NCBI GenBank assembly: GCA_965178125.1
Contig: OZ237737.1
Coordinates: 1,364,001-1,428,000, forward strand
Reading direction: 5' to 3'
Source of the DNA: Bilabrum cf. latius
Taxonomy: Eukaryota
Length of the DNA stretch: 64,000 nt
In this document: positions 1-64,000 of the stretch, one piece after another
How positions within the stretch are numbered: the first letter of the stretch is position 1
How the letters are laid out: every line of letters begins with the position of its first letter
Notes under the pieces: generated by a model
What the model was told of the DNA's origin: nothing
The model's input: the letters and a program-made list of their open reading frames with translations, nothing else
Database searches by the model: none
Made by a program: the position numbers and the translations under genes

Positions 1-1944
1 CCGTTCCAGGAATGCTCCGTGCCCGGATGCAAGCTGCCTCGCTGCAATCTGCCTGGCTCAACTTACTGCGAGGGCCACCATGCCGTCCGATTCCAGGAGC
101 CCCCAACACTGGAGGACTTTTTGCGCAACGACGTGTACAGGTCAGTATTCCGTGAGTACTGCCAGTCGGCCCGCCCCGAGATGCAGGACGTGCTGGGCTT
201 CATGGAGAGAGCTAAGGACGTGTCACAGCTGCGGGCCAAGCATGTCCTCGCGGAGAGAGCGAGGGTGGTGTTCGACCAGTACGTGCGCGAAGGGGCTGAC
301 AAGCAGCTTTTCTTTTTATCCGACGTGGACCCGAGGGAGGGGTCGGGCAGGGGGGCCGCAGCGATCGGATCAAGGTCTCGGCTGGATTCGGCCAACACGG
401 TCGGCGGGGAGAGCACAGCGGACATGGCAAGGGAGGCAAGCGGCTTTTCTCTGCGGTCCGCGGGCGGCATCGAGGATTCGGTTCTCGTTCCGGGTGCAGG
501 AGGGGACTCCTGTGGAGAGGTTGCGCAGTCTGGCGTGTGCGCTCCTGCACTGCCATCGTCCCGAGTGACTGCAAGTGGAGAGGACGGCGAGGCCCCTGCG
601 GGGCTAGAGGCTCGAGCCAGAGGCGGATCTACCACAACCGCAGCAGAGGCGACACCGCCAGCAGGACCCGTTGTTGATGCCGGCGCTAGCGCACACGTTG
701 GCGCTGGGATGGGGCCCCTCTCTGTGCCGGGTCCCATGGCACCCAGCAACGGATTAACATCGGGAACTCTGCATGCTGGCTTGCAGCGATCTCGTGGCGG
801 CATGAATCTGCTGGCAGCAGCTCCCTCGTCGGAGTCGAAGGAGGACCCCACTGGCGGTGGCACCGAGTCGAAGCTGTTTCCGTCCGGTGCAGGCGCGCCT
901 CCGTCACCGACAGTGACAGATGCCCCGCCGACTAGCGAAGCCGGTGTTGCTCCTAGCAATGGGCACGCTTCCACAAGGGGTCCAGGCCAAGCGTCTCCGC
1001 CATCCGGATCACCACCCCGGATCCGCGGTGCCAGCGCCAGGGCCAGGGCTAGTGCCAGGGCTGGGGCGGGTGCCGGGGCGCTGGCTGCTGCAGCCTCGGC
1101 GGCGTCTCCGGGACGGGGGCCATCCTTGGCGCACCGGGCCGACTCCACGGCATCAACGCGGTCCAAACAAGGCGGTGGCGGTGACTTTGCCCGGTTCTGT
1201 GCCAGGCGAGATGCCGAGGAGTACGAGGCAACTCGCGTGAGGCTTGCGGGGATTTTGAGGTACCTGTACCGGGTGCTGAGCGACGATTTCGACGAGGAGG
1301 AATAGGAATAGGCGGGAGCTGCTGGAGCAGATGCTGTTCCTGCTGCCGGGGGTGATGGTGGCAGCGACGGCCCCGCCGCGAGTGGGGCTGGTGCAAGCAG
1401 TTCGTCCTTGCGCCCGCCGCCGTAGACGCGGAGGAAGGGCGCTGTCAGGTCCACAGTGTTTAAGGGCCTCGTTAGGGAGTGCAGGTGGCACCTGCACCGA
1501 GTGTTCGAGGGCGAGTTCAAGTTCAGCCAGCAGTACGCAGCGTGGGCTGACGTGAACCTCGGGCTGGAGGTGCCCGAGGTAACCGCTGGCCGCGCTGCCA
1601 TTCTGAAAGCCGCTGGGGTGTCTATCGGCGAGGCCATGGGGGTGAGGAGGGTTTCTTCGGGCGAAAATGGGGGTGCTGGACCCGCGTCTGGGTCTGGTGC
1701 AGGGACGGGTGCTGGGTCTGCGTCTGGGTCTGGGTCTTCTGCTGCAAGCACCATGTCATCGGAGGCTGGTGTTGGCGTTAGTAGGGCTGGAACCGGCATG
1801 TCACCGGTGTCCACGCCAGATTCAGAAGCGTACCAGGCTGGTTTGGAAGCGCTGGCAGCTAGCCCTGAAGACGAGAGCAGCGCCGGCGACGGGGCGTCCT
1901 CTGCGGCTGCGGGTGGCGCGGCTTCAGGTGGATTGAACATTTGA
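1..1944 (+). CDS. RGS-domain protein, 5'-truncated by the window; TAG read through at 1303, 1309 and 1423
   Basis: The frame is open from base 1. ORFs 19..1305 and 1456..1944 share a frame and are separated only by TAGs. The RGS N-half (LEDFLRNDVYRSVFREYC...LGFMER...ARVVFDQYVREGADKQL) and C-half (VFKGLVRECRWHLHRVFEGEFKFSQQY) are split by a low-complexity insert. It ends in TGA at 1942-1944. Confidence 0.7.
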
Positions 1945-2052
1945 ACTTGCACAAGACCGGCAGCTTTCGCAGTGCTTGCAGATTAGAATTCTTGCCAACA
2001 AGGGAGCAACCGCATCAATTACAAGCATCCCGGATACTTTTCTTGCCGCAGC

Positions 2053-3354
2053 TCACGAGAGAGCGTCCGGGCCACTGCCAGCCTCGTCGCTTTCCACTGG
2101 CAACGCGTCTAGCACCTCGATTCGCATGGACCACCGAAACTCTTCGCCCTGCTTCAGTAGAACCCTGCCATGACCCGTGTTGAGAGAGTCGGGCACCCCC
2201 AGCCACGGCTCCATGCAGATAAATCCTGGGCGGGGAGCAGCACCCGCATCGTCCGCAGTCGAGGCACGGCCGGCAGCTTCGAGTCCGTCGCCACTGCCAG
2301 GAGCGTCCGAGAGTGCGTCAGTGGAAGGAGGTGGCTGGCCCCACAGCACGAAGGTGTGCCACGGATCCAGCTGCGACACCTGTGCCGCTTCTGACGGTAG
2401 CAGAAGGCTGGATCCGTCCCTCTCCGAGACAGGGCCGCGCGCACCGCCGATCCACGAGGACACGCGGATGCCGGCGGGCCACTCTGCCTCTGCCTCCGCC
2501 CCCGCGTCGTCATCATCGCCTGTCTTGGCGGTTGAGACTCCCGGTTCGCCACTCCCAAAATTGAGCTCTAGCTATCGGGTACTATCAGGGGTGTGGGCAG
2601 ATTCCTTTCCGGACTGCTCGTTTGCGGAGCCGAGCACAGTGTCAAGGGCTCGCTCGTCGATGAGTTGCAGGCCCCCACCTGCAGAGGCCGCGGCCTTGCC
2701 ATCACTCGCCGTCCCTAGCTCTGGGATGCCCTTCACTTCACCTGATAGCAGGGATCCGGGTGCTAGGCACAGCATTTTGTACGCTTGGCCGCTTGGCGCA
2801 TGCAATTGCGCACCTTTCCAACGTGATGCGGGGACCGCTACGGATAGGTGGTTCCCGATCGAGAATGGCATCATGGTGGATTCGCCAGCCCGGTGGTTTG
2901 AATCGCCTGCATCTTTATTCTTCACAGTGTATTCGCAAACAATGCTGTTGCCCGACTCCAAAGCAAAACGAACCTGCAGCTCAAACTCGAATGGATACTG
3001 CATCTCCTTGCCATCTTCTACGCTACCACCCGAGCTTTCGATCGATAGATTAATATCATTTGTTGAAACTGCCTTCACTGCAAAATCAGCATCGTGGACA
3101 AACCCATGTAGTGGCATCTCCAAAGTACTTTCGCCAAGCTTCCATCGCGCGTCCTTGTGCCTGCCAACAGCAGGCCACAGCGTCATTGCTCTTCCTTGCC
3201 AGCCAGTTCCATCGTGGTTCGTTCCGAATTCACCGCCGTAAAGGATTTCATGACCCCGCCAAACGATGCTCGAAAGCTGCCCACCCTTCTTGATCACCCT
3301 GATCATGAGGCCATCCTTCTTGATCTCCAACTCCGGTCCCGCGGCACCTGCCAT
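2053..3354 (-). CDS. Aldose 1-epimerase / galactose mutarotase-like protein (LacX-like), ~433 aa; one internal TAG at 2572
   Basis: ATG at 3354. Motifs LWPAVGR, MPLHGF, YPFEF and FSIGNH lie before the TAG; the catalytic-Glu motif FICMEPW lies after it in the same frame. It ends in TGA. Confidence 0.8.
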
Positions 3355-3562
3355 CGACTTGCGACAAGCTGCAAATAGTGAGTAAGGCGTGAAGCTCTCT
3401 GAAAGAGTGCGCAAACCGATAACTTGTTTCTGCGCGATGAAGATGGATTCGACGGTTCCGGGCTGGATCGAAGTGACAACTGCAACCGCAGCTGTTGAGC
3501 CCTGCACTGTGATATGTAACAAAATTAAACGGTTCAAGGCATGAATTATAACATTTATTCGC

Positions 3563-5518
3563 TCAAGACGGAAAGTTAGCACCGTTCGTGCTGCCAGCAA
3601 CGCACCACGGGTGCTGCATTATTGTCGGGCCTTGCGCAACCACAGCCTCGACATACTCCCATTCGTTCGACACGTCGTTGAACTCTCGTCGAAATGCTTC
3701 TCCACAGGTAGGACACTCTGCTTCACCGCCAGTGGCATCAAAGTCTGCGCAAGAAACGCGGTGTGCACCCCCACCGTCGGACAGAGCACCCGGAGAGCCC
3801 GGACTGCCGGGGGTTGATGAGATGATCTGCTTTCCGGCTGTGGCGGCAGCGGGCTACAAGCCCGAGCCGGTACCCGAAGCAGAGGAAGACGAAGAAGAAG
3901 ACACCGCCGCTGCACTCGAACTGCTGCTTGATCCAGCAGCTGCCGCTGCTCCATTCGAAGCCGCTGCACCCGCGCCGGCAGCGACTGCCAAAGACGGCAC
4001 CGCGGCTGCAGCTCCCTATGCTCCAGTGCCGGTACCGGTGCCGGTGCCGCCGCTGCGGCTGCTTGCTGCGCCGTCCCAGGACCCTCTATCCCTTGCTACC
4101 TTCGCTGCACTCGTCAGCACGGTATCCCTGCGCGCCGTGTCATCGTCATCGTGCCCTACTCCTGCTCCTGCTCCTGCTGCTGCTGTTGCGCCCCAGCCCA
4201 GGGGACCGAGGAGGCACCACGCCCTGCTCCTCCCGCCCGCGCCCCCGCCCGCCCACTCGTCATCCAGCCGAGCCACCGCATGCCTCCGCCGCGCATGCGT
4301 GGCTACATCAGTTCCGGAGCGGAAAAAGCAACCGTCCGCCGCAGAAAACTCCAGGCCTTCTCCCGGAGGCCCCCTCAGGATAAGCTGCGCACAGCTCTCC
4401 TTGTCCTCCTCTACGCCCCGCCACCAGTGCAGACCCTGGGGTGCCGCGGCAGCAGCCTGCACCCCGGATGCAGACGCAGACGCATGCGCTGGAATAGGGC
4501 CAGCGGCTGGAAGCATGCTGGGGTGTCCCAGCTGCTCGGGCGCAGCGGGAACATGACTACCCTCGGCCATGCCTGCACCAGAGGCGGCTGCATCGGCCAG
4601 CATGCTGAGGACAACGGCCATGTCGCTCCCGGGCTCTGCCTGAGCCGCGGCTGCAGCTGCCGCCTGGGCCACTGCCAGCCCCGGCTGGCCGGCCCCTTGT
4701 TCCCCGGAGGCGGCGCCCAGCGCCTGCACGACTGCCTGGGACAGGAGCGGGTCCACTCGCGCCAGGGCCCGGGTCACGGCGAACACGTGCTGCTGCTGGA
4801 ATGGGGTGGAGCAAGCGGAGAGCGCAGACCGTGCCGCAGCAGCTGAAGGGCTGTCGCTGGGCCCGGCTCCCGCCTGGGAGGGAAGGGGGCCATCTGGGCC
4901 GGGCCAGTCGCCGGGATGCGTGCTGGGAAAGCCGTGTGCCTGCTCAACCCTAGCGCGTTTTGCCGGAGGCGCATCGAGCTCTGGACTGGAATGCTGGGCC
5001 CAGGGAGGCGGGTGCAACTGTGACTGAGCATCGCGGCCCGAAGCGGCGCTTGCCGGGATGGGTGCGCTAGGCACACCCGTGTGCGGTCCAGCAAGGCTGG
5101 AGTTTGGAGCGGTCGGAGCCAATGCATTCGATGCAATGCTTGCAAAATGATTCAAAAGCATGGATGTTACTGTTGGAAGTAAACTATTCGCTTGCCACAT
5201 CCGAACAACCCTCTCAATGTTGTATCTGTCCCCAGGAGAGGCCTGGTCGTACGCCATCACCAAAGTTTGACCAAGCCACCTATCGAGGCCACTCAAGAAA
5301 TGACCTCCAATATTTTTCACAATTGAGTCGATGAGATACACAATCGGAAGCCTGTGAGATGGCGGGGCCTCGCCCAGGCACTGCGCCACCGTGTATGCCG
5401 CATGGTCGGCCGAATCTGGAGCGTGAGAGAAGTACCCTGCGTGAGCCGTAAGTGGCTCAATGACTGCTCGAGCCGGGAATGTGCCCATACCACGGATCTA
5501 CGCTTGGAAGGCCTCCAT
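3563..5518 (-). CDS. PCF11: Pcf11-like pre-mRNA cleavage/polyadenylation factor (N-terminal CID, C-terminal zinc finger); TAGs at 5498, 4016 and 3854
   Basis: The CID motif is RLPIVYLIDSIVKNIGG...RVVRMW. Reading through two TAGs gives ECPTCGEAFRREFNDVSNEWEYVEAV...QHPWC, the Pcf11 C-terminal zinc-finger pattern. Start MEAFQA(TAG)IRG at 5518; TGA at 3563-3565. Confidence 0.75.
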
Positions 5519-5727
5519 AGGACGCAGAGTTTGCATGCGATTCCGTCATGGGGGATTACGGCACGGTACAAACAAAAATCCGATAAATGTCAGGCGCTCG
5601 GCTCCGCAGCAGCGCCTTGCTGATTCAGAGTGTTTCTGAGCGGTTTGCGTCCAACAGCAACCACAGCGCGCGATATATTTCTGCACAAAGCTAGCATACA
5701 CAGAAAATTCAACAGTTCCATTCGCAG
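5519..5727. promoter_or_regulatory. Putative bidirectional promoter region (Pcf11 / peroxidase fusion)
   Basis: A short, lower-GC spacer between divergent start codons; inferred from gene orientation only. Confidence 0.4.
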
Positions 5728-8700
5728 ATGCGGCTCGAAGTGCTCGCACTTGCGGCTGTGACTGTTGCGGGCGTTGGCACGCTGGCGCAGAGTGGTGTGT
5801 ATAGCTCCGTGGATGGCAGCCTTAACAACCCAATCGATGGGTTGCTCGGGAAAGAGGATACAAGATTTCTTCGGAAGCTCAACATGGCGTTCTACGACGA
5901 CAACGTTGCGTCGATAAACCCAGGCTTGCCGAATCCACGAGCTGTCTCCAATTCCTTGTTTGGGGTACCTCCGTTCAGCTACAACCAAGCAAGAGTGGCC
6001 TTTATGGCTGCGGCATGGGGTAAGAGAAAGCTTATTGCGAAGCCGGTTGCGTTTTCAGTGGAGTGTGTCCGCAGTACGTGGTTCGCTGCACCGAGTGTTC
6101 ACACCGCGTGCTCGTGCTGTTCCGTTCCCCTCCCATTTTGCAGGTCAGGTGAGCCGGCTCATATTCAAATTAATTTTTTTTGTTAATCACAAGTAGAAAA
6201 ACTGGCGTTTGTGTTGCCCGATCTTGCAGTCGTCGGCGCACATCACAGAGCTAGCCCGTTCCCAGGAGCCACCCGTCTCGCAGTTCATCGCCCATGACAT
6301 GATCAGGACAATGGGACACAACAGCAGCGATCCTACTGAAGTCATTCAAGTGCCATCACCTGCCGGGGAGACCCACTTTGATGGTCCGACGATCCCGTTC
6401 AAGCGCATGCTGTGAGAGCTTGCAAACGGATCGAATGGACGGTCGGTTCACGCCCAAGCCTATTGATGCCCGCCCTCAAAATTAAGTCATGCTGAGTTAA
6501 CATTGCAGGTATGATGCCACGACGGGAACCGGCCCGCTCAACCCGCGACAACCGATAAACAGGCAAACTTCTTTCATTGACGGAAGCGTAGTGTACGGAG
6601 CGACAACGCAAAGGCTCAGGGAGCTCCGTACATTTTACCGCGGCCAACTGATCCAGGATCCGGTAAACGGATGCCCACGGAACAGTGCTGGGGTACCCAT
6701 GGCTGGGCCTTTCGGAAACTCGCCGGACCAGCGCCTGACCGGTGACGACCGCGGCAACGTGAACCCCGGCATTCTCGCGCTGCAGTGCCTGTTCATTCTC
6801 GAGCACAACCGCCAAGCAGCGGAACTTGAAGAGCGCAACCCGTCGTGGTCCGACGAAGTGCTCTTCCAAGAAGCCCGCATCAGGGTGCGCGCCATCATCC
6901 AGTCCATCCACTTCAACGAGTACACGTCTCTGTTGCTGGGCGAGCCACTCCCGGCCTACCAGGGCTACAACCCCGGCGTCGACCCGTCCGTGGACGTTGC
7001 CTTCGCCGTGGCAGCCTACCGCTACGGCCACAGCGGCATCAATTCCGTCTACTGGTGCGTCAAACCGGACGGCTCCAACTGCCAGCAGGGTCACCTGCTG
7101 CTCCGGGACGTCTACTTCAAGCCGTCCTACCTCAACTTCGGGACCATCGGAGACATCCTTCGCGGCCTCACACTGCAGCCCGAGCAAGAAATCGATACTG
7201 TCATGGTGGACGACGTCCGCAACTGGGTCGAGGGTATCAAGCAGGACCTGGCCATGCTCGACATTATGCGGGGACGGGACGGAGGAATCGCCTCCTACTC
7301 CACTGCGAGGCAGCAGTACGGCCTATCGAGGCCGCAGCGGTTCGAAGACATCACCTCAAACCTGCGCGTGGCGGAGGCGCTGCGCGCAGCGTACTCATCT
7401 GTTGACGACGTGGATCTGTGGGTCGGAGGCCTCGCCGAGGAGGCCTCTGGGACCTCATTCGTGTCCGAGACGTTCAAGGCCGTGATCAAGGACCAGATGC
7501 TGCGATCTCGCGACGGTGACCGCTTCTACTACAAGAACCAGGAGGTTGGTGGCTTCCGCAACGGCCGCTTCGTGCGTTACCTCAGCGATGAGGAGATCGA
7601 AGAGATCGATGCGACCAAGCTCTCCGACGTCATCCGGCGGAACACGGACTTCACCAACGCTCCTTCCTCCGTGTTTAGGAAGCAGGACGAGGTGACGTTC
7701 ACCGGGCTGGAAGTCATGGCTGACGGCGAGACCACCCCTTCCACGCCAGTCGTCGTTGTGCCTGACAGCCCCACCGAGCGCGTGCTGCAGGTGGATGACC
7801 GACTCACCATGCGGTGGACGCCAGTGCAGGAGCAAGACACCGAGCTAGAGATCACGCTCGAGCTGGACGGCGAGGGATGGGTCGGTGCCGGCTTCGGCAC
7901 CAGGATGCGGGGCAGCGACGTCGTCATGCTCACCTACCAGAACGGCCGGGGCCAGGCCACCGATGCCAAAGCTACTGCATACGCGCTCCCAGAGTCTGAC
8001 CCGCAGCAGGACTGGAGAGTCACGAGCGCCTCCCAGTCAGCTGGTGTGACCACGTGGACGGTGGCCCGCGACCTGCTAACCATCGATGGCAACGACTACC
8101 AGCTGACATGGTCGGACGGTGGCAGCGTAGAGATGCTGTTCGCGTGGTCCACCACGGAGTCCACGGTGGGCTTCCACGGCAACTCGAGGACGGCACTGCG
8201 AGTACCGCTGTACGCCGAGACCAGCTCCTCCTCCTCTGGAAGCGGCGGGCAGTGCCCCACGTGCACCGTGTGCCCAAGCCCGGCCCCGACTGCCGCGGCT
8301 TCCACCGATGACGACGACGCCGCCACCAATTCCAACGATGCCTCGGGCCTCAACGGTAGCGATGGCGGCTCGTCCACGCCGGATGCCTCGGGCAACACCG
8401 TCACTCGTAACTCCCTGGTGATCCAGGAGGGCGTGCTCTCCATGGAGTGGGCACCACCGGGCGACTCCGACACTGATATTGAGATCACAATGACGCTCGA
8501 GGGAACCGGCTGGATGGCGTTCGGGGTGGGAACAGGCATGGCTAACGCTGACGTGTACATCATGTCGGTGGAGGGAGGCCAGGGTCAGCTCACCGATGCG
8601 ATCTCAACCGGATACATGGTGCCAGCCACGGACGGGCAGCAGGACGGCGAGATTGTCACAGCAACTGAGGTGGACGGAGTGACCACGTTCACGTTCCGCA

Positions 8701-11420
8701 GGGCCCTAGACACCGGTGATGGCGACGACATTGCCATCGGAACGGGCGACACGCCCCTGATTTTTGCCTGGGACACAAGGTCTGATGTAGTGGCACCCCA
8801 CGGGCCCAATAGGGTGATGGCCTCCGTGGATCTCTTTGAGAAGCCGAGTGGAAACGGAACCTCCACTGCGAGAGTTGTGGGTGGAGGAGGAAACGCATAC
8901 CGCAACGCCAGGCTAGCAGCGTATGGCTTCCATGGCATCAGCATGTTCTCGACATGGGGCGTCCTGGTCCCGATCGGAGTGTTCACGGTGCGCTTCTTCC
9001 GGCACAAGTCCTTCTACCAGCAGTTCCACCGGTGGTCCATGATGATGGCAGCGACGATTACCATTCCTGCCGCTGGTGCTGCGATTGCCGCTAGCCAAAA
9101 CTAGAACATCCTGCTGCATGCCTACTTTGGAGTCACCTTGGCGGTGTCCATCATCATCCAGGTGGTGCTGGGAGCGGCGACCCGTAACTGGCTGCGCTCG
9201 GACAAGAGGCCGCCGAACGAGTTCTTCTACGTGATGATGGCCCACAGAGTCCTCGGGTGGCTGCTGTCTGGACTGGGCATGATCAACGTGTACCTCGGCG
9301 TGTCAATGCTGCTGCCCGAAGCCAAGTACTTCATCCTGGGGTACCTCGTGCTCATCTGCGTGGCCTACGCGGTGGTCGGTGTCTACGACGAGCTTATGCG
9401 GGATTCGGTGGCAACTCCGGTGTCCATGATCAAGGGCAAGAACAACGCAACTCTAAAGAGGGAATTCATCGCGCACAGCAACCAATCGATGACCATGGAA
9501 GACGTTCGGCGGAACGTGCGCGCGGGCTGCAAGTTCGTGATCCTTGAAGGATGGGTCTTTGACGTTTCCAAGTTCGTCAAGAACCACCCGGGCGGGGCGT
9601 ACCTCATCGAGAGGTGCGTGGGCTCGGACATCCATCAGTACTTCTACGGCCGGGAGGCCTTCGACCAGCGTGTGGGCAAGCACGTGCACAGCATCAGGGC
9701 CCGGGAGCTGCTGCGCAGCCTGTGCGTCGGTGTGCTGCGAGCCGGTGCAGCTTCCAGTGGCTCTGCCGGCACGTGGGCCGACAAAACGGTGGAAGACAAC
9801 AACCAATGGGAGAACTGGACCGTCCAGAGGGCCCACATTGTCAACCCAAGAGAGAAACGCCCTGTTGTTCACCTGGCCCTGCACCGCCAGGGTGCGAACG
9901 CCACAGAGCCGCACGAGTGGAAGCCGTCCACATTCGGTCGGTACATGCTCGTCCGTATTCCCAAGCCCGACTCCAGTCGCTCTACTAGTGAGGAGTTCAA
10001 GTCGGCCCTGCGGACCAGCATCTCGGGAGATGCGCCAAGGGGTGGCGAGCACAGGTACGCCATCCGGCCGTACACCATCGTTCGTCGAGCTGGCAGGCCA
10101 GGTATGGAGCTCTATATCCGCCGGTACGAGGGCGGCGAGCTCTCACCTCTCATGCACAACCTGCGAGACGGAGATCGGCTAGATATGTCGGGCCCGCGCG
10201 GACTCGGCCTCCATCTCGATGACGACAGCTCGGGAGTGGTGGTGGGCGTGGCCCTCGGCACGTGCGCATACACCTACTATGACCTGATCCAGTACGTCAT
10301 GGCCAAGTACGAATACGAGGAGTCCAACGGTCAGAAGCTGCAGCGGAACGACAGCTACATTTCTCGCGGATCGATCCAGCGCTCGGCCTCGAAGCGAACG
10401 ATGGGTCTCGGGCCTGACGTCACCCACTTTCGGACTCCAGACGACTCCCGCCGGTCCTCCTTCCAAGACGCGAAACAACTTGGCATGGCTGGGTCGGCAA
10501 GGACTTCGAACCCAGACCCGGCAGCTCGGGACTCTATCGGTCGCAGGGGTACCGGAGCCGGCTTCGCAGCCTCGAAGCACGGGGAGGATTCGAGCAGTGG
10601 AGGGAGCGGCAGCGATCGCGGCGACGTGTCTGACAACGTCCAGGAGGGCCCACGACGCAGCACTCCTGGATAGAGGCACCGCCGGCCATCCTCGTCTGAT
10701 GATGACCTACTGGAGGCCCTCGAAGACGCAGGCCTAGATAGAGGTGAGCACAAGGCGCAAGACTCGACGCGCGTCCCTGTTCAGCTGCCTGCTCTGCGCA
10801 CTGCGTCTGCGCGAGGCGATTCAGATGCGAGCAGAACGATTGATATCGGCGGGATGCACATCACGACTGCAAAGCACATCAAGATCCGAGGCGGAAACGT
10901 CATCAAGGACGCAGCGGCACAAGGCCGCTCCAGCAGGGACATGCATGACGAGGAAGAAGAGGTCGACATGGACGCGGCAAAGCGATACCTGAAGTCGAAG
11001 AGGCTCGGCAAGAAGCCGTCTCGCGCAGTTACGCAAGCGGATGAGGAGGATACTGACCAGGAGTCGCAGCCGTCAAGCCGTACCAAGCGGAAGCACTTCA
11101 ATGACCTCAAGCTCGTCTTGATGGTCGTCTTCGGCAGCGAGGACGAGGTGCTGGAGGCAGATTGGCTGCTGCACGCCGCCGAGACGTGCCCCTACTTTGA
11201 GCTGCACATCAACATCAAGAAGAAGCGCCGGGCGGAGCACCCTCTGCATCGGTACGAGAACCTGTACACGGGGTACCTCGATGAAGAGCGGCTGGCGCTC
11301 ATCCTGCCCCCGCGCAATCTGCTGACCGTGACGCTCTGCGGAAGCAGTCAGTTCGTCAGGGGGCTGAAGGACAAGTACCTCGCAATGGGGATGCCACGTG
11401 GCCTTGTTTCGGCAACCTGA
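5728..11420 (+). CDS. Multidomain membrane redox protein: signal peptide, animal-type heme peroxidase, 2x DOMON, cytochrome b561, cytochrome b5, FNR-like FAD/NAD(P) domain; ~1,778 aa. Exons 5728-6019, 6144-6148, 6284-6411, 6509-11420; TAGs at 9102 and 10671
   Basis: Splicing gives WGQFIAHD, NPRQPINRQTSFIDGSVVYG, GDDRGN, AYRYGHS (proximal His), DIMRGRDGG and SRDGDRFYY. Both DOMONs have Met/His heme ligands. The b561 domain has four His (FHG, FHR, LHA, AHR), the b5 domain has HPGG, and the FNR domain has RPYT, GELS, GPRG and LCGS. Exon lengths sum to 5337 nt, a multiple of 3. It ends in TGA. Confidence 0.85.
6020..6143 (+). other. Spliceosomal intron 1 of the peroxidase fusion gene (124 nt)
   Basis: GTAAG donor after TGG-G; pyrimidine tract and TTTTGCAG acceptor. 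Confidence 0.8.
6144..6148 (+). other. 5-nt micro-exon (GTCAG) completing Gly and encoding Gln of WGQFIAHD
   Basis: Flanked by TTTTGCAG and GTGAG. Including it restores both the frame and the family motif exactly. Confidence 0.75.
6149..6283 (+). other. Spliceosomal intron 2 of the peroxidase fusion gene (135 nt)
   Basis: GTGAG donor, AT-rich interior, and a CTCGCAG acceptor directly before TTC ATC GCC CAT GAC (FIAHD). Confidence 0.75.
6412..6508 (+). other. Spliceosomal intron 3 of the peroxidase fusion gene (97 nt)
   Basis: GTGAG donor and TTGCAG acceptor. Splicing joins IPFKRM-L-YDATTGTGPLNPRQ in frame. Confidence 0.8.
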
Positions 11421-11501
11421 TGTTGTGATGACTCTGGCCTATTTGACAATTATACCTTTACTTGCTTACTAGTCCGTATCACCGTGCAAATCTTAACAAA
11501 A

Positions 11502-14500
11502 TCATGCGCACATTGACCGCCGGCGAACCCAGTACTGACTAACGGAGGCGTCAGCTTGTTGTTCTTCCAATTCGGTTGACCCGGTTGGTGGGGGTCCTCT
11601 CGACAGTGAGCGGATCAGCTCCACCAGTTCCAACTCGCAGGCGCCAGCAAGCAGCGAGGCCGCCCGCTCCAAAAGGACACTAAACTTACCACGCCGCTGC
11701 AACCGGATTCCAAAGGTGGCATGCTCACTGGAGATCCTCCCAGCACCGGTCGCCATGCCAAGCTTGTCCGCTCCCGGAGTGATGCACCATCGAATCGGAC
11801 CCAGTTGCGCACCCGCGTGAGCCATCCTGTGAATCCACCACTCTGGCTCCTCATCTCGGTTGTACATATCTACGGCCGCTTGCATGTCAGCTCCTCCTTC
11901 CACCCGGAGCGATTCCGACTCCACAAGGCGCGGAAGGCTGGCCCGAGCCGGCCAGTCCGAGTGCTACACGTCCTCCGGGTAGGCAGAATACACGTGGTGC
12001 CTGGAGTGCCTCAGTGGAAGGTACCGCAAGAAAGGTGCTCTGGATGATGAAGACTGCGGGCTGTCACCACAAGTGGTATCGGTTCCCATCAACCTGTCCT
12101 TTACGCTGTCATGGCAGCCTGCGATCAGACCCGCGCGTCGAAGCGCTAGCAGCGACTGGCGCACCACTTGGGCCACACCATTCCACGCGTCGTCCCACCG
12201 AACTGCAGCGAGCCAGACAGTTGAATCCCTCGGATAGCTACCCAGCATGGGTGGCAAATCGACTCCATCTTCCTTGCAAAACCGCATCACCTGACCCCTC
12301 ACCCATCGCATTCTAAGCTGCCCCAGTACCTCGGTGACAATCGTTTCCGACGTTGGCCTGCCAAGCTGCTTGACGATACACAACATTGTCTCAAACGCAG
12401 CGATCCGTCGTAGTTCGGCGTCCCATCCCTTGAACGGCTCGTCTGCCCCAAGAGGGCCTACAAGCAGGTCTGCCGCAGGCTCAGCTGGTCCGACCTCTGG
12501 CACCGCTGCCGTGGCCTGCGCACCATGTTGCTTTTCATGCACGCTTTCAATCGATTGATTCGAGCCAATTCTTGTTTCTGTCGCTGATCCTGCAGGCTCG
12601 ACTCCGTTTGCCAGATCGGTGTCCGGCAGCTCGCCTTCTTCCTCATCGTCAGACGGAAGCTCACCCTCTTCCTCTTCGTCGTCGTCATCCTCTTCGCCTT
12701 TTGAAATGCGCTACAGCACCCCGCCAGCTTCGCCAGCTGCAGAGTACGTAGTAGTCATGGCGGATGACGCTGCGACACTGGAATCGCAATGCCGATCCGG
12801 AGCCCACAGATCCACAAGCGGTGCGGCCTATGCCTGAGCCTGGCCCTGGTCCTGCTCGGCGGATGCCGCACCTGGTGTCGCAACAGGAGTAACACCTTCA
12901 GCGGTTATCGCGCTCGATTGTCGCTCCATTGCGTGCGATTCATCCTTCGTATCGGCTGGTAGAGTGCCTCCGGGCGTGGCAAGTGCCGACCTGCCGCCTG
13001 TTCGTGAATCCTCTTCTTCTTCCACGATGGTCTCCGGGCGGTGCACGATGCTCCACCGGTTGATTACTACTTCCTTTCCATTGATGGATGAACGAGTCGG
13101 CCCTGCTTTATCAGCATCGTCGTTCTCGTCGTTTTCATCCGACTCTGACTCGCTCATGTAAGCCCCGCTGCCGAGCCCGTCAGTCCCAAACGCCATCAGG
13201 TCATGAGGGTTGGGAGCATACGAACCGAACCCAGCCCATCGCCTGTGCACCGCAAGCGCTGCAGACCCTTTACCAACTGCGAGAGCGGTGATTGTCTTCG
13301 GCCGATACGTCGGGTTGAACACGAGGTCAGAGAACGTGGCTGACCCCAGGTCGCGCAGAAGAACCGGCTTGTGTCTCTCTTCCGCAGGACCGATAAAGTC
13401 GAGCTCAGGAGGTGATGGCTCTGCTGGATCTGGTACATGCGGCCTGCTAAACAAGCCCATGCCGCTGTCGTACTCCTCTGCAATGGCGCGATCCCGGTCG
13501 GCCTCGCGCTTCCTCCGGCGGCCGCGCCTGGGTACCTACGGCTTCAGCTTGTGTCCCCATGCAACCTGCCTGAACTGGTCTGGGAGTGTCTTACGATTAC
13601 CGTGCACGATAGACCTTCGCTCGTCTAAATCCATTGACTCAGACGCTCCTAGATTGGCGCTGGGGCTTGCAGAGGGCGCACCGCTGCTGAGGCTAGACGA
13701 TATGGCCTTGTCGAGCTCGTCCTCGTGCCCTGTGACGAACCGCCTCGTGTCTTGCTGCGGGGGTGGCATGCCGTTCAGCACAGAGATCCAGTGCAGAGTT
13801 TCCTGAGCCCGCTGGTGGCTCTCCTCCGAGGTTCCTGCCTGGACGTAGCGCATGTGTCGATCGAAAACCATCCGCTTGGCCTCCTCGGGGAACTCATCGG
13901 CGTGCTCCGCATCTTCGCGAGTCTGCCGCGCGAGGGCTCGGACCGCTTTGAGTCGACGAAGGAGCTGATCGCTCTGATTTTCGGCAGCTGGCGCCTCTGT
14001 CCTGCTTCTCTTTGCTGCTGGTGGACCCCCGCCACGAGCGTCCACGGATTGAGGAGGCTCGGCAACCAGGCCAGATAGAGATGTTTCACTTCTTGCCGTT
14101 GCTCGGAAGGCGCCCCCGTCTGCTCCAAGGGAATCTCTCGCATGAGATCCGTTGGATTGACGCTGCGGTTCTGCTCCTTCTTGGCGTGTCGCGCTCCCAT
14201 CTTCGCTGGCTGCCTGCTCGACCGGGGGCGAGATTCCCAGACCGGCAATCCTGCGCTCCAGCTCGGCGACCTCGTTGTCTGCCTCCTACGCTCGGGTAAG
14301 CACCATTCTTTGCAGCTTCTGCCCGTCCTTTTCGGCCCGATCAAGATCTTCTTGTATGCCAGGTTGGCGCAAAACCCACTCCTCGACCGACTGTGGCTGC
14401 GGCGGCAACCCCCTAGCTTCTGCTGCACCTGCCAGTCGCCCAGCTTCATCCTACGTCTCCGATTCAACCATACACGATGCCAGCGATGGGTACCACCAAT

Positions 14501-14984
14501 TCATCATGCAAAGCCATCTTTCCGGCAGAGACTCTTCATTTACGCTAGCAACTGCAGGTACAGAACGCCACTTGCCACATCTAGAGCACTCAACCCAGCT
14601 TGCTACAGTGCCTGGCTGCTACAAGACACTGACTTCAGCAGATTTACTTTTTGCAGACTTGTTTGGGAGCCTACCGCTTCCAACAGGCTCTGCTAAAGGG
14701 GTCTCACCAGCAAGTGCTGCAGAGGCCTTGCTGGCTGCTACCCGGCGCTTCTTCTTTGGGGTAGGAAGGCCGCTCTACAACGGAACACTAGAAGCTTTAA
14801 TCGGCTCAGGGGCGTTTCCTGACTGTGTTGTGTCGCTCGGTTCCTCTGGGGCGTCGCAGCTCGCATACTGTTGCGCCCACGAATTCATGTCACAGGTCCA
14901 ATGTTCTGGGAGTTCGTCTGGATTCATACCGGTTGCAAGTTTCCTCCATTTCCCGCAGAGTTCACAAGCAACCCAATCCGACAT
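11502..14984 (-). CDS. Protein with two N-terminal CW-type zinc fingers (putative methyl-H3K4 reader), ~1,160 aa; 8 internal TAGs
   Basis: Five track ORFs (14775, 13536, 12828, 11964, 11502) share one frame with only TAGs between them (14775, 14619, 14451, 14286, 13536, 12828, 12711, 11964). CW1 is WVACELCGKWR...WTCDMNSW...SC. CW2, absent from the ORF track, is WVECSRCGKWR...LPERWLCMMNWW...SC. It ends in TGA. Confidence 0.75.
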
Positions 14985-15082
14985 GGCGAGCAGAACGGTG
15001 CAGACGGCGTGGGGTCTGCTGATGATGCGCATTCGCGCAGTGCAACTTTTGACGTCGCGTCAGGTTGAAACACAACATTGCC
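14985..15082. promoter_or_regulatory. Putative bidirectional promoter region (CW-finger gene / MYST gene)
   Basis: Only 98 bp separate the divergent ATGs. Confidence 0.45.
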
Positions 15083-16677
15083 ATGTCCGCCGCTACTGGC
15101 GGTGCAGGCAAGCCAGCAGCAGCCAAATCGTCTAAATCAAAGGGAAAGACATCAAAGGGTGGGAAAGGGACGGATGGAAAGCTTGTAACTGGAGCTGGAG
15201 CTGCAGCAAAGTACTCCGCCAGCGAGAAGGACGAGCACGGGTTTGTGGTGGATTCCAGGATTATTGCAGAGTACCGAGGGTAGAAACGACCCGCGTTGGT
15301 GATTGATAGGGCAACAAAGAACGGAATGCTGCCGCAGAAGAGCTAGAAGGCGGCTGGAGCCGCATCTGCTGCCGAGACGGCCCCGGCTGCAGATGCAGAC
15401 CCTATTTTGCGATACTATGTGCACTTTCTACAGGTAAGATGAGTACAGATTGCTTTCGAGAAAGTTTTCTTTTTATTGTAGTTTGCTGTAGCTCTTCCGA
15501 TGGACTGCCTTTCTCACAGTTCAATCGTCGAATGGATAGCTGGGTGACTGCCGACAAGGTCGAACCGATCGAGAACGACCCAGATGCGGTGGCGATATCC
15601 CTTGCATACGGGTCGGGTCACGGACATGGACAAGGAGAAGAAGCGGCAACGATGGCTTCTTCCGGCTCGAAGCGAGGCAAGAAGTCCAGCGTCGTGATGT
15701 TTGTAGAGGAAAAGCACGGCGACATGGACGAGAAGGACCTGGTGGAGCACGAGAAAGTAACCAGGGTGAAGAATGTGAATTTCTTGGAACTGGGCAAATA
15801 CCGCATGGAGACCTGGTACTTTTCTCCGTACCCACCGGAGATCTACCTGCCGGAAGGCATGATTGAGACACTCTACGTCAACGAGTTCTCGCTGCAGTTC
15901 TTCAAGCACAGGTCTGAGATGCTCAACCACTCCAAGAAGTACCCCCTGAGACACCCTCCGGGTGACGAGATCTACCGCAAGGACGGGATGGCGGTCTGGG
16001 AGGTGGACGGAGCCAAGGAGAAGGAGTACTGCCAGAACCTGTGCTACCTCGCTAAGCTCTTCCTGGACCACAAGACGCTCTACTACGACGTGGACCCTTT
16101 CTTGTTCTACATCATCACGGAGCTGGACGAGCACGGCTATCACATGGTGGGGTACTACTCGAAGGAGAAGGAGAGCGAGCTTGGCTACAACCTGGCCTGC
16201 ATCCTCTGCCTGCCCTGCTACCAAAGGAGGGGATTCGGGCGGTTCATCATCCAGTTCTCCTACGAGCTGAGCAAGAAGGAGAAGAAGGTAGGCTCGCCCG
16301 AGAAACCCCTCAGCGACCTGGGCCAGCTAGGGTACCGCTCGTACTGGAGCTGGCAGCTGCTTGGCATTCTTAGCAACACCTCCGCCCCGGAGATCAGCAT
16401 CATGGACCTCGTGGCGCAGACCAGCATCCTCCCCGAAGACGTGGTGGAGACCCTCCAGTACCACGACTTCATCCGCTACATGAACGGCCAGCACGTCATG
16501 TGTCTCGACCCCAAGGTGGTCAAGAAGAAGTTCGACAAGTACAACAACAAGCCAGGCCCCGTGGTGGACCCCGACTACCTGCACTGGACCCCGCTGACCA
16601 TCAGCCTAAAGAAAGACAAGTGGCACATCGCCTCCAAGCTGAGGGGCAGCGCTGCGGCCCAGGGCACCGGTACGTGA
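15083..16677 (+). CDS. MYST-family histone acetyltransferase (Esa1/Tip60/MOF-like) with Tudor-knot/chromobarrel domain; exons 15083-15433 and 15520-16677; TAGs at 15281 and 15344
   Basis: Splicing gives YYVHFLQ|FNRRMDSWV (Tudor-knot). The MYST core includes TWYFSPYP, HPPGDEIYR, YCQNLCYLAKLFLDHKTLYYDVDPFLFY, YNLACIL, QRRGFG and GSPEKPLSDLG. It ends in TGA. Confidence 0.92.
15434..15519 (+). other. Spliceosomal intron of the MYST gene (86 nt)
   Basis: CAG|GTAAG donor, T-rich interior and TTTCTCACAG acceptor. Splicing restores the Tudor-knot motif. Confidence 0.85.
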
Positions 16678-16727
16678 TCCGCTTGTCTGCACCCACCACA
16701 ATGCACTGCATTGCCCGCACCTGCAAT

Positions 16728-16751
16728 ATGGGATGGGATGGGATGGGATGG
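16728..16751. repeat. Short (ATGGG)n microsatellite, ~4.8 units, downstream of the MYST gene
   Basis: ATGGGATGGGATGGGATGGGATGG is read directly from the sequence. Confidence 0.8.
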
Positions 16752-17408
16752 CTGCCGCACTATGGCATCCCCCTTTCCTCCCTAGCTCTTTGGCAGCTAT
16801 TTCCCAACCGTTGGACTTCAAGATCAACGCTGCGCTGGAGGCGCCATGCCATACCATGCCGTGGCATGGAGCCTCCAGCGCGTGGGCGCATGAGAGCGAG
16901 CGCTGGCAAGGGCAAGAGGGAACGGCGTAGACCTGTGTCGCGAGTATAAGTCATGGGAGCATGGGGTGCACCTCGCAGCTTTCGCTCGAACCCTGTGTTC
17001 GGTAGAGGGATCGCATTGAGATGCATGGCATTGTATTGCCAGTGGCAGCATGGCTGTGCTCGGGGCAAGCTTGCCTCGAAGCTCGTGTTGAGGCTCGGGG
17101 ATAGTCTCCTTGGCGCAACTGTCGACCTGATGCCAGTGCGTACCCCAGGAAGGGGTTTGGAATGCCGTATCCCCCCCCTGGTGGGGGCGCATGAACGGCT
17201 GCCAGAGCTGTCGAGTATCGGGCTGGTTGGGAGATGCTGTTTGTGCAGAATTCAAGAGAGTTATATCGTCTCAACACGCACCTTGCTGCTATGCACTGAA
17301 GCATCTCCCAAGCGTGAAATTAGTCCTGGCCAACTAGTGAAGATGAAGACGGATACTGCCGAGGGCGCAGCGGGAAACCGACCGGATTTTCACACCGGTA
17401 CAAACGAG

Positions 17409-20400
17409 ATGTTTCGCACGGTACTGGTCTATGCAGCCGTGATATGTCTATTATAGGTCGTTTGCAGGTCCTCCAATCAGCAGACTTTTGGTCCTGGCGG
17501 GGAAGAAAAGCTATCTACAGAACTTATATTTCTTTCCGCTGGCATCGCCAAAGGTGCCAGCAGTCCAGATTCCAGTGAACACCTTGCCCATGTGAAGTCA
17601 ATGCCAAGTATAAGACAAGTGGATCCGCAAAACACGCTCAGCGTGGCAGCAGATCGCCAGGATGAGCGCCGAAGCCTTCGTGCGACCACATCACGCGACA
17701 CGGTATCGCATGCTAGCCAGCTCAAAGCGCACTCGGATGAGACACTGAAAACACATGAACCTCTTTCGTTAGTTGGAAGCGCGGGCAGGGGGTGGACTTG
17801 CGGCGTTGGTCACCACAAGCACCACCGACGCTTAGGATTGCATCGCGAGCCTCGCCAGAGCATGCCGCCAGGCGCTGCCCAAAGGCGTCGTCTACAGCAA
17901 GATCCATTTGTTCCTGCATATATGGCTCGGCAGAGAAACATCACGCAGCCTCTCCGCATTAGGTTTGTGTACGACCTGATACTGACCGGGGATGCGACCG
18001 GCGGGCCTCCGCTCTCTGGGAGCGCTGCTCCGTGGGACGGGATTTCACACGGATTCTCGCCCTAGCAGTGCATAGCAGCGGGAGAGTATGTGCGCGTTCC
18101 ATGCTCTGGCTCGGGGGGCAGCTTCTGCTCGTAGCTGTGCTCGCAGCGCGACGTGGTGCCAGCGCCCGCGCTTGCGCTGGCGGCCGCGGCTGGACAGGCG
18201 TTCGCCCGGAGCACCGCTGGCATTATTAACTAGCAGCTTCATCAAGCACAGCGCATGGATGTAGCGATAACTGTGGCTGGCCGGGCGGCAGGCATACCTT
18301 GGTCCGGCGAGGACTCCGCGAACGGGTCATCGCCGCCCACCTCATCGTCCTCCTCCCCTCCGGCAGCAGCGCGCCTGCTGTGGCAGGGGAGGGAAGATGC
18401 TGCCGCCTCTGCCACCCTGCTCGCATTCGGCAGGCAGGTGAGACACTTGCAGGGCAGCAGCTGGATCGCTGCCAGCCAGCAGAGCCTCGGTGGGGCAGGT
18501 GCCGCAGCATCGGATGCGTGGCCGGGGCTCGCCGCCCTGGCTGCGATGCAGACGATCTCCGCCGCTGCAAACGACGGCAAGGCCCAGAGCAGCGTACAGT
18601 CCCCGCCAGCTTCATCTGGAGCCCTGCCGGGCTGGGCAGCTCAGGCCCCGGGGTACCCGCACGGCCAGGGATCCACGCTGGCTGGCACCCAGGCCCACGC
18701 CACGGCAGGAGCACTTGCTCATGCCCTCGAGTGGGCGGGACGGTATTTTACCGGTCTGCTCGACGTGGTGCCTTTGCAGGGGGAGCGTGCTTTCCTCAGC
18801 AGATCGTGTGAGGACGCCAGCGGGCTCTCTGGCGGTGCACTGCGGGCGCGCACGGCCACGCGCAAGGTAGCCGGGGCCTCTGCACCCGTGACTGACGCGC
18901 CAGTCACGCTCGGGGAGCACACTGCGCTGCCCGTTGCATCTAGTATTGCGGACGAGTTCGGGCTCAGAGAGGCTATGACCGCGACGAGGGCAGCATCTCG
19001 ATCGCTAGGCTTCTTGGTTGGCCAACAGGCGGGGTTGTCGTCTGCCACGAGCTCGCCAACTGCGAGGCTGCTAGGGCTCGCGGGGAACGGGACGGGAGCG
19101 GCAACTGCGAGCGCCAGTGCGGCCTTTAGTGAGGGGATAGCCTAGTCGGCATTGCGAGCGGGCTTGCGCACCTTGCAGTTCATGAGCGGTACGGGGGCAT
19201 CGAGCGGCTGCCAGCTGCCACCGAACAGCACGGCTTCGACTGCTCGGTCGCGCGTGGTGGTTGCCGACGCTGACGTTGCGGTGATCGTCACAGCGAGGCC
19301 CCTGTACCAAGAGGACGGTGACAGCGACAACGTTGCTGCGTACGCACAGTGCCTCCAGGTGGACAAGTACGGCCGGTGCACCGTCGGTCACTTCAACTGG
19401 GTGCCAAGCAGCCTGGCTGCCTCGGTGGCACCGCCTGGAAGCGGCGGCACGGCTGGGGGCCTGCCCGGCGTGGTTGCCTCGCAATCTAGCACATCACCGA
19501 CCTCACCTGCCATTGAAAGCCTCGCCGATATCGTAAGGCCCGTGCTGTCCTGGGACACCGCGGTGAATCAGTCGATGTTCGCTCTCAAGGCTGCAGGCAC
19601 AGGGAACTGCTCGTCTTCGGCAAGGCGGTGCGTCGGAATTGTGTGTCCGGTGGTGTGTGAGGACATCGGCAGTGCAGCTGCTGCCGCAAGTTCCTTGTCA
19701 GATGCGGGCGCCACCTCTTGGAATCGCGCGACGTGGATGGCGGCGGCGTCACTTGGCAGCTTCGGTTCCCTGCCGCAGTCGGCGAGGGCTGCTGTCCAGG
19801 CGCCCACCGAGCTGCAGTAGGCCCACAGTGATGCCGGAAGAATTATGTCTGCCTTCATTGACAAGGAAGCTCACATAGTGGCAGGTAGTCAGTCGAGCTC
19901 AGGATTGTCTTCCAGCAACGCAACTGCTAGCTTGGCTCTGAGCAGCGATGCGTCGCAGTGCGTGTTCGCGCGGTACGGCATTGGCATTTCGAGTGCAGTA
20001 GCGGCAGCAAGTGGGAACTTACAGGAATGGTAGGTCTTTCCATAGCAGTTTCAACGTAGTTACAGGCCTACATTGTCTCTAGCAGGCTAGGAGATAGGCT
20101 AGTGGGAGCAGGAGGGCTTTTGCGGTAGCACTGACTCTACCACTGCGGTGGGGCCTGCGAACTACGTCGAAAGCGTGCGATACGGGGTTAATGGGACCAA
20201 AGGCACGTATATGATTGGGTGGTCGATGGATTTTTCTGCCTAGACTACTCTGTTTGAGGCGGCAGCTGGCATGCACGGCAGGGCACTGGGTGCGCTCCGG
20301 CCGCGGTCGACTCCATGGTACTCGATTCGAGCGAGACCAGGAGAGCTGACGGCACTCGAGGAGGCGCGAAGGCACACGGCAGTGCACGAGCTCATTCACA

Positions 20401-23400
20401 TTATTGCCCGGGGCGTGGGTCCTTCGAGTGGGATCGTGGACGACGCTGGGGCTGCCCTCCCGCTGGGCTAGCAGGTCACGATCGGCTCGACAAGCCTGGC
20501 TGCCATCAACACAAGCAGCCCCATGCACGCGACATCGCTGCAGAGACACCTCTCGCAGGCTGGCACAAGCGGAGAAGACCCAATCTACGGCAAACCAACG
20601 ACGGTAGTATCTACACCGAAGGTTCGTGGTGAGGTGCGGCGCGCCTTCGGCTGCGACGTGGCAGTTGGCATGCCCCTCGAGGACGTTCCTGGTGGGGCGG
20701 GGATCCACTGGGAGTCACGGGTGGCTGGTCCTGAAGTGATGAGCTATGGAACATCTACCGGTGCAACGTACGTGTCAGCGGTCACGCTGGCGTTTCTCGA
20801 AGACACCAATCATTTCGTGGTCTCAAACGCTGGGCTGAAAGGCGAACTTGTCCGCAGGGGTGGGTCGATTGGTGGCGACCCGATGGCTCTACCGCCCACC
20901 GATACCTCGCTTGTCCAGCACAGCAGATCATCCTGCAACGTAGATCAGCTGCAGTGCTGGCAGAGCCGGATTTCTGTTGCCCACGTTCTTGATGTCGACG
21001 AGGCCGACAGCGTCGCCGTGGAAGCTGGCACACCTCGTGTCGGTGTCGCTGCCGGCAATGTAGTGGCTGGTCGATGGGCAATGGGGATGCTTGTATAGCC
21101 CACAGACGAGCTCATTTTTGGTGAAATACGATCGCGGGCGGCGCCATTGGTGGACCAGCTGGTTGCATTGACTGGGTCGCGGAGCGCAGTGCTTGCTAGC
21201 AACTTCAATCTACGCCTTTCGGGCCCAGTTGACCCTGAAGGAAGCATCGTCGTTGAGCTAAGTACGGCCCAAGGCGATCAAGTAAGCACCAGTGCGCCCT
21301 ACTCCCCGTGGCAAACGACGAGTCGCGAGGTTGTGGCTGCCCTACTGCTTGCACCGGCGCGAGCACTCGACACGATTGGAGATGCTGACCTGGAGCCAAG
21401 CACGATCGATTGCCTGGGAGATTCCTTGCGCGATGGTATGGATGGAGCGACCGCTGCAGATTGTGCCTTTCTCACTATGTACAGGGGCATAGTGGCCTCC
21501 TAGTCGTCCATGGCAGCGATGCAGCTGCTGGCCCTCACCGCCACGCAATCTGAAGTAGCATCGGCCACGCTAGCAGAAGCCGTGCTGGGATCTGCATTGC
21601 TGCAGCTGAGTGCAGGTGATACTGCGTCACTGTCTCTAGCGATACATGGCTGGGGTATGGACACCATAGAAAGCATCTCTCGCGTCTCCTCTCTCGGTTG
21701 GTCTGCTTCCAGCTCGGCCAGTATTTCCGTAGCTGCTGCTGCGACCGGCACTCGAATTGACGTGGACCCTGACTCTACATACGAAGGCCAGAGCGGTATT
21801 CTTGCTGCATTGAGTAGGACCAGGTGGAGCGAATCTGCGCAGGCCAATGAAGACGAGGGGTCGCTGCGGTGGGGTAAGGGTCAAGGCTGCGCCTTTTTGG
21901 TGGGCAGGGCAACGGCGCGACTCGACGAAGCGGGTGGAGTGGGGCGTCTGGCATGGGGAGGTGCAGAATTGTGCGATACAAACAAGAACTTTGGATGCAG
22001 CTTTGATCGCCGCAAGTCCTCGGTTTGCTCTCTGCGGAACGACTGGCTGCTACCACAGTCTGAGCCATACTCGTGCGGCACTGTATAGCAGCGCGGTATC
22101 AGCACAAGTTCGAGCACGAACAGTGACTGGTTCACGGCAGCGAGCGCTGCGAACGCAACGAATCGATTCGTAGACGACGGTACCGGCGGGTCGTCCGTGC
22201 CGGAATGGTTAGGGTCGGCGTCCTCGCAATGTGAGCAGCCTGACGCTTCGACGTGCACCGCAGGGTAGTGCTCCCTACCATTTGAAGTGCGACCGTACAC
22301 TAGTGATAGACGTGCTATTGCTGCAGTGGGGAGCGGGGCATCAACTGCTGGGCGAAGCGGTGGCTTCAGCGCTTCCATGGACTTTGCGCCGGTGCGTGCG
22401 GAGCTATGGGACTGCAGGGACCCAATAGAGGACGTGCAAACGGTTGCGAATGCAACCAGCCAGGCGTCCAACTCGGGCGATGGATCGGCTAGCGGTTCTG
22501 TGCTAGATCTTGCCGCTGAAGCTGCTGAACAGATCAGTGGATTTGGTGGTCAGAGCAGATGCCCGGAGTGTCGGTGCTTCGAGTCTTCCCTGCGAGAGCT
22601 CACGAAGCCAGCCACAGGCTCCGGAGCCAAGCAGTACGGCAGCTGTTTCCGAGCCAACTGTTATCGCAGGGATTATCTCCAGGTGGGTGTCAGGGGGTAG
22701 GTCGACGGGACTGTGTCGTGGTATCGGTGTCCCAAGGAGGGTGGCAAGCTGCGCATTGCAGGCTTCACCGGATCGTTGACGTGTCCGCCCGCAGAGGAAG
22801 TGTGCCAATTTGAAGCACCCAGCGGCGTTCGTCACTTGGAGGCCGTGATTATCATTGAGTGGGTTCTCTGGGTGTCGATCCTTGGTCTCCCGGTTCTCTT
22901 GGTGTCGTTCTGCTTGTGCGTCCGGTGCTTCCGCGAAGGCATCGTCCGTCGTCTCAAGCACTGGTGCGGGGTTGGGTTCTTCGCCATCCTGGCCCCACTC
23001 GACCCGCGTGATCGGTGGCAGCTACTTGAAGACACGATCGAGCGCGGACGCGAGCGTTTCATCGCAGACGATGAAGAAGATTGGACATCGGACGAGAGTG
23101 GCGATTGGGATGGGGAGGACGGCTCCCAAGGATCCATGTCAGGCGACGACGACGTGCCAACGTTGGCTCTCGGAAACGGACTAACACCTCTTGGGCCGAC
23201 TCCCGGGGGTTACCAGAATGAGGGGGCGGCAATCACCGCTGCAGTCGCTGTTGCTGCTCCTGCACGCTCAACAGCAAGGTCTCGCGGTTGGCAGGTACTC
23301 AAGGCAGCCACTCGTGAAGGTCAACATGGCGGTGCTAGCCGCCCTGACCGGCCTGGCCGTCGTCCGAGTGAGGACATTCGAAGAGAGATCTCGGCCCCTC

Positions 23401-26400
23401 AAGCTGGCACCAGAGGTGGCAGGGCAGGCCGACGGGCGAGCATTCAGGTAGACTCTGACCTTTCCTCGTTGCGAGCACGCAATCGGCAGCGTCCACTGTC
23501 TTCCACCAGGCGGGGCAGTCATGCGAGAAGGGGCAGCCATGCGCCTAAGCAAGCTCAAAGCGGAGGACTGCCGGCTCTGCACCCGCACAAGAAGAAGGTA
23601 CGAGCCAGAAGGCACAGCGTGCAGGTGCCTGGGGGAGCCCTGGCTACCTCAGGCGCGGGCCTGGACGCGAGCGGCGAGATGCCAATGCCCACCCCCAAGA
23701 AGCGCCGCAAGTCTGAGTGGTCAACTTCGTTCTTACAGATGCCTGCCGCTGCTCTGGCTGCCGTCAGAGCATTGGACTCTGCCGCAAATCCCAAAAAGGC
23801 ATAGGCAAATCTATCCGGATCGCACAAGCGCCGAGCACCAAGGCTGTCTTTGAACCCGCAGGCAATGCGAGGCAACTCGAACACCATCATTCGGCCTAAT
23901 TAGGGCTTGGGAGGCCCCAAGCACCCACGAGTCCCAATGACGACTCGTGGCATGAGGAGCGGAGGTGCAGGCGTCGGTCGACTGGGTGCTATCTAGGAAG
24001 CAGCTGCGGCGAATGGCTCGCACGGAGCCAAGCTTGGGTTTGCAAAGAAGGCCTCTTTCTGGAGACAACACGCATCCGATGACGAGGCAGATGAGATCGC
24101 AGAAGCCGCCGCTGCTGCTCACAAGAAAGCAGGTGCAGGCACATTGCGCGCTTGGGCCGGGAACAAGGGCAAGCGACATGGCGTGCAAGCGCTTCCAAAT
24201 GCCAAACCCCTAGCCGGTGATACCGATATTGCAAAAGTAAGGCCTACGTCCGGCTAGATTCGTCCAGTACAAGCCAGAAGGTGGTCGGCAGAGGCTCCTG
24301 TCTCCAGCCGAGTGGAATAGAAGCGATTCGATTTCAGTAGCAAGAATCGTAGTGCTTTTGGTACGGGGTTCGAGCATGCGCCAATAGGCCGCCATCAACC
24401 CGGCAGAAGCACCAGTACTGCTTCGCCACAGTCTAGGCGAGCCGGTACCCGCGGTGGCGAGGATTCCGTGACATCAATGTTTCGCGAGGCCAGCGAAGTC
24501 GCACCCGATGGAGTGCAGGTGCGGTCGGTGCTAGGCTCAAAGCCCACTACGGCTACTCCTAAGCCCAAGCCAAAGCCCAAGGGACCCATGCCTCCGCCCC
24601 CGCCGCGCCGAAAACCCCGGCGGCCGAAACCCAGGAGACACAGTGTGGCGGTTGACACGCACTCAGCTTGGAGGAGGCAGCATGGGGTGGCACAGGATAT
24701 CGCGAAGCTTGCCACAGCAAGGGCCCAGCAGGACCACGGCAGGGAGTCAGGGGATGAGCGCCCGCTGCTTCTAACCCCAGCCGAGGCCGAGCAGCTCCTG
24801 CCAAGGTTACCATCCCTGGTGCCACGCACGCGGCTTGCGGTGGCAACGCCAAGGAATCAGCAGCTCGAAGCCGAGAAAGGTCTGCTGCGGGGGAACTCGC
24901 TCATCGACTACGAAGGCCTGCAGGACGAGCTGCCGCAGTATGATCCGGGAACTGCGCGTGAAGTTGACGCTGCGATCAGCGCCGGTATGTTCAAGCCAAG
25001 AGACGGTGCTTACATTCCTGGGCACGGCCGCCGGCACTCACTCGCGATTTCGAACGGTATCGCGGACCGGTTGAAGCCCGGCACAGCAAATGCTGACGTG
25101 GATGATGCCGTTTTGAAGGCAAGCGAAGCGGCGAATAAGGCGCTGGCTGGTATTCTCGGCGGTGCGAGCGGGAAAGATGATGAGGATCCGCCTGCGTCCA
25201 GAAGGCTGGAGTCGCCGGCGAAACCAAAACCAATGGCCAAGAAAGCCCAATCAAAGGGCAAGCTGAAGTGGGGTGTGCTACGTAAAGCCGTGATGGGTGA
25301 GCACCATGATGCTGAGGGCAATAACAAGGAAGTCAAGGGCAAGAAGGCAGAGGCCAAGCATGGGAGAGCTGCTGCCCCGGTCATCCGCGCAAATGGTGCC
25401 ACCGGTGAGATGCCCTCGGAAGCCTAGCTAGCCACCTATAGTAAAGGTAGCCTATAGGGCGATGATATGGATGGCGTGCATGAAGTATCGAGAGTGGACG
25501 ATCTACTTGGCAACGCGCACGGTGCCCTGGCCTCTGCACAAGGAGGGGCACAGACGGTTCCGGCAGGACTCCAGCCCCTTATTCGAAGCAACGATGCAGC
25601 TGGGGCTGAGCGCAAGCGCTCGATGAAGCGTACAAGGTCTAAGGTGAAACCCAAACAACCGCGAGCTCCTCGCCGAGTTGCTTCGATCCACGGACTGGAG
25701 CAGAACCAGGAGTTGATGCGCAAGGCCAGCTCCATCTGGCTCCCTGCCAAGAGCAAGGTCACGCCCAGCGCATCACCCGCCAAACCCAGTCGCGGCACTA
25801 GAAGTAGGCTATCGCGGCCCTCGCGCGGCTCGAAGTCGAGCAGCAGCAATGGCGTCGACGGAGAGTAGCACGGAGCTGCTAGCTTCCGAGCAAGACGAAG
25901 TGTCGGCAAGGGTGCCGCGGAGGTGCAGGGCCCCACGGCTACAGCCAGGCAGAGTTCAGAAGGGATCGGCGATGAGGGGATGCCCATTTACAACTATGAC
26001 GCGGCTGCAGTTGCCTTGGTCTCGCATGTGTCGGATGGAAGTTTCGGGGCAGGCACCGACGATGCCCACGGAGAGGCTGCGGCACCCCAGCAGCACGATG
26101 TGGAAAGTCAGTCGTTCGACTCTGGAGAGGTATCTGCTGAGACCGGTGCTTGCAAAACGTGCTGCCTGTCCATTTCTGTGTTCTTTGGGTGCATCCCACC
26201 GGACCGCAGCGTTGCGGTCGCCACGGTAGATGGCCTCAACCCGACCCAGGCATTGGTCACCGTGAACTCTCAGGACGAGGACCAGGACGAAGGCGACTCA
26301 GAGGCTCCCGGCGAGAAAGAGTCGGTTGCAGACTTCTTTGCGAGGAAGAGAAAGCAGAGGGAAGAATCAAAGGCTACCGCAGCACCTTCGATGGGGTCGG

Positions 26401-27896
26401 CGGAGGGCGCAGCGGACGAAGCGATCGCGACGCCGATCGGCAAAGGCAAGGCCCTCAGGATGATCATGCCGGCTCGCGCATCCGCTACAATGCTAGGAGT
26501 TGGAATTGCAATTATCGTGCTGGCTGCATGCGTGCTGGGCCTGTCATTCGCGTTCACCGAAGGGAACGTGGCCCCTGTCCCTGTCATGGCGGTGTCGCTG
26601 TACGTGGCCTGCATCGGCATCTTGGGCATCTATGCTGCGCTCAACACGGCTTAGATCGCGTCATGCAGCGCGATCTTGCTGCTCTTTGCCAGCATTGCGG
26701 CACTGATGGCCATCATCGTGTTCGCGTCGCATCAATGGCTGCTGCACGAGACGCTGGAGGGCTTCGTGGACGCAAATCTGGACACCATTGTGGAGGTGCT
26801 GCCTGCCAGCGTGTACGACGGGGCCGCTGCAGCAGATACATCAGGTATGTCGTCGGGCTCTAGCGTCCCGTGGTGGACGCAGCGCGCGAGCCCTGATGCC
26901 GAGACCCTGGCCGAGGGCCAGAGACTGCCAGCCGACAGCTCGGGGTGGGCCGCGGCTGCTCTGTTCCGGTACCTCGGGAGTCCTAGCTCGGAGCGAGCCG
27001 AAGTGCAAGCAGATGTGCTGGAGTCATTAGATCGGTTCTGGTGGGCCTATTTGGCCTGCGGCGTGGTGCTGTTTCTCATGCTGATTGCGAGCGCGTCTGC
27101 GAGTGTGATGCTCGTGCAGTCGCACACGGTTTCGGGGGTCCTCTTCGTTGCAATCGGTGGCTTCATGCAGATGGCTGGTGCCATTGCGCAAGTCATTGTA
27201 GCGGTGCTGCTTGCAATTGACCCTGTGCCTGTGCTGGAGGATTACGGGTTGATCGCAGGACTCTGCGCTGCCGCCCTGTTCGCCGTGGTGGCGACCAGCG
27301 GGGTGTGGGGGGCCCTCTCGAGCAAGACCAGATACACTGTGCTCACGTCGCTATCACTTCAGATACTGGCATGCCTTGCGCACGGAGGGGGGCTGTACCT
27401 GCTGCTCGTGTTCCTGTGGGGGGCCGAAGAGTCCGCGGATGAAGCGAGGCTGACGGACTTGCTGGAGTGGGCCCCTTAGCTCGGGATCGATACCAGGTCC
27501 ACTGCATATGTGGCGGCTGCTGATGCGGCCGACCTCTTTGCGACGGATTCGTCTTCTGCACAGAAGGCCACGCTGCCTCTGAGGAGCCTGGTGGCTTCGA
27601 ATGTGAGGCAGGGCGCGAGCGGCTTGCTATGGATGCAGCTCATAGTGCTGGCAGTTGCGGTTGCAACCGCTGTGGCGGCTCGTCTGTTCCTACGATCGAT
27701 GGACACGGTGGCGCTGCTGCTCACCCCCGAGGGCATCCTGCACGCCCGTGATCTCGCGAAGAAGGCTGACGTGGTGGAGATGCTCTTTGCTCGCACGAAG
27801 GCGAGGCGTGCGCAGGCAGCCGCTGCCATCAGCTCGAGGATAAAGAAGAGAAAGAAGAAGAAGAAGAGGCGCAGGCGGCGAGACAGGGACGATTGA
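17409..27896 (+). CDS. Giant leishmanolysin/GP63-like (peptidase M8) membrane protein with a C-terminal multi-pass, tetraspanin-like region; ~3,495 aa; ~27 internal TAGs
   Basis: All successive track ORFs from 17592 to 27510 share one frame, and the gaps I read contain only TAG. It has a signal-like start MFRTVLVYAAVICLL(TAG)VVC, HELIH at 20385-20399, IHWESR...PEVMS (third ligand and Met-turn), a Cys-rich region, a TM at ~22845-22925 and about 8 TMs at ~26490-27690. It ends in TGA. The start codon is tentative. Confidence 0.75.
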
Positions 27897-28056
27897 CGTA
27901 GTTCTACTTTGTATGGAGTGAGAGCGGGCGCATGTCTCATGGTGCGTTCGTGCCAGTGGTGCACGTGTGCGGTGTTCCGGTATTGCAGAATAGAAAAGAT
28001 GAAGATACGGTGTTGATGAACTGATTCCGCACCCGTTCACTCTTTTATAGCCGCTA

Positions 28057-29976
28057 ATGAGCGCATGCTACGACTTTGAGAGCATTGTGCGTACTATTTA
28101 GTATGGCATTTTTGGCTTCATAGCTGTTTGGGTTTTGTACAGGTACTTATTCGCTGGGGTACGACAGATTTTGCTGCTCTCGAGGACAAACTCTGCTCCC
28201 GCACAACGAATTCTAGCCAGGATGCCTTCGCTGGAGTCTTTTCGTCCTACCCCGTGGCTTTTTGGATGCACTGGTCACTTGTAGTCAATGCTGATGAATC
28301 AGGTTGTCCCAAGCCCCGGCAATCGTCTGTTCCATGACCGTGTCAACACCCGAGATGGGGGAATTATCGCCCTGGAGTATCTACATCCGTTGGAACGAGG
28401 CAAGCCAACAATTGTGGTTGTGCACGGAATATGCTCGAGTGTTGACACGAACTACATGAGACACACCCTTCTCGAAGCGCATGAAAAGGGCTTCAACGGC
28501 GTCGGTGTCCTTTGCCGAGGCTGCGGTTAGCTGCCGCTGAAGACCTCAACGCCTTGGAATGCGTCGCAGCACACTGATATTTCAGATGCTTTGTTTGAGA
28601 TACACAACCGGATCAGAGGGGAGCCATCCTCTCACGAAATGGACCCGTGCAACGACGCCTCCTCGGCAGGTTCCACCGCACCGCAACCGGCAGGGTCAAT
28701 CCCACCAATCGTCTTGGCTGGCTGGTCCATTGGAGCAACAATGAGTGGCCTGTGGGCCTGCGAGAACGGCCGCGATGCCCGAAAGGTGTACGGGGTCGTC
28801 GGCGTGTCGCTGCTGTGCGCCAGTTTTGACTTCTTCGCCAGCCTGGAGAACTTCGAGCTGGATTTTTGCGTGAGGCAGATGTACCACAGCCATATCGTAG
28901 GGCTCCTCAAGGACTACTACACCCGGCATGCGGACCAGCTCAACGAGAGCCTGCACGCAAGCTACTGCAGGGAGGGCCTGAAGCCCCACGAGGACTGGGC
29001 AACCGCACCCAGCCCCCAGTGGGGCTCCAAGGACGTCTTCGCGACAGCCGCGACAGAAGCAGTGAAATAGGTCGCAAGAGAGGTGACGTAGACAAACGAG
29101 AAGAACGCGCCACCGAGCCCTGGGCACGCATCCAAAGGCTTGGACTAGGAAGGGGTCCCGCAGGAGTCGAGGTCGCCGGCTGCCGAGGCACCCTCAAAGC
29201 ACCCCGCTTTCCGCCGAATCTTGAGCTCGGGCAACATTCGGGAGCTGGACGCGAGCTTTACCATCCCGCTCATGGAGAGCCACAAGGACCCGTTCGAGTA
29301 CTACGCGGCTACATCGCTCCAGCACAAGCTGGCGGCAGAGGTACGCGTGCCCACGCTGGTGCTGCACGCTGAGGACGACCCGGTGTGCGTAGCCCGCGGC
29401 ATCCCCATGTCCGCTCCGTTCCTGAACGATAGAATCATCATCGCTCGGACGCTGGAGGGCGGACACATTGCCTGGCGAGAAGGCTGCTGCCCGTGGGGCC
29501 GTGGCTGGGGCGAACGCACCATGGTGGAATTCGCACGGGCCGCTGTCGATGGGGCGGTCGAGGGCTGGGACGAATGGACCGATGACGATGACGATGACGA
29601 TGCCAATGCGGAAGGCGGACCGGAAGAAGGAGGCAAGGAAATCAGTCACGCATCGGGCAAGGACGCCAAAGGTGGCCGTGGCCGCAGGCCCAAAAGGAGC
29701 AGTGGCGCCTCGGGTCTCCTGGCTCTGGACTCTACCGAGAGCCAGGGCGATGAGCTGGGTGGCTTGTATATGCTAGAAGGTGATTCAACAAGCCCAGCAG
29801 CGACCGAGGCGCTGGAGTCTGCGCGGTCGTCTGCTTCGCCAGCCAAGGAAATCGCTGGCGCAGGGGGGTTGCCATCGCTGGACCTGGATGCGGGCGGCAC
29901 TCTTTCGGGCGCGGGCGGTCAGCAACGTGAAGGTCTGCTTCGTCGCAAGTCGCAGCAGCACGGTACACGCGAATGA
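28057..29976 (+). CDS. Alpha/beta hydrolase of the ABHD1/ABHD3/YheT family, ~639 aa; 6 internal TAGs
   Basis: N-terminal TM, PTPWLFGCTGHL(TAG)S, DGGIIALEY, VVVHGI, CRGCG, and the triad GWSIG / DDP / GGH. TAGs at 28099, 28282, 28528, 29068, 29089 and 29146. It ends in TGA. Confidence 0.85.
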
Positions 29977-30110
29977 ACTCTTAAACCGCGCTCGCAAACA
30001 AACACAGAGAAGCCAATGTAAGGACGCATCACGAAGCACGCACAGAGCACTTAACCCCGCGATCCATGGGCACAAGCCACAAACCCCATGCCCGGGCCTT
30101 ACCAACCCGT

Positions 30111-32414
30111 TCAGATCAGAATATCGGCGTGGGTGATCAGCGTCCACGGACTGGCGGCGCATGCTGCGAAAAGCCCACCCATTGCAGCGCCCGCCACCCC
30201 GACGCTGCACACGTCCTGGCCGGTAAGAAAGAGACCCGGGACTCCCGTGTCAGGGTGCAGGGACTCCCGGCAGGCGGTGAAGCGGGCCACGTCGTGATCG
30301 AGGCCGTAGGACGCTCCGTGGGGCGCATGGAGGTAGTGCACGTTGCTGGCCGGCGACGCCATGCTGACGTATTCCACCTTGTCCCTGAGGTCGGGCCTGA
30401 CTGCAAATATCGCCGACATGAGGTGCTCCTTGAGCATGCCCTTCTTGGCCTCGTACTCCTCTCCCCTCTTCTTCACGCGCTCGTCCTGCCAGTCCACAAA
30501 GGCGCTCCAAGGGGCCTCCGCCACCACGATTGCCGTGGAGAGGGGGACCAGATCGGGCTTGCTTGAGGCAGACAACCCCCCATTAGCGGCCTGGGCCCCA
30601 CCCGCCGCTTGCTCGCCCCCCTTGCTCTCCGACACACCTGCACCTTTGCCCTGGTCCTTGCCCTGGCCCGTGTACTTGGCCATGTCCCTGGCCTTCCTCT
30701 CCATCTCGCCCTTCATGCGATGGAAGTAGGTCGGGTCCTTGGCGGAGGGGAAGGACACGAAGCACCCCAGCGGGGGCTGCTGCAGCCCTGCATTCTTGGG
30801 GTCGTGGAAGGAGCGCGCGGGGAGATCGAGCGGGGTGAGGCCTTCCTGGCCCTCTTTCGGGGCCTTGTCCCAGCCCGCTGGCAGCCCGTTGAACACCCAG
30901 CTGTTGGCTGTCGGCAGCTTGAGCTCCGCCTGCGTGCCTTTGAAGCCAACGAAGAGATACACGTGCCCCGTGCTCAGCTGGATCGCAGCCTTGGACGGGT
31001 TGTATGCTGGCCGCTGCATCTTTGTCTTGGATGGCGACTCGTAGGGAGGCGGGATGGCGTGCGCGCCTTGGAGCTGGTCAGCGGACCTGGCTGGCTCGGG
31101 CTGCTCCGCCTTGCTGCTCGCGGGCTTCACACCGAGCAGGTCGCCCGCATGCCTCCAGGTGGGGTACTGTTCCCTGAGCTTGGCCGTGTCCTCAGCGGTG
31201 ATGAGTCGAGCGTGAGTGGTCAGCGCGCCTGCCCCAGAGATGACCCCGTGCTTGGGGAACAGCCGAAACTTGCCGCTCTGCACGCCCACGCACCGCATGG
31301 GACTCCCTTCAAACAGGAGCTTGTCGACGGGAGACCGCACGAATACCATGCCACCCCCTGCCTCGATCGTGCCGATGGCACCCTCGGCGATGCGCTCCGA
31401 CCCTCCCACCGGGTATGTCGATCCGTGCCTGTAGTGCTGGATCACGGATGCGTGGATGAAGAAACTCCCGCGCTCGGGAGCCACCCCGTGGTCTCCTGCG
31501 ATGTATGTCATGGCCAGCTGCAGCCTCCGATCCTTCGTGATGGAGGAGACGACCTCTGCCACCGTCCTGCCGGCCACCTCGTCTGCGCCCTTCTGGCTGC
31601 CGCACAGCAGCGGCCCGAGGATCCCCGTGAGCCAGCGGGGCAGCAGGTGGCGGCCGAAGAGCGCCCTGCCGGACTTGGTCGCTTTCTTGAGCTCTGCAAT
31701 GAACAGGTCGATTTCCGCTGCCCTCTCCTCACCGGGAAAGTCTTTCTTCAGCGAGTCCGCGAGACTCTTGAAGCCTGCCTTCCCTCCAGTCATGCGCGCC
31801 ACCGGCTTCGCGGGCTCGGAGGCGGCGTGGGACCTGGAGCCCAGAGGAATGGCGTAGACGTTGTCGAACCGCTCGTGGTGCGTCCACTCCACCCGCTCGC
31901 TGGTCACTGCGTCGAACAGTCGGCGAGGGGTGGACGACTTCTGCCACAAGCGGCCGCCCAGGTAGTGCAGGCCCGTGTCGAACTCCGCCCCCGATTTTTT
32001 CCAGGTGTGAGTACAGCCACCCGGCTTTGTGTGCTGCTCCAAAACGACCACCTTGAAACCCGCCCTCGAGAGCAGGGCAGCACTGGTCAGGCCCCCAATG
32101 CCCGACCCGATCACGACGTAGTCCACGCTGCCCATGCTTTCAATCGCCGCCTGGCTGAGAGATCGGCGCAAGAATTTACGACGGCGATTTGCAGCATCCA
32201 CCATATCGTCGAGCGAACATTTGTCTGAATCTGCACTCCCGTCAAGATCGCGAAACTTTGCCTTGGCCGCCGAGAGAACCCGGGCAGCGTTCCCGACGCT
32301 TTGCTGCCGAAGAACCAGCACCGCCGTCACAGCCGCGAGGCACACCAGAATCACAGCAGCGATCATGCCAGGAAGGGTAAGCAGCGGGGCGATCTGCTGC
32401 ATCATGTCCGTCAT
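30111..32414 (-). CDS. All-trans-retinol 13,14-reductase (RetSat) / phytoene desaturase-like FAD oxidoreductase, ~767 aa
   Basis: N-terminal TM, Rossmann motif VIGSGIGGL, LEQHTKPGGCTH, EFDTGLHY, YPVGGSE, SFPSAKDP, GASYGL and GLFLTGQD. It has no internal TAG and ends in TGA. Confidence 0.88.
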   Translation of the reverse strand: MTDMMQQIAPLLTLPGMIAAVILVCLAAVTAVLVLRQQSVGNAARVLSAAKAKFRDLDGSADSDKCSLDDMVDAANRRRKFLRRSLSQAAIESMGSVDYVVIGSGIGGLTSAALLSRAGFKVVVLEQHTKPGGCTHTWKKSGAEFDTGLHYLGGRLWQKSSTPRRLFDAVTSERVEWTHHERFDNVYAIPLGSRSHAASEPAKPVARMTGGKAGFKSLADSLKKDFPGEERAAEIDLFIAELKKATKSGRALFGRHLLPRWLTGILGPLLCGSQKGADEVAGRTVAEVVSSITKDRRLQLAMTYIAGDHGVAPERGSFFIHASVIQHYRHGSTYPVGGSERIAEGAIGTIEAGGGMVFVRSPVDKLLFEGSPMRCVGVQSGKFRLFPKHGVISGAGALTTHARLITAEDTAKLREQYPTWRHAGDLLGVKPASSKAEQPEPARSADQLQGAHAIPPPYESPSKTKMQRPAYNPSKAAIQLSTGHVYLFVGFKGTQAELKLPTANSWVFNGLPAGWDKAPKEGQEGLTPLDLPARSFHDPKNAGLQQPPLGCFVSFPSAKDPTYFHRMKGEMERKARDMAKYTGQGKDQGKGAGVSESKGGEQAAGGAQAANGGLSASSKPDLVPLSTAIVVAEAPWSAFVDWQDERVKKRGEEYEAKKGMLKEHLMSAIFAVRPDLRDKVEYVSMASPASNVHYLHAPHGASYGLDHDVARFTACRESLHPDTGVPGLFLTGQDVCSVGVAGAAMGGLFAACAASPWTLITHADILI

Positions 32415-32778
32415 TGCGCAGCCTGCAATCCGAGATGAGTACGCAGCTGACTTGATCAAGTTCGGGCGCTTAAGATGACTTTGGCAATCAAATCCCGGTG
32501 AATAAGCAGTATAGCAAGATTAGCGTCTGAAAATTCGCGACAAACTATTCCTAGGAGCTTGTTATGAGAGAAAAAATGCAGAAGAAGGTGCTTCAATATC
32601 TTTGGTATAATTTAGTTTGTAAGGTGTTACTATATCAAACTGGTTGCGACCACCGTGAGCGACGTTTTCGAAGTTTATCCCGACAGAGCTGTAGAATCCG
32701 GGTATAACGTCAACATTTAGCTATCTTGAGCTCTTACTGAACTGAGTAAGACCTAATTCATCTTTTGATTGACCAATC
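32415..32778. promoter_or_regulatory. Putative bidirectional promoter region (RetSat-like / dynein)
   Basis: An AT-rich spacer between divergent genes; inferred from gene orientation. Confidence 0.4.
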
Positions 32779-35700
32779 ATGGACAGGCAAGCAAGAGGGA
32801 CCTCTGAGGCGACTTCAGGTGCAGGGAGTGCCGTTGTGCCGCAACTGCCATTGGATCGTCTGCAAGATGGTCTCAACGGAAGCGTGCCAGGGGCCAACCA
32901 GTCGAATGAAGTTGATGCTTTGATGCAGCAAGCAGATGAGGAGTCAGCCCGGGCGTCTTGGGCGTAGTAGACTGTGTCAGCACGTCAACCGACAGTGGGA
33001 TACCGGCCGATGCCAGGGGTTCGAACGAATGGAAGGGCGGCAGGTACAGGAGCTGCCAGCAATTCAATAAGTGTGCAACTTTCTGCCAGAAGGGCCCCAG
33101 CATCGAGTGCTCGCGTGCTTTCCACAAGATCCGAGCGACCTCCGGCACACCGAATGGCCAGCTCTGGCTTTAGAGACCGCGCGGTCTTGCCAGGCGACCC
33201 CGAAGTAATGCAGGCGGCTGGTGCAGCACGTGCGCGATCGAGACATGTTCCGCTGTCTGCCCGCGCCCCAGCCGCGGTGGTGAGCCGGCATGAGCTACTC
33301 CGTCGGGCTGCCTTCGAGGAGTCCAGGCAGCGGACCCGGGCCAGGACCGGCAAGGTGGCAGGCGGGTCATCTTCCGGCGGCGGGGCATTCGAGACTGATG
33401 ACGACGGCATGTCAAGCGCCCGGCTTGCTCGGGCGAAGCAGATGCTGGCAGCAGACACCACCTCCGATAGGGCCGTGGAGGCCGGATTTCGCGCTGCTGG
33501 CGTGACGGGAGCACACACCGGGCGTGGCACCGGGAGGCTTGGACGAGCTGCGGCGAACGGCATTGAGGATACAGGCAAGTCGACCGGCATGACTGCGTAT
33601 TCTGTTGCGGACTACCGCCGCGACGTCGCGTCGCAAGCTGCTGCCATACGAGAGCAGGAAGAAAGGCGCCGCGAGCACCAGCACGAGCAGAAGCAAGAGC
33701 AAGACGGAGAAGACCAAGGGGCGGGGGAAGGCAAGGAAGCTGACATGAACCAGAGCACAAGAGAAACGGGCCCTGGGTATAGCCTGCGAGAAGCCTCCGA
33801 GGATCGGTTGCCACCCGCGGCACGAGCGGCAGGTCCCGCCGAGCGAGCCAGGCTTGTGGTGAGGATGCGACTGCTGGATGCCGCGGCGCGCGGCGATGAA
33901 GAGGCGCTGCAGGCCGCTGCAGAGGACGCGGCGCGTGCCAGGATGGCGCGAGAGCAGGCAGCCGCAGAGGTCGAGAAGGCAGGCATGGGCGGGCGGGTGC
34001 GCGGCGTAGTGCGGCCGCTCGTACGACCGCGCATCCCCAAGAGCATCAAGCGAGAAGACGGTGGGACGACGCTGGTCCCGCGCTCGTTTCGTACGCTACT
34101 GGCTCGGCGAGCGGTAGTGGACGCGGTTGAGCGGGCCGAGCTTGCGCAGCATGAGGAGCAGTCGCATGACGGCGTCAGAAAGTTCAAAGAGCTGCACAAA
34201 CTCGGCGACGATACCGTGCGCCCCGATGGCACTCTAAGGACGTTGCCTGGCGGTCTCCTCCCGAGCGGTCGGCGCAAAGGCTCACGCAAGCCGATAGGTG
34301 TCCGTATCACGACAGCTGCCGGGGTGCGGGTCGAGCCCGGCGCATCGTAGCCTGTGGAGGGCAAGGACGATAGCGAGGGTAAGGCTGCCGCCGGCTTGAT
34401 CGGCAAGGAGACTGCCAAGAGAGATGATGCAGAGGCGTTTCCGCTCTCTGCCCGCGGTAGGCCAGGGGATGGGCAGGACGCTGGACACGAGGCATTCGAG
34501 CAGGAGGGATTGGCGGATGCTGCAGTACCGAAGGAGACCGTGATCGGTTCCATCACACCGCAGCTGGAGCCGCTGCTGCTGGCTGGGGTACCAGTAAGAC
34601 ACCTAGTGAGCGAAGCTGTAAAGAGCAGGGCCGGCGCCGATCCCGCCACAACGGCTCGCCGCTCAGCACCCATTCCGTCCTTGCTGACTGCAGTGACTGG
34701 AAAGAAGAAGAGCAGGAAGGCTGGCAGGAAGGCAGGGGCGGACCTCCCCGCCATCGCGAAGCCTTCCGAGCGCATTGGGGCGCGGTACTCGCTTGTGGCT
34801 CGCCACGTGGCAGTCAGCAAGATTAATCGGCTGTCGGCAGACTATGGGGGCGCCAGGCAGTTGGGTGCTGCCATCGCATGGCGAGCGAGGGTGTTGGCGG
34901 CGGCTGCATCGAGGTGGGCAGTCGACACGCACTAGCAGGCGAAGCATCGGCGCCAGCTTGCTTTCGGTAGCACTGGCAGCGGGGCTACTGCGTCGGGAGG
35001 GGCTGCAGTGCTCGGCGAGGACGAGCAGCTGTACCGCTTCCCGCTGCCCGAGGGCGCCACCATGATGCATTTGCTCAAGACGCTGGCTCTTGGCGCCATG
35101 AAGCACGTGGCAGACGGGGAGGGCATCGATGAGGAAATGCTATCGTCCGACGAGAGGCGCATGCTGGCGCCCCCGCGGTACCTGGCGCCTTTCAGCCCGG
35201 GTTAGGACCCAGTGTGGCAGCTGCCCAGTGACAGCCTGCCTTCTGCGGTGATTGTTCACGTGGCAGCCCGCATGCACGCAATGGTAGTCAGGGACGGTCT
35301 CCGGCTTGAGGAGGCTGCCGAGCGGCTGGCATCGGAGCTGGCTCCCAAGCGCGGCGGTGACACGGCGGCCGAGTTGCAACTTTTCGGTGGCATTCCAGTG
35401 TCGGCCGAAGCATAGGGAAAGAGTTTTGTGCAGGTCAACTCCGCTGAATTACCGCTGGAACAGTTCGACGACGCTTCCGAAGACCGCTACGCCCCGTGGG
35501 AGTGGGCTCAAGGCATTCCAGGCGCGCTGCTCACGTGCGTGGTGGACGCCAACGTTGACGACTTGTCCGACGGAGCCAAGGACGCTGTAAAAAGTGCAGT
35601 GAACGAGCTTGCCGAGTCGGAAAAAGTGAGGGATGCCATGGTGCAGCAAGTTCGTGGGAACGAAAGTCAGAGTCTGCGTGGTGGTGGCGACAGCTCATCA

Positions 35701-38700
35701 GCTCAAGCACGCGGCTCCAATTCAACGCACGCCAAGATCCTCGTGGAAGCCCCACCGCTTGGAGTAGCGCGAGCCTTGGCGGAATGCGCGCGCGACGCGA
35801 TTGCGGAGCACTCGCCAAAGGCCGAGTAGGCAGATGGTGATCCAGCGCGCGTGGGTGTCGTGGAGGGACCCCTTGCGTACGTGCCCGAATGGCGCGCGGG
35901 TCAGTGGGTCTGGGTTCCGTGCTGCGTCCTGATGTACTCCGCACCCGAGCAGCCACAGCACGCTGGTGCCGACGCAACGGCTCTGATGGGGTTCGGCGGT
36001 CGTTTCTTGGTGCAGAAGGTCGTAGTGCCGGGCGCTGCGAGCAAAGATGCCGCTGAGACAGCGTGGAAGCGGCAGCACGCTCTCCTTCTACCGTCTAAGG
36101 GTGATCGTATGGGCATTGGCGAGCGCAAGTGGGTCCGGAGGCTCAACCTGCGGTTTGCACAGGAGAGCCTCGACATGTTCCTGGCGCGTCGAGGCGCTGC
36201 CGAAATGAGGCGGGAGAAGGTCAAATCCATGATTCGCCTGCGTCGCTACATCCAGTCTTTGCCGTCGGACTAGGCTGTGGTGACCAACCTGCCGGCCTTT
36301 TGGGAGCGCCTGATCGCGATCCGAGCCGGCGAGGGCGTGCGGGACGCTCGTATGCGCAAGCAACGGCGCGAAAAGCACAACGTCAGCCGCTTTGGCGACC
36401 CGAACGCAACTGGATCCGCCGCGGCTGCGGCCGCTCGTCGTGTGCTTGCGGCTGCCAGTCGGGCCAGGGCTGGAGTGTTGATCACCCGGCCATCCACGAG
36501 AGGGCAGTCCAGGGTGGGAAATAGGAGCAGTGACGGCAAAGTAGCGGACGAAAAGGACGCAGCCGCTTCGGTGGCTCTTGATATGCAGCGCGCTCTGCAA
36601 AAGGACAGCAGATCGTCTCTGGAGGCCTTCGCAAACCACGTGTGGGCCGGTGGTGCAGATGGCCGATCGTCGGCCGGTGCGAGCTCGATGGGTCGCCCGG
36701 AGGATGTTGATCCCGAACTGGAACGTGCCAAGGCCGTGGTGAGTCGCAACTTGGACGAGATCCGACGTGACTTTAGGGAGGTCCTGCACCTCGCCACGCT
36801 GCGATACTCGGCTCGGGACACCATCGCAGCCCATGCGCTGCTGCAGCAGCGGCTGCCGCTTCCAGTTCCGTAGAGCGCACCTAGGTCATACGGCCTCGTC
36901 GAGGTGTCCGAAACGGGAGCACGGGTGCCGTTCCATGCGGCGTTGGCGAGCGTGGCCGAGTCCCTTGAGCTGACGTTTGCCCCGGCGTGGCCCGCCACCC
37001 TTTGGCTCGCCACTACGTTCGAGCTCCAGTTCCGCAACCGGCGCTTCGTTGACGTGGACCTGCCGGCATCTCAGGTCGCCGAGCAGCAAGCTGCGCTGGC
37101 AGAGGCCCTGGCAGGCGGCGGACAGTACGCAGAGAGATAGGCAGAGGCAGTCAGGGCTGCTGCCGCTGCTGCAGCCGAGAAGGCCTAGTCACTGCGTCGG
37201 GAGCGCATGCGCCGTCGCATGCGAAAGCATGTCGCCGGATCTTCCACAGTCGGCGGTCGACTGGGTCTGCCTGCTCCTCCCTCCGGAGGGGCCGGGACGG
37301 GGCCTCGGCGCGGTGGCCGGGTGCTTCGGCCAGCGGCAGGGTCCGGTGAAGGAGGCGACTCGTCTGCTGCTGGTGCACGCGCTGGTCGGCGAGGTTCCAT
37401 GCTTGGCATCGGGCTGAGCGCGCTGGAAGAAATTGAGAATGCGACCTACCCGTGCTCGTTGGAGCAGTGGTCGCTGCGACAGGACACGTGCAGGCAGGAG
37501 CTGCTCGAAGACCTCGAGGAGGACTGGAGGCAGCGATTCGCATCGGAGCTGCACGACTCTCTGCAGCCCACGCATAATCTGTTTGCAAGAGACCAGGAGG
37601 AGTACACAGAGAGCGCGCTGCTGCCAATCATGCGCAGGCAGCACTCCATCATGGCCTCGCAGCTTCGATTCGTGGTGGACACCTCAATCGACGATCTCAT
37701 GGTGTTCCTTGCAAAATCGTGCGAGGATGCCCGAGTCAGGTCAAATGCTCTTCGAGTCTTTGGCGGGATGCCCCGCGACAGTGCCCTGCTTCTGGACCCG
37801 GATCACGAGGGCAGGCTCATGGAAGTTGCAACGTACGGCCTGGATGGGCTCGCTGCCCCCAGAGAGATGCCGGCGAGCTAGGGCGAGTACGAGTCTCCGG
37901 TCTGGAAGCTCCTGGAGATAGATCCCAAGCCCGCACAGGCCCATGCCTCGGGCAGTGGAGATGATGCGCACGGACAACAGCACCCTGCTAACTCGGCAGC
38001 TGCTCAAACAGGCGTTAGCCCGAGGCCTCTGCTGCTTCCTGAGGCTGGTCATCACGGCAACACGGCTGCTGACGCGGCAAGGGTCGAGCGTGTAATGTCA
38101 AAACGGGCTCGGCTGGGAAGGAGATGGAGAAGAGCCTGCGGGGTTCCTGTTGCTGCAGTGCAGCGCGCCATGCGGCTGCTTGTGACGTGCTCGAGAGCCT
38201 TTCCTGAACCATCGGAATACGACGGGACTGCCTCTCGCATGGACATTTTGGCTGAGAATGGCGATGAGGACCTGGAGGAGATGCACTGGCGCAAGTCGGA
38301 AGTGGTACGCGTCGATGACACGGCAGTGAGCACCATGCACTAGAACGCCAGGTTCGAAGGGGCTTGTGCAGCTATTCGCAGGAGGTGGCAGCGGGGCACG
38401 GAGGTGTGCGACGGTATCGACGCAGCCGATGCGGATTCCTGGCGAATTGAGGATGACACCATCGGTCTGCCCGCGATATGGCGCCGCGCGGTGGAGGGCA
38501 GGCCGGTAGCTGCTATCTGGAACTATGTGTGGGGCGGTGATGTGGAATAGTTCCCCCACGAGCAGGAGGGCATGCTGGCCCTTGAGGACCTAAGCCCCGG
38601 CAGGGAGGCCGTGAGTGACCCTCAGCCTGGAGACGTGCTCAAGCGGCAGAGGAAGAGGGCGCATGCCAGAAAGGCCAAGGATGGCGAGCACCAGCGCATG

Positions 38701-41700
38701 CACGGCCAGTACGAATTTGGGGCGCCAAACGAGCAGGACACTGCGAAGCACTAGCCATCCCTTTTCAAAGTGTAGCTTGTACCCGGCCAGCTGCTCGAGG
38801 CGTCGGACGATGCCTTAGAGTTCATTGCCGCGGTGGACACGGTTTATCGCTCTGCGACCGCAGACAGAGACGTCCTAGAGCACGCCTCAGTCATTCGCGA
38901 TGAACCAGCTGCGAGCACCGGAGGCAGGCAGGACGACATCCTCGGCATGGGATTGTCTGGAGCAGATGCTGAGCAGCCCGAGCCGGACTGGCTTCGGTCC
39001 GAGCGAGTGGCCAGGGCCCGCGATGCCAGCACGGCTGACTTTGTGGGCGAGTATCTTGCGGGCCGCGGGTGCCAGCACTCCCTTCCTGGCGTTGGTATGG
39101 TGTCGTACCAGTCCAACCCTGACGCCCCAGCAAGCCACTCCCACGGGCTTGATTGGACAGCTGTAGAGAACATGCCACAAGGCTCGGGTATCGCAGCGTA
39201 TTATCGCAAGTAGGTGAAGAAGAATGCGGGAGGTCGCGGGTCCAAGTAGCACGGGAGCTCAGTATCAGGGCCAGACGATGGCCAGCAGACAGCAAGGAAG
39301 CCGTTTGCATCTAGGTTTGCCGCCGCGGCTGCAAGCGCTGCTCAGTCTGCAGCCCTTCGTGCAGAACCCGACGCAGTGCTGTCTCCCGCTGCGGTGCTTT
39401 CACCGAGCGGGGACTAGCTGCTGGAACGATTGAGGGAGTCTCTTTGGGGTATCGCGCGCGCTGGCGCGTCTGTGGGCTCGCTTGAACCCCTCGTCCTCAC
39501 CCTGCTCAGGATTCCGGCCTCTCCGTTGCTGTCGCTCAAAGGAGTGCCCCCGTTGCCTGCGCACTCCGGTGGTCAGGCCGCCCGGGCTGATCCGTTCAAG
39601 CTCCCATCGATTCACGCCCCGGTGCGACCAGGGGCGTGCGGAGATGCGTCCAACGAGGAGCAGTTCCATCCAGCTTCGCTCACACCCGGTCCGATCCCCA
39701 CCAACAGCGACTATCCGACGGCTCACTCCACTGCACTCAGGCTCCGGGCTGCAGATGCCTCGCTTGCCTCCATGGTGCGCTCGGAGCTGCGCCGTCCGCT
39801 CGCGCTCGCTGGAGCCTTTAGCCGGTATGCATGGGTGCTTCGCTTCTCACCACGGAGCGTGAGGAGGGCAGTGTCAGTACGTCGTTGGTACGAGCCGCTG
39901 AAAGACATCCAGCCTGGAGTGTACGATGACCGTCGGGAGGCCCGGCGCAAGGCGCGGGAGGAGCGGATTGCGACGAGGAAGGCGGAAGCTGAGGCCGCAA
40001 GGCAGCGCGGTCGCGCGGCGGTTGCCCAAGCAGAGCAGTAGGCAAAGAAGGAGGCCGAGGAGGAACTAAATTTGGCATCCAGGCTGTTCTCTACGCAGAG
40101 CAACGAGGCCTTGCCTCCTCTGCTGCAGCCGGTGGTAGTGGATGGTGTGCCAGCCATCGATTTAGCGACTTGGGAGGCCGAGGACGATCAAGGGTGGATC
40201 ACTGCGGACGAAGCGGATGATCCCAGTCGGCAGGCTAGGCGAGAACGCCGCAAGCGCCGCAAGGAGCAATCGCAGCAGCGCCGGGGTTACGCTGGCAGGG
40301 GAGCAGCACGCAGCGGTGCTGGTGGTGACCCTGCCGATGACGACGACGATGACTTCTTCGACGCGGCGACTGCCGGGCACGGTCGAGGCCTGTTCGGGCG
40401 TCGTGGTAGCGCCAGTCGTCACGGGCCAGTTGGAATCAGCCTCCTGTTGGGTGCCTAGTCCATTGTGCCCTACCGACAGCGCAAGCCACGGACTCGCTTC
40501 TTCCCTCTGGAGATCGACTACACCAAGGTTTCGGCCGTGGCCGCCATCCCGTTGGGAGCCAATGCAATGAGGGAGCACTAGTTGGCAGCCGATAAGGCAA
40601 AGAGTGGAGCAAGCAGCGGAGACGCCGATGGGTCGGATAAGGACAGTGCATACCTCTCGTCTGGGGAGAGCAGCCTAGAAGGTGACGTCCTTAGCGATAC
40701 GGACGAGTCCAGTGACGACAGTGACGTGTCCACCGATGAGGAAGAGCACCTCGCCAACCAGCTCGAGAGGCCGTCGTCGGAGGCCTCACAGGATGCCGAG
40801 GCCGCCGGTGCTAGCATGAACAGCGTGAAGAGCGTAGAGCCCGGGACTAGCCGGTACGTGAAACAACCAAGGCAGCAGCAGTGGCCAGGGATGCTTAAGA
40901 TCCGAAGGGCTGTACGCGACGAAGCGAAGCTGCTTAGGGCAATCTACCGTGCTGGAGAGGAGGCCAAGCGACTGTCGGCGGATGAAGTGAAATTCGGTCT
41001 CGTCACGGTTGATTGCACCCCCTACAAAGAGGCAATCGCTCGCAGGACGCGTGAGCTCGTGGCGTGCATCTCATCTCTCGTGATTGATGACGTGATTGCC
41101 GTTACGGAGTGCCTTCGCAGCAGGTACAGGAGTCTGGCAGACCGGGTGAGGAGCCGTCCAACGGACGCTAAGGGTCTTGAGGAGCAGCGCGATTTGCTAT
41201 CGACGATCAACAAGACCGTTCTGGAGCTGGATACTGTAGCTGCCGACTCCATCGAACGGCTGGAATGCCTAAGAGAGTTCGGTGTGGTAGTGCCCGGCAA
41301 GGTGATTGCTGCTGCCTGGCGAGTGCGCAGGCGGCCTTCGGAGATCGAGAACGATGAGATTGATGCTAGCACCTACCTGGAGGAGCTCACCAAGAAGCTG
41401 CAGGAACAGCTGAAGAAGGAGAAGCATGCCTTCGAAACCGAGCTGAAAGAGCTCCCTGACAAGGTGCTGAGGTTCTACTCTCTTGGAGGCAAGCATCTCG
41501 AGGACGGGGCTACCAGGGGGGATGGCGGGCTAATCTTCTTGAGCGACAAGGGAAGAACAGAGAGCGAGTCCATTGCGGTTGAAGCGTAGCAGTTGCACGA
41601 CCGCATGAAAGACGCAGCCACCAAGGTAAAGGAGATAAACGAAATCGAGAGGATTCTCGGCGAGGAGCAGTCCGAGTACGGTACTCTTGACGCCTACGCC

Positions 41701-44700
41701 ACCGACTTTGCCCCCTTCTACCGTCTATGGTCTGCAATGAGTGACTTTGATGCCCTCAGGGACTAGTGCCTGCGGGAGGCCATTCAGGGCCTCAACCCCG
41801 CCGACATTGCAAGGCAGGTGGATAGGCTGTATGCGGAGACTGAGACGCTGGTAGATACCTTCGCCCACGTTATCCCCCCACTTGAGTCTGCCAAGGGGCT
41901 AAGGGAGAGAATCGCTGCATTTAGGGAGGTTGTGCCCGTCATCGAGGCACTTGCAGCGCAGCCCATGCGAGCCGCTGGCAGCGACACTCACTGGAAGGCA
42001 GTTGCAGTGGAGCTGGTGCCGACCAACCCTGACCGAATCGCTGACGAGGTGTCATCAGTATCTTTGAGCGACCTCCTGAAGTATGGAGCCAGGGATAAGA
42101 TCGAGAAACTTCGCCGCATTTCGCTTGTGGCGAGCAAGCAGTTCCTACTCGATCGACAGCTTCGCAAGATGCAGAATGAGCTGAGGCAAACTAGGTTCTT
42201 GCTGCGGCCGTGGAAAGCGACCCACGTGCCAGTGCTGCAAAAGTCAGACGAAGTCATGGCGCTGCTTGACGATTAGCTCATCAAGACGTCGAACATCCTG
42301 GCATCCCCCTATATTGCTGGCAAGATGCAAACCAGGGCGTTGCGATGGGAGGCCACGCTGATCGATGCCTCGAACCTCGTCAAGCTCTGGATCGAGGTGC
42401 AGCGCGCATGGGTCTACCTGCAGCCAATTTTCGGGAGTGACGACATCCAAAGGTAGATGCCGCAGGAAGGGCGAAGGTTCACTGAGGCAGACAGGGTATT
42501 CCGTCGCTTTATTGCGTCAGTTCTGCAGTACCCCCACATCCTTGAGTGCGTACAGGACTCGGGCCAGCTATTCGCGCAATTGCAGCTTGCGATCGAGCGA
42601 TTGGATGAGATTTAGAAAAATCTCGCGCGATTCCTTGAGAAAAAGCGACTTGCCTTCCCGCGATTCTTCTTCCTAGGGAATGATGAGCTTCTTGAGATCC
42701 TTGCAGAATCGCGCGACCCCAGCATGGTGCAGCAGCACCTGCCCAAGTCGTTTGAGGGCATGCACACGCTCGTGTTCGAGGAGACAGCCAAGGGGAAGGC
42801 CCTTACGGAAAAGAAGGCGAGAGAAGCCGCTGATGCCGCCAAAGCAGATCGTATGAAGCTGAAGAGCTCGCAGAGAGACCAACCGGATTCGGGTGGTGCT
42901 GCTGGGGCAGCTGGGGAGGATGAGGGCGGGGACGAGGGTGGTAGCAGGCGCGCATCTGACATGGGCAAGGCAAGCACTGTGGAAGATCAGGAGCGCGAGC
43001 GCAACCGCATCATGCTGCTGAAGCTGCAGGAATCTTCTGCTGGGCTAGGTGACAGCGACCCCACTGGGGTACTTGACATGGCCGCAGCCGATGCCGCGGA
43101 CGAAGCCCGCAGGCAAAAAGAGATTGAAGACGCCAAGGCCGCCGAGGGCACCCTGTTGATCACGGGCATGAAGAGTGCAGACGGCGAACACGTGCCTTTT
43201 GCTCTCGATGACGTCGTGGATCCCAACCGCGGCCTGCGTCGCGGCAATGTTGAGGTGTGGATGGCGGAGGTCGAGGAGTCCATGCGAGGCAGCGTGCGGC
43301 TGCATACCATGAGGGCGCTTCATGACTTCGTCAGAAACGTGGGCTTGCCTGAGGCCGGTGTGGTGCCTTCCCAGTCCTATCTTGACGAATACGCAGTGCG
43401 TCGAGAGGAGTGGAGCTCCCGCTGGCCGGGGCAGGTCGTGTTGGCAGTCGATCAGATCGTGTGGACATATGGCTCTGAGTCGGTGCTGCGGCTGATCGAG
43501 AAACGATCTCTTCGCCGCGATGCAAATGATGAGCTTATCAATGAGTACTCTCGACAGCATCTGGAGGGGTATCACGCGATGCTCGGCACGAACCTAAGGG
43601 CCATCGTCCGGAGAGTGAGAGCGCCTCTCAACGTGCAGAGGCGCATCACGCTGTCTGCACTGACTACTCTTTCAGTGCATGGGCGCGATGTTGTTGACGG
43701 CATGCTGAAACGAGGCACGGCCACGGTGCATGACTTCGAGTGGTACTCGCAGCTGCGATACTACTGGGAGCACACACCTTCGGAGGCGGACGGCGAGCAC
43801 GCCGAAGTGATCTGGAAGGGGACGGACGGCGCATCCATTGGCCGGGGGGCTTCCTTTGAAGCCCCCGAGGCTGTTTCTTGGAGAAAGGCCGAAGCTGCTC
43901 GCAAGGGCAAAGGCAAAAGACGACGCTTTGCGGTTGCAAAGAACAAGGGCGGCGGGCTTGCGGCCCTTGTTATGGCCGCCACAGGAGCCGCGGACGAGGA
44001 GTCCATCGCTGAGGCCGCACGGCAGAGCGGCGAGGCCCGCATCCCTGTCAGGGTCGTCAATGCAACCCAGCACTACGGCTGGGAATACATCGGCAATACC
44101 GGTAGGCTCGTTGTTACGCCGCTCACGGACAGGTGCTACCGCACTCTCATGGGTGCCATCTCGCTCATGTACGGCGGCTCTCCCGAAGGTCCAGCAGGAA
44201 CAGGCAAGACGGAGACCACGAAGGACCTGGCCAAGGCGGTAGCTCAGCACTGCCTCGTTTTCAATTGCTCCGAGGGACTTGATGTTGGCGCGATGGGCAA
44301 ATTTTTTAGGGGTCTTGCCTCAAGTGGGGCCTGGAGCTGCTTTGACGAGTTCAATCGAATCGAGAAGGACGTTCTGTCTGTTGTTGCACAGCAGATCCTG
44401 ACGATACAGACCGCAAAGAGGCAGGGCCTGTCTCGATTTGTACCGCCTGATTCAACTGTAGCGGATGTGGGGGACGCAGATGCTGCGGATGATAGGTTCA
44501 GCATCCCTCTCAAGTCGTCGTGCAACGTGTTCATCACTATGAATCCTGGGTATGCCGGCCGCACGGAGCTGCCTGACAACCTGAAAGCGCTCTTTAGGAC
44601 AGTTGCAATGATGCGTCCGGATTTTGGCCTGATTGCAGAGATCAAGCTGTACTCGTACGGATTCGTGCAGGCGCGGCAAATGGCTCGCAAGATCGTTCAG

Positions 44701-47700
44701 GTGCTACGTCTGGCCTCGCAGCAGCTCTCAAAGCAGCAGTGGCACGACTTTGGTATGCGGGCAGTCAAGGCGATCCTGGATGCCAGTGGCCTCCTCAAGC
44801 GAGCTGCCGATGCAGATGCCGCAATGGACGTGCCGCAAGGGTAGCAAGCTCGGTGGTCGACTCGTGGCGATGACGATTCCCGGGAGGCTCTGCGGCTTGA
44901 AGCCACGATCGTGCTGCGCGCCATTCTGCAGGTAAGCATGCCTAAATTCACGAAGGAAGATGCGCCGTTGTTCATCGGTATCGTCAGTGATCTGTTCCCC
45001 GACCACCAGGCACTGATTCGTCGCTATTACGACCTCGGTCTCGGGGGTGGGAGCGCCATGCTAGGCCTCGGCGGCGGTGACACCTCGTTGGACGAATCGG
45101 CTTCAAGTACACCGGTGCTCTAGACCCCCAGGCCGAAGGCTGCGGCCCATCAGGTCGACGCTATCGATGGTGCTGATGGCGGGGCGGGCAACTATGACGA
45201 TGGACCGAAGCGGGTGGCGTTCACAGCATCAGCAGGTCAGTCTATGCCCACACCACGCTCATCAGGCGGCGAAGTTGCCGCTGCCGAGGACCGCGACGAA
45301 CTTGCCCTTCGCACGGAAATTCTCGAGGTGTGCTCAAGGTCTGGCATGCAGCCGATTCCCTCTTTCCTCGGCAAGTGTTAGCAGCTGCATGAGACGGCGC
45401 GGGTGCGTCACGGCATCGTTATCATTGGTGAGGCCATGTCTGGCAAGACCAGCATTATTCGCGCTCTGTCTCGCGCAACCACTGCTCTCTCCAGGAAGCG
45501 ATCCGACACTGCAAAAGTGGCACTGTCGGCCATCGGCATTGTCAAGGATGCCGTCGAGAAAGGGAAGGGAAGGGGCCGGAAACGAAAGAAGAGTAAGGGT
45601 GACAGACGGTCGAAGAGCCAAGAGCCATCCTCTGGTCCTAGAAGCGGGAGCTCGAAACGCCGCCGAAGGCGAAACAGCAATGTGGCCGCAGACGGGAAGG
45701 GGGCCCAAACCGCTGGACGCGGGGCTTCAATCGCAACAGCAAGCAGCTCCTCCATCGCCCCGGTTCGACTCAGGGTGATTAATCCAAAGGCCATCAGCCT
45801 CCAAGAGCTGTTTGGTCAGGGCGAAGAATCCACGGGGGAGTGGGAGGATGGTGTGCTGGCCGTCACGATGCGTGCATGTGCACGTGACAGCTCTGGGGAC
45901 AGGAAGTGGATCCTGTTTGATGGTCCCGTCGATACTCTTTGGATCGAAAACATGAATACTGTGCTGGACGACACCAAGAAGCTGTGTCTTCCCAACGGAT
46001 AGGTAATTCGAGTTCCCGAGCAGGTGCTCATGCTGTTTGAAACCGACGATCTGTCGAGCGCGAGTCCAGCCACGGTGAGCCGTTGCGGCGTCGTGTACAC
46101 GGAACCCAGCGTCGTCGGCTGGCGATCGCTGCTAGCCTCGTGGCTGCAAACGTAGCAGGCCGGCAAGGGCGTGCCAGGTGGTTTGATTCAAACGGTAGCC
46201 GTCTTGCAGCAGGTCCTTGAGACCGGACCGTTCGGCGCAGAGGTCGTTCGGCGCCGCCGACAAAGACAGCGGTGGCGCTCTACATTGCGTGAATCCAGGG
46301 CTCTTCTTGCCGTGGCCAAAGCACGAAATGCGCACAAGGCGGTCAAGCAGGCCGAGGATGCAATTGCTGCCGTGAAAGAGGAGCAACAGCAGGAAATGAA
46401 GGACAGGCGCTCAGGCAAGGCAAAGGCTTTGCGTGCCAAGCTACGGAACACGACCCCGGAGGAGGAGAGGGCAAACCCCCACTCGTATGAGCAATCTGTC
46501 CACAGGTTCATTGTGCGGACATGCGAATGGCTGCTCCCAATCCTGCTTCCTGCCTTATCGCGCTGCTTTAGAGCCAATGGCAACTTCCTGTGCGCAGTGT
46601 CGGAGCAAGCCGCCGTGAACAATTTCTTGACGATGCTTGGAGCCCTCCTCCATGATGAGTTCGGCAGCGGCGAAGAAGAGGAGGAAGAAGATGATGTCAC
46701 GGATGACCCTGTGCAGAAGGCCCTCCGGGGAGACAGCCCTGACGCTCCTCAGCTGCTGGTCAGTCTTGGTCTGAGCGCTTCGAAGATGCGCAGGACGCAG
46801 GACAGCAAGAAGCGAAGCGGTGGGCCTTAGAAGAGCAAAACGCAGGCATCAGCGGAGCTCAAGGGCGTCTGGTGCAAGCTGGAGTGCTTCATCATGCAGT
46901 CCGTTGTGTGGGGACTGGGCGGAGCCCTCGATGCAGAAGGTCGTCGCGTCTTCGATCGACTCCTGAGGCGACTGGCCAGCGGCGGGGGCCCCGGCGAGGA
47001 CCTCGACTACCGCCCTCCGGGTCACGATCAGGAAGAAACCCGGTAGCAAAACATGATCAGGAACGCCGCAAAGGCGCTTCAAGATGCCGCTCGGCCGCAG
47101 TCTGCCGCTGCCTCCAGCGAGGGCACGATCACGGCAGCTCAGCGTAGTAGTGGTGACGAGAGCGACGGGGACGAGTGGGCAAGTGATATTGACGAGGAAG
47201 AGGATGAATAGGCCGAGATTCAGGCAGCTGTGCAAGCAGCTAAGGAAGCCCGCATATCCGGTAGCTAGCCTGCCTCCACCTCCAAGCTGGTCGCGGCCGC
47301 GGCGTCGCGCCCGTCGTCTCCGAAGGCTGCTGGACTCTCGGCCCACGCTGCACCACGTGTGCGATCTGTCGGCAACTTGTTCCGCGGAGATGGGCGAAGG
47401 GACTTGGGATCTCGTCGGGCGCTGCTGATACCTCCGGGACTGGAGCTTGACCGCCGCGCAGACGATGGGACCGTTCTGGCGGCCTCTCACTCCTTCTTTG
47501 AGGCTCCTGCAGGAGACATGAGTTCTCCAGGGCAAGCTGCAAGTGGGAGAGGCCTCATGTCGCCGGCTAGTCCGGCTGGTGCAGCGGTGGAGAAACTTAG
47601 GCGGTCGGCCTTGGAGCGATATGGAAAGGCGCAAGGCCCGACGTGGTTTGACTACTGCATTGAAACACCCGTGCGCGGCTCGCTTGCCGATGCTGAGGAA

Positions 47701-50700
47701 GTCATGATGGAGGTGCTGTCGTCTGCTGCGGGGAGAACCAACGAGAAAGCAACGGCTCTAGTATCAAAGGGGTCTGCTGCACCGTCCTCGTAGTCAGGAG
47801 CGTCGTCAGGGTTACCAGTGTCGCCACGGGCAAGCACGTCAGCCGCCACGTTCGGGGGAACATCTCGTGGTGTAACATCGTTTGTGAAGTGGACCACTTG
47901 GCTCCCTGGCTTTGGGCTGCAGCAAGGCGAGGCTGCGGAGTAGGCAGGCGAGTCTGTCACTGGCATCGACAACTCCGGCGCTTCCTCCGCGGGGCAATCA
48001 ACTATGGAACGTGTGCTTGGCCAGCGGTATCGCGTGCCGCTGTGGAACGTACCTCGAGGCATGCAGCTGCACAGCATCATTGTCCCAACACAAGACACCA
48101 GGCGCGCCACCTTCGTGGCTAGTCTGCTGTTGCGGCACAGGAAGCACGGCCTGCTTGTGGGACCCACTGGTACCGGCAAGACTGCCCTCGTTCGCGGACT
48201 TGTGGAAGGGTTGCACTCCGATCGCTTCTCTACCGCAATCCTGCAGCTGTCATCCACAACATCCGCTGCCTAGGCCCAGGAGGTGGTCGAAAGCGCACTC
48301 GTGAAGCGGCGAATCGGGGTCTACGGCCCGTCGCTGGGAAGGCACGCGGTGATCCACTGTGATGATCTCAACATGGCATCCAAGGAGGAAGGGTCTGGCG
48401 CCTAGCCGCCCCTCGAGCTCCTGAGACAGTGGCTTGATCACGGTTCCTGGTACAGCCGCGACGAGAGGGGGAGGCCGCTCCGCAGACTGCGTGACATCGT
48501 GCTGCTAGCATCTATGGCCCCATCTGGAGGCGGCCGACAGGAGATCTCGGAGAGGTTGCTGCATCACTATGCATGCTTCTCGGTGACCGAGGGCGATTCA
48601 ACCACGCTTCATCGCATCTACGGCTCGATTCTGTCTTGGTTCTTGCGGGAAGCGTCACCGGACGTGCAAGCCAGCTGCCAAAGGGTTGTTGCCACCGTGA
48701 TCGATGTATTTGAAGCAGTCAAGATGCGTCTGCGGCCGACTCCGTCTCGCACCCACTACGTCTTTTCCCCCAGAGATCTCAGCCGGGTCATTCACGGAAT
48801 CTGCTTGTCTGATCCGTCTAGTTTATCAGATCCCTTGCACTTGGTTCGGTTGGTAGGTCACGAATGCGAGCGCGTGTTCGCGGACAGGATCGTGGACGCT
48901 GCCGATTTGCAGTGGTACAACTCACTGTGGAGACAGGCGTGCAACAGGCACAACAGTGTGCCCTGGCTGCACGCGCGACAGGTCTACTACGACCACCTGC
49001 TCACGAAGCGGAGGGAAGCAATCGAAGCGGCTGAGCGCGAGCAGAAGGCTGCTGACGAGAAGGCCGGCGACGTTGATGGTGACGTGCCAGCCAAGCTGCT
49101 CAGGCTCGGGAGCGCCGAAGAGCTTCGGCTCGTAGACGCAGAGGAGTCCCACCAGGGCGTTCCGTCCGGCACCTTGCAGCAGGGCGCCAACAAGAACTCC
49201 TTGCTGTTCGCCTCGTTCGTCTCGGACCCTGCAGAAGACGATATCTTTGCTCCGGTGGCTAGTCGAGCTGCTAACGCTGGCATGGCGCCGGCAGGGGGCG
49301 CTGACAAGGAGCAGCCGCGGCAGAGCGGCACCTACGGCGGGTCATCCGTGCAGGGTGGTGCCTCTGGTGAGATGCCGGGTCCTGCCCCTGCACAGGGCGT
49401 GGGTGCATCCAGTGGCAGGCCGAGGTATATCCAGTGCCGGTCCGACGCCCATCTCCACGCTGTTCTGGCCCGCAAGCAGCGTGGGTACAATAGAAAGCAC
49501 ACTAGCCACAAGCTCGAAATGGTGTTGTTTGATGCAGCAAGGCAACACGTGTGCCGAGTTGCCCGTGTACTTGCACAGCCAAGGGGACACTGTTTGCTCT
49601 GCGGGCTGGACGGGAGCGGGAGGCGAAGCGTAACTCGACTCGCGGCTTACGCTCAGAACTGTGACCTGATCGAGCCGGATGTCTCAAATGCGTCTCATTA
49701 CTCGCTGCAGGACTGGCGTGAGGACCTCAAGAACGCATTGCTGCAGTCTGGTCTCCACGGGAAGCATGTGGCCATGGCTGTGCTCGAATCACAGATTGCC
49801 ACTGCAGGGAATCAGCTGCTCGATGATGTCTCGCTGCTGCTGAACGGCGGCCAGCTCCGATCCAACGATGTGCTTGACCAGGAGACCCAGAGGCGCATTC
49901 AAGAGGAGCTTGGGCCTGCGGCACGGCAGGCGCAGCTCGACAAGCGGATTGCTGCGCAGCAGGTATAGGCTGATGCTGCCTCTCGCAGGCCAGGCAGCGT
50001 GCAGCATGGCAGCCAGCGCGGAGGCGCGAGCACGTCACAGCTTTGGACCGCGGCGAGTGGGGCGGGATCCAGTGCAGCAAGAGGATCTGCAACCAGGCTT
50101 CACTCCAGCACTGCTGCCGACTCTGGGGATGGGGGAGAGGGGGAGTCCGGTACCGACGTGATCAGTTTTTTCTTCGAGCGAGTGCGGAAGAATTTCCACA
50201 TGGTGCTGATCTTTTCTCCTGCCAGTCCTCATTTCCGCGCCAGACTGAGGCAGTTTCCCTCCCTAGTCGATTGCACGACCATCGATTGGTTCCACGAGTG
50301 GCCGCAAGAAGCGCTGCAGGCAGTTGGGCAGTACGTCCTTGTGAAGGCATCCAAGGCAACACAGCGTGACCACAACGCGAGGCGCGGTAGCTTGGCAGGA
50401 TCGCTTGACAGGCGATCGAGCAAGGGTTCTTTGGACGGAGCTTCGGTGGTGTCGCTGCAATCCACGGTGGTGCCTGAAAGCAGCCCATTCCACCAACCGT
50501 CGTCTCTCCTGGTGCAGCTAGCCAGCGATCGAACTGCTCTCCAGCGGGCAGTTGAAGTGTGCGTGCGAATGCACACCAGAGCCGAGGTGTCTTCGCACGA
50601 GCTGCTGAGAGAGCGGGGCCGCCACAATTATATCACGCCCGCCAACTACTTGCAGCTGCTCAAGCTATACGCAAACATTTTGCAGAAGCAGTCGACCCGC

Positions 50701-53700
50701 ACAGACGCGAAGCGGCGTCGGTATGCGCATGGAGTGCAGCGCATCAGGGACGCGGAGATCGTCGTGTCTAAGCTGAACGAAGAGCTGCGCGTGCTGACAC
50801 CGCAGCTGGAACAAGCACGCGTGGACACGGAAAAGGTACTCAGGGACGTCGAGGAGCAGCGGCTTGCAGCAGATGCCAAGCGGGTTTCGATTGAAAAGGA
50901 GCAGCAGGAGTGCGCGGAGTCCATGATGAAGGCTCAAGAGCTCAAGGATGAGTGCATGGCTGAGCTGGAGGCAGCCATGCCTCGACTTGAGAACTCACGC
51001 AAGGCACTGCGGACGCTGACCAACGCCGACATCTCGGTGATCAAGAGCATGAAGGAGCCGCCGAAGGGCGTGCGGCTCACCATGGCCGCAGTGTGCATTA
51101 TGCTGAAGAAGAAACCCGAGACTATTCATGTGCGAGGCAGCATAGGGGGCAGATCAGAAGCTGTCAAAGACTACTGGCGTCCAGCCAAGGCATAGCTGCT
51201 CAACGACACCCGGTTCCTCAAGACTCTGCTGAAGTTCAAGCATGAACGACTGACAGATAAGATCCTCGAGAAGCTTGAGCCATTCCTTGAATCCGAAGAA
51301 TTCACCCCTGCCGTCGTGTCAAAGTCTTCTTCCGCTGCGGCAGGCCTCTGCAGCTGGGTGCGAGCAACGGTTGAGTTTCACAACGTTGCGCTGCAGGTTG
51401 CTCCCAAACAGGAGAGGGTCGAAGCAGCATCTGAGGCGCTATAGACAGCGCAGGAGGACCTCAAGCTTAAGGAGAAGGAGCTAGAAGAGGCAAATGAGCT
51501 GCTGGAGCGCCTGCAGAATGATCTAGCTTCAAACGAGCACCGCCGCAAGACGTTGCAGGCACAGCACGATCGCTGCAAGCTACGGATGGAGAGAGCCAAG
51601 GTCCTGATGGGTGGCTTGCAGGAAGAGAAAGAAAGGTGGTCGGATTAGTCGCTTGCTCTGCAGAGCAGCAGAGAGCGACTCGCAGGTGATGCGCTCCTGG
51701 CGGCCGGCACGACTTGCTACTTGGGCGCATTCCCTTGGAAGATGAGAAACGAGCTGCTGTGGCACTGGTGCGAGGCGTGCGATGTGTCTGCAGTCGAGAG
51801 GACAAGGTTTGAAGCCGACATGTTGCGAGCTTTAGAGAGCGAAGCAATGAGCCAGCGTAGAAGGCATGCTGGCGGAACAGGCCAGCCGTCTCGGGCTGCA
51901 TCTGGGGCCGGCGACGACTCTAATCTTGGTGAGCCGAAGCCACCCACGCATGCACCGGCGTCAACGTCCAGCGTAGGATCTAGGCCGGGTCGGCGACTTC
52001 GCAAGATGGGCTCCTCCAGGCGAGGCCTTGAGGTGGAGACTGGGGCTGGAGAGCTGGACAGGAGTGACACCGCTGACTCGTCAGAGGCCAGTTCCGCTGC
52101 ACGCAGCCAGGCAGCTGCCTTTGCCCAGGGTGTCGGATCTACGATGATGACCCCGGCCCTTGCAATCCAATAGCCTGGCGGTGGCGGCTCGCACAGAGGC
52201 CAGAGCCAGTACAAGAAGGCTGGTGGTTCGGATGGCCCGTTCTTCGGGTCCTCAGACCCGAAAGCACGGACTGCTGCCGAGATTTTCTTGGCGGCTCGAC
52301 AACACGCCGAGCGGTCAGAGTGGAGCCTCTCTCCGTTCAAGCTAGACAGGGTGATCGGAGACGAGTCAGATATTCGACAGTGGCGTTCGAACGGTCTACC
52401 GGCAGACGAACTCTCACTCCAGAATGCACTCATACTGTAGGCAGCCATGCCTGTGGTTTGGCCGCTCCTCATCGACCCCGAGGGGCAGGCGTCTGCATGG
52501 GTTATTAAGTAGTTCTCCAAGGAATGGGCGGCCAAGCGGGCCGCAGAGCAGCCTGGTGGCAGGGATCAGAGCGGATCTGCGGCCGCTGGATCTGCAGCCA
52601 CTTCGGGAGTCATTGGTATGCTTCGCTAGACGAAGTCGGGCGGTGGATCTGAAGCCGGGAGCAAGCGCAGACAACACACGAGTCTTGCGGCTCAGCGAAA
52701 GAAGGTGCTGCAGCAGCGGCACCAGGGATCAAGCGGTGGTGGCGCGCTGCCAACGGATGGTGTTGTGGTTGTGAGACCCACAGATGCTAGGCTGGATTCG
52801 CAGCTTGAGTCAGCCGTGCAGCTGGGTTAGACCTTAATCCTTGACGGTGTAGCAGGTGATACGGTGGAACCTTGGGGCCTCATCGAGCCGTTGCTGAGCC
52901 GTCGTACGTTCCGCACGGGCGTTGGAGCTGGCTTTGAAGCGGTGAAGATCGGCCAACGCACGGTGCAGTGGGGCGAAGGGTTCCGCCTAGTGCTCGTGAC
53001 TCGAGAGGCGAACCCGCACTACTCCCCAGAGGTGCGCGTCCGCGTCAACTTGGTCGATTGTGCGAGCACCTTTAACGGCCTGACGCACCAGATGCTTTCG
53101 CTTGTTGTTAGGAACCAGCAGCCAGAGCTTGAGAACCAGATGTCTAGCGCACTTCGGGACATTGCGGAGAGCAGTGCAGCGCTGCGACAGAGCGAGGATG
53201 AAATCCTCAGGTTGCTTGCGGCTCGGGGAGATGAAGACAACGATGAGTACGGCAGTGGCCACGGGGCCTCTGAGTCAGAGGTTGTCGAAGGTATGACCAC
53301 GCAGCTATCAGCAGCCGACGACGATGCTGTTGGGCTAGAAGATGACGATGCAGCAGGTGGACGGCAGCACACTGTCGGCATCTCATCTAGTGCGCAGGGA
53401 GGACGAGCATTGCAGTCGCCTCCTGCAGCCCGTTCAAAGCAAGGCATGGACGCCGAAGTAACCGACAGCCTTGCGGGTGGAGATACTATCCTGGACGACG
53501 AGGAGCTTGTTGGTGCTCTACAGAGCGGTCGCGATGCAGCGGCAGCTGCTCAGGTCAAGCTGCAGTAGGCAGAACGCGTGAGATCACGCATGGTCCAAAG
53601 CAGAGCCGAGTATCATGCAGTGGCCCTGAGAGCGGCTAGCCTCTACTTTGCTGTGGCCGATCTTAATCGCGTGGCGCATATGTATAGCTATAGCATGGAG

Positions 53701-56700
53701 TGGTTCCGGGGCCTGGTGCTCGCAGCGCTCAAGGCCGACCCTGTCCCGAAGTCCTCTCCGAAGATCGACAAGCTTCGCAGCCTGTGTCAGAGCATCACGT
53801 TTGCGGTGTTCAAAGGTGTCACTGTCGGGCTTCTGAATGCCCACCGGTTCCCGTTCCTGCTTCTTCTCATGCTGCGGATCCTGCAGTCTGAAGGGCATGC
53901 AACCGAGAAAGAGGTGCTGTTCCTGTTGTCTGGCCAGGTGGGATCCTCGGGTGCGCAGCCACCGAACCCAGCAAGAGAAGACGTTGACTGGGCAGACGAC
54001 GATGGCGTATCTAGTGGTGACTTTGGGGAGGAAGAGGATGAAGACGACGGGATCGGCATCACGGCTTCAGCATCGAGAGCTGACATGGAGGTTCCCGGCA
54101 ATGCTGGCGGGACCGGTGCTCTGTGGATGAGCGATCAGAGCTGGGGGAACCTGGTTGGACTTGGCAACATCAAGTCCATGGCTGGCATACACCGTTTCCT
54201 AGCTTTCGGCGAGAAGTCAGATAAGGAGCCTCCGGTGGCCGCGATGCGAGGCACATCCCTCGGTGCCAGCTAGGTTCGTGCTAGCAGGATGAATTCCACC
54301 GGTCCAATGCGGCAATCAAGTCGATTGGGGGCTCAAAGTGGTGGAGGTGCCGCGAGTCGTAGCGATACAGAGAATCCTGATCAGGAGCAGCGGCTGTAGG
54401 CGCTGAAGCAGCTGAGGCGGGTGATGCTTGCTGACGATCCCGCGGCGCAGCTGCAGATGCTCTTGTCTGGCAGGGCTAGCAACACGGACGAGGTGGATGA
54501 AGATGGAGATGCAATCGGTGCCCTGCCGAACGTGTTTCCTGGAGCAACCGGCCGGAAGAAACTCGGTGCTGCTGGAAGTGAGGCCGGCAGCACGCCTGCA
54601 TCACAGGTAGGCCATGGAGGACGTTCGAGACGAGCCAGCGCGAACAAAGGGCTGTGGGCTCCAGGTGGAGCCAGCGGCTCGCGCACCCCGGGGCGTGGGT
54701 CCATGTTCGGTGGCTCTGTGTCCGGCCGTAGCTCTGTAAGAGGGGGTGGCGCTGCCGCCAGCGTCACCGGCTCTGGTGGCCGCAGCGTAGCTGGAAGCGC
54801 TGCTGCTGGTGGTCCCGGCGCGATCGACCTACGCGCAGAGAGACTTGCCAGCATGCCCACGTCGCTCGGTGGTCAGCGTCAAGTGATTGGACCGCTGTCA
54901 ACTCTGCAAGCCTCCAAGGCAAGGGTGATCGCGGCAGAGTCACGAGGCGACGCCTACAAGAAGCAGATGGCGGCGCAGCTGCAGCAGCCGCCGTCGCGAG
55001 AGAGCACTGGGTCTGGGTCTGCCCAGGCTGACGGTGGCACCGAGCTAATGTCTCCTACGCCCATGAGCCGCATGGACACTCAGCCCATTACACCGCAGAT
55101 CGCGACTGCCCGAGTCCCGATGCCCCCAGCGAAGCGCTGGTCCAAGCTGACTGCCTTCCAACACCTCATGTTGCTTCGCAGCTTGCGGCCCGACAAGTTC
55201 ATCAGCGCCGCGAGGGAGTTTGTAGCGTGCCACTTGGGGCCCGAATACCTGGAGCCCGTGCGGCTGGACATGAACGAGGCGTACCAGGACACTTCGTGTG
55301 AGACGCCGCTGGTCTTCCTTCTGGCTCCTGGCTCGGATCCGGTGCTGGAAATCCTCAACCTGGCGGACGCCCAGTCCATGAGGAGACGAACGCACATTGT
55401 GTCGCTGGGCAAGGGTCAGGGTCCCGCTGCTTCGCTCAGGATCCAGCTGGCAATGGCCAAGGGCGACTGGGTGGTGCTGCAGAACTGTCACCTGGCTCGA
55501 TCGTGGCTGCACCAGCTGGATCGAATCGTGGCGGGTCTCTCCACCGACACGGCAGCACGAGACTTCCGGCTGTTTTTGACCTCTGCGCCCTCTCCGACCT
55601 TCCCGCTCTCGGTGTTGCGAAGGTCGATCAAGGTGGTCAACGAGCCGGCGGGAGGGGTGGCAGCGTCCGTCTCACGAGCCCTCGCCCAGCTCGACTCGGA
55701 ATGGTTCGAGCAGGCAGCCCAGCCGCGCTCCTTCCAGCGACTACTTCTCTCGCTCTGCTTCTTCCATGCGGCGCTCCTTGGCAGAAGGAGGTACGGGCCG
55801 CTCGGTTTCGCAGTCACGTATGACTTCAGCGACTCTGACCTCGGCATTTCGATTGCTCAGCTCCGGCACCTTCTCGACGACGCCGCATCACCCCAGGCCC
55901 TCAAGGCGGTCAGAGAGGCAAAATAGAGAGCGTCTGCGATGAAAGCATCACAGGGCGCAGCCTCGCAGTCCATGTCGATCAGCAGCGCGAGAAAGATGAC
56001 CAAGTCAGAGGCTGAAGCCAAGGCGAAGGCCGAGAGGGAGCTCCTGGATAGCCAGCCAGAGTCCGTCCCGTTTGAGGCTCTGCGATACCTGATCGGACAC
56101 TGCTACTACGGCGGCAGGGTAACGGACAATCGTGATCGGCGCACGCTGTTGGCCATGCTGCGAGTCTGCATGCACGACGGCATCGTGCATAGCACATCCG
56201 AAGAGGACGAGCACGCGGCGTAGGAGCTGAGGGAGGGCTCTGGCCCCACCAGCCTGCGACTGTGCGAGAGTGGTGCGTACAGGCTGCCCGTGCTGCCCTC
56301 TGACCACCGGACCCTGCACGGCTACCGACGGTACGTGGAGATGGTGATGCCCAACGAAGACGAGCCGGAGACGTTCGGGCTTCACGCGAACGCTGCAGCT
56401 GCCCAGGCCACCGCAGAGGCCCACGACGTGCTCCACACTCTGCTGAGCCTCGAGCACCAGGACGCATCGCAGGCAGCGTCTGCGGCAGCGGCGGCCGCGG
56501 CTACCGGTCAGGCTTCTCAAGCAGAGCATGCAACTGCGGGCGACGATGGCGGGCCTACCGGAATGGCTGGTATCGGTGGCAGCGCGCATCAGCTGGGCGG
56601 TGGCGCCGGTGGCGGAGACGGCAACTCGCCAATGGCCATCTCGGACCCGAGCCGCGGTGGTGCCGACTATGAGGTCCGGCGCCTCGTGCAGCTGATCAAG

Positions 56701-58179
56701 GCCCAGCGCAACACGCACCAGATGCCGCTCGTCAGGGAGGTCAGAGCCATCCTGTTTAGGCTGCCCGTGGACCCTTGCTTCGACTTGGAGCTGACCGAAG
56801 CGAGGTATCCGAGGTCTTACGACAAGTCGCTCAACGTCGTGCTCCTGCAAGAAATCGCAAGGTACAATGGGCTTGTCTACGAAGTGCGCAAGCAGCTTGT
56901 AGGGCTGTTGGAAGCGCTCGCGGGTCAGGTCGTAATGAGCGCAGAGCTGGAGAGCGTGGCAGCAGCCTTGAGCCAGGGTGCGGTGCCACAGGGCTGGCGC
57001 GATGTCTGTTACGTGTTTGCGAGCCGGACTCCGCTCGCAGCGTGGATTGACGACCTTGCAGCCCGCCTGCGCTTCTTCCGACGGTGGATCCGGTGGGGCC
57101 CGCCGCCTAGCTTCTGGCTTGGGTCCTTCTTCTCGCCGCACAGCTTCTTGACGGCCGTGACGCAGAAGCACTCCAGGCGGATCGGGGTGCCCATTGATGA
57201 GCTGCAGCTTAGCTGCGCCGTTCTCACGGCGGAGCCCCCGTCGATGCTTGTGGAGCTAGACGATGCTGCGGTGCGCCGGCAGCGCGAAGCCGCAGCTGCT
57301 GCCCGACAGGCTGCCACTGAGGCTCGCGGCTTGGACGCGACCAGCGAGACCGTGGTGGGAGTCGATGCAGCAGGCGAGGACGCGGGGCTGGGGCTTACTT
57401 CTCTCGAGGTCGAGCCTGGAAGCGAGCTGGATGCGGCCTCCCGGAAGCCTTCGGCGCGGCGTCATGGAGGCTGGCTTCCTGAAGGTGAGTTGGAGCCGCC
57501 AACCGCCGGCGTGTACGTGCACGGGCTGGTGCTAGAGGGCGCGGCCTGGGACAGGGTGGAGCGGGTGCTTTGCGAGCAGCGGCCGGGTCAGCTGTACGAC
57601 CAGATGCCGATGCTGTGGCTGCGCCCAAGGGTGAGTGCATCCCTCCAGCGTGCGGTGAACGGGAGACTGAGCCGCGTCAGCGGCAGTGGTGCCGGCGAGG
57701 GATTCCGTCCGTCATCAAACGAGAGCCACCGCAGCGCAGGTGCAGGTGCTGGTGCACAAGACCCTGAGAGCAGGCTCGAGGGAGACGGAGATGCTTCTGC
57801 CGTGGGTCCCGGGGGCGTGTCTGCCAAGGACGCTCTCCTGGGTCCTGACGATCCGGGCTTTATGTGTCCCGTGTACTTGACCACGGACCGGCGCGGCGCG
57901 CTGAGCACGACGGGCCATTCCACGAATTTCCTGGCAGAGGTTACGCTGCCTGCGACCCCGCTCGTTCCGGGGGAGTTCGGGTTCGAGCAGCTGGCCCCTA
58001 GGGCGCCGCGCAGCAGCGGGGGAGCCGGTGCGCGCGGGTCTGTTCGCGCAGGTGGGGCGCATCTTCGCGGGATCGTGCCGGATCTGAGCGAGTCCGAGAG
58101 GACGAAGCTTGGGCTGCAGGCCGCGGCCGAGCACTGGCAGAGAAGAGGGGCGGCCTTGGTGTGCCATCGAGCCACTTGA
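32779..58179 (+). CDS. Axonemal dynein heavy chain, single-headed inner-arm type, unusually large (~8,466 aa), apparently intronless; ~54 internal TAGs
   Basis: About 30 track ORFs lie in one frame, and the gaps I read contain only TAG. It has a DNAH1-like tail (LPLEQFDD...PWEW; WVRRLNLRF...YIQSLP), linker LEKKRLAFPRFFFL, AAA1 GPAGTGKT (44188), CFDEFNRI, AAA2 GEAMSGKT (45427), AAA3 GPTGTGKT (48160), AAA4 GLDGSGRR (49603), stalk/MTBD, WVVLQNCHLA, YGGRVTD and STTGHSTNF...HWQRRGAALVC. It ends TGA TGA. Confidence 0.9.
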
Positions 58180-58389
58180 TGAACTGTAGAAGTGTGCTCT
58201 TGTAACAAATTGATATTTAGCATTCGCTACTGCGACCACAACGCACGCCAGCGGCTGGCCAACCCGAAAAAAAATCATTCGGAATTCAATTAATCACCAA
58301 CGGACCCAAAATCATTCGCTGTTTACCAGACATACAACTTTTCTTGTATTCGATGCTAGCTTGTGTTTTCGCTTAATTTTGTTACCGAA

Positions 58390-61300
58390 ATGGAAGCTCG
58401 TCGCGCCGCATCGATTGTCGTCGCCGCGTTTCAGGGACATGCGATAAGGCTACATGTCCTGGAGGCGCTTCGAAATGTCGAGATGGCAAAGCATTGGGAG
58501 ATAGCGAAGGCATTCCTTTTATATTGTGAAATTCAAGCAATTCGCTTGCCCCACGGACCTGCGGCAAATCCCGATGCTCCAGAACAAGCAGGGCAGATGA
58601 CTTCAAGCGAGGACCTTGGCACGCGATATAGCGAAGCAGCAATATGCCGTCGAGTGGCTACTCAGCAGACTGCTACGAGGCAAAAGCTTGAGGCAAGTGC
58701 GGTCAGCCCTCAGCTTGCGCGTTTGGATGACGTGTGTCCCCTTGATCGAGTCAGGGTTGACGATGAATCTAATGTGGTCTTGTCGAGCTTGCGATCGTCT
58801 GCGGTTCGTAACATGCTGGCATTGCGTTAGTGCGCTTTCATTGGTACGTCATTCTCTCGCCTTGGCGCACGCGTCGAGCGCTTGCTTCCTGAACTTGCCC
58901 GCATGACGCTCGGCGGGTTCATCTTGTTTTGCGTGGATTGTGGAATACTTGACGAGCACAGACCGTTCCGCTTCATCTATGGCGTGTTCAAGAGTGCCAT
59001 TGAACACTAGTATGCCGCATGCAAATAGCGCCTGCGGCGGTCCCGCTTGCAAGGGGCTGCCAGGAAGGCGCGCCGCTTGTCGATTGATCTGCGGGAGCGC
59101 CAGCGCCTAGAAAGGGAGGCCGAGGACAAGCACCGCAACCTGCCACCCAGCATACGAGCACAGCTGTCATCACAATAGGCTATTCACATCACGAATACAA
59201 CACATTCTGCTTCTAGCAGGAGCCAAGCCGCTAGCAAGCCAATGTCAACAGCAGGTGTCGAAGATGATGGATTACCACGGGGAGGTGCTGCCGCTGCCGC
59301 TGCAGATATTCAGGATGGCACCCCGAGGGCGCGGGTCCCCTTCGGCGGAGCAACTCCCTCGCTAGCTGTTAGTGCAGAAGGAGATGCAGGCAGTTCGCGG
59401 GAACATGAGAACGAGGATCAAGAAGAAGGCCATTCTGCAGAGTAGGTGCCACCACACGAGGTACCATCCGCAGCAAGCCTGAAGCAGCTCCTGCACCCCT
59501 GGTCGCCTGATGAAGAAACTGAGCAAGAGGCTTTGAATGTACCTCTTTGGCGGCGGACACTCACCCAGGACGGCTTCGAGGTGGCCCTGAGGAGGCTGAG
59601 CGACGCGTACGTTTTGGAGAGCTACGGGGCTAGGAAGAACGCAGCTCCACGCGGGGGGGATGCCGGCAGCGGGCCGGCTACCAGTGGCTTAGTCGGTTTG
59701 CTGAAGAGCACATCTAGCGCCGCCGGATCGAGTGGATCGAAAAGGGTCGGCCGCGCCAATATACTGCAAGCACTTGCGAAGCGAAGCGATGCTGGGCCGG
59801 GTCTCTCACAAGACTCGAAAAGCTTCAGTGAAGCTGAGGCCAAGACGAAAAAGCGCCGGGGATCTGTTGCCAGTATGGTACACAAGTCAGCCGCAGATGC
59901 AGAACAAGCAGCCCTGGTTGGTGCTGCGACAGCTGCTGTCGTGTCTGGCGATCATAGCGAGGGCCAGCGCAGACTCAATCTGCTGCTTGGTACTTCAGAC
60001 CAACACTCTCGTCCGCGCCCTATGGCACTAGGGCATCCACAAAGGTCGTTGGGATCGGGAATTGTCGCAAATTTCGGCGGTACTGGCCTTTCTAGACTTC
60101 GGGCGGCGGCGCACAGGGTACATCCCCAGGCTGTGATGATCTCGGATCAGGCCAGACTGAAGCTCTTCCTCTGTCACATTGTGTGGCCGTGTGCGTAGAG
60201 ACGATACGAAGCGTAGGGAGGCTGTTTACTGTGGGACACAGCGTTATCACGCCTTACACCGGATGCTGGAGCGAGGCTACGTCGCATGCAGCTCGCCAGG
60301 CTGCCTAGGCACCTTCTTGATGGTTTGAAACGGGACTCGCCTAAGCAGCGTCGGTCTAGCGAGAACTCCAGGCAGGATCCTGACAAAGCCAAGTGTGGAC
60401 CGAGTAAGACTAATCGTGCCAAAGCTGAGGACGCGGTCTCCCTCCAGCAGGTTGGGGTGAGGGTTATTTTGAAGCCAGCCACCTCCTCGAAAGCGAGAGC
60501 GAGTGCAGGTCAGCCTTCCAAATTGATGAAATCCTCTTCGGCGTCAGCAAGTGTAGAAGAAGTGATCGTCCGCCAGGCAATCGATGGAACGATCTCCCGT
60601 GTTGGCCAGGGAGCGCTCGGTCGGAGACGAGATAGATCAAGCTCGCCCAAGAGGGCGAACCTCGGTGATGCAAAGATCGGGGCCAAAGAGCCTACTGCCA
60701 CGAATGGGCTGCCAAGAGGGCCGTTCGAGTGCGTCGATTCAGTCAATTCAGTATCCGCCGCAAAAGGTGGCACTCCACCTGCCCCGGGTTCAGATTTTGA
60801 CAGGGTCCGGGTGCTGTCAGACAGCAGGATGGCTGCACTCCTTGTCGCTAGCGAGCACGACTACGCTGCCTTGTTCCAACGATATGCTCGGCCTGTTCCA
60901 AAACAAGTGAAGATGCTGGCTCGACCGCGGCGCTGGTTTCATCGCGGCTCTGCACTGCTTGTGCCTCCCGAACCGGATGCTGATGAAGCTACATCAAGCG
61001 GGTCCGGACCTGGCAACGTGCAGCAGCGGCGGCGAGCCATTATGCGGTAGCGGTAGGCGTCTCGCTTCTCTGCGCTTAGCGATGCTTTGCGGCGCGTAGA
61101 CTTGGTGATAGGAGCAAAGTCTGGGTTTCTCCTGCCGGGTGGATCGATCGGATCGCTGTCGCATGACAAGCCAGGCAGCCGATCCCGCTCCAAGACGACA
61201 CGCCCCTAGTCGCTGCCTGAGGTTGCTGCAAATCAAGCATTTTTCAAGTAGCAGAAACCAATGCTTCGAATGCAGTACGCAGATTTTTTGCGGGCGATCG

Positions 61301-64000
61301 TTGAAACAGGTGTATTGCCTCTCCAGTACCGAGCCAAGAAAGAAGCGTTCACCGTCTTGCTCCGGATCTTCCTCGGGTATTTTCCTCTGCAGCCGCTTTA
61401 GATGTCGGCGTAGTATGCTGCCGAACTTTCAGTGGTACAGGTAACGCTTGAGGATGAATTTGGAGACGCGTACAGGGCATTCCTGGCATCGCTTGAGAGA
61501 GCAGAGGCTCGAGAGAGGGAGCGCGTCGAGGACTACAAGCGCCGGAGTGCATTGTTTGGCAGGGATGTCGCAGCAGTCGTCACCAAGAGCAGCTCAGACA
61601 CTGGTTCCGCGGTGCCGCTCCGGGATAGGCTGCGCCGCGCGGTCGTTGCTGTCACGGTGACCAACAGAATCAGGCGGTTTGCTAGTCTGACTGCACGACC
61701 ACAGGCGTCCGGTGCAGTCTCAGGGTACCGTAGCAGGCGTGGAAGCGTAGAAATCCGACGATTGAGCCATGAACAGGCCGCTGAGCTCCATGACGTTGCG
61801 ATTGAACGAGACAGAGAGGGCCACATGGGCGAGGCCCAGGCTGGCGACCAGCTTGCCGACCAGAATCCCGCCGTATCCGACAAACGAGCCTTCGGAGGAC
61901 TGCATGCCACCTTGCTTGGAAGCTCACCCGAAGGCACAAATCAGTTGGCTGGCCAGCGGTTCAAAACTGAGTTCTCTCCGGCTGCTGATGACGGGAATAC
62001 CACAAGTGGGAATTAGTCTGGCGACCGAGTCGGCCCGGGGTTTCGAATCGGATCGAGCGCCCGCAAGCCTGAGTACCTTCTTTCGGCAAGCATGCAGCTG
62101 AAATCGAAGGCAGCTGGGGATGCTCGAAGTGCACTTCAGAAATTCCTCGGTGGAAAGCACCACAAAGGTGCTGCCAGACCGGCTGGAGCTAGCAAGTCTG
62201 CACGGGCCCCAGATGCAGCAGCAGTACCATCAGTGTAGTCGTTCTTTGACCGAGGAGAGCGTGAGGCCGTAGAGCGCCTCTGGAAGAAGCAGAAGAAGGA
62301 GATCATGGGCAAGCAAGAGGCAAAGATACTTGGAGCGCAGTACTCTACCGACATGCAAGCGCAGACCGGGCTGGACATCGCACGAATCGCAAGAATGCAG
62401 GCCCTCGCGCAGCAAAGGGACGCAGCTGAGTCTACATGGATGGCCTTGCGAGGTCGCGGAGGTGGACACCGACGAGCAAGCCCTCGTGCTGCTAGCTACA
62501 ACGCGAAAGGTTTCTCAGCGCTGTTGGCTGCCTCAAGTGCAGCCAGCGGCAGGATTCCTGGCGCCTTGCTCAGGCTCCAAGCCAGACGTGAGCAAGTTGA
62601 TCGGAGTGCTCTCCTGGGCACTGAGCTGCGCAAGAGACTCTTGCAGTATTTTCATGAACGAGCTGCATGGCTTCCTCCAATTGTAGATGCTCGTAGATAG
62701 AAGATTCGCAGAGACAAAGCCAACGACATCAGCCTTGTTGCAGATCGCGTATCTTTGCCATTGCTACCAATGCATCGCCTTCAGATGGTCCTTCTTCGTG
62801 CTGGAGTGCGCACATCATCCTCTGAGCTTCGCATGGTCGTTGAGGACAGTGGTTTAGATCCGTCTTGGCTCGATGGTCCGAGCGGTAGTGTATCCAGCTC
62901 ACGTTTCTCGAGGGCATCAAATTTGGCAAGGAGTCCCAGGGGCGGCGGTGAGCCCGACGAGCTGGCTGGGAGATCGATGGACCCCATTGAAAAGGCCGAA
63001 CTGGATACCATTCGATCCAGGGGATGGTATGCTAAAAAAGAGGCTAGGCTATCGGAAGAAGTAGCTCACAGCTCCCATGGGTCGGATCAGCAGCAGCTAG
63101 TCGGGATGCTAACTGCTAGCATGATGTTGTTGGTCGCCTCCAGGGCAAAGCACCTACGCTCTCGATTGGACAGAGCTCTTATGTCGGAAGCCCAGTTCGT
63201 TTGCGCCTGCCAGCACATAGGAGTCCATGGTTTGGTTGACGTTGACCGATAGAAGCGGCGAGAGCGTGCTCGGTAGAACTTCAGGAATGCGATGAAGAGG
63301 GTCCGTCTGCTGCTTGGAAACATTGATGCGCTTTCAAACTTGCTGGATAGATCGCCGCCCCCGCCCGACGCTGAGGTATCTTGCTGGCGCCTGGTCTTGT
63401 CCATCATGTTGTAGAGGTGCTATGCTGGAATGGCGTGCCTGTTTGACCCGGCAGTAGTCCGCCGACTTGGTCAGTCCGTCCCTTCGTTATGCAAGCGCTC
63501 CGAGTCAGCGAACCCGGCCGGGTTTTACCGCCACGAACGAAGAGCTCAGGACGTGACTGGCGTCGGTATAGTTCCGATGTCGGCTGTTCTCATTTGGCTG
63601 CGACACGCCAAACTGCAAAGCGTGAGTTCTTCCAGCGGGTCAAGGGTATGGACACGAGAGAATGTCGTCAGGCAGGCGAAGCATATCATGTCTGCTCGCT
63701 TTGGCGATCCTGGGCAGGCGCACTAGCCTGGCGGGCCAGGAGCGAGACCCACTGGCAGTGGCAGACCGACGCTCCGATTCGAAGTGGAGCTTGGCGGATT
63801 CGGGTTAGACATGTCAACTTCATTCGTTCCTTTCTCAGTTTTCCGCCACTTGATTGTGCGTCTGATCACAGATGAGTACGTGAAAGACCATGGATAGCGG
63901 GAACGCTTCCTGTTTCACGGTCGAGGACCTGTACCGCAGCCAATGAAGTGCTTGCTCGTATCGCTGCCGTGCCCTCCACTGTCTATGGTGCTCTGCGCCC
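58390..64000 (+). CDS. Large hypothetical protein (>1,860 aa), 3'-truncated by the window; ~21 internal TAGs
   Basis: ORFs 58363, 59242, 59446, 60286, 61432, 62305, 62755 and 63430 share one frame. There is no TAA or TGA in frame from ATG 58390 to the window end, and an AT-rich intergenic region precedes it. I recognise no family. Confidence 0.7.

Follow-up and report, generated by a model that had tools for sequence, protein, structure and literature searches.

The 64-kb stretch of DNA analyzed here, referred to below as the window, is very probably nuclear DNA of a GC-rich, Cafeteria-related stramenopile in which UAG, to judge from the genes themselves, acts as an ordinary glutamine codon and no longer as a stop. 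The pattern of codon use is that of NCBI genetic code table 15, in which UAG alone is read as Gln: each of the complete genes stops at UGA, and UAA does not encode an amino acid.

Open Reading Frames and Stop Codon Usage

Once TAG is treated as sense, 11 long open reading frames (ORFs) are found on both strands of the window. With TAG read through, stop-to-stop ORFs reach 8,468, 3,648, 1,902 (open at the 3' end), 1,639, and 1,185 codons; under the standard code, the longest piece of these ORFs is at most 867 codons. From the first ATG onward, the 11 ORFs comprise 20,237 codons with 125 in-frame TAGs, against the roughly 127 counted by hand in an earlier note on this DNA, and with no TAA or TGA. 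TAG is thus a sense codon, and TAA and TGA are absent from the coding frames. TGA closes all ten complete ORFs. TAA closes none of them; it forms the upstream boundary of four ORFs, in non-coding DNA. Glutamine-type codons in the ORFs number 125 TAG, 606 CAG, and 178 CAA, giving TAG a share of about 14%; if the ratio of TAA to CAA equaled that of TAG to CAG, about 37 TAAs would be expected, against the zero observed. TGA occurs 297–390 times per ~21,333 codon positions in each of the four frames with little coding, and 120 times in the main coding frame. Chance cannot be the source of these open frames.

The genes are real, as the ORFs include conserved dynein, peroxidase, MYST, epimerase, CID, zf-CW, and M8 peptidase sequences. 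The largest (32773..58179, plus strand; 8,468 codons, with 54 in-frame TAGs and neither TAA nor TGA before the terminal TGA) encodes an axonemal dynein heavy chain of the inner-arm type. Its top matches in the PDB are axonemal dynein heavy chains with scores of up to 1725 bits, and dynein homology is lacking in its first ~2,900 codons. Also on the plus strand are a giant leishmanolysin-like (Peptidase_M8) ORF (16950..27896; 27 TAGs, ending in TGA), in which the region of the leishmanolysin domain that aligns to PDB entries spans no TAG; an alpha/beta hydrolase resembling ABHD1/3 (28057..29976; six TAGs after the ATG, ending in TGA); an ORF assigned to no family that runs off the window (58294..63999; 22 TAGs, 21 of them after the first ATG); and an ORF that matches RGS weakly and is open at its 5' end (1..1944; three TAGs, ending in TGA). 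No Pfam family matched the ABHD-like ORF at E ≤ 0.001, and its homolog P0145 is labeled an alpha/beta-fold hydrolase by its source. The minus strand carries an aldose 1-epimerase (2053..3618; one TAG), a CID-domain protein (3563..5545; three TAGs), and a zf-CW domain protein (11502..15059; eight TAGs), each ending in TGA, which bears out the earlier observation of TAG-containing genes on both strands. A FAD/amine-oxidase-like gene (30111..32519, minus strand) ends in TGA and contains no TAG.

A fusion of haem peroxidase, DOMON, cytochrome b5, and FAD-binding domains (5587..11420, plus strand) has two TAGs in its long exon (at 9102 and 10671), and short GT..AG-like introns, located between about 6020 and 6509, divide its N-terminal part among three frames. 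The visible intron stretches of this gene contain the other stop codons. A PDB search with the fusion protein returned matches to the peroxidase domain only (residues 2–399), which stop short of the TAG at codon 867. The remaining ORF, a MYST histone acetyltransferase (15439..16677, plus strand) used below to place the organism, has no TAG in its coding sequence.

These assignments modify three statements of the earlier note. Its figure of 10 of 11 genes with TAG falls to nine of 11 for TAG within the likely coding sequence, with none in the MYST or FAD/amine-oxidase genes. Its description of genes interrupted only by TAG is right as regards the lack of in-frame TAA and TGA, but not as regards uninterrupted frames, given the introns that split the peroxidase gene. 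The MYST core does not lie downstream of a coding TAG, as had been proposed, because that ORF has a single TAG, in its opening codon, 44 codons ahead of the first ATG. In three ORFs (MYST, ABHD, and the one without an assigned family), a TAG shortly precedes the first ATG. Searches of the 64-kb window revealed no tRNA genes (ARAGORN and Rfam) and no other RNA families (Rfam), and the eRF1 gene lies outside it.

Amino Acid Assigned to UAG

Comparison with distant homologs indicates that glutamine is the residue that fits TAG best. A likelihood test over 13 aligned TAG columns ranked Gln highest, with a lead of 8.75 nats over the next residue, 9.45 over Glu, and 11.61 over Leu, and a second run of the test gave a similar outcome. 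As a control, 2,000 resamples of 13 columns were drawn for each amino acid. For the other 19 amino acids, none of the 2,000 resamples attained the 8.75-nat margin; those of Glu columns were called Gln in 0.95% of cases, never at the observed margin. Resamples of the window's own Gln-codon columns were called Gln in 90.5% of cases and attained the margin in 21%.

All seven positions singled out by the earlier note (42454, 42613, 45379, 46000, 48271, 48403, and 28282) are in-frame TAGs. Four of the five sites where it had recognized glutamine motifs hold up: on the plus strand of the dynein gene, Gln occupies the TAG position in 14 of 19 homologs within DIQR[TAG]MPQE (42454..42456), in 12 of 19 within LDEI[TAG]KNL (42613..42615), and in 17 of 19 within GA[TAG]PPLELLRQW (48403..48405), and in the ABHD-like gene it is present in 52 of 107 homologs within GHL[TAG]S (28282, plus strand). 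The fifth, the dynein column at 48271, is variable, with Gln in two of 19. Recoding of the pyrrolysine or selenocysteine type was also considered and rejected, as the columns show Gln rather than Lys or Cys and the sites are too numerous.

Sequences from closer relatives give the same answer. Within HSPs of at least 78% identity, window TAG pairs with Gln in seven of eight pairings (five of six distinct sites), compared with 31 of 33 for CAG and 19 of 22 for CAA, and no other window residue pairs with Gln in more than 5% of cases (Glu, 1.1% of 92; Leu, none of 128). The exception is a Lys at site 29068, in one pairing of 90% identity. Together with the likelihood test, these pairings uphold the earlier proposal that UAG encodes Gln. 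In HSPs of 60–78% identity, TAG pairs with Gln in none of six cases (His twice, Leu, Val, Glu, and Asp) and CAG does so in 12 of 17, and many TAGs therefore occupy fast-changing sites.

The relatives also clarify the two dynein sites that the earlier note had regarded as less diagnostic. At 45379..45381 (plus strand), distant homologs have Ile (five), Leu (two), or Ser (one) among eight sequences, yet Gln is found in P0291 (96% identity) and in P0294 and P0304 (~80%). At 46000..46002 (plus strand), distant homologs have Glu (15) or Asp (four) among 19, yet Gln is found in the relative P0295 (80% identity). Three further plus-strand sites in dynein follow suit: 46153..46155 is Gln in relatives P0295 and P0299, and both 47791..47793 and 47941..47943 are Gln in P0292 and P0303 (97% identity), with Leu and His, respectively, in P0296 (65%).

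The database entries of these relatives are fragments of 50 to 261 residues, and P0291, P0294, and P0304 terminate exactly at the TAG at 46000. We counted the fragment ends of ten relatives' ORFs whose C-terminus aligns within the searched dynein stretch: six lie just before a window TAG, three before a Gln codon (CAG or CAA), and the remaining one before CGA. Because nine of the ten ends coincide with a TAG, CAG, or CAA of the window, the gene callers applied to the relatives must have met a stop there. We infer that these stops are TAG, and the trait would then be common to the relatives, as suggested by where their protein fragments end. In a scan of metagenomes with the dynein sequence, mean identity to the window dynein was at most 53% among the 80 loci listed, a result dominated by a conserved dynein motif.

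Reproducibility of the Sequence and Placement of the Organism

Over 20 kb of the window, comparison with contigs from runs of three studies showed no differing letter, TAGs included, which counts against the assembly artifact considered in the earlier note. Run X5 contributes a 14.6-kb contig identical to the window, and the same TAGs stand in fragmentary contigs of X5, X6, and X7. Because depth differs between adjacent genes and breaks fall near gene borders, the contigs of these three runs look like transcript assemblies, which is our guess as to their nature, the run records listing none as RNA.

Among the 120 matches listed for the MYST protein, the best named one is from Cafeteria roenbergensis (61% identity). 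In a quick tree of this one gene, built from 37 rows picked from those 120 matches, the window MYST falls inside the stramenopiles in an 11-row clade with Cafeteria and unnamed environmental sequences (SH-aLRT 95), separate from labyrinthulids, oomycetes, and ochrophytes. The earlier description of the organism as bicosoecid-like fits this clade, to the extent that a single gene, for which a sister relation to Cafeteria is not resolved, can place it.

Alternative Explanations

Several other readings could in principle produce in-frame TAGs. Of these, the least improbable, although still unlikely, is that UAG has a dual meaning, encoding Gln inside genes and stop in some contexts, for example near the 3' end of a gene. 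Context-dependent codes of this kind are found in Condylostoma and karyorelict ciliates. Just ten gene ends are seen in the window, leaving room for rare TAG stops, and the TAGs preceding the first ATG in MYST, ABHD, and the unassigned ORF indicate that the codon is common outside coding sequence as well. However, each of the ten complete ORFs has TGA as its stop, and no ORF requires a TAG stop. Furthermore, a profile of GC and GC3 for hidden gene borders in the giant ORFs, in which GC3 bias is a weak signal here, showed no AT-rich dip of the intergenic kind within the dynein frame, the sign to be expected where two genes have been joined at a TAG; the lowest 300-base GC in this frame is 0.54, compared with 0.39–0.60 in intergenic stretches. 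We consider it very improbable that the standard code is retained and that U-to-C RNA editing converts UAG to CAG in mRNA, yielding Gln without a change in decoding. Editing would leave an identical Gln signal throughout the protein comparisons, but editing that repairs stops should also convert TAA to CAA and TGA to CGA, and neither TAA nor TGA occurs in frame beside the 125 TAGs, despite some 37 TAAs expected. Moreover, the contigs of X5, X6, and X7, if they are transcript assemblies as we guess, retain TAG. We know of no nuclear U-to-C editing on such a scale.

Slighter still is the likelihood that the residue encoded by UAG is a different one, such as Glu or Leu. UAG encodes Glu in Blastocrithidia and peritrichs, and such a reading would accommodate the column at 46000 (Glu or Asp in 19 of 19 distant homologs), that at 45379 (Ile or Leu in seven of eight), and the lack of TAG–Gln pairs among the six pairings at 60–78% identity. 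It is opposed by the lead of Gln over Glu and Leu in the likelihood test, a margin that Glu resamples never reach, by the pairings at 78% identity and above, where Gln faces TAG in seven of eight cases and faces window Glu or Leu hardly ever or not at all, and by the Gln that close relatives show at both odd columns. Finally, the TAGs would be untranslated if they arose from assembly or base-calling errors, pseudogenes, or introns, and short introns are indeed present in this genome; we give this reading almost no credence. The sequence is identical in contigs from the runs of three studies, only one stop codon of the three is affected, in nine genes and on both strands, and sites lie within conserved motifs that align without gaps. 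The frames also stay open for thousands of codons, unlike introns or decaying genes, and the visible intron stretches hold the other stop codons.

Relationship to Known Genetic Codes

Codes of the table 15 type, in which UAG is reassigned to Gln and UAA kept as a stop, have been reported from Iotanema spirale (Fornicata), Protocruzia tuzeti, and two phyllopharyngean ciliate lineages (PMC11687900; PMC5304391). The window resembles these cases in that UAG alone is reassigned, to Gln, while UAA is not sense and UGA is a stop. It differs in its host, a GC-rich (61%) Cafeteria-like stramenopile rather than a fornicate or ciliate, and in that UAA serves as a stop in none of its ten complete ORFs. 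The code in which both UAA and UAG encode Gln (table 6) is listed for many ciliates, ulvophycean green algae, Hexamita, Streblomastix, and Amoeboaphelidium (PMC11687900). There, as in the window, Gln has taken over a stop, presumably by way of a mutation in the anticodon of a tRNA-Gln, but table 6 changes UAA and UAG together, whereas the window lacks in-frame TAA. Unlike the window, ciliate-like metagenome dynein loci among the matches listed have both TAA and TAG in frame, the table 6 pattern. The same source gives UAG as Leu in an uncultured rhizarian and some phyllopharyngeans, as Ser in Scotinosphaera, and as Glu in the ciliate PL0344 (PMC11687900); UAG is uncoupled from UAA in these codes as in the window, but the residue in the window is Gln. 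Changes of UAG without UAA amount to a handful of cases, known from a fornicate, a rhizarian, a green alga, and some ciliates (PMC11687900).

A search of the literature, mostly outside subscription journals, turned up no stramenopile or bicosoecid with UAG reassigned in its nuclear code, in agreement with the earlier note, which knew of no such report; the matches for Cafileria, Blastocystis, and Cepedea appear from their titles and abstracts to concern organelle genomes. On balance, we favor the view that no nuclear stop-codon reassignment was known in stramenopiles before this one and that a UAG-only Gln code arose independently here, in a lineage of free-living, GC-rich flagellates akin to Cafeteria. 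The code would be common to at least two further lineages (dynein protein identity of 96–98% and ~65–93%), would be present in the sequence data of several studies, and would have arisen where UGA was nearly the sole stop.

Proposed Mechanism and Significance

By analogy with other lineages that use this code, UAG would be read by a tRNA-Gln with anticodon CUA, one base from tRNA-Gln(CUG), and eRF1 would have lost recognition of UAG while keeping that of UGA and probably that of UAA. Capture of UAG may have been cheap in a GC-rich, UGA-ending genome: because nearly all genes end in UGA, few would have relied on a UAG stop, and its capture would have cost little.

Gene callers that apply the standard code fragment these genes, and annotation, phylogenomics, and metagenome binning of the lineage therefore need table 15. 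Changes to nuclear codes are rare, and a stramenopile case, if true, adds an independent origin in a large and well-studied supergroup. It would also provide a GC-rich counter-example for theories of stop-codon capture, and would support loss of the UAG stop under GC and UGA bias, rather than AT pressure, as a route to capture.

Stop Codon Usage and Gene Content

The window (61% G+C) has long frames that the standard code splits into segments no longer than 867 codons; reading through TAG joins them into 11 open reading frames (ORFs) on both strands. Pfam and PDB comparisons identify these as an ORF with a weak RGS match (1–1944, plus strand), an aldose 1-epimerase (2053–3618, minus), a CID-domain protein (3563–5545, minus), a haem peroxidase-DOMON-cytochrome b5-FAD fusion (to 11420, plus; first ORF piece from 5587), a zf-CW protein (11502–15059, minus), a MYST acetyltransferase (15439–16677, plus), a leishmanolysin-like giant (16950–27896, plus), an alpha/beta hydrolase (28057–29976, plus), a FAD/amine-oxidase-like gene (30111–32519, minus), an axonemal dynein heavy chain (32773–58179, plus), and, from 58294 onward (plus), an ORF that matches no known family. 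From the first ATG onward, the ORFs comprise 20,237 in-frame codons, which include 125 TAG, 0 TAA and 0 TGA, while TGA closes all 10 complete ORFs and TAA none. Because TGA occurs 297–390 times per ~21,333 codon positions in four frames with little coding sequence, frames of such length are not open by chance; that of dynein spans 8,468 codons, in which TAG (54 times) is the only stop codon present. UGA ends genes here and UAA is not a sense codon. UAG reads as a sense codon, and the alignments described below fit glutamine.

An earlier note, made from the sequence alone, proposed this reading, and all seven sites it named are in-frame TAG codons. Its count of 10 of 11 genes with coding TAGs falls to 9 of 11 when likely coding sequences are considered. 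The FAD/amine-oxidase-like gene has no TAG. The MYST core does not lie downstream of a TAG within the gene as claimed, since its sole TAG opens the stop-to-stop frame and precedes the first ATG by 44 codons. The claim that genes continue in frame fails for the peroxidase fusion, which is split over three frames (5587–6510); the other ten ORFs look uninterrupted. Pfam profile positions 1–77 fall in the frame of ORF 5587–6186, the piece with QFIAHDM sits in a different frame, and profile positions 141–529 begin at 6501. The genome therefore has short spliceosomal introns. GT..AG-like borders near 6020, 6229, 6414, and 6509 mark putative splice sites, and the gene may include a 5-base micro-exon near 6144.

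Against solved structures, the top matches of the dynein are single-headed inner-arm axonemal dyneins. The ORF is roughly double the usual length. None of 19 dynein homologues matches its first ~2,900 codons (32773–41470), inserts rich in Ala, Gly, Ser and Arg are numerous in its motor, and within it no dip to AT-rich sequence points to a hidden gene border. Separately, a stop-free antisense frame of 639 codons (63–1982, minus) without a Pfam match overlaps the RGS-like ORF, and appears to be a side effect of coding sequence that is GC-rich and low in complexity.

The Residue Specified by UAG

To identify the residue, 19 dynein heavy chains and 150 hydrolase relatives were aligned to the window proteins with X placed at each TAG. 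Glutamine occupies the dynein columns at 42454 (14/19 homologues), 42613 (12/19), and 48403 (17/19), and the hydrolase column at 28282 (52/107). The column at 46000 holds E (15/19) or D (4/19), that at 45379 holds I (5/8), L (2/8), or S (1/8), and other TAG sites show variable residues. A column-likelihood score over the 13 usable TAG columns ranks Q first, leading the next residue by 8.75 nats, E by 9.45, and L by 11.61, and other thresholds give the same answer. As a control, 2,000 draws of 13 columns per amino acid were made from codons within the window. The observed Q margin was never attained by any of the 19 other residues. E columns came out as Q in 0.95% of draws; for Gln codons the call was Q in 90.5%, and the margin was attained in 21%.

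Databases also contain short ORF fragments from close relatives, with identities to the window dynein of 96–98% (Logan set) and ~65–93% (JGI/ENA set), and to the hydrolase of 63–90%. In HSPs of at least 78% identity, TAG pairs with Q in 7 of 8 cases (45379 twice, 46000, 46153 twice, 47791, and 47941), the eighth being K at 29068. Thus 45379 and 46000, the odd columns of the distant comparison, have Q in close relatives. CAG pairs with Q in 31/33 cases and CAA in 19/22, compared with at most 5% for non-Gln residues (E, 1.1% of 92; L, 0/128). HSPs of 60–78% identity count against a Gln reading, as TAG pairs with Q in 0/6 cases (H twice, L, V, E, and D) and CAG in 12/17; in our reading of this small sample, many TAGs lie at weakly constrained sites.

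The relatives' fragments look as if cut at TAG by a standard-code gene caller. Among ten fragments with an aligned C-terminus in the searched dynein stretch, six end directly before our TAG (46000 twice, 46828, 47044, and 48271 twice), three before our CAG or CAA (46207, 46261, and 46750), and one before our CGA (46957). Cluster members P0303 and P0304 show the same pattern, not independently of the counted fragments, and the end of relative fragment P0142 coincides, as judged by eye, with our TAG at 29089 in the hydrolase. We infer that the stops at these ends are TAG. The resulting pattern, an exchange in both directions between TAG and CAG/CAA, is the one expected from synonymous change between Gln codons. 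The column likelihood and these pairings together rule out Glu, Leu, or another residue, and support UAG as a sense codon, most likely for Gln.

Alternative Explanations

Errors, pseudogenes, and introns as sources of the TAGs are ruled out by the motif alignments, stop counts, and sequencing runs. Runs of several studies contain a 9.9 kb segment of the dynein, and contigs of four runs (X1, X5, X6, and X7) compared over 40001–60000 show zero differing letters and zero indels, which speaks against the assembly or base-calling artefact considered in the earlier note. X1 contributes one 70 kb contig and may itself be the source, X5, from a different study, includes a 14.6 kb contig, and X6 and X7 comprise many short contigs; the run records list none as RNA. 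No intron-like joints were seen in this interval; in the four joints listed, the short sides measure 22–36 letters, and these joints resemble other dynein genes. In X5, X6, and X7, contigs end close to gene borders and depth is unequal between adjacent genes, whereas X1 depth is flat, a weak hint, not counted as evidence, that the former are transcript assemblies with UAG unchanged. X5 and X7 are both broken at ~42915 with loose ends on each side, where X1 is continuous; the copy in that organism may differ structurally or carry a repeat at this point.

Were UAG converted to CAG by U-to-C editing, all of the protein evidence would come out the same, but such editing should also rescue TAA and TGA, and neither occurs in frame, against ~37 TAA predicted by the CAA/CAG ratio. 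With 10 gene ends seen, a dual stop and sense role for UAG is improbable but conceivable; nothing in the window requires it. The observation is real and its interpretation as UAG=Gln is supported. By analogy with other lineages that have such codes, a tRNA-Gln(CUA) would decode UAG and eRF1 would no longer read it; ARAGORN and Rfam found no tRNA in the 64-kb window.

Placement and Relation to Known Codes

The best named match of the MYST protein is Cafeteria roenbergensis (61% identity, 92% of query), followed by environmental sequences, then oomycetes and labyrinthulids. A quick maximum-likelihood tree of 37 rows, from the 120 matches listed (named ones and top environmental), groups the window with Cafeteria and environmental sequences in a clade of 11 rows (SH-aLRT 95), apart from labyrinthulids, oomycetes, and ochrophytes; one row of the clade carries the label Symbiodinium from its source, and its internal branching is unresolved. 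This single gene offers a lead, rather than a placement, toward a Cafeteria-like stramenopile.

One source (PMC11687900) reports UAG-only reassignment to Gln in Iotanema spirale, Protocruzia tuzeti, and two phyllopharyngean ciliate lineages, and reassignment of UAG to Leu in a rhizarian and some ciliates, and to Ser in Scotinosphaera, with no occurrence of the word "stramenopiles". Full-text searches of main articles, covering only a minority of subscription journals, turned up no nuclear UAG reassignment in a stramenopile. The variant is thus known, whereas the present lineage appears new.

Among 80 metagenome dynein loci listed, 40 have in-frame stops in tblastn matches, mostly TAA and TAG in low-GC, ciliate-like sequence. 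In locus L049 (GC 0.55) the stops comprise 8 TAG, with TAA and TGA absent, and L029 has 15 TAG versus 2 TAA; these, with L027 and L055, may be other organisms with UAG-biased or UAG-only reassignment.

TAG makes up ~14% of Gln-type codons in the window (125/909), the TAG/CAG ratio is 0.21 compared with 0.35 for TTG/CTG, and TAG positions are shared with a relative of ~80% identity, which suggests that the change is old and common to a clade. UAG=Gln here bears on the evolution of the genetic code and carries practical weight for annotating this lineage.

Follow-up and report, generated by a model that had tools for sequence, protein, structure and literature searches.

UAG is a sense codon, decoupled from UAA, in the protist nuclear DNA that we analysed, a stretch of 64,000 nucleotides (the window) that is intron-poor and has a G+C content of 61%. 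The first-pass annotation had proposed that UAG is split from UAA, and this is borne out by TAG codons at conserved Gln columns, opposite CAG in a relative and kept in spliced transcripts, as well as by the exclusion of TAA as a sense codon and the absence of TAG from gene ends. Taking decoding, termination and taxonomy together, we read the window as stramenopile nuclear DNA with Cafeteria as its nearest named relative, in which UAG would encode Gln, UGA is a stop and UAA would be a seldom-used stop. We put the probability of this reading at about 0.6, a figure that covers the whole statement, including UAA as a rare stop, which is its weakest step. The parts differ in strength: TAG is almost certainly a translated sense codon, we are highly confident that TAA is not a sense codon, TAG very probably specifies Gln as judged from alignments, and TAA is, by our analysis, probably a functional but rare stop rather than unassigned.

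Gene models and the translation of TAG

The 11 gene models (g1 to g11) comprise 20,780 in-frame codons, with 129 TAG, no TAA and ten TGA, all of them terminal, beside 617 CAG and 186 CAA, as expected from the earlier claim that in-frame TAA is missing and CAA is freely used. These counts come from refined models that take in the RNA-supported introns of the peroxidase (g4) and MYST (g6) genes. The largest gene, g10 (32773..58179, plus strand), is a single ORF for an inner-arm axonemal dynein heavy chain of 8,468 aa with 54 TAGs, and its TGA at 58177 is directly followed by a second in-frame TGA. Also on the plus strand lie g7 (16950..27896), an ORF of about 3,648-3,649 codons (27 TAGs, TGA at 27894) that encodes a leishmanolysin (M8) domain and, at its C-terminus, a multi-pass membrane region, and g8 (28003..29976; seven TAGs, TGA at 29974), an alpha/beta-hydrolase-like gene without a Pfam match at 1e-3 and with 332 library matches at E<=1e-10. 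The plus-strand gene g4 (5728..11420) encodes a haem peroxidase-DOMON-cytochrome b5-FAD-binding fusion of 1,778 aa with two TAGs (9102 and 10671) and a TGA at 11418. Its exons are 5728-6019, 6144-6148, 6284-6411 and 6509-11420, and an apparent 'AA..CG' intron (6021/6281) was rejected as an alignment artefact, the real structure being a 5-nt microexon (6144-6148) between two GT-AG introns. The MYST histone acetyltransferase gene g6 (15083..16677, plus strand; 502 aa) has one intron (15434-15519, GT..AG), two TAGs, both in exon 1 (15281 and 15344), and a TGA at 16675.

Four genes lie on the minus strand: g2 (2053..3618), an aldose 1-epimerase-like stop-to-stop ORF whose start is not fixed (one TAG, TGA at 2053-2055); g3 (3563..5545), a stop-to-stop ORF for a CID-domain protein (three TAGs, TGA at 3563-3565); g5 (11502..15059), coding for a zf-CW protein (eight TAGs, TGA at 11502-11504); and g9 (30111..32519), coding for a retinol-saturase/phytoene-desaturase-like FAD oxidoreductase (no TAG, TGA at 30111-30113). 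Two plus-strand ORFs are open: g1 (1..1944) at its 5' end, with a weak RGS-like match, three TAGs (1303, 1309 and 1423) and a TGA at 1942, and g11 (58294..63999) at its 3' end, with 1,902 codons, 22 TAGs and no Pfam match; the coding score of g11 (0.071) is positive and the lowest among the 11 models. An ORF antisense to g1 (63-1982; 639 codons, no TAG, TAA end) was discarded, its coding score being 0.005 versus 0.173 for g1.

When all three standard stops are applied, the longest ORF has 868 codons; those of 8,469, 3,649 and 1,902 codons exist only with TAG read through, and the dynein, MYST, peroxidase and M8 domains (Pfam) are complete in the read-through ORFs. Read in their two other frames, the modelled genes (in a version of 20,595 codons) yield 56 and 61 TAA, 141 and 148 TAG, and 339 and 479 TGA. 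Comparison with the in-frame counts thus reveals that TAA and TGA are purged from the reading frame and that TAG is not. Because TAA and TGA served as the stops between which the models were drawn, the zero count of TAA is in part built in. It is nevertheless free of circularity: the 8,469-codon ORF is unchanged with TGA as the sole stop, and Pfam domains, homologue C-termini and transcript contigs back the gene models.

That the TAGs are not translated, and reflect pseudogenes, misassembly or mRNA editing of UAG to CAG, is barely credible. We found no evidence supporting it, and against it stand the 129 TAGs alongside no TAA and no internal TGA. A DNA run matches the window without a differing letter over 1-7590 and 7616-20000, and transcript contigs retain TAG: contigs of runs with GT..AG spliced joints cover 21 TAG codons and show no other letters there, the RNA nature of these runs (X5-X7) being deduced from the spliced joints and not from an RNA record (X5 is flagged 'probably DNA'). 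The three TAGs of g1 are unchanged in contigs of runs X5 and X6. Four TAG codons sit in contigs that themselves hold a splice, and it is the splice-containing contigs alone that are safely mRNA-derived.

The UAG-sense code is apparently common to relatives of the window organism, as judged from their ORFs. An environmental metagenome locus (L001) carries orthologues of g8 and g7 that are 59-62% identical, with five in-frame TAGs and TGA at the end of both genes, and its frames stay open through its own TAGs, mostly at positions other than those of the window, which likewise argues against untranslated TAGs. We found no window-gene homologues in L001 beyond these two orthologues. The ORF fragment P0243, which is 90% identical, ends precisely at the position of a window TAG, and one relative gene appears as three ORF fragments on one contig. 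Loci L002-L012 of the metagenome scan were set aside as unrelated hydrolases of bacterial or fungal appearance with 0-1 TAG, and a scan of genome contigs with a 96% relative of g9 gave no match. The practical cost of such a code is that standard-code gene callers shatter the genes of the clade, whose hydrolase is already in public protein sets as fragments of 116-179 aa.

Amino acid assignment of UAG

The dynein alignment is the main source for the identity of the amino acid: for 7 of the 54 TAGs, the column holds 50 or more of the 120 homologues used. Three of these columns are dominated by Q (120/120, 101/114 and 86/116), one holds H in 78 and Q in 39 of 117 homologues, one is invariant E (120/120), one has L in 45 of 56 and one is variable (T/A/V/S). 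Across the seven columns, a small set, the log-likelihood under empirical profiles is -16.2 for Q, -19.7 for E and -20.5 for H, and the BLOSUM62 sum is 13.9 for Q, 7.3 for E and -12 for Leu. An amino acid other than Gln (Glu as the next best, or Leu as in the rhizarian exLh and some ciliates) would accommodate the invariant Glu column and the Leu-majority column, and Glu comes second in both scoring schemes. We nevertheless regard such an assignment as very unlikely, since Q leads E by 3.5 log-likelihood units and the Leu sum is strongly negative. A control within the dynein gene argues the same way: true Q codons are common in E-majority columns (13/75), whereas true E codons are rare in Q-majority columns (4/95).

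Comparison with L001 provided further pairs. The C-terminal 478 aa of g7 are 62% identical between the two, and two window TAGs lie opposite CAG there. Among all 11 pairs of a window TAG and an L001 residue, three are TAG/CAG and eight have non-Gln codons, none of them GAG, GAA or a Leu codon; of the three pairs with the most conserved surroundings (local identity 10-12 of 13), two have TAG opposite CAG. Other TAGs did not discriminate: the columns of the exon-1 TAGs of g6 are variable or gapped (K in 11 and Q in 7 of 49; gaps in 35 of 49), TAG 158 of g8 lies in a variable G/D/N column, and in the g8 'GHLx' column no more than 5 of 13 homologues carry Q.

An assignment to Gln would require a tRNA-Gln with a CUA anticodon, one base from CUG, that can pair with UAG and not UAA, along with an eRF1 in which recognition of UAG is lost or weakened and UGA, and probably UAA, would still be recognised. 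New TAG codons would then arise mainly from CAG by a C-to-T change. Searches with ARAGORN and Rfam detected no tRNA or other ncRNA genes in the window or in L001, and the gene for eRF1 is not part of the window.

Gene ends and the status of UAA

The ten gene ends that had been named as TGA were all verified at their coordinates (1942, 2053, 3563, 11418, 11502, 16675, 27894, 29974, 30111 and 58177), with the minus-strand ends at 2053, 3563, 11502 and 30111 reading TCA on the plus strand; genes ending in TAG, which would have spoken for a context-dependent stop, were looked for and number 0 of 10 in the window. Five ends are anchored independently, those of g9 and g10 by homologues and those of g4, g5 and g6 by transcript contigs. 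The g9 protein ends at the same residue as in a 75%-identical relative, and the C-terminus of g10 is in register with homologue C-termini (70 of 78 short tail matches). The transcript contig of g4 stops 51 nt past its TGA, without a later in-frame stop, and a run X5 contig for g5 extends to 11465, 37 nt beyond the stop.

These homologue-anchored ends bear on the possibility that UAG is context-dependent, sense inside genes and a terminator near their 3' ends in the manner of Condylostoma or Blastocrithidia, which we consider very unlikely. A hint of it exists: there is no TAG in the last 96 codons of nine complete TAG-bearing genes (P = 0.007 in a permutation that shuffles which Gln-type codons are TAG, with the minimum distance as statistic and the 96-codon threshold set by the data), and both L001 genes lack TAG near their ends. 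A simpler test with fixed cut-offs is not significant, however: within the last 100 codons, TAG makes up 1 of 28 Gln-type codons, compared with 106 of 805 in the rest of the genes (Fisher P = 0.11), and within the last 50 it makes up 0 of 17 (P = 0.09). The data-chosen threshold, the lack of any gene ending in TAG and the TGA ends of the dynein gene and g9 in register with homologues all tell against the context-dependent reading.

A second alternative is an ordinary NCBI table 6 code, with UAA and UAG both read as Gln and TAA simply rare from high G+C. Third positions do favour G, with A/(A+G) at 0.12-0.31 in two-fold boxes. Were TAA to stand to TAG as CAA does to CAG, however, 38-39 in-frame TAA would be expected beside the 129 TAG, and none was seen (P about 2e-17; 95% upper bound on the in-frame TAA frequency, 1.4 per 10,000 codons). 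Table 6 is thereby close to refuted within the window, and we hold it to be highly improbable. Third-position G+C and the TAG share per gene showed no significant relation across the 11 genes (rho = -0.43, P = 0.19).

The continued use of UAA as a stop is an assumption drawn from precedent rather than an observation, TAA being absent from the gene ends of both the window and L001. The ten TGA ends are only weakly informative on this point: the probability of 0 TAA in 10 ends is 0.35, 0.11, 0.028 and 0.004 at TAA shares of 10, 20, 30 and 42%, respectively, and 0 of 10 fits a TAA terminator share of up to about 26% (95% confidence). The caution of the first-pass annotation that ten genes cannot settle the status of UAA was therefore well placed. 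TAA stop shares of 10-20% are plausible for G+C-rich genomes.

The main competitor to UAA as a rare stop keeps the same UAG=Gln code and takes UAA to be effectively unassigned, neither read by a tRNA nor a terminator, with UGA as the sole working stop; a possible route would be an eRF1 that loses both UAR codons (as in UGA-only ciliates) while only the CUA-anticodon tRNA arises. We see this as a possible but unlikely state of affairs. In its favour, TAA is found at none of the ten window ends and neither of the two L001 ends, and the dynein gene ends in tandem TGA-TGA. Moreover, non-coding window DNA holds 49 TAA versus 67 TGA on both strands (42% TAA/(TAA+TGA)), the ratio at which the probability of 0 in 10 falls to 0.004; as TAA is common there, composition alone does not forbid it. 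On the other side, ten ends are too few, the probability being 0.35-0.11 at TAA shares of 10-20%, and UAA is kept as a stop in Iotanema and exLh (PMC5304391). An in-frame TAA lies three codons past the g5 TGA and four past that of g9, which would suit a back-up stop and is not above chance.

Extended to a Cafeteria-related clade, a first stramenopile stop reassignment with UAG as Gln, UAA neither sense nor terminator and UGA as the sole stop strikes us as doubtful; besides the window organism, that clade would take in relatives that are 90-96% identical and a more distant one (about 60-75%) that an environmental metagenome also contains. Were UAA neither sense nor terminator, a eukaryotic nuclear code would have a codon left without assignment, and a wholly unused UAA might be a stepping stone between the standard code and UAR=Gln (table 6). 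We retain UAA as a rare stop as the preferred reading.

Placement among stramenopiles and known codes

The window organism is probably a stramenopile near Cafeteria and the Bicosoecida, a placement with a single gene, MYST, as its basis. The best named match of g6 is Cafeteria roenbergensis (61% identity, 535 bits; next named match, 442 bits), the other named matches among the 120 listed are stramenopiles save one partial Symbiodinium entry, and a maximum-likelihood tree without outgroup joins the window with Cafeteria and one other sequence (support 95/90). The best named dynein matches are not stramenopiles (they include chytrids) and carry no taxonomic signal. Amoeboaphelidium, a lead raised by the chytrids among the dynein matches, was dropped as the MYST matches and tree point to stramenopiles; its reassignment is described as UAR, not UAG-only (PMC5304391, PMC11687900).

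Decoupling of UAG from UAA is itself already known and has been documented since 2017, and nuclear codes that separate the two, deemed impossible until then, are still known from no more than a handful of lineages. We found no nuclear UAG reassignment in a stramenopile in the full-text literature outside subscription journals and supplements. With a G+C-rich, intron-poor stramenopile for which both DNA and transcript data exist, the known cases would reach beyond ciliates, metamonads and rhizarians. Each separate origin serves as a natural test of how G is distinguished from A by eRF1 in the third position of stop codons, and of the way in which a CUA anticodon is accommodated by glutaminyl-tRNA synthetase. 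With relatives at a range of distances, this lineage would also permit dating of the change relative to neighbours with the standard code, among them Cafeteria.

The Iotanema type of code, with UAG as Gln and UAA and UGA as stops, is the pattern that was once NCBI table 15. It is described for the fornicate Iotanema spirale (Panek et al. 2017, PMC5304391), which shares with the window in-frame UAG at conserved Gln positions, the lack of in-frame UAA and UAG that is never terminal. The two differ at their gene ends, which are UAA in 104 and UGA in 15 of 119 complete transcripts of Iotanema and UGA in 10 of 10 window genes. A T32G change in the GTS motif of eRF1 is reported for Iotanema, and a tRNA with a CUA anticodon together with an altered eRF1 is the same deduction drawn there for Iotanema and for exLh (PMC5304391). 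The origin in the window would be independent of that in Iotanema, because the two belong to different supergroups (Stramenopiles versus Metamonada).

Phyllopharyngean ciliates and Protocruzia tuzeti likewise read UAG, not UAA, as Gln, with UAA described as not reassigned in these ciliates (McGowan et al. 2024, PMC11687900); they have the same UAG assignment as the window and repeated independent origins, in a group with frequent code changes. The rhizarian exLh (Sainouroidea) resembles the window in that UAG is split from UAA, which with UGA remains a stop, and in that a CUA-anticodon tRNA is deduced (PMC5304391), but its UAG is Leu, which in the window scores far below Gln. Condylostoma, Parduczia and Blastocrithidia, with context-dependent stop/sense codes, are like the window in using a standard stop abundantly as sense, and the 3'-end depletion of TAG in the window is a weak hint in their direction; the window differs in that the reassigned codon terminates none of its genes and UGA serves solely as a stop. 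The table 6 codes of many ciliates, Dasycladales, hexamitin diplomonads, oxymonads and Amoeboaphelidium (PMC5304391, PMC11687900) have UAG as Gln and UGA as terminator in common with the window, whereas UAA is also Gln in table 6 only.

Coding content and codon use

The window (57-64% G+C over 64 kb) is almost entirely coding. With TAG taken as a stop, its longest ORF spans 868 codons, and with TAA and TGA as the only stops ORFs of 8,469, 3,649, 1,902, 1,640 and 1,186 codons appear. Pfam matches show that the long ORFs are real eukaryotic genes, the products comprising an axonemal dynein heavy chain with a complete motor-domain set, a MYST histone acetyltransferase, a fusion of animal-type haem peroxidase, DOMON, cytochrome b5 and FAD-binding domains, a leishmanolysin-like peptidase, an aldose epimerase, a CID protein, a zf-CW protein and a retinol-saturase-like oxidoreductase. 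The gene for this inner-arm dynein (32773-58179) is a single unbroken ORF of 8,468 aa, about twice the usual length, with ~2,900 N-terminal residues that lack a Pfam match and many Ala/Gly/Ser-rich insertions between the motor domains; its two top database matches are likewise oversized (6,872 and 6,760 aa). The peroxidase gene (5728-11420; 1,778 aa) joins a signal peptide, an animal haem peroxidase, two DOMON domains, a membrane region, cytochrome b5 and an FAD-binding oxidoreductase, an unusual fusion for a single protein.

After two gene models had been refined by transcript evidence, we counted 20,780 in-frame codons in the 11 models and found 129 TAG, 617 CAG, 186 CAA and ten TGA, all of them terminal, and not one TAA. 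Read in the two other frames, these genes hold 56 and 61 TAA, 339 and 479 TGA, and 141 and 148 TAG, showing that TAA and TGA, unlike TAG, are purged from the reading frame. The first-pass annotation had reported ten terminal codons that are all TGA and no in-frame TAA, and both observations are confirmed, each of the ten codons that it named being TGA. Since the ORFs were delimited by TAA and TGA, the absence of in-frame TAA is partly by construction, but the models have independent support: the C-terminal residues of the dynein are in register with the homologue C-termini in 70 of 78 short-tail matches, the last residue of the retinol-saturase-like protein is also the last one in a relative with 75% identity, and three more genes are bounded by transcript contigs.

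TAG use varies among genes, from 0-3% of Gln-type codons in the retinol-saturase-like and peroxidase genes, the two with the highest third-position G+C, to 15-32% in several genes with lower third-position G+C, with no significant trend across the 11 genes (rho = -0.43, P = 0.19). There is also a weak hint that TAG use depends on position toward the 3' end. In none of the nine complete genes with TAG does one occur within the final 96 codons, and a minimum distance from the end as large as this has P = 0.007 when TAG is permuted among Gln-type codons; the counts within the last 100 codons (1 TAG in 28 Gln-type codons vs 106 in 805 elsewhere; Fisher P = 0.11) and the last 50 codons (0 in 17; P = 0.09) are not significant.

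Transcript contigs across TAG codons

A search of sequencing runs returned four that contain the searched stretch in full and three others with 72-95% of its words. None of the seven is recorded as RNA, and we infer mRNA from spliced joints. Contigs of four runs (X1, X5, X6 and X7) were aligned to positions 1-20000: X1 is the same as the DNA and without joints, whereas X5-X7 show spliced joints and thus include mRNA-derived contigs. Two joints, 6412-6508 and 15434-15519 (the latter after a +4 shift), have GT..AG borders. A third, from 6021 to 6281, was first reported as 'AA..CG', but a single intron of this kind was rejected because in the DNA of the peroxidase gene a 5-nt microexon (GTCAG, 6144-6148) is flanked by GT-AG introns 124 nt (6020-6143) and 135 nt long (6149-6283). 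The microexon encodes part of the conserved WGQF motif, and WGQFIAHD is read across it in the spliced contig. This contig (5649-11471) carries an ORF of 1,778 aa that begins with a signal-peptide-like sequence and closes with the TGA at 11418, beyond which the contig runs for only 51 nt with no later in-frame stop. For the convergent zf-CW gene the contig extends to 11465, 37 nt past its TGA. The two genes are separated by 81 nt (11421-11501), with an apparent 7-nt overlap between their 3' ends, the true RNA ends not being fixed by the contigs.

RNA editing or assembly error might have accounted for in-frame TAG, but both are excluded at the 21 TAGs that lie under contigs of the spliced-joint runs, since all 21 are retained unchanged, with no other letters. 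Four of these TAGs, two in the peroxidase gene and two in MYST exon 1, are in contigs that have a splice of their own. In the run search, which used 26500-33500, the runs with 0.72-1.00 of its words are filed under several different organism labels; cultures or samples that bear another label may contain the organism, or it may be filed under several names.

The amino acid read at TAG and relatives with the same code

To assign an amino acid to TAG, we aligned the dynein with 120 homologues, the listed best of 626 matches at E<=1e-20 (1,439 candidates scored), keeping columns with ungapped local context and >=5 identities within +/-8 residues. Seven of the 54 dynein TAGs fall in columns with >=50 homologues. 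Glutamine occupies three of these columns in 120 of 120, 101 of 114 and 86 of 116 homologues; a fourth has H in 78 and Q in 39 of 117, and the others are E (120 of 120), L (45 of 56) and variable (T/A/V/S, 116 aligned). Scored with empirical profiles from the dynein's own codons, the columns give log-likelihoods of -16.2 for Q, -19.7 for E and -20.5 for H, and the BLOSUM62 sum over nine columns is 13.9 for Q and 7.3 for E. The lone Glu column is explained by a control in the same gene, in which E-majority columns hold 13 of 75 true Gln codons, and Q-majority columns only 4 of 95 true Glu codons. Glutamine is therefore the best reading of TAG from these few informative columns together with the independent support of an environmental relative.

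This relative emerged from a library search with the alpha/beta-hydrolase-like gene, which gave four short top matches (116-179 aa, 63-90% identity). The 90% match (P0243) starts at an internal Met and stops exactly one residue ahead of a window TAG, and representatives of the other three match clusters share single contigs, of 4,416 and 5,424 bp, a pattern that is the expected product of standard-code gene calling on a TAG-bearing gene. The 4,416-bp JGI metagenome contig (L001; 55.7% G+C) confirmed this fragmentation by its in-frame TAGs: its hydrolase orthologue (59% identity over 523 aligned residues) has three and ends in TGA, and its C-terminal part of the leishmanolysin-like gene (62% identity over 478 residues) has two and also ends in TGA. 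At eleven positions only one of the two species has TAG; the other has CAG at three of them and CAC, GAC, TCG, TCA, GGT, CCG, CGC and ACC at one each. Three of the eleven pairs have the best-conserved surroundings (10-12 of 13 residues identical locally), namely TAG/CAG at 12/13, TAG/CAG at 10/13 and TAG/GAC at 10/13. The retinol-saturase-like gene lacks TAG altogether, and its full-length relatives share 96% and 75% identity with it. Judging from the sequences of these relatives, the reassignment is older than the divergence of two lineages at least, and probably of three, that are distinct in sequence. The multi-pass membrane region conserved at 62% identity is the C-terminal part of the 3,648-codon leishmanolysin-like gene (16950-27896; L001 2934-4415), which adjoins the hydrolase gene in both, with the relative strand flipped in L001 (convergent vs tandem).

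Status of TAA, placement and comparison with known codes

Were TAA read as Gln too and used at the CAA:CAG ratio, 38-39 would be expected beside the 129 TAG; none was observed (P about 2e-17), which excludes within the window a table 6 code, where TAA is also Gln, and bounds in-frame TAA at 1.4 per 10,000 codons (95% upper limit). The first-pass reading of UAG as decoupled from UAA is supported (129 TAG vs no TAA, ~39 expected), and its caution that ten genes cannot settle the status of UAA was justified: the probability of no TAA among ten ends is 0.35 if TAA makes up 10% of stops, 0.11 at 20%, 0.028 at 30% and 0.004 at 42%, the TAA share of TAA+TGA in the window's non-coding DNA. The two gene ends in L001 add little, being orthologous to ends in the window. 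G+C-rich genomes in general favour TGA. Given this preference and the retention of UAA as a stop in Iotanema and exLh, we favour TAA as a rare stop (probability roughly 0.65); a less likely but live rival is that UAA is effectively unassigned.

The organism is very likely a stramenopile and somewhat likely to be related to bicosoecids, judging from the MYST protein. Its top named match is Cafeteria roenbergensis (61% identity, 535 bits), followed by an oomycete (442 bits), and, apart from a partial Symbiodinium entry, every further named match in the list of 120 comes from a stramenopile (oomycetes, labyrinthulomycetes, ochrophytes or Incisomonas). In a single-gene maximum-likelihood tree of 27 sequences (the named matches and the nearest unnamed ones among those listed; no outgroup, short internal branch), the window groups with Cafeteria and one unnamed sequence (support 95/90). 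The dynein matches carry no taxonomic signal.

Panek et al. 2017 (PMC5304391) gave the first demonstration that UAG and UAA can decouple: UAG is Leu in the rhizarian exLh and Gln in Iotanema spirale, UAA still being a stop in both (104 of 119 complete Iotanema transcripts end in UAA), with a CUA-anticodon tRNA deduced for both and eRF1 changes that are L69A-like in exLh and T32G in Iotanema. By this precedent, a putative tRNA-Gln(CUA) would read UAG here, together with an altered eRF1; no tRNA or other Rfam family was found within the 64-kb window. McGowan et al. 2024 (PMC11687900) describe how UAG, but not UAA, came to mean Gln twice among phyllopharyngean ciliates, and they cite Protocruzia tuzeti for the same assignment. 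Our search of the full-text literature, with subscription journals and supplements outside it, found no report of nuclear UAG reassignment in a stramenopile, a provisional result. The window shares with Iotanema, the phyllopharyngeans and Protocruzia tuzeti the assignment of UAG to Gln without UAA, but differs from the known cases of this assignment in its lineage, its base composition and its use of UGA alone at the ten ends seen.
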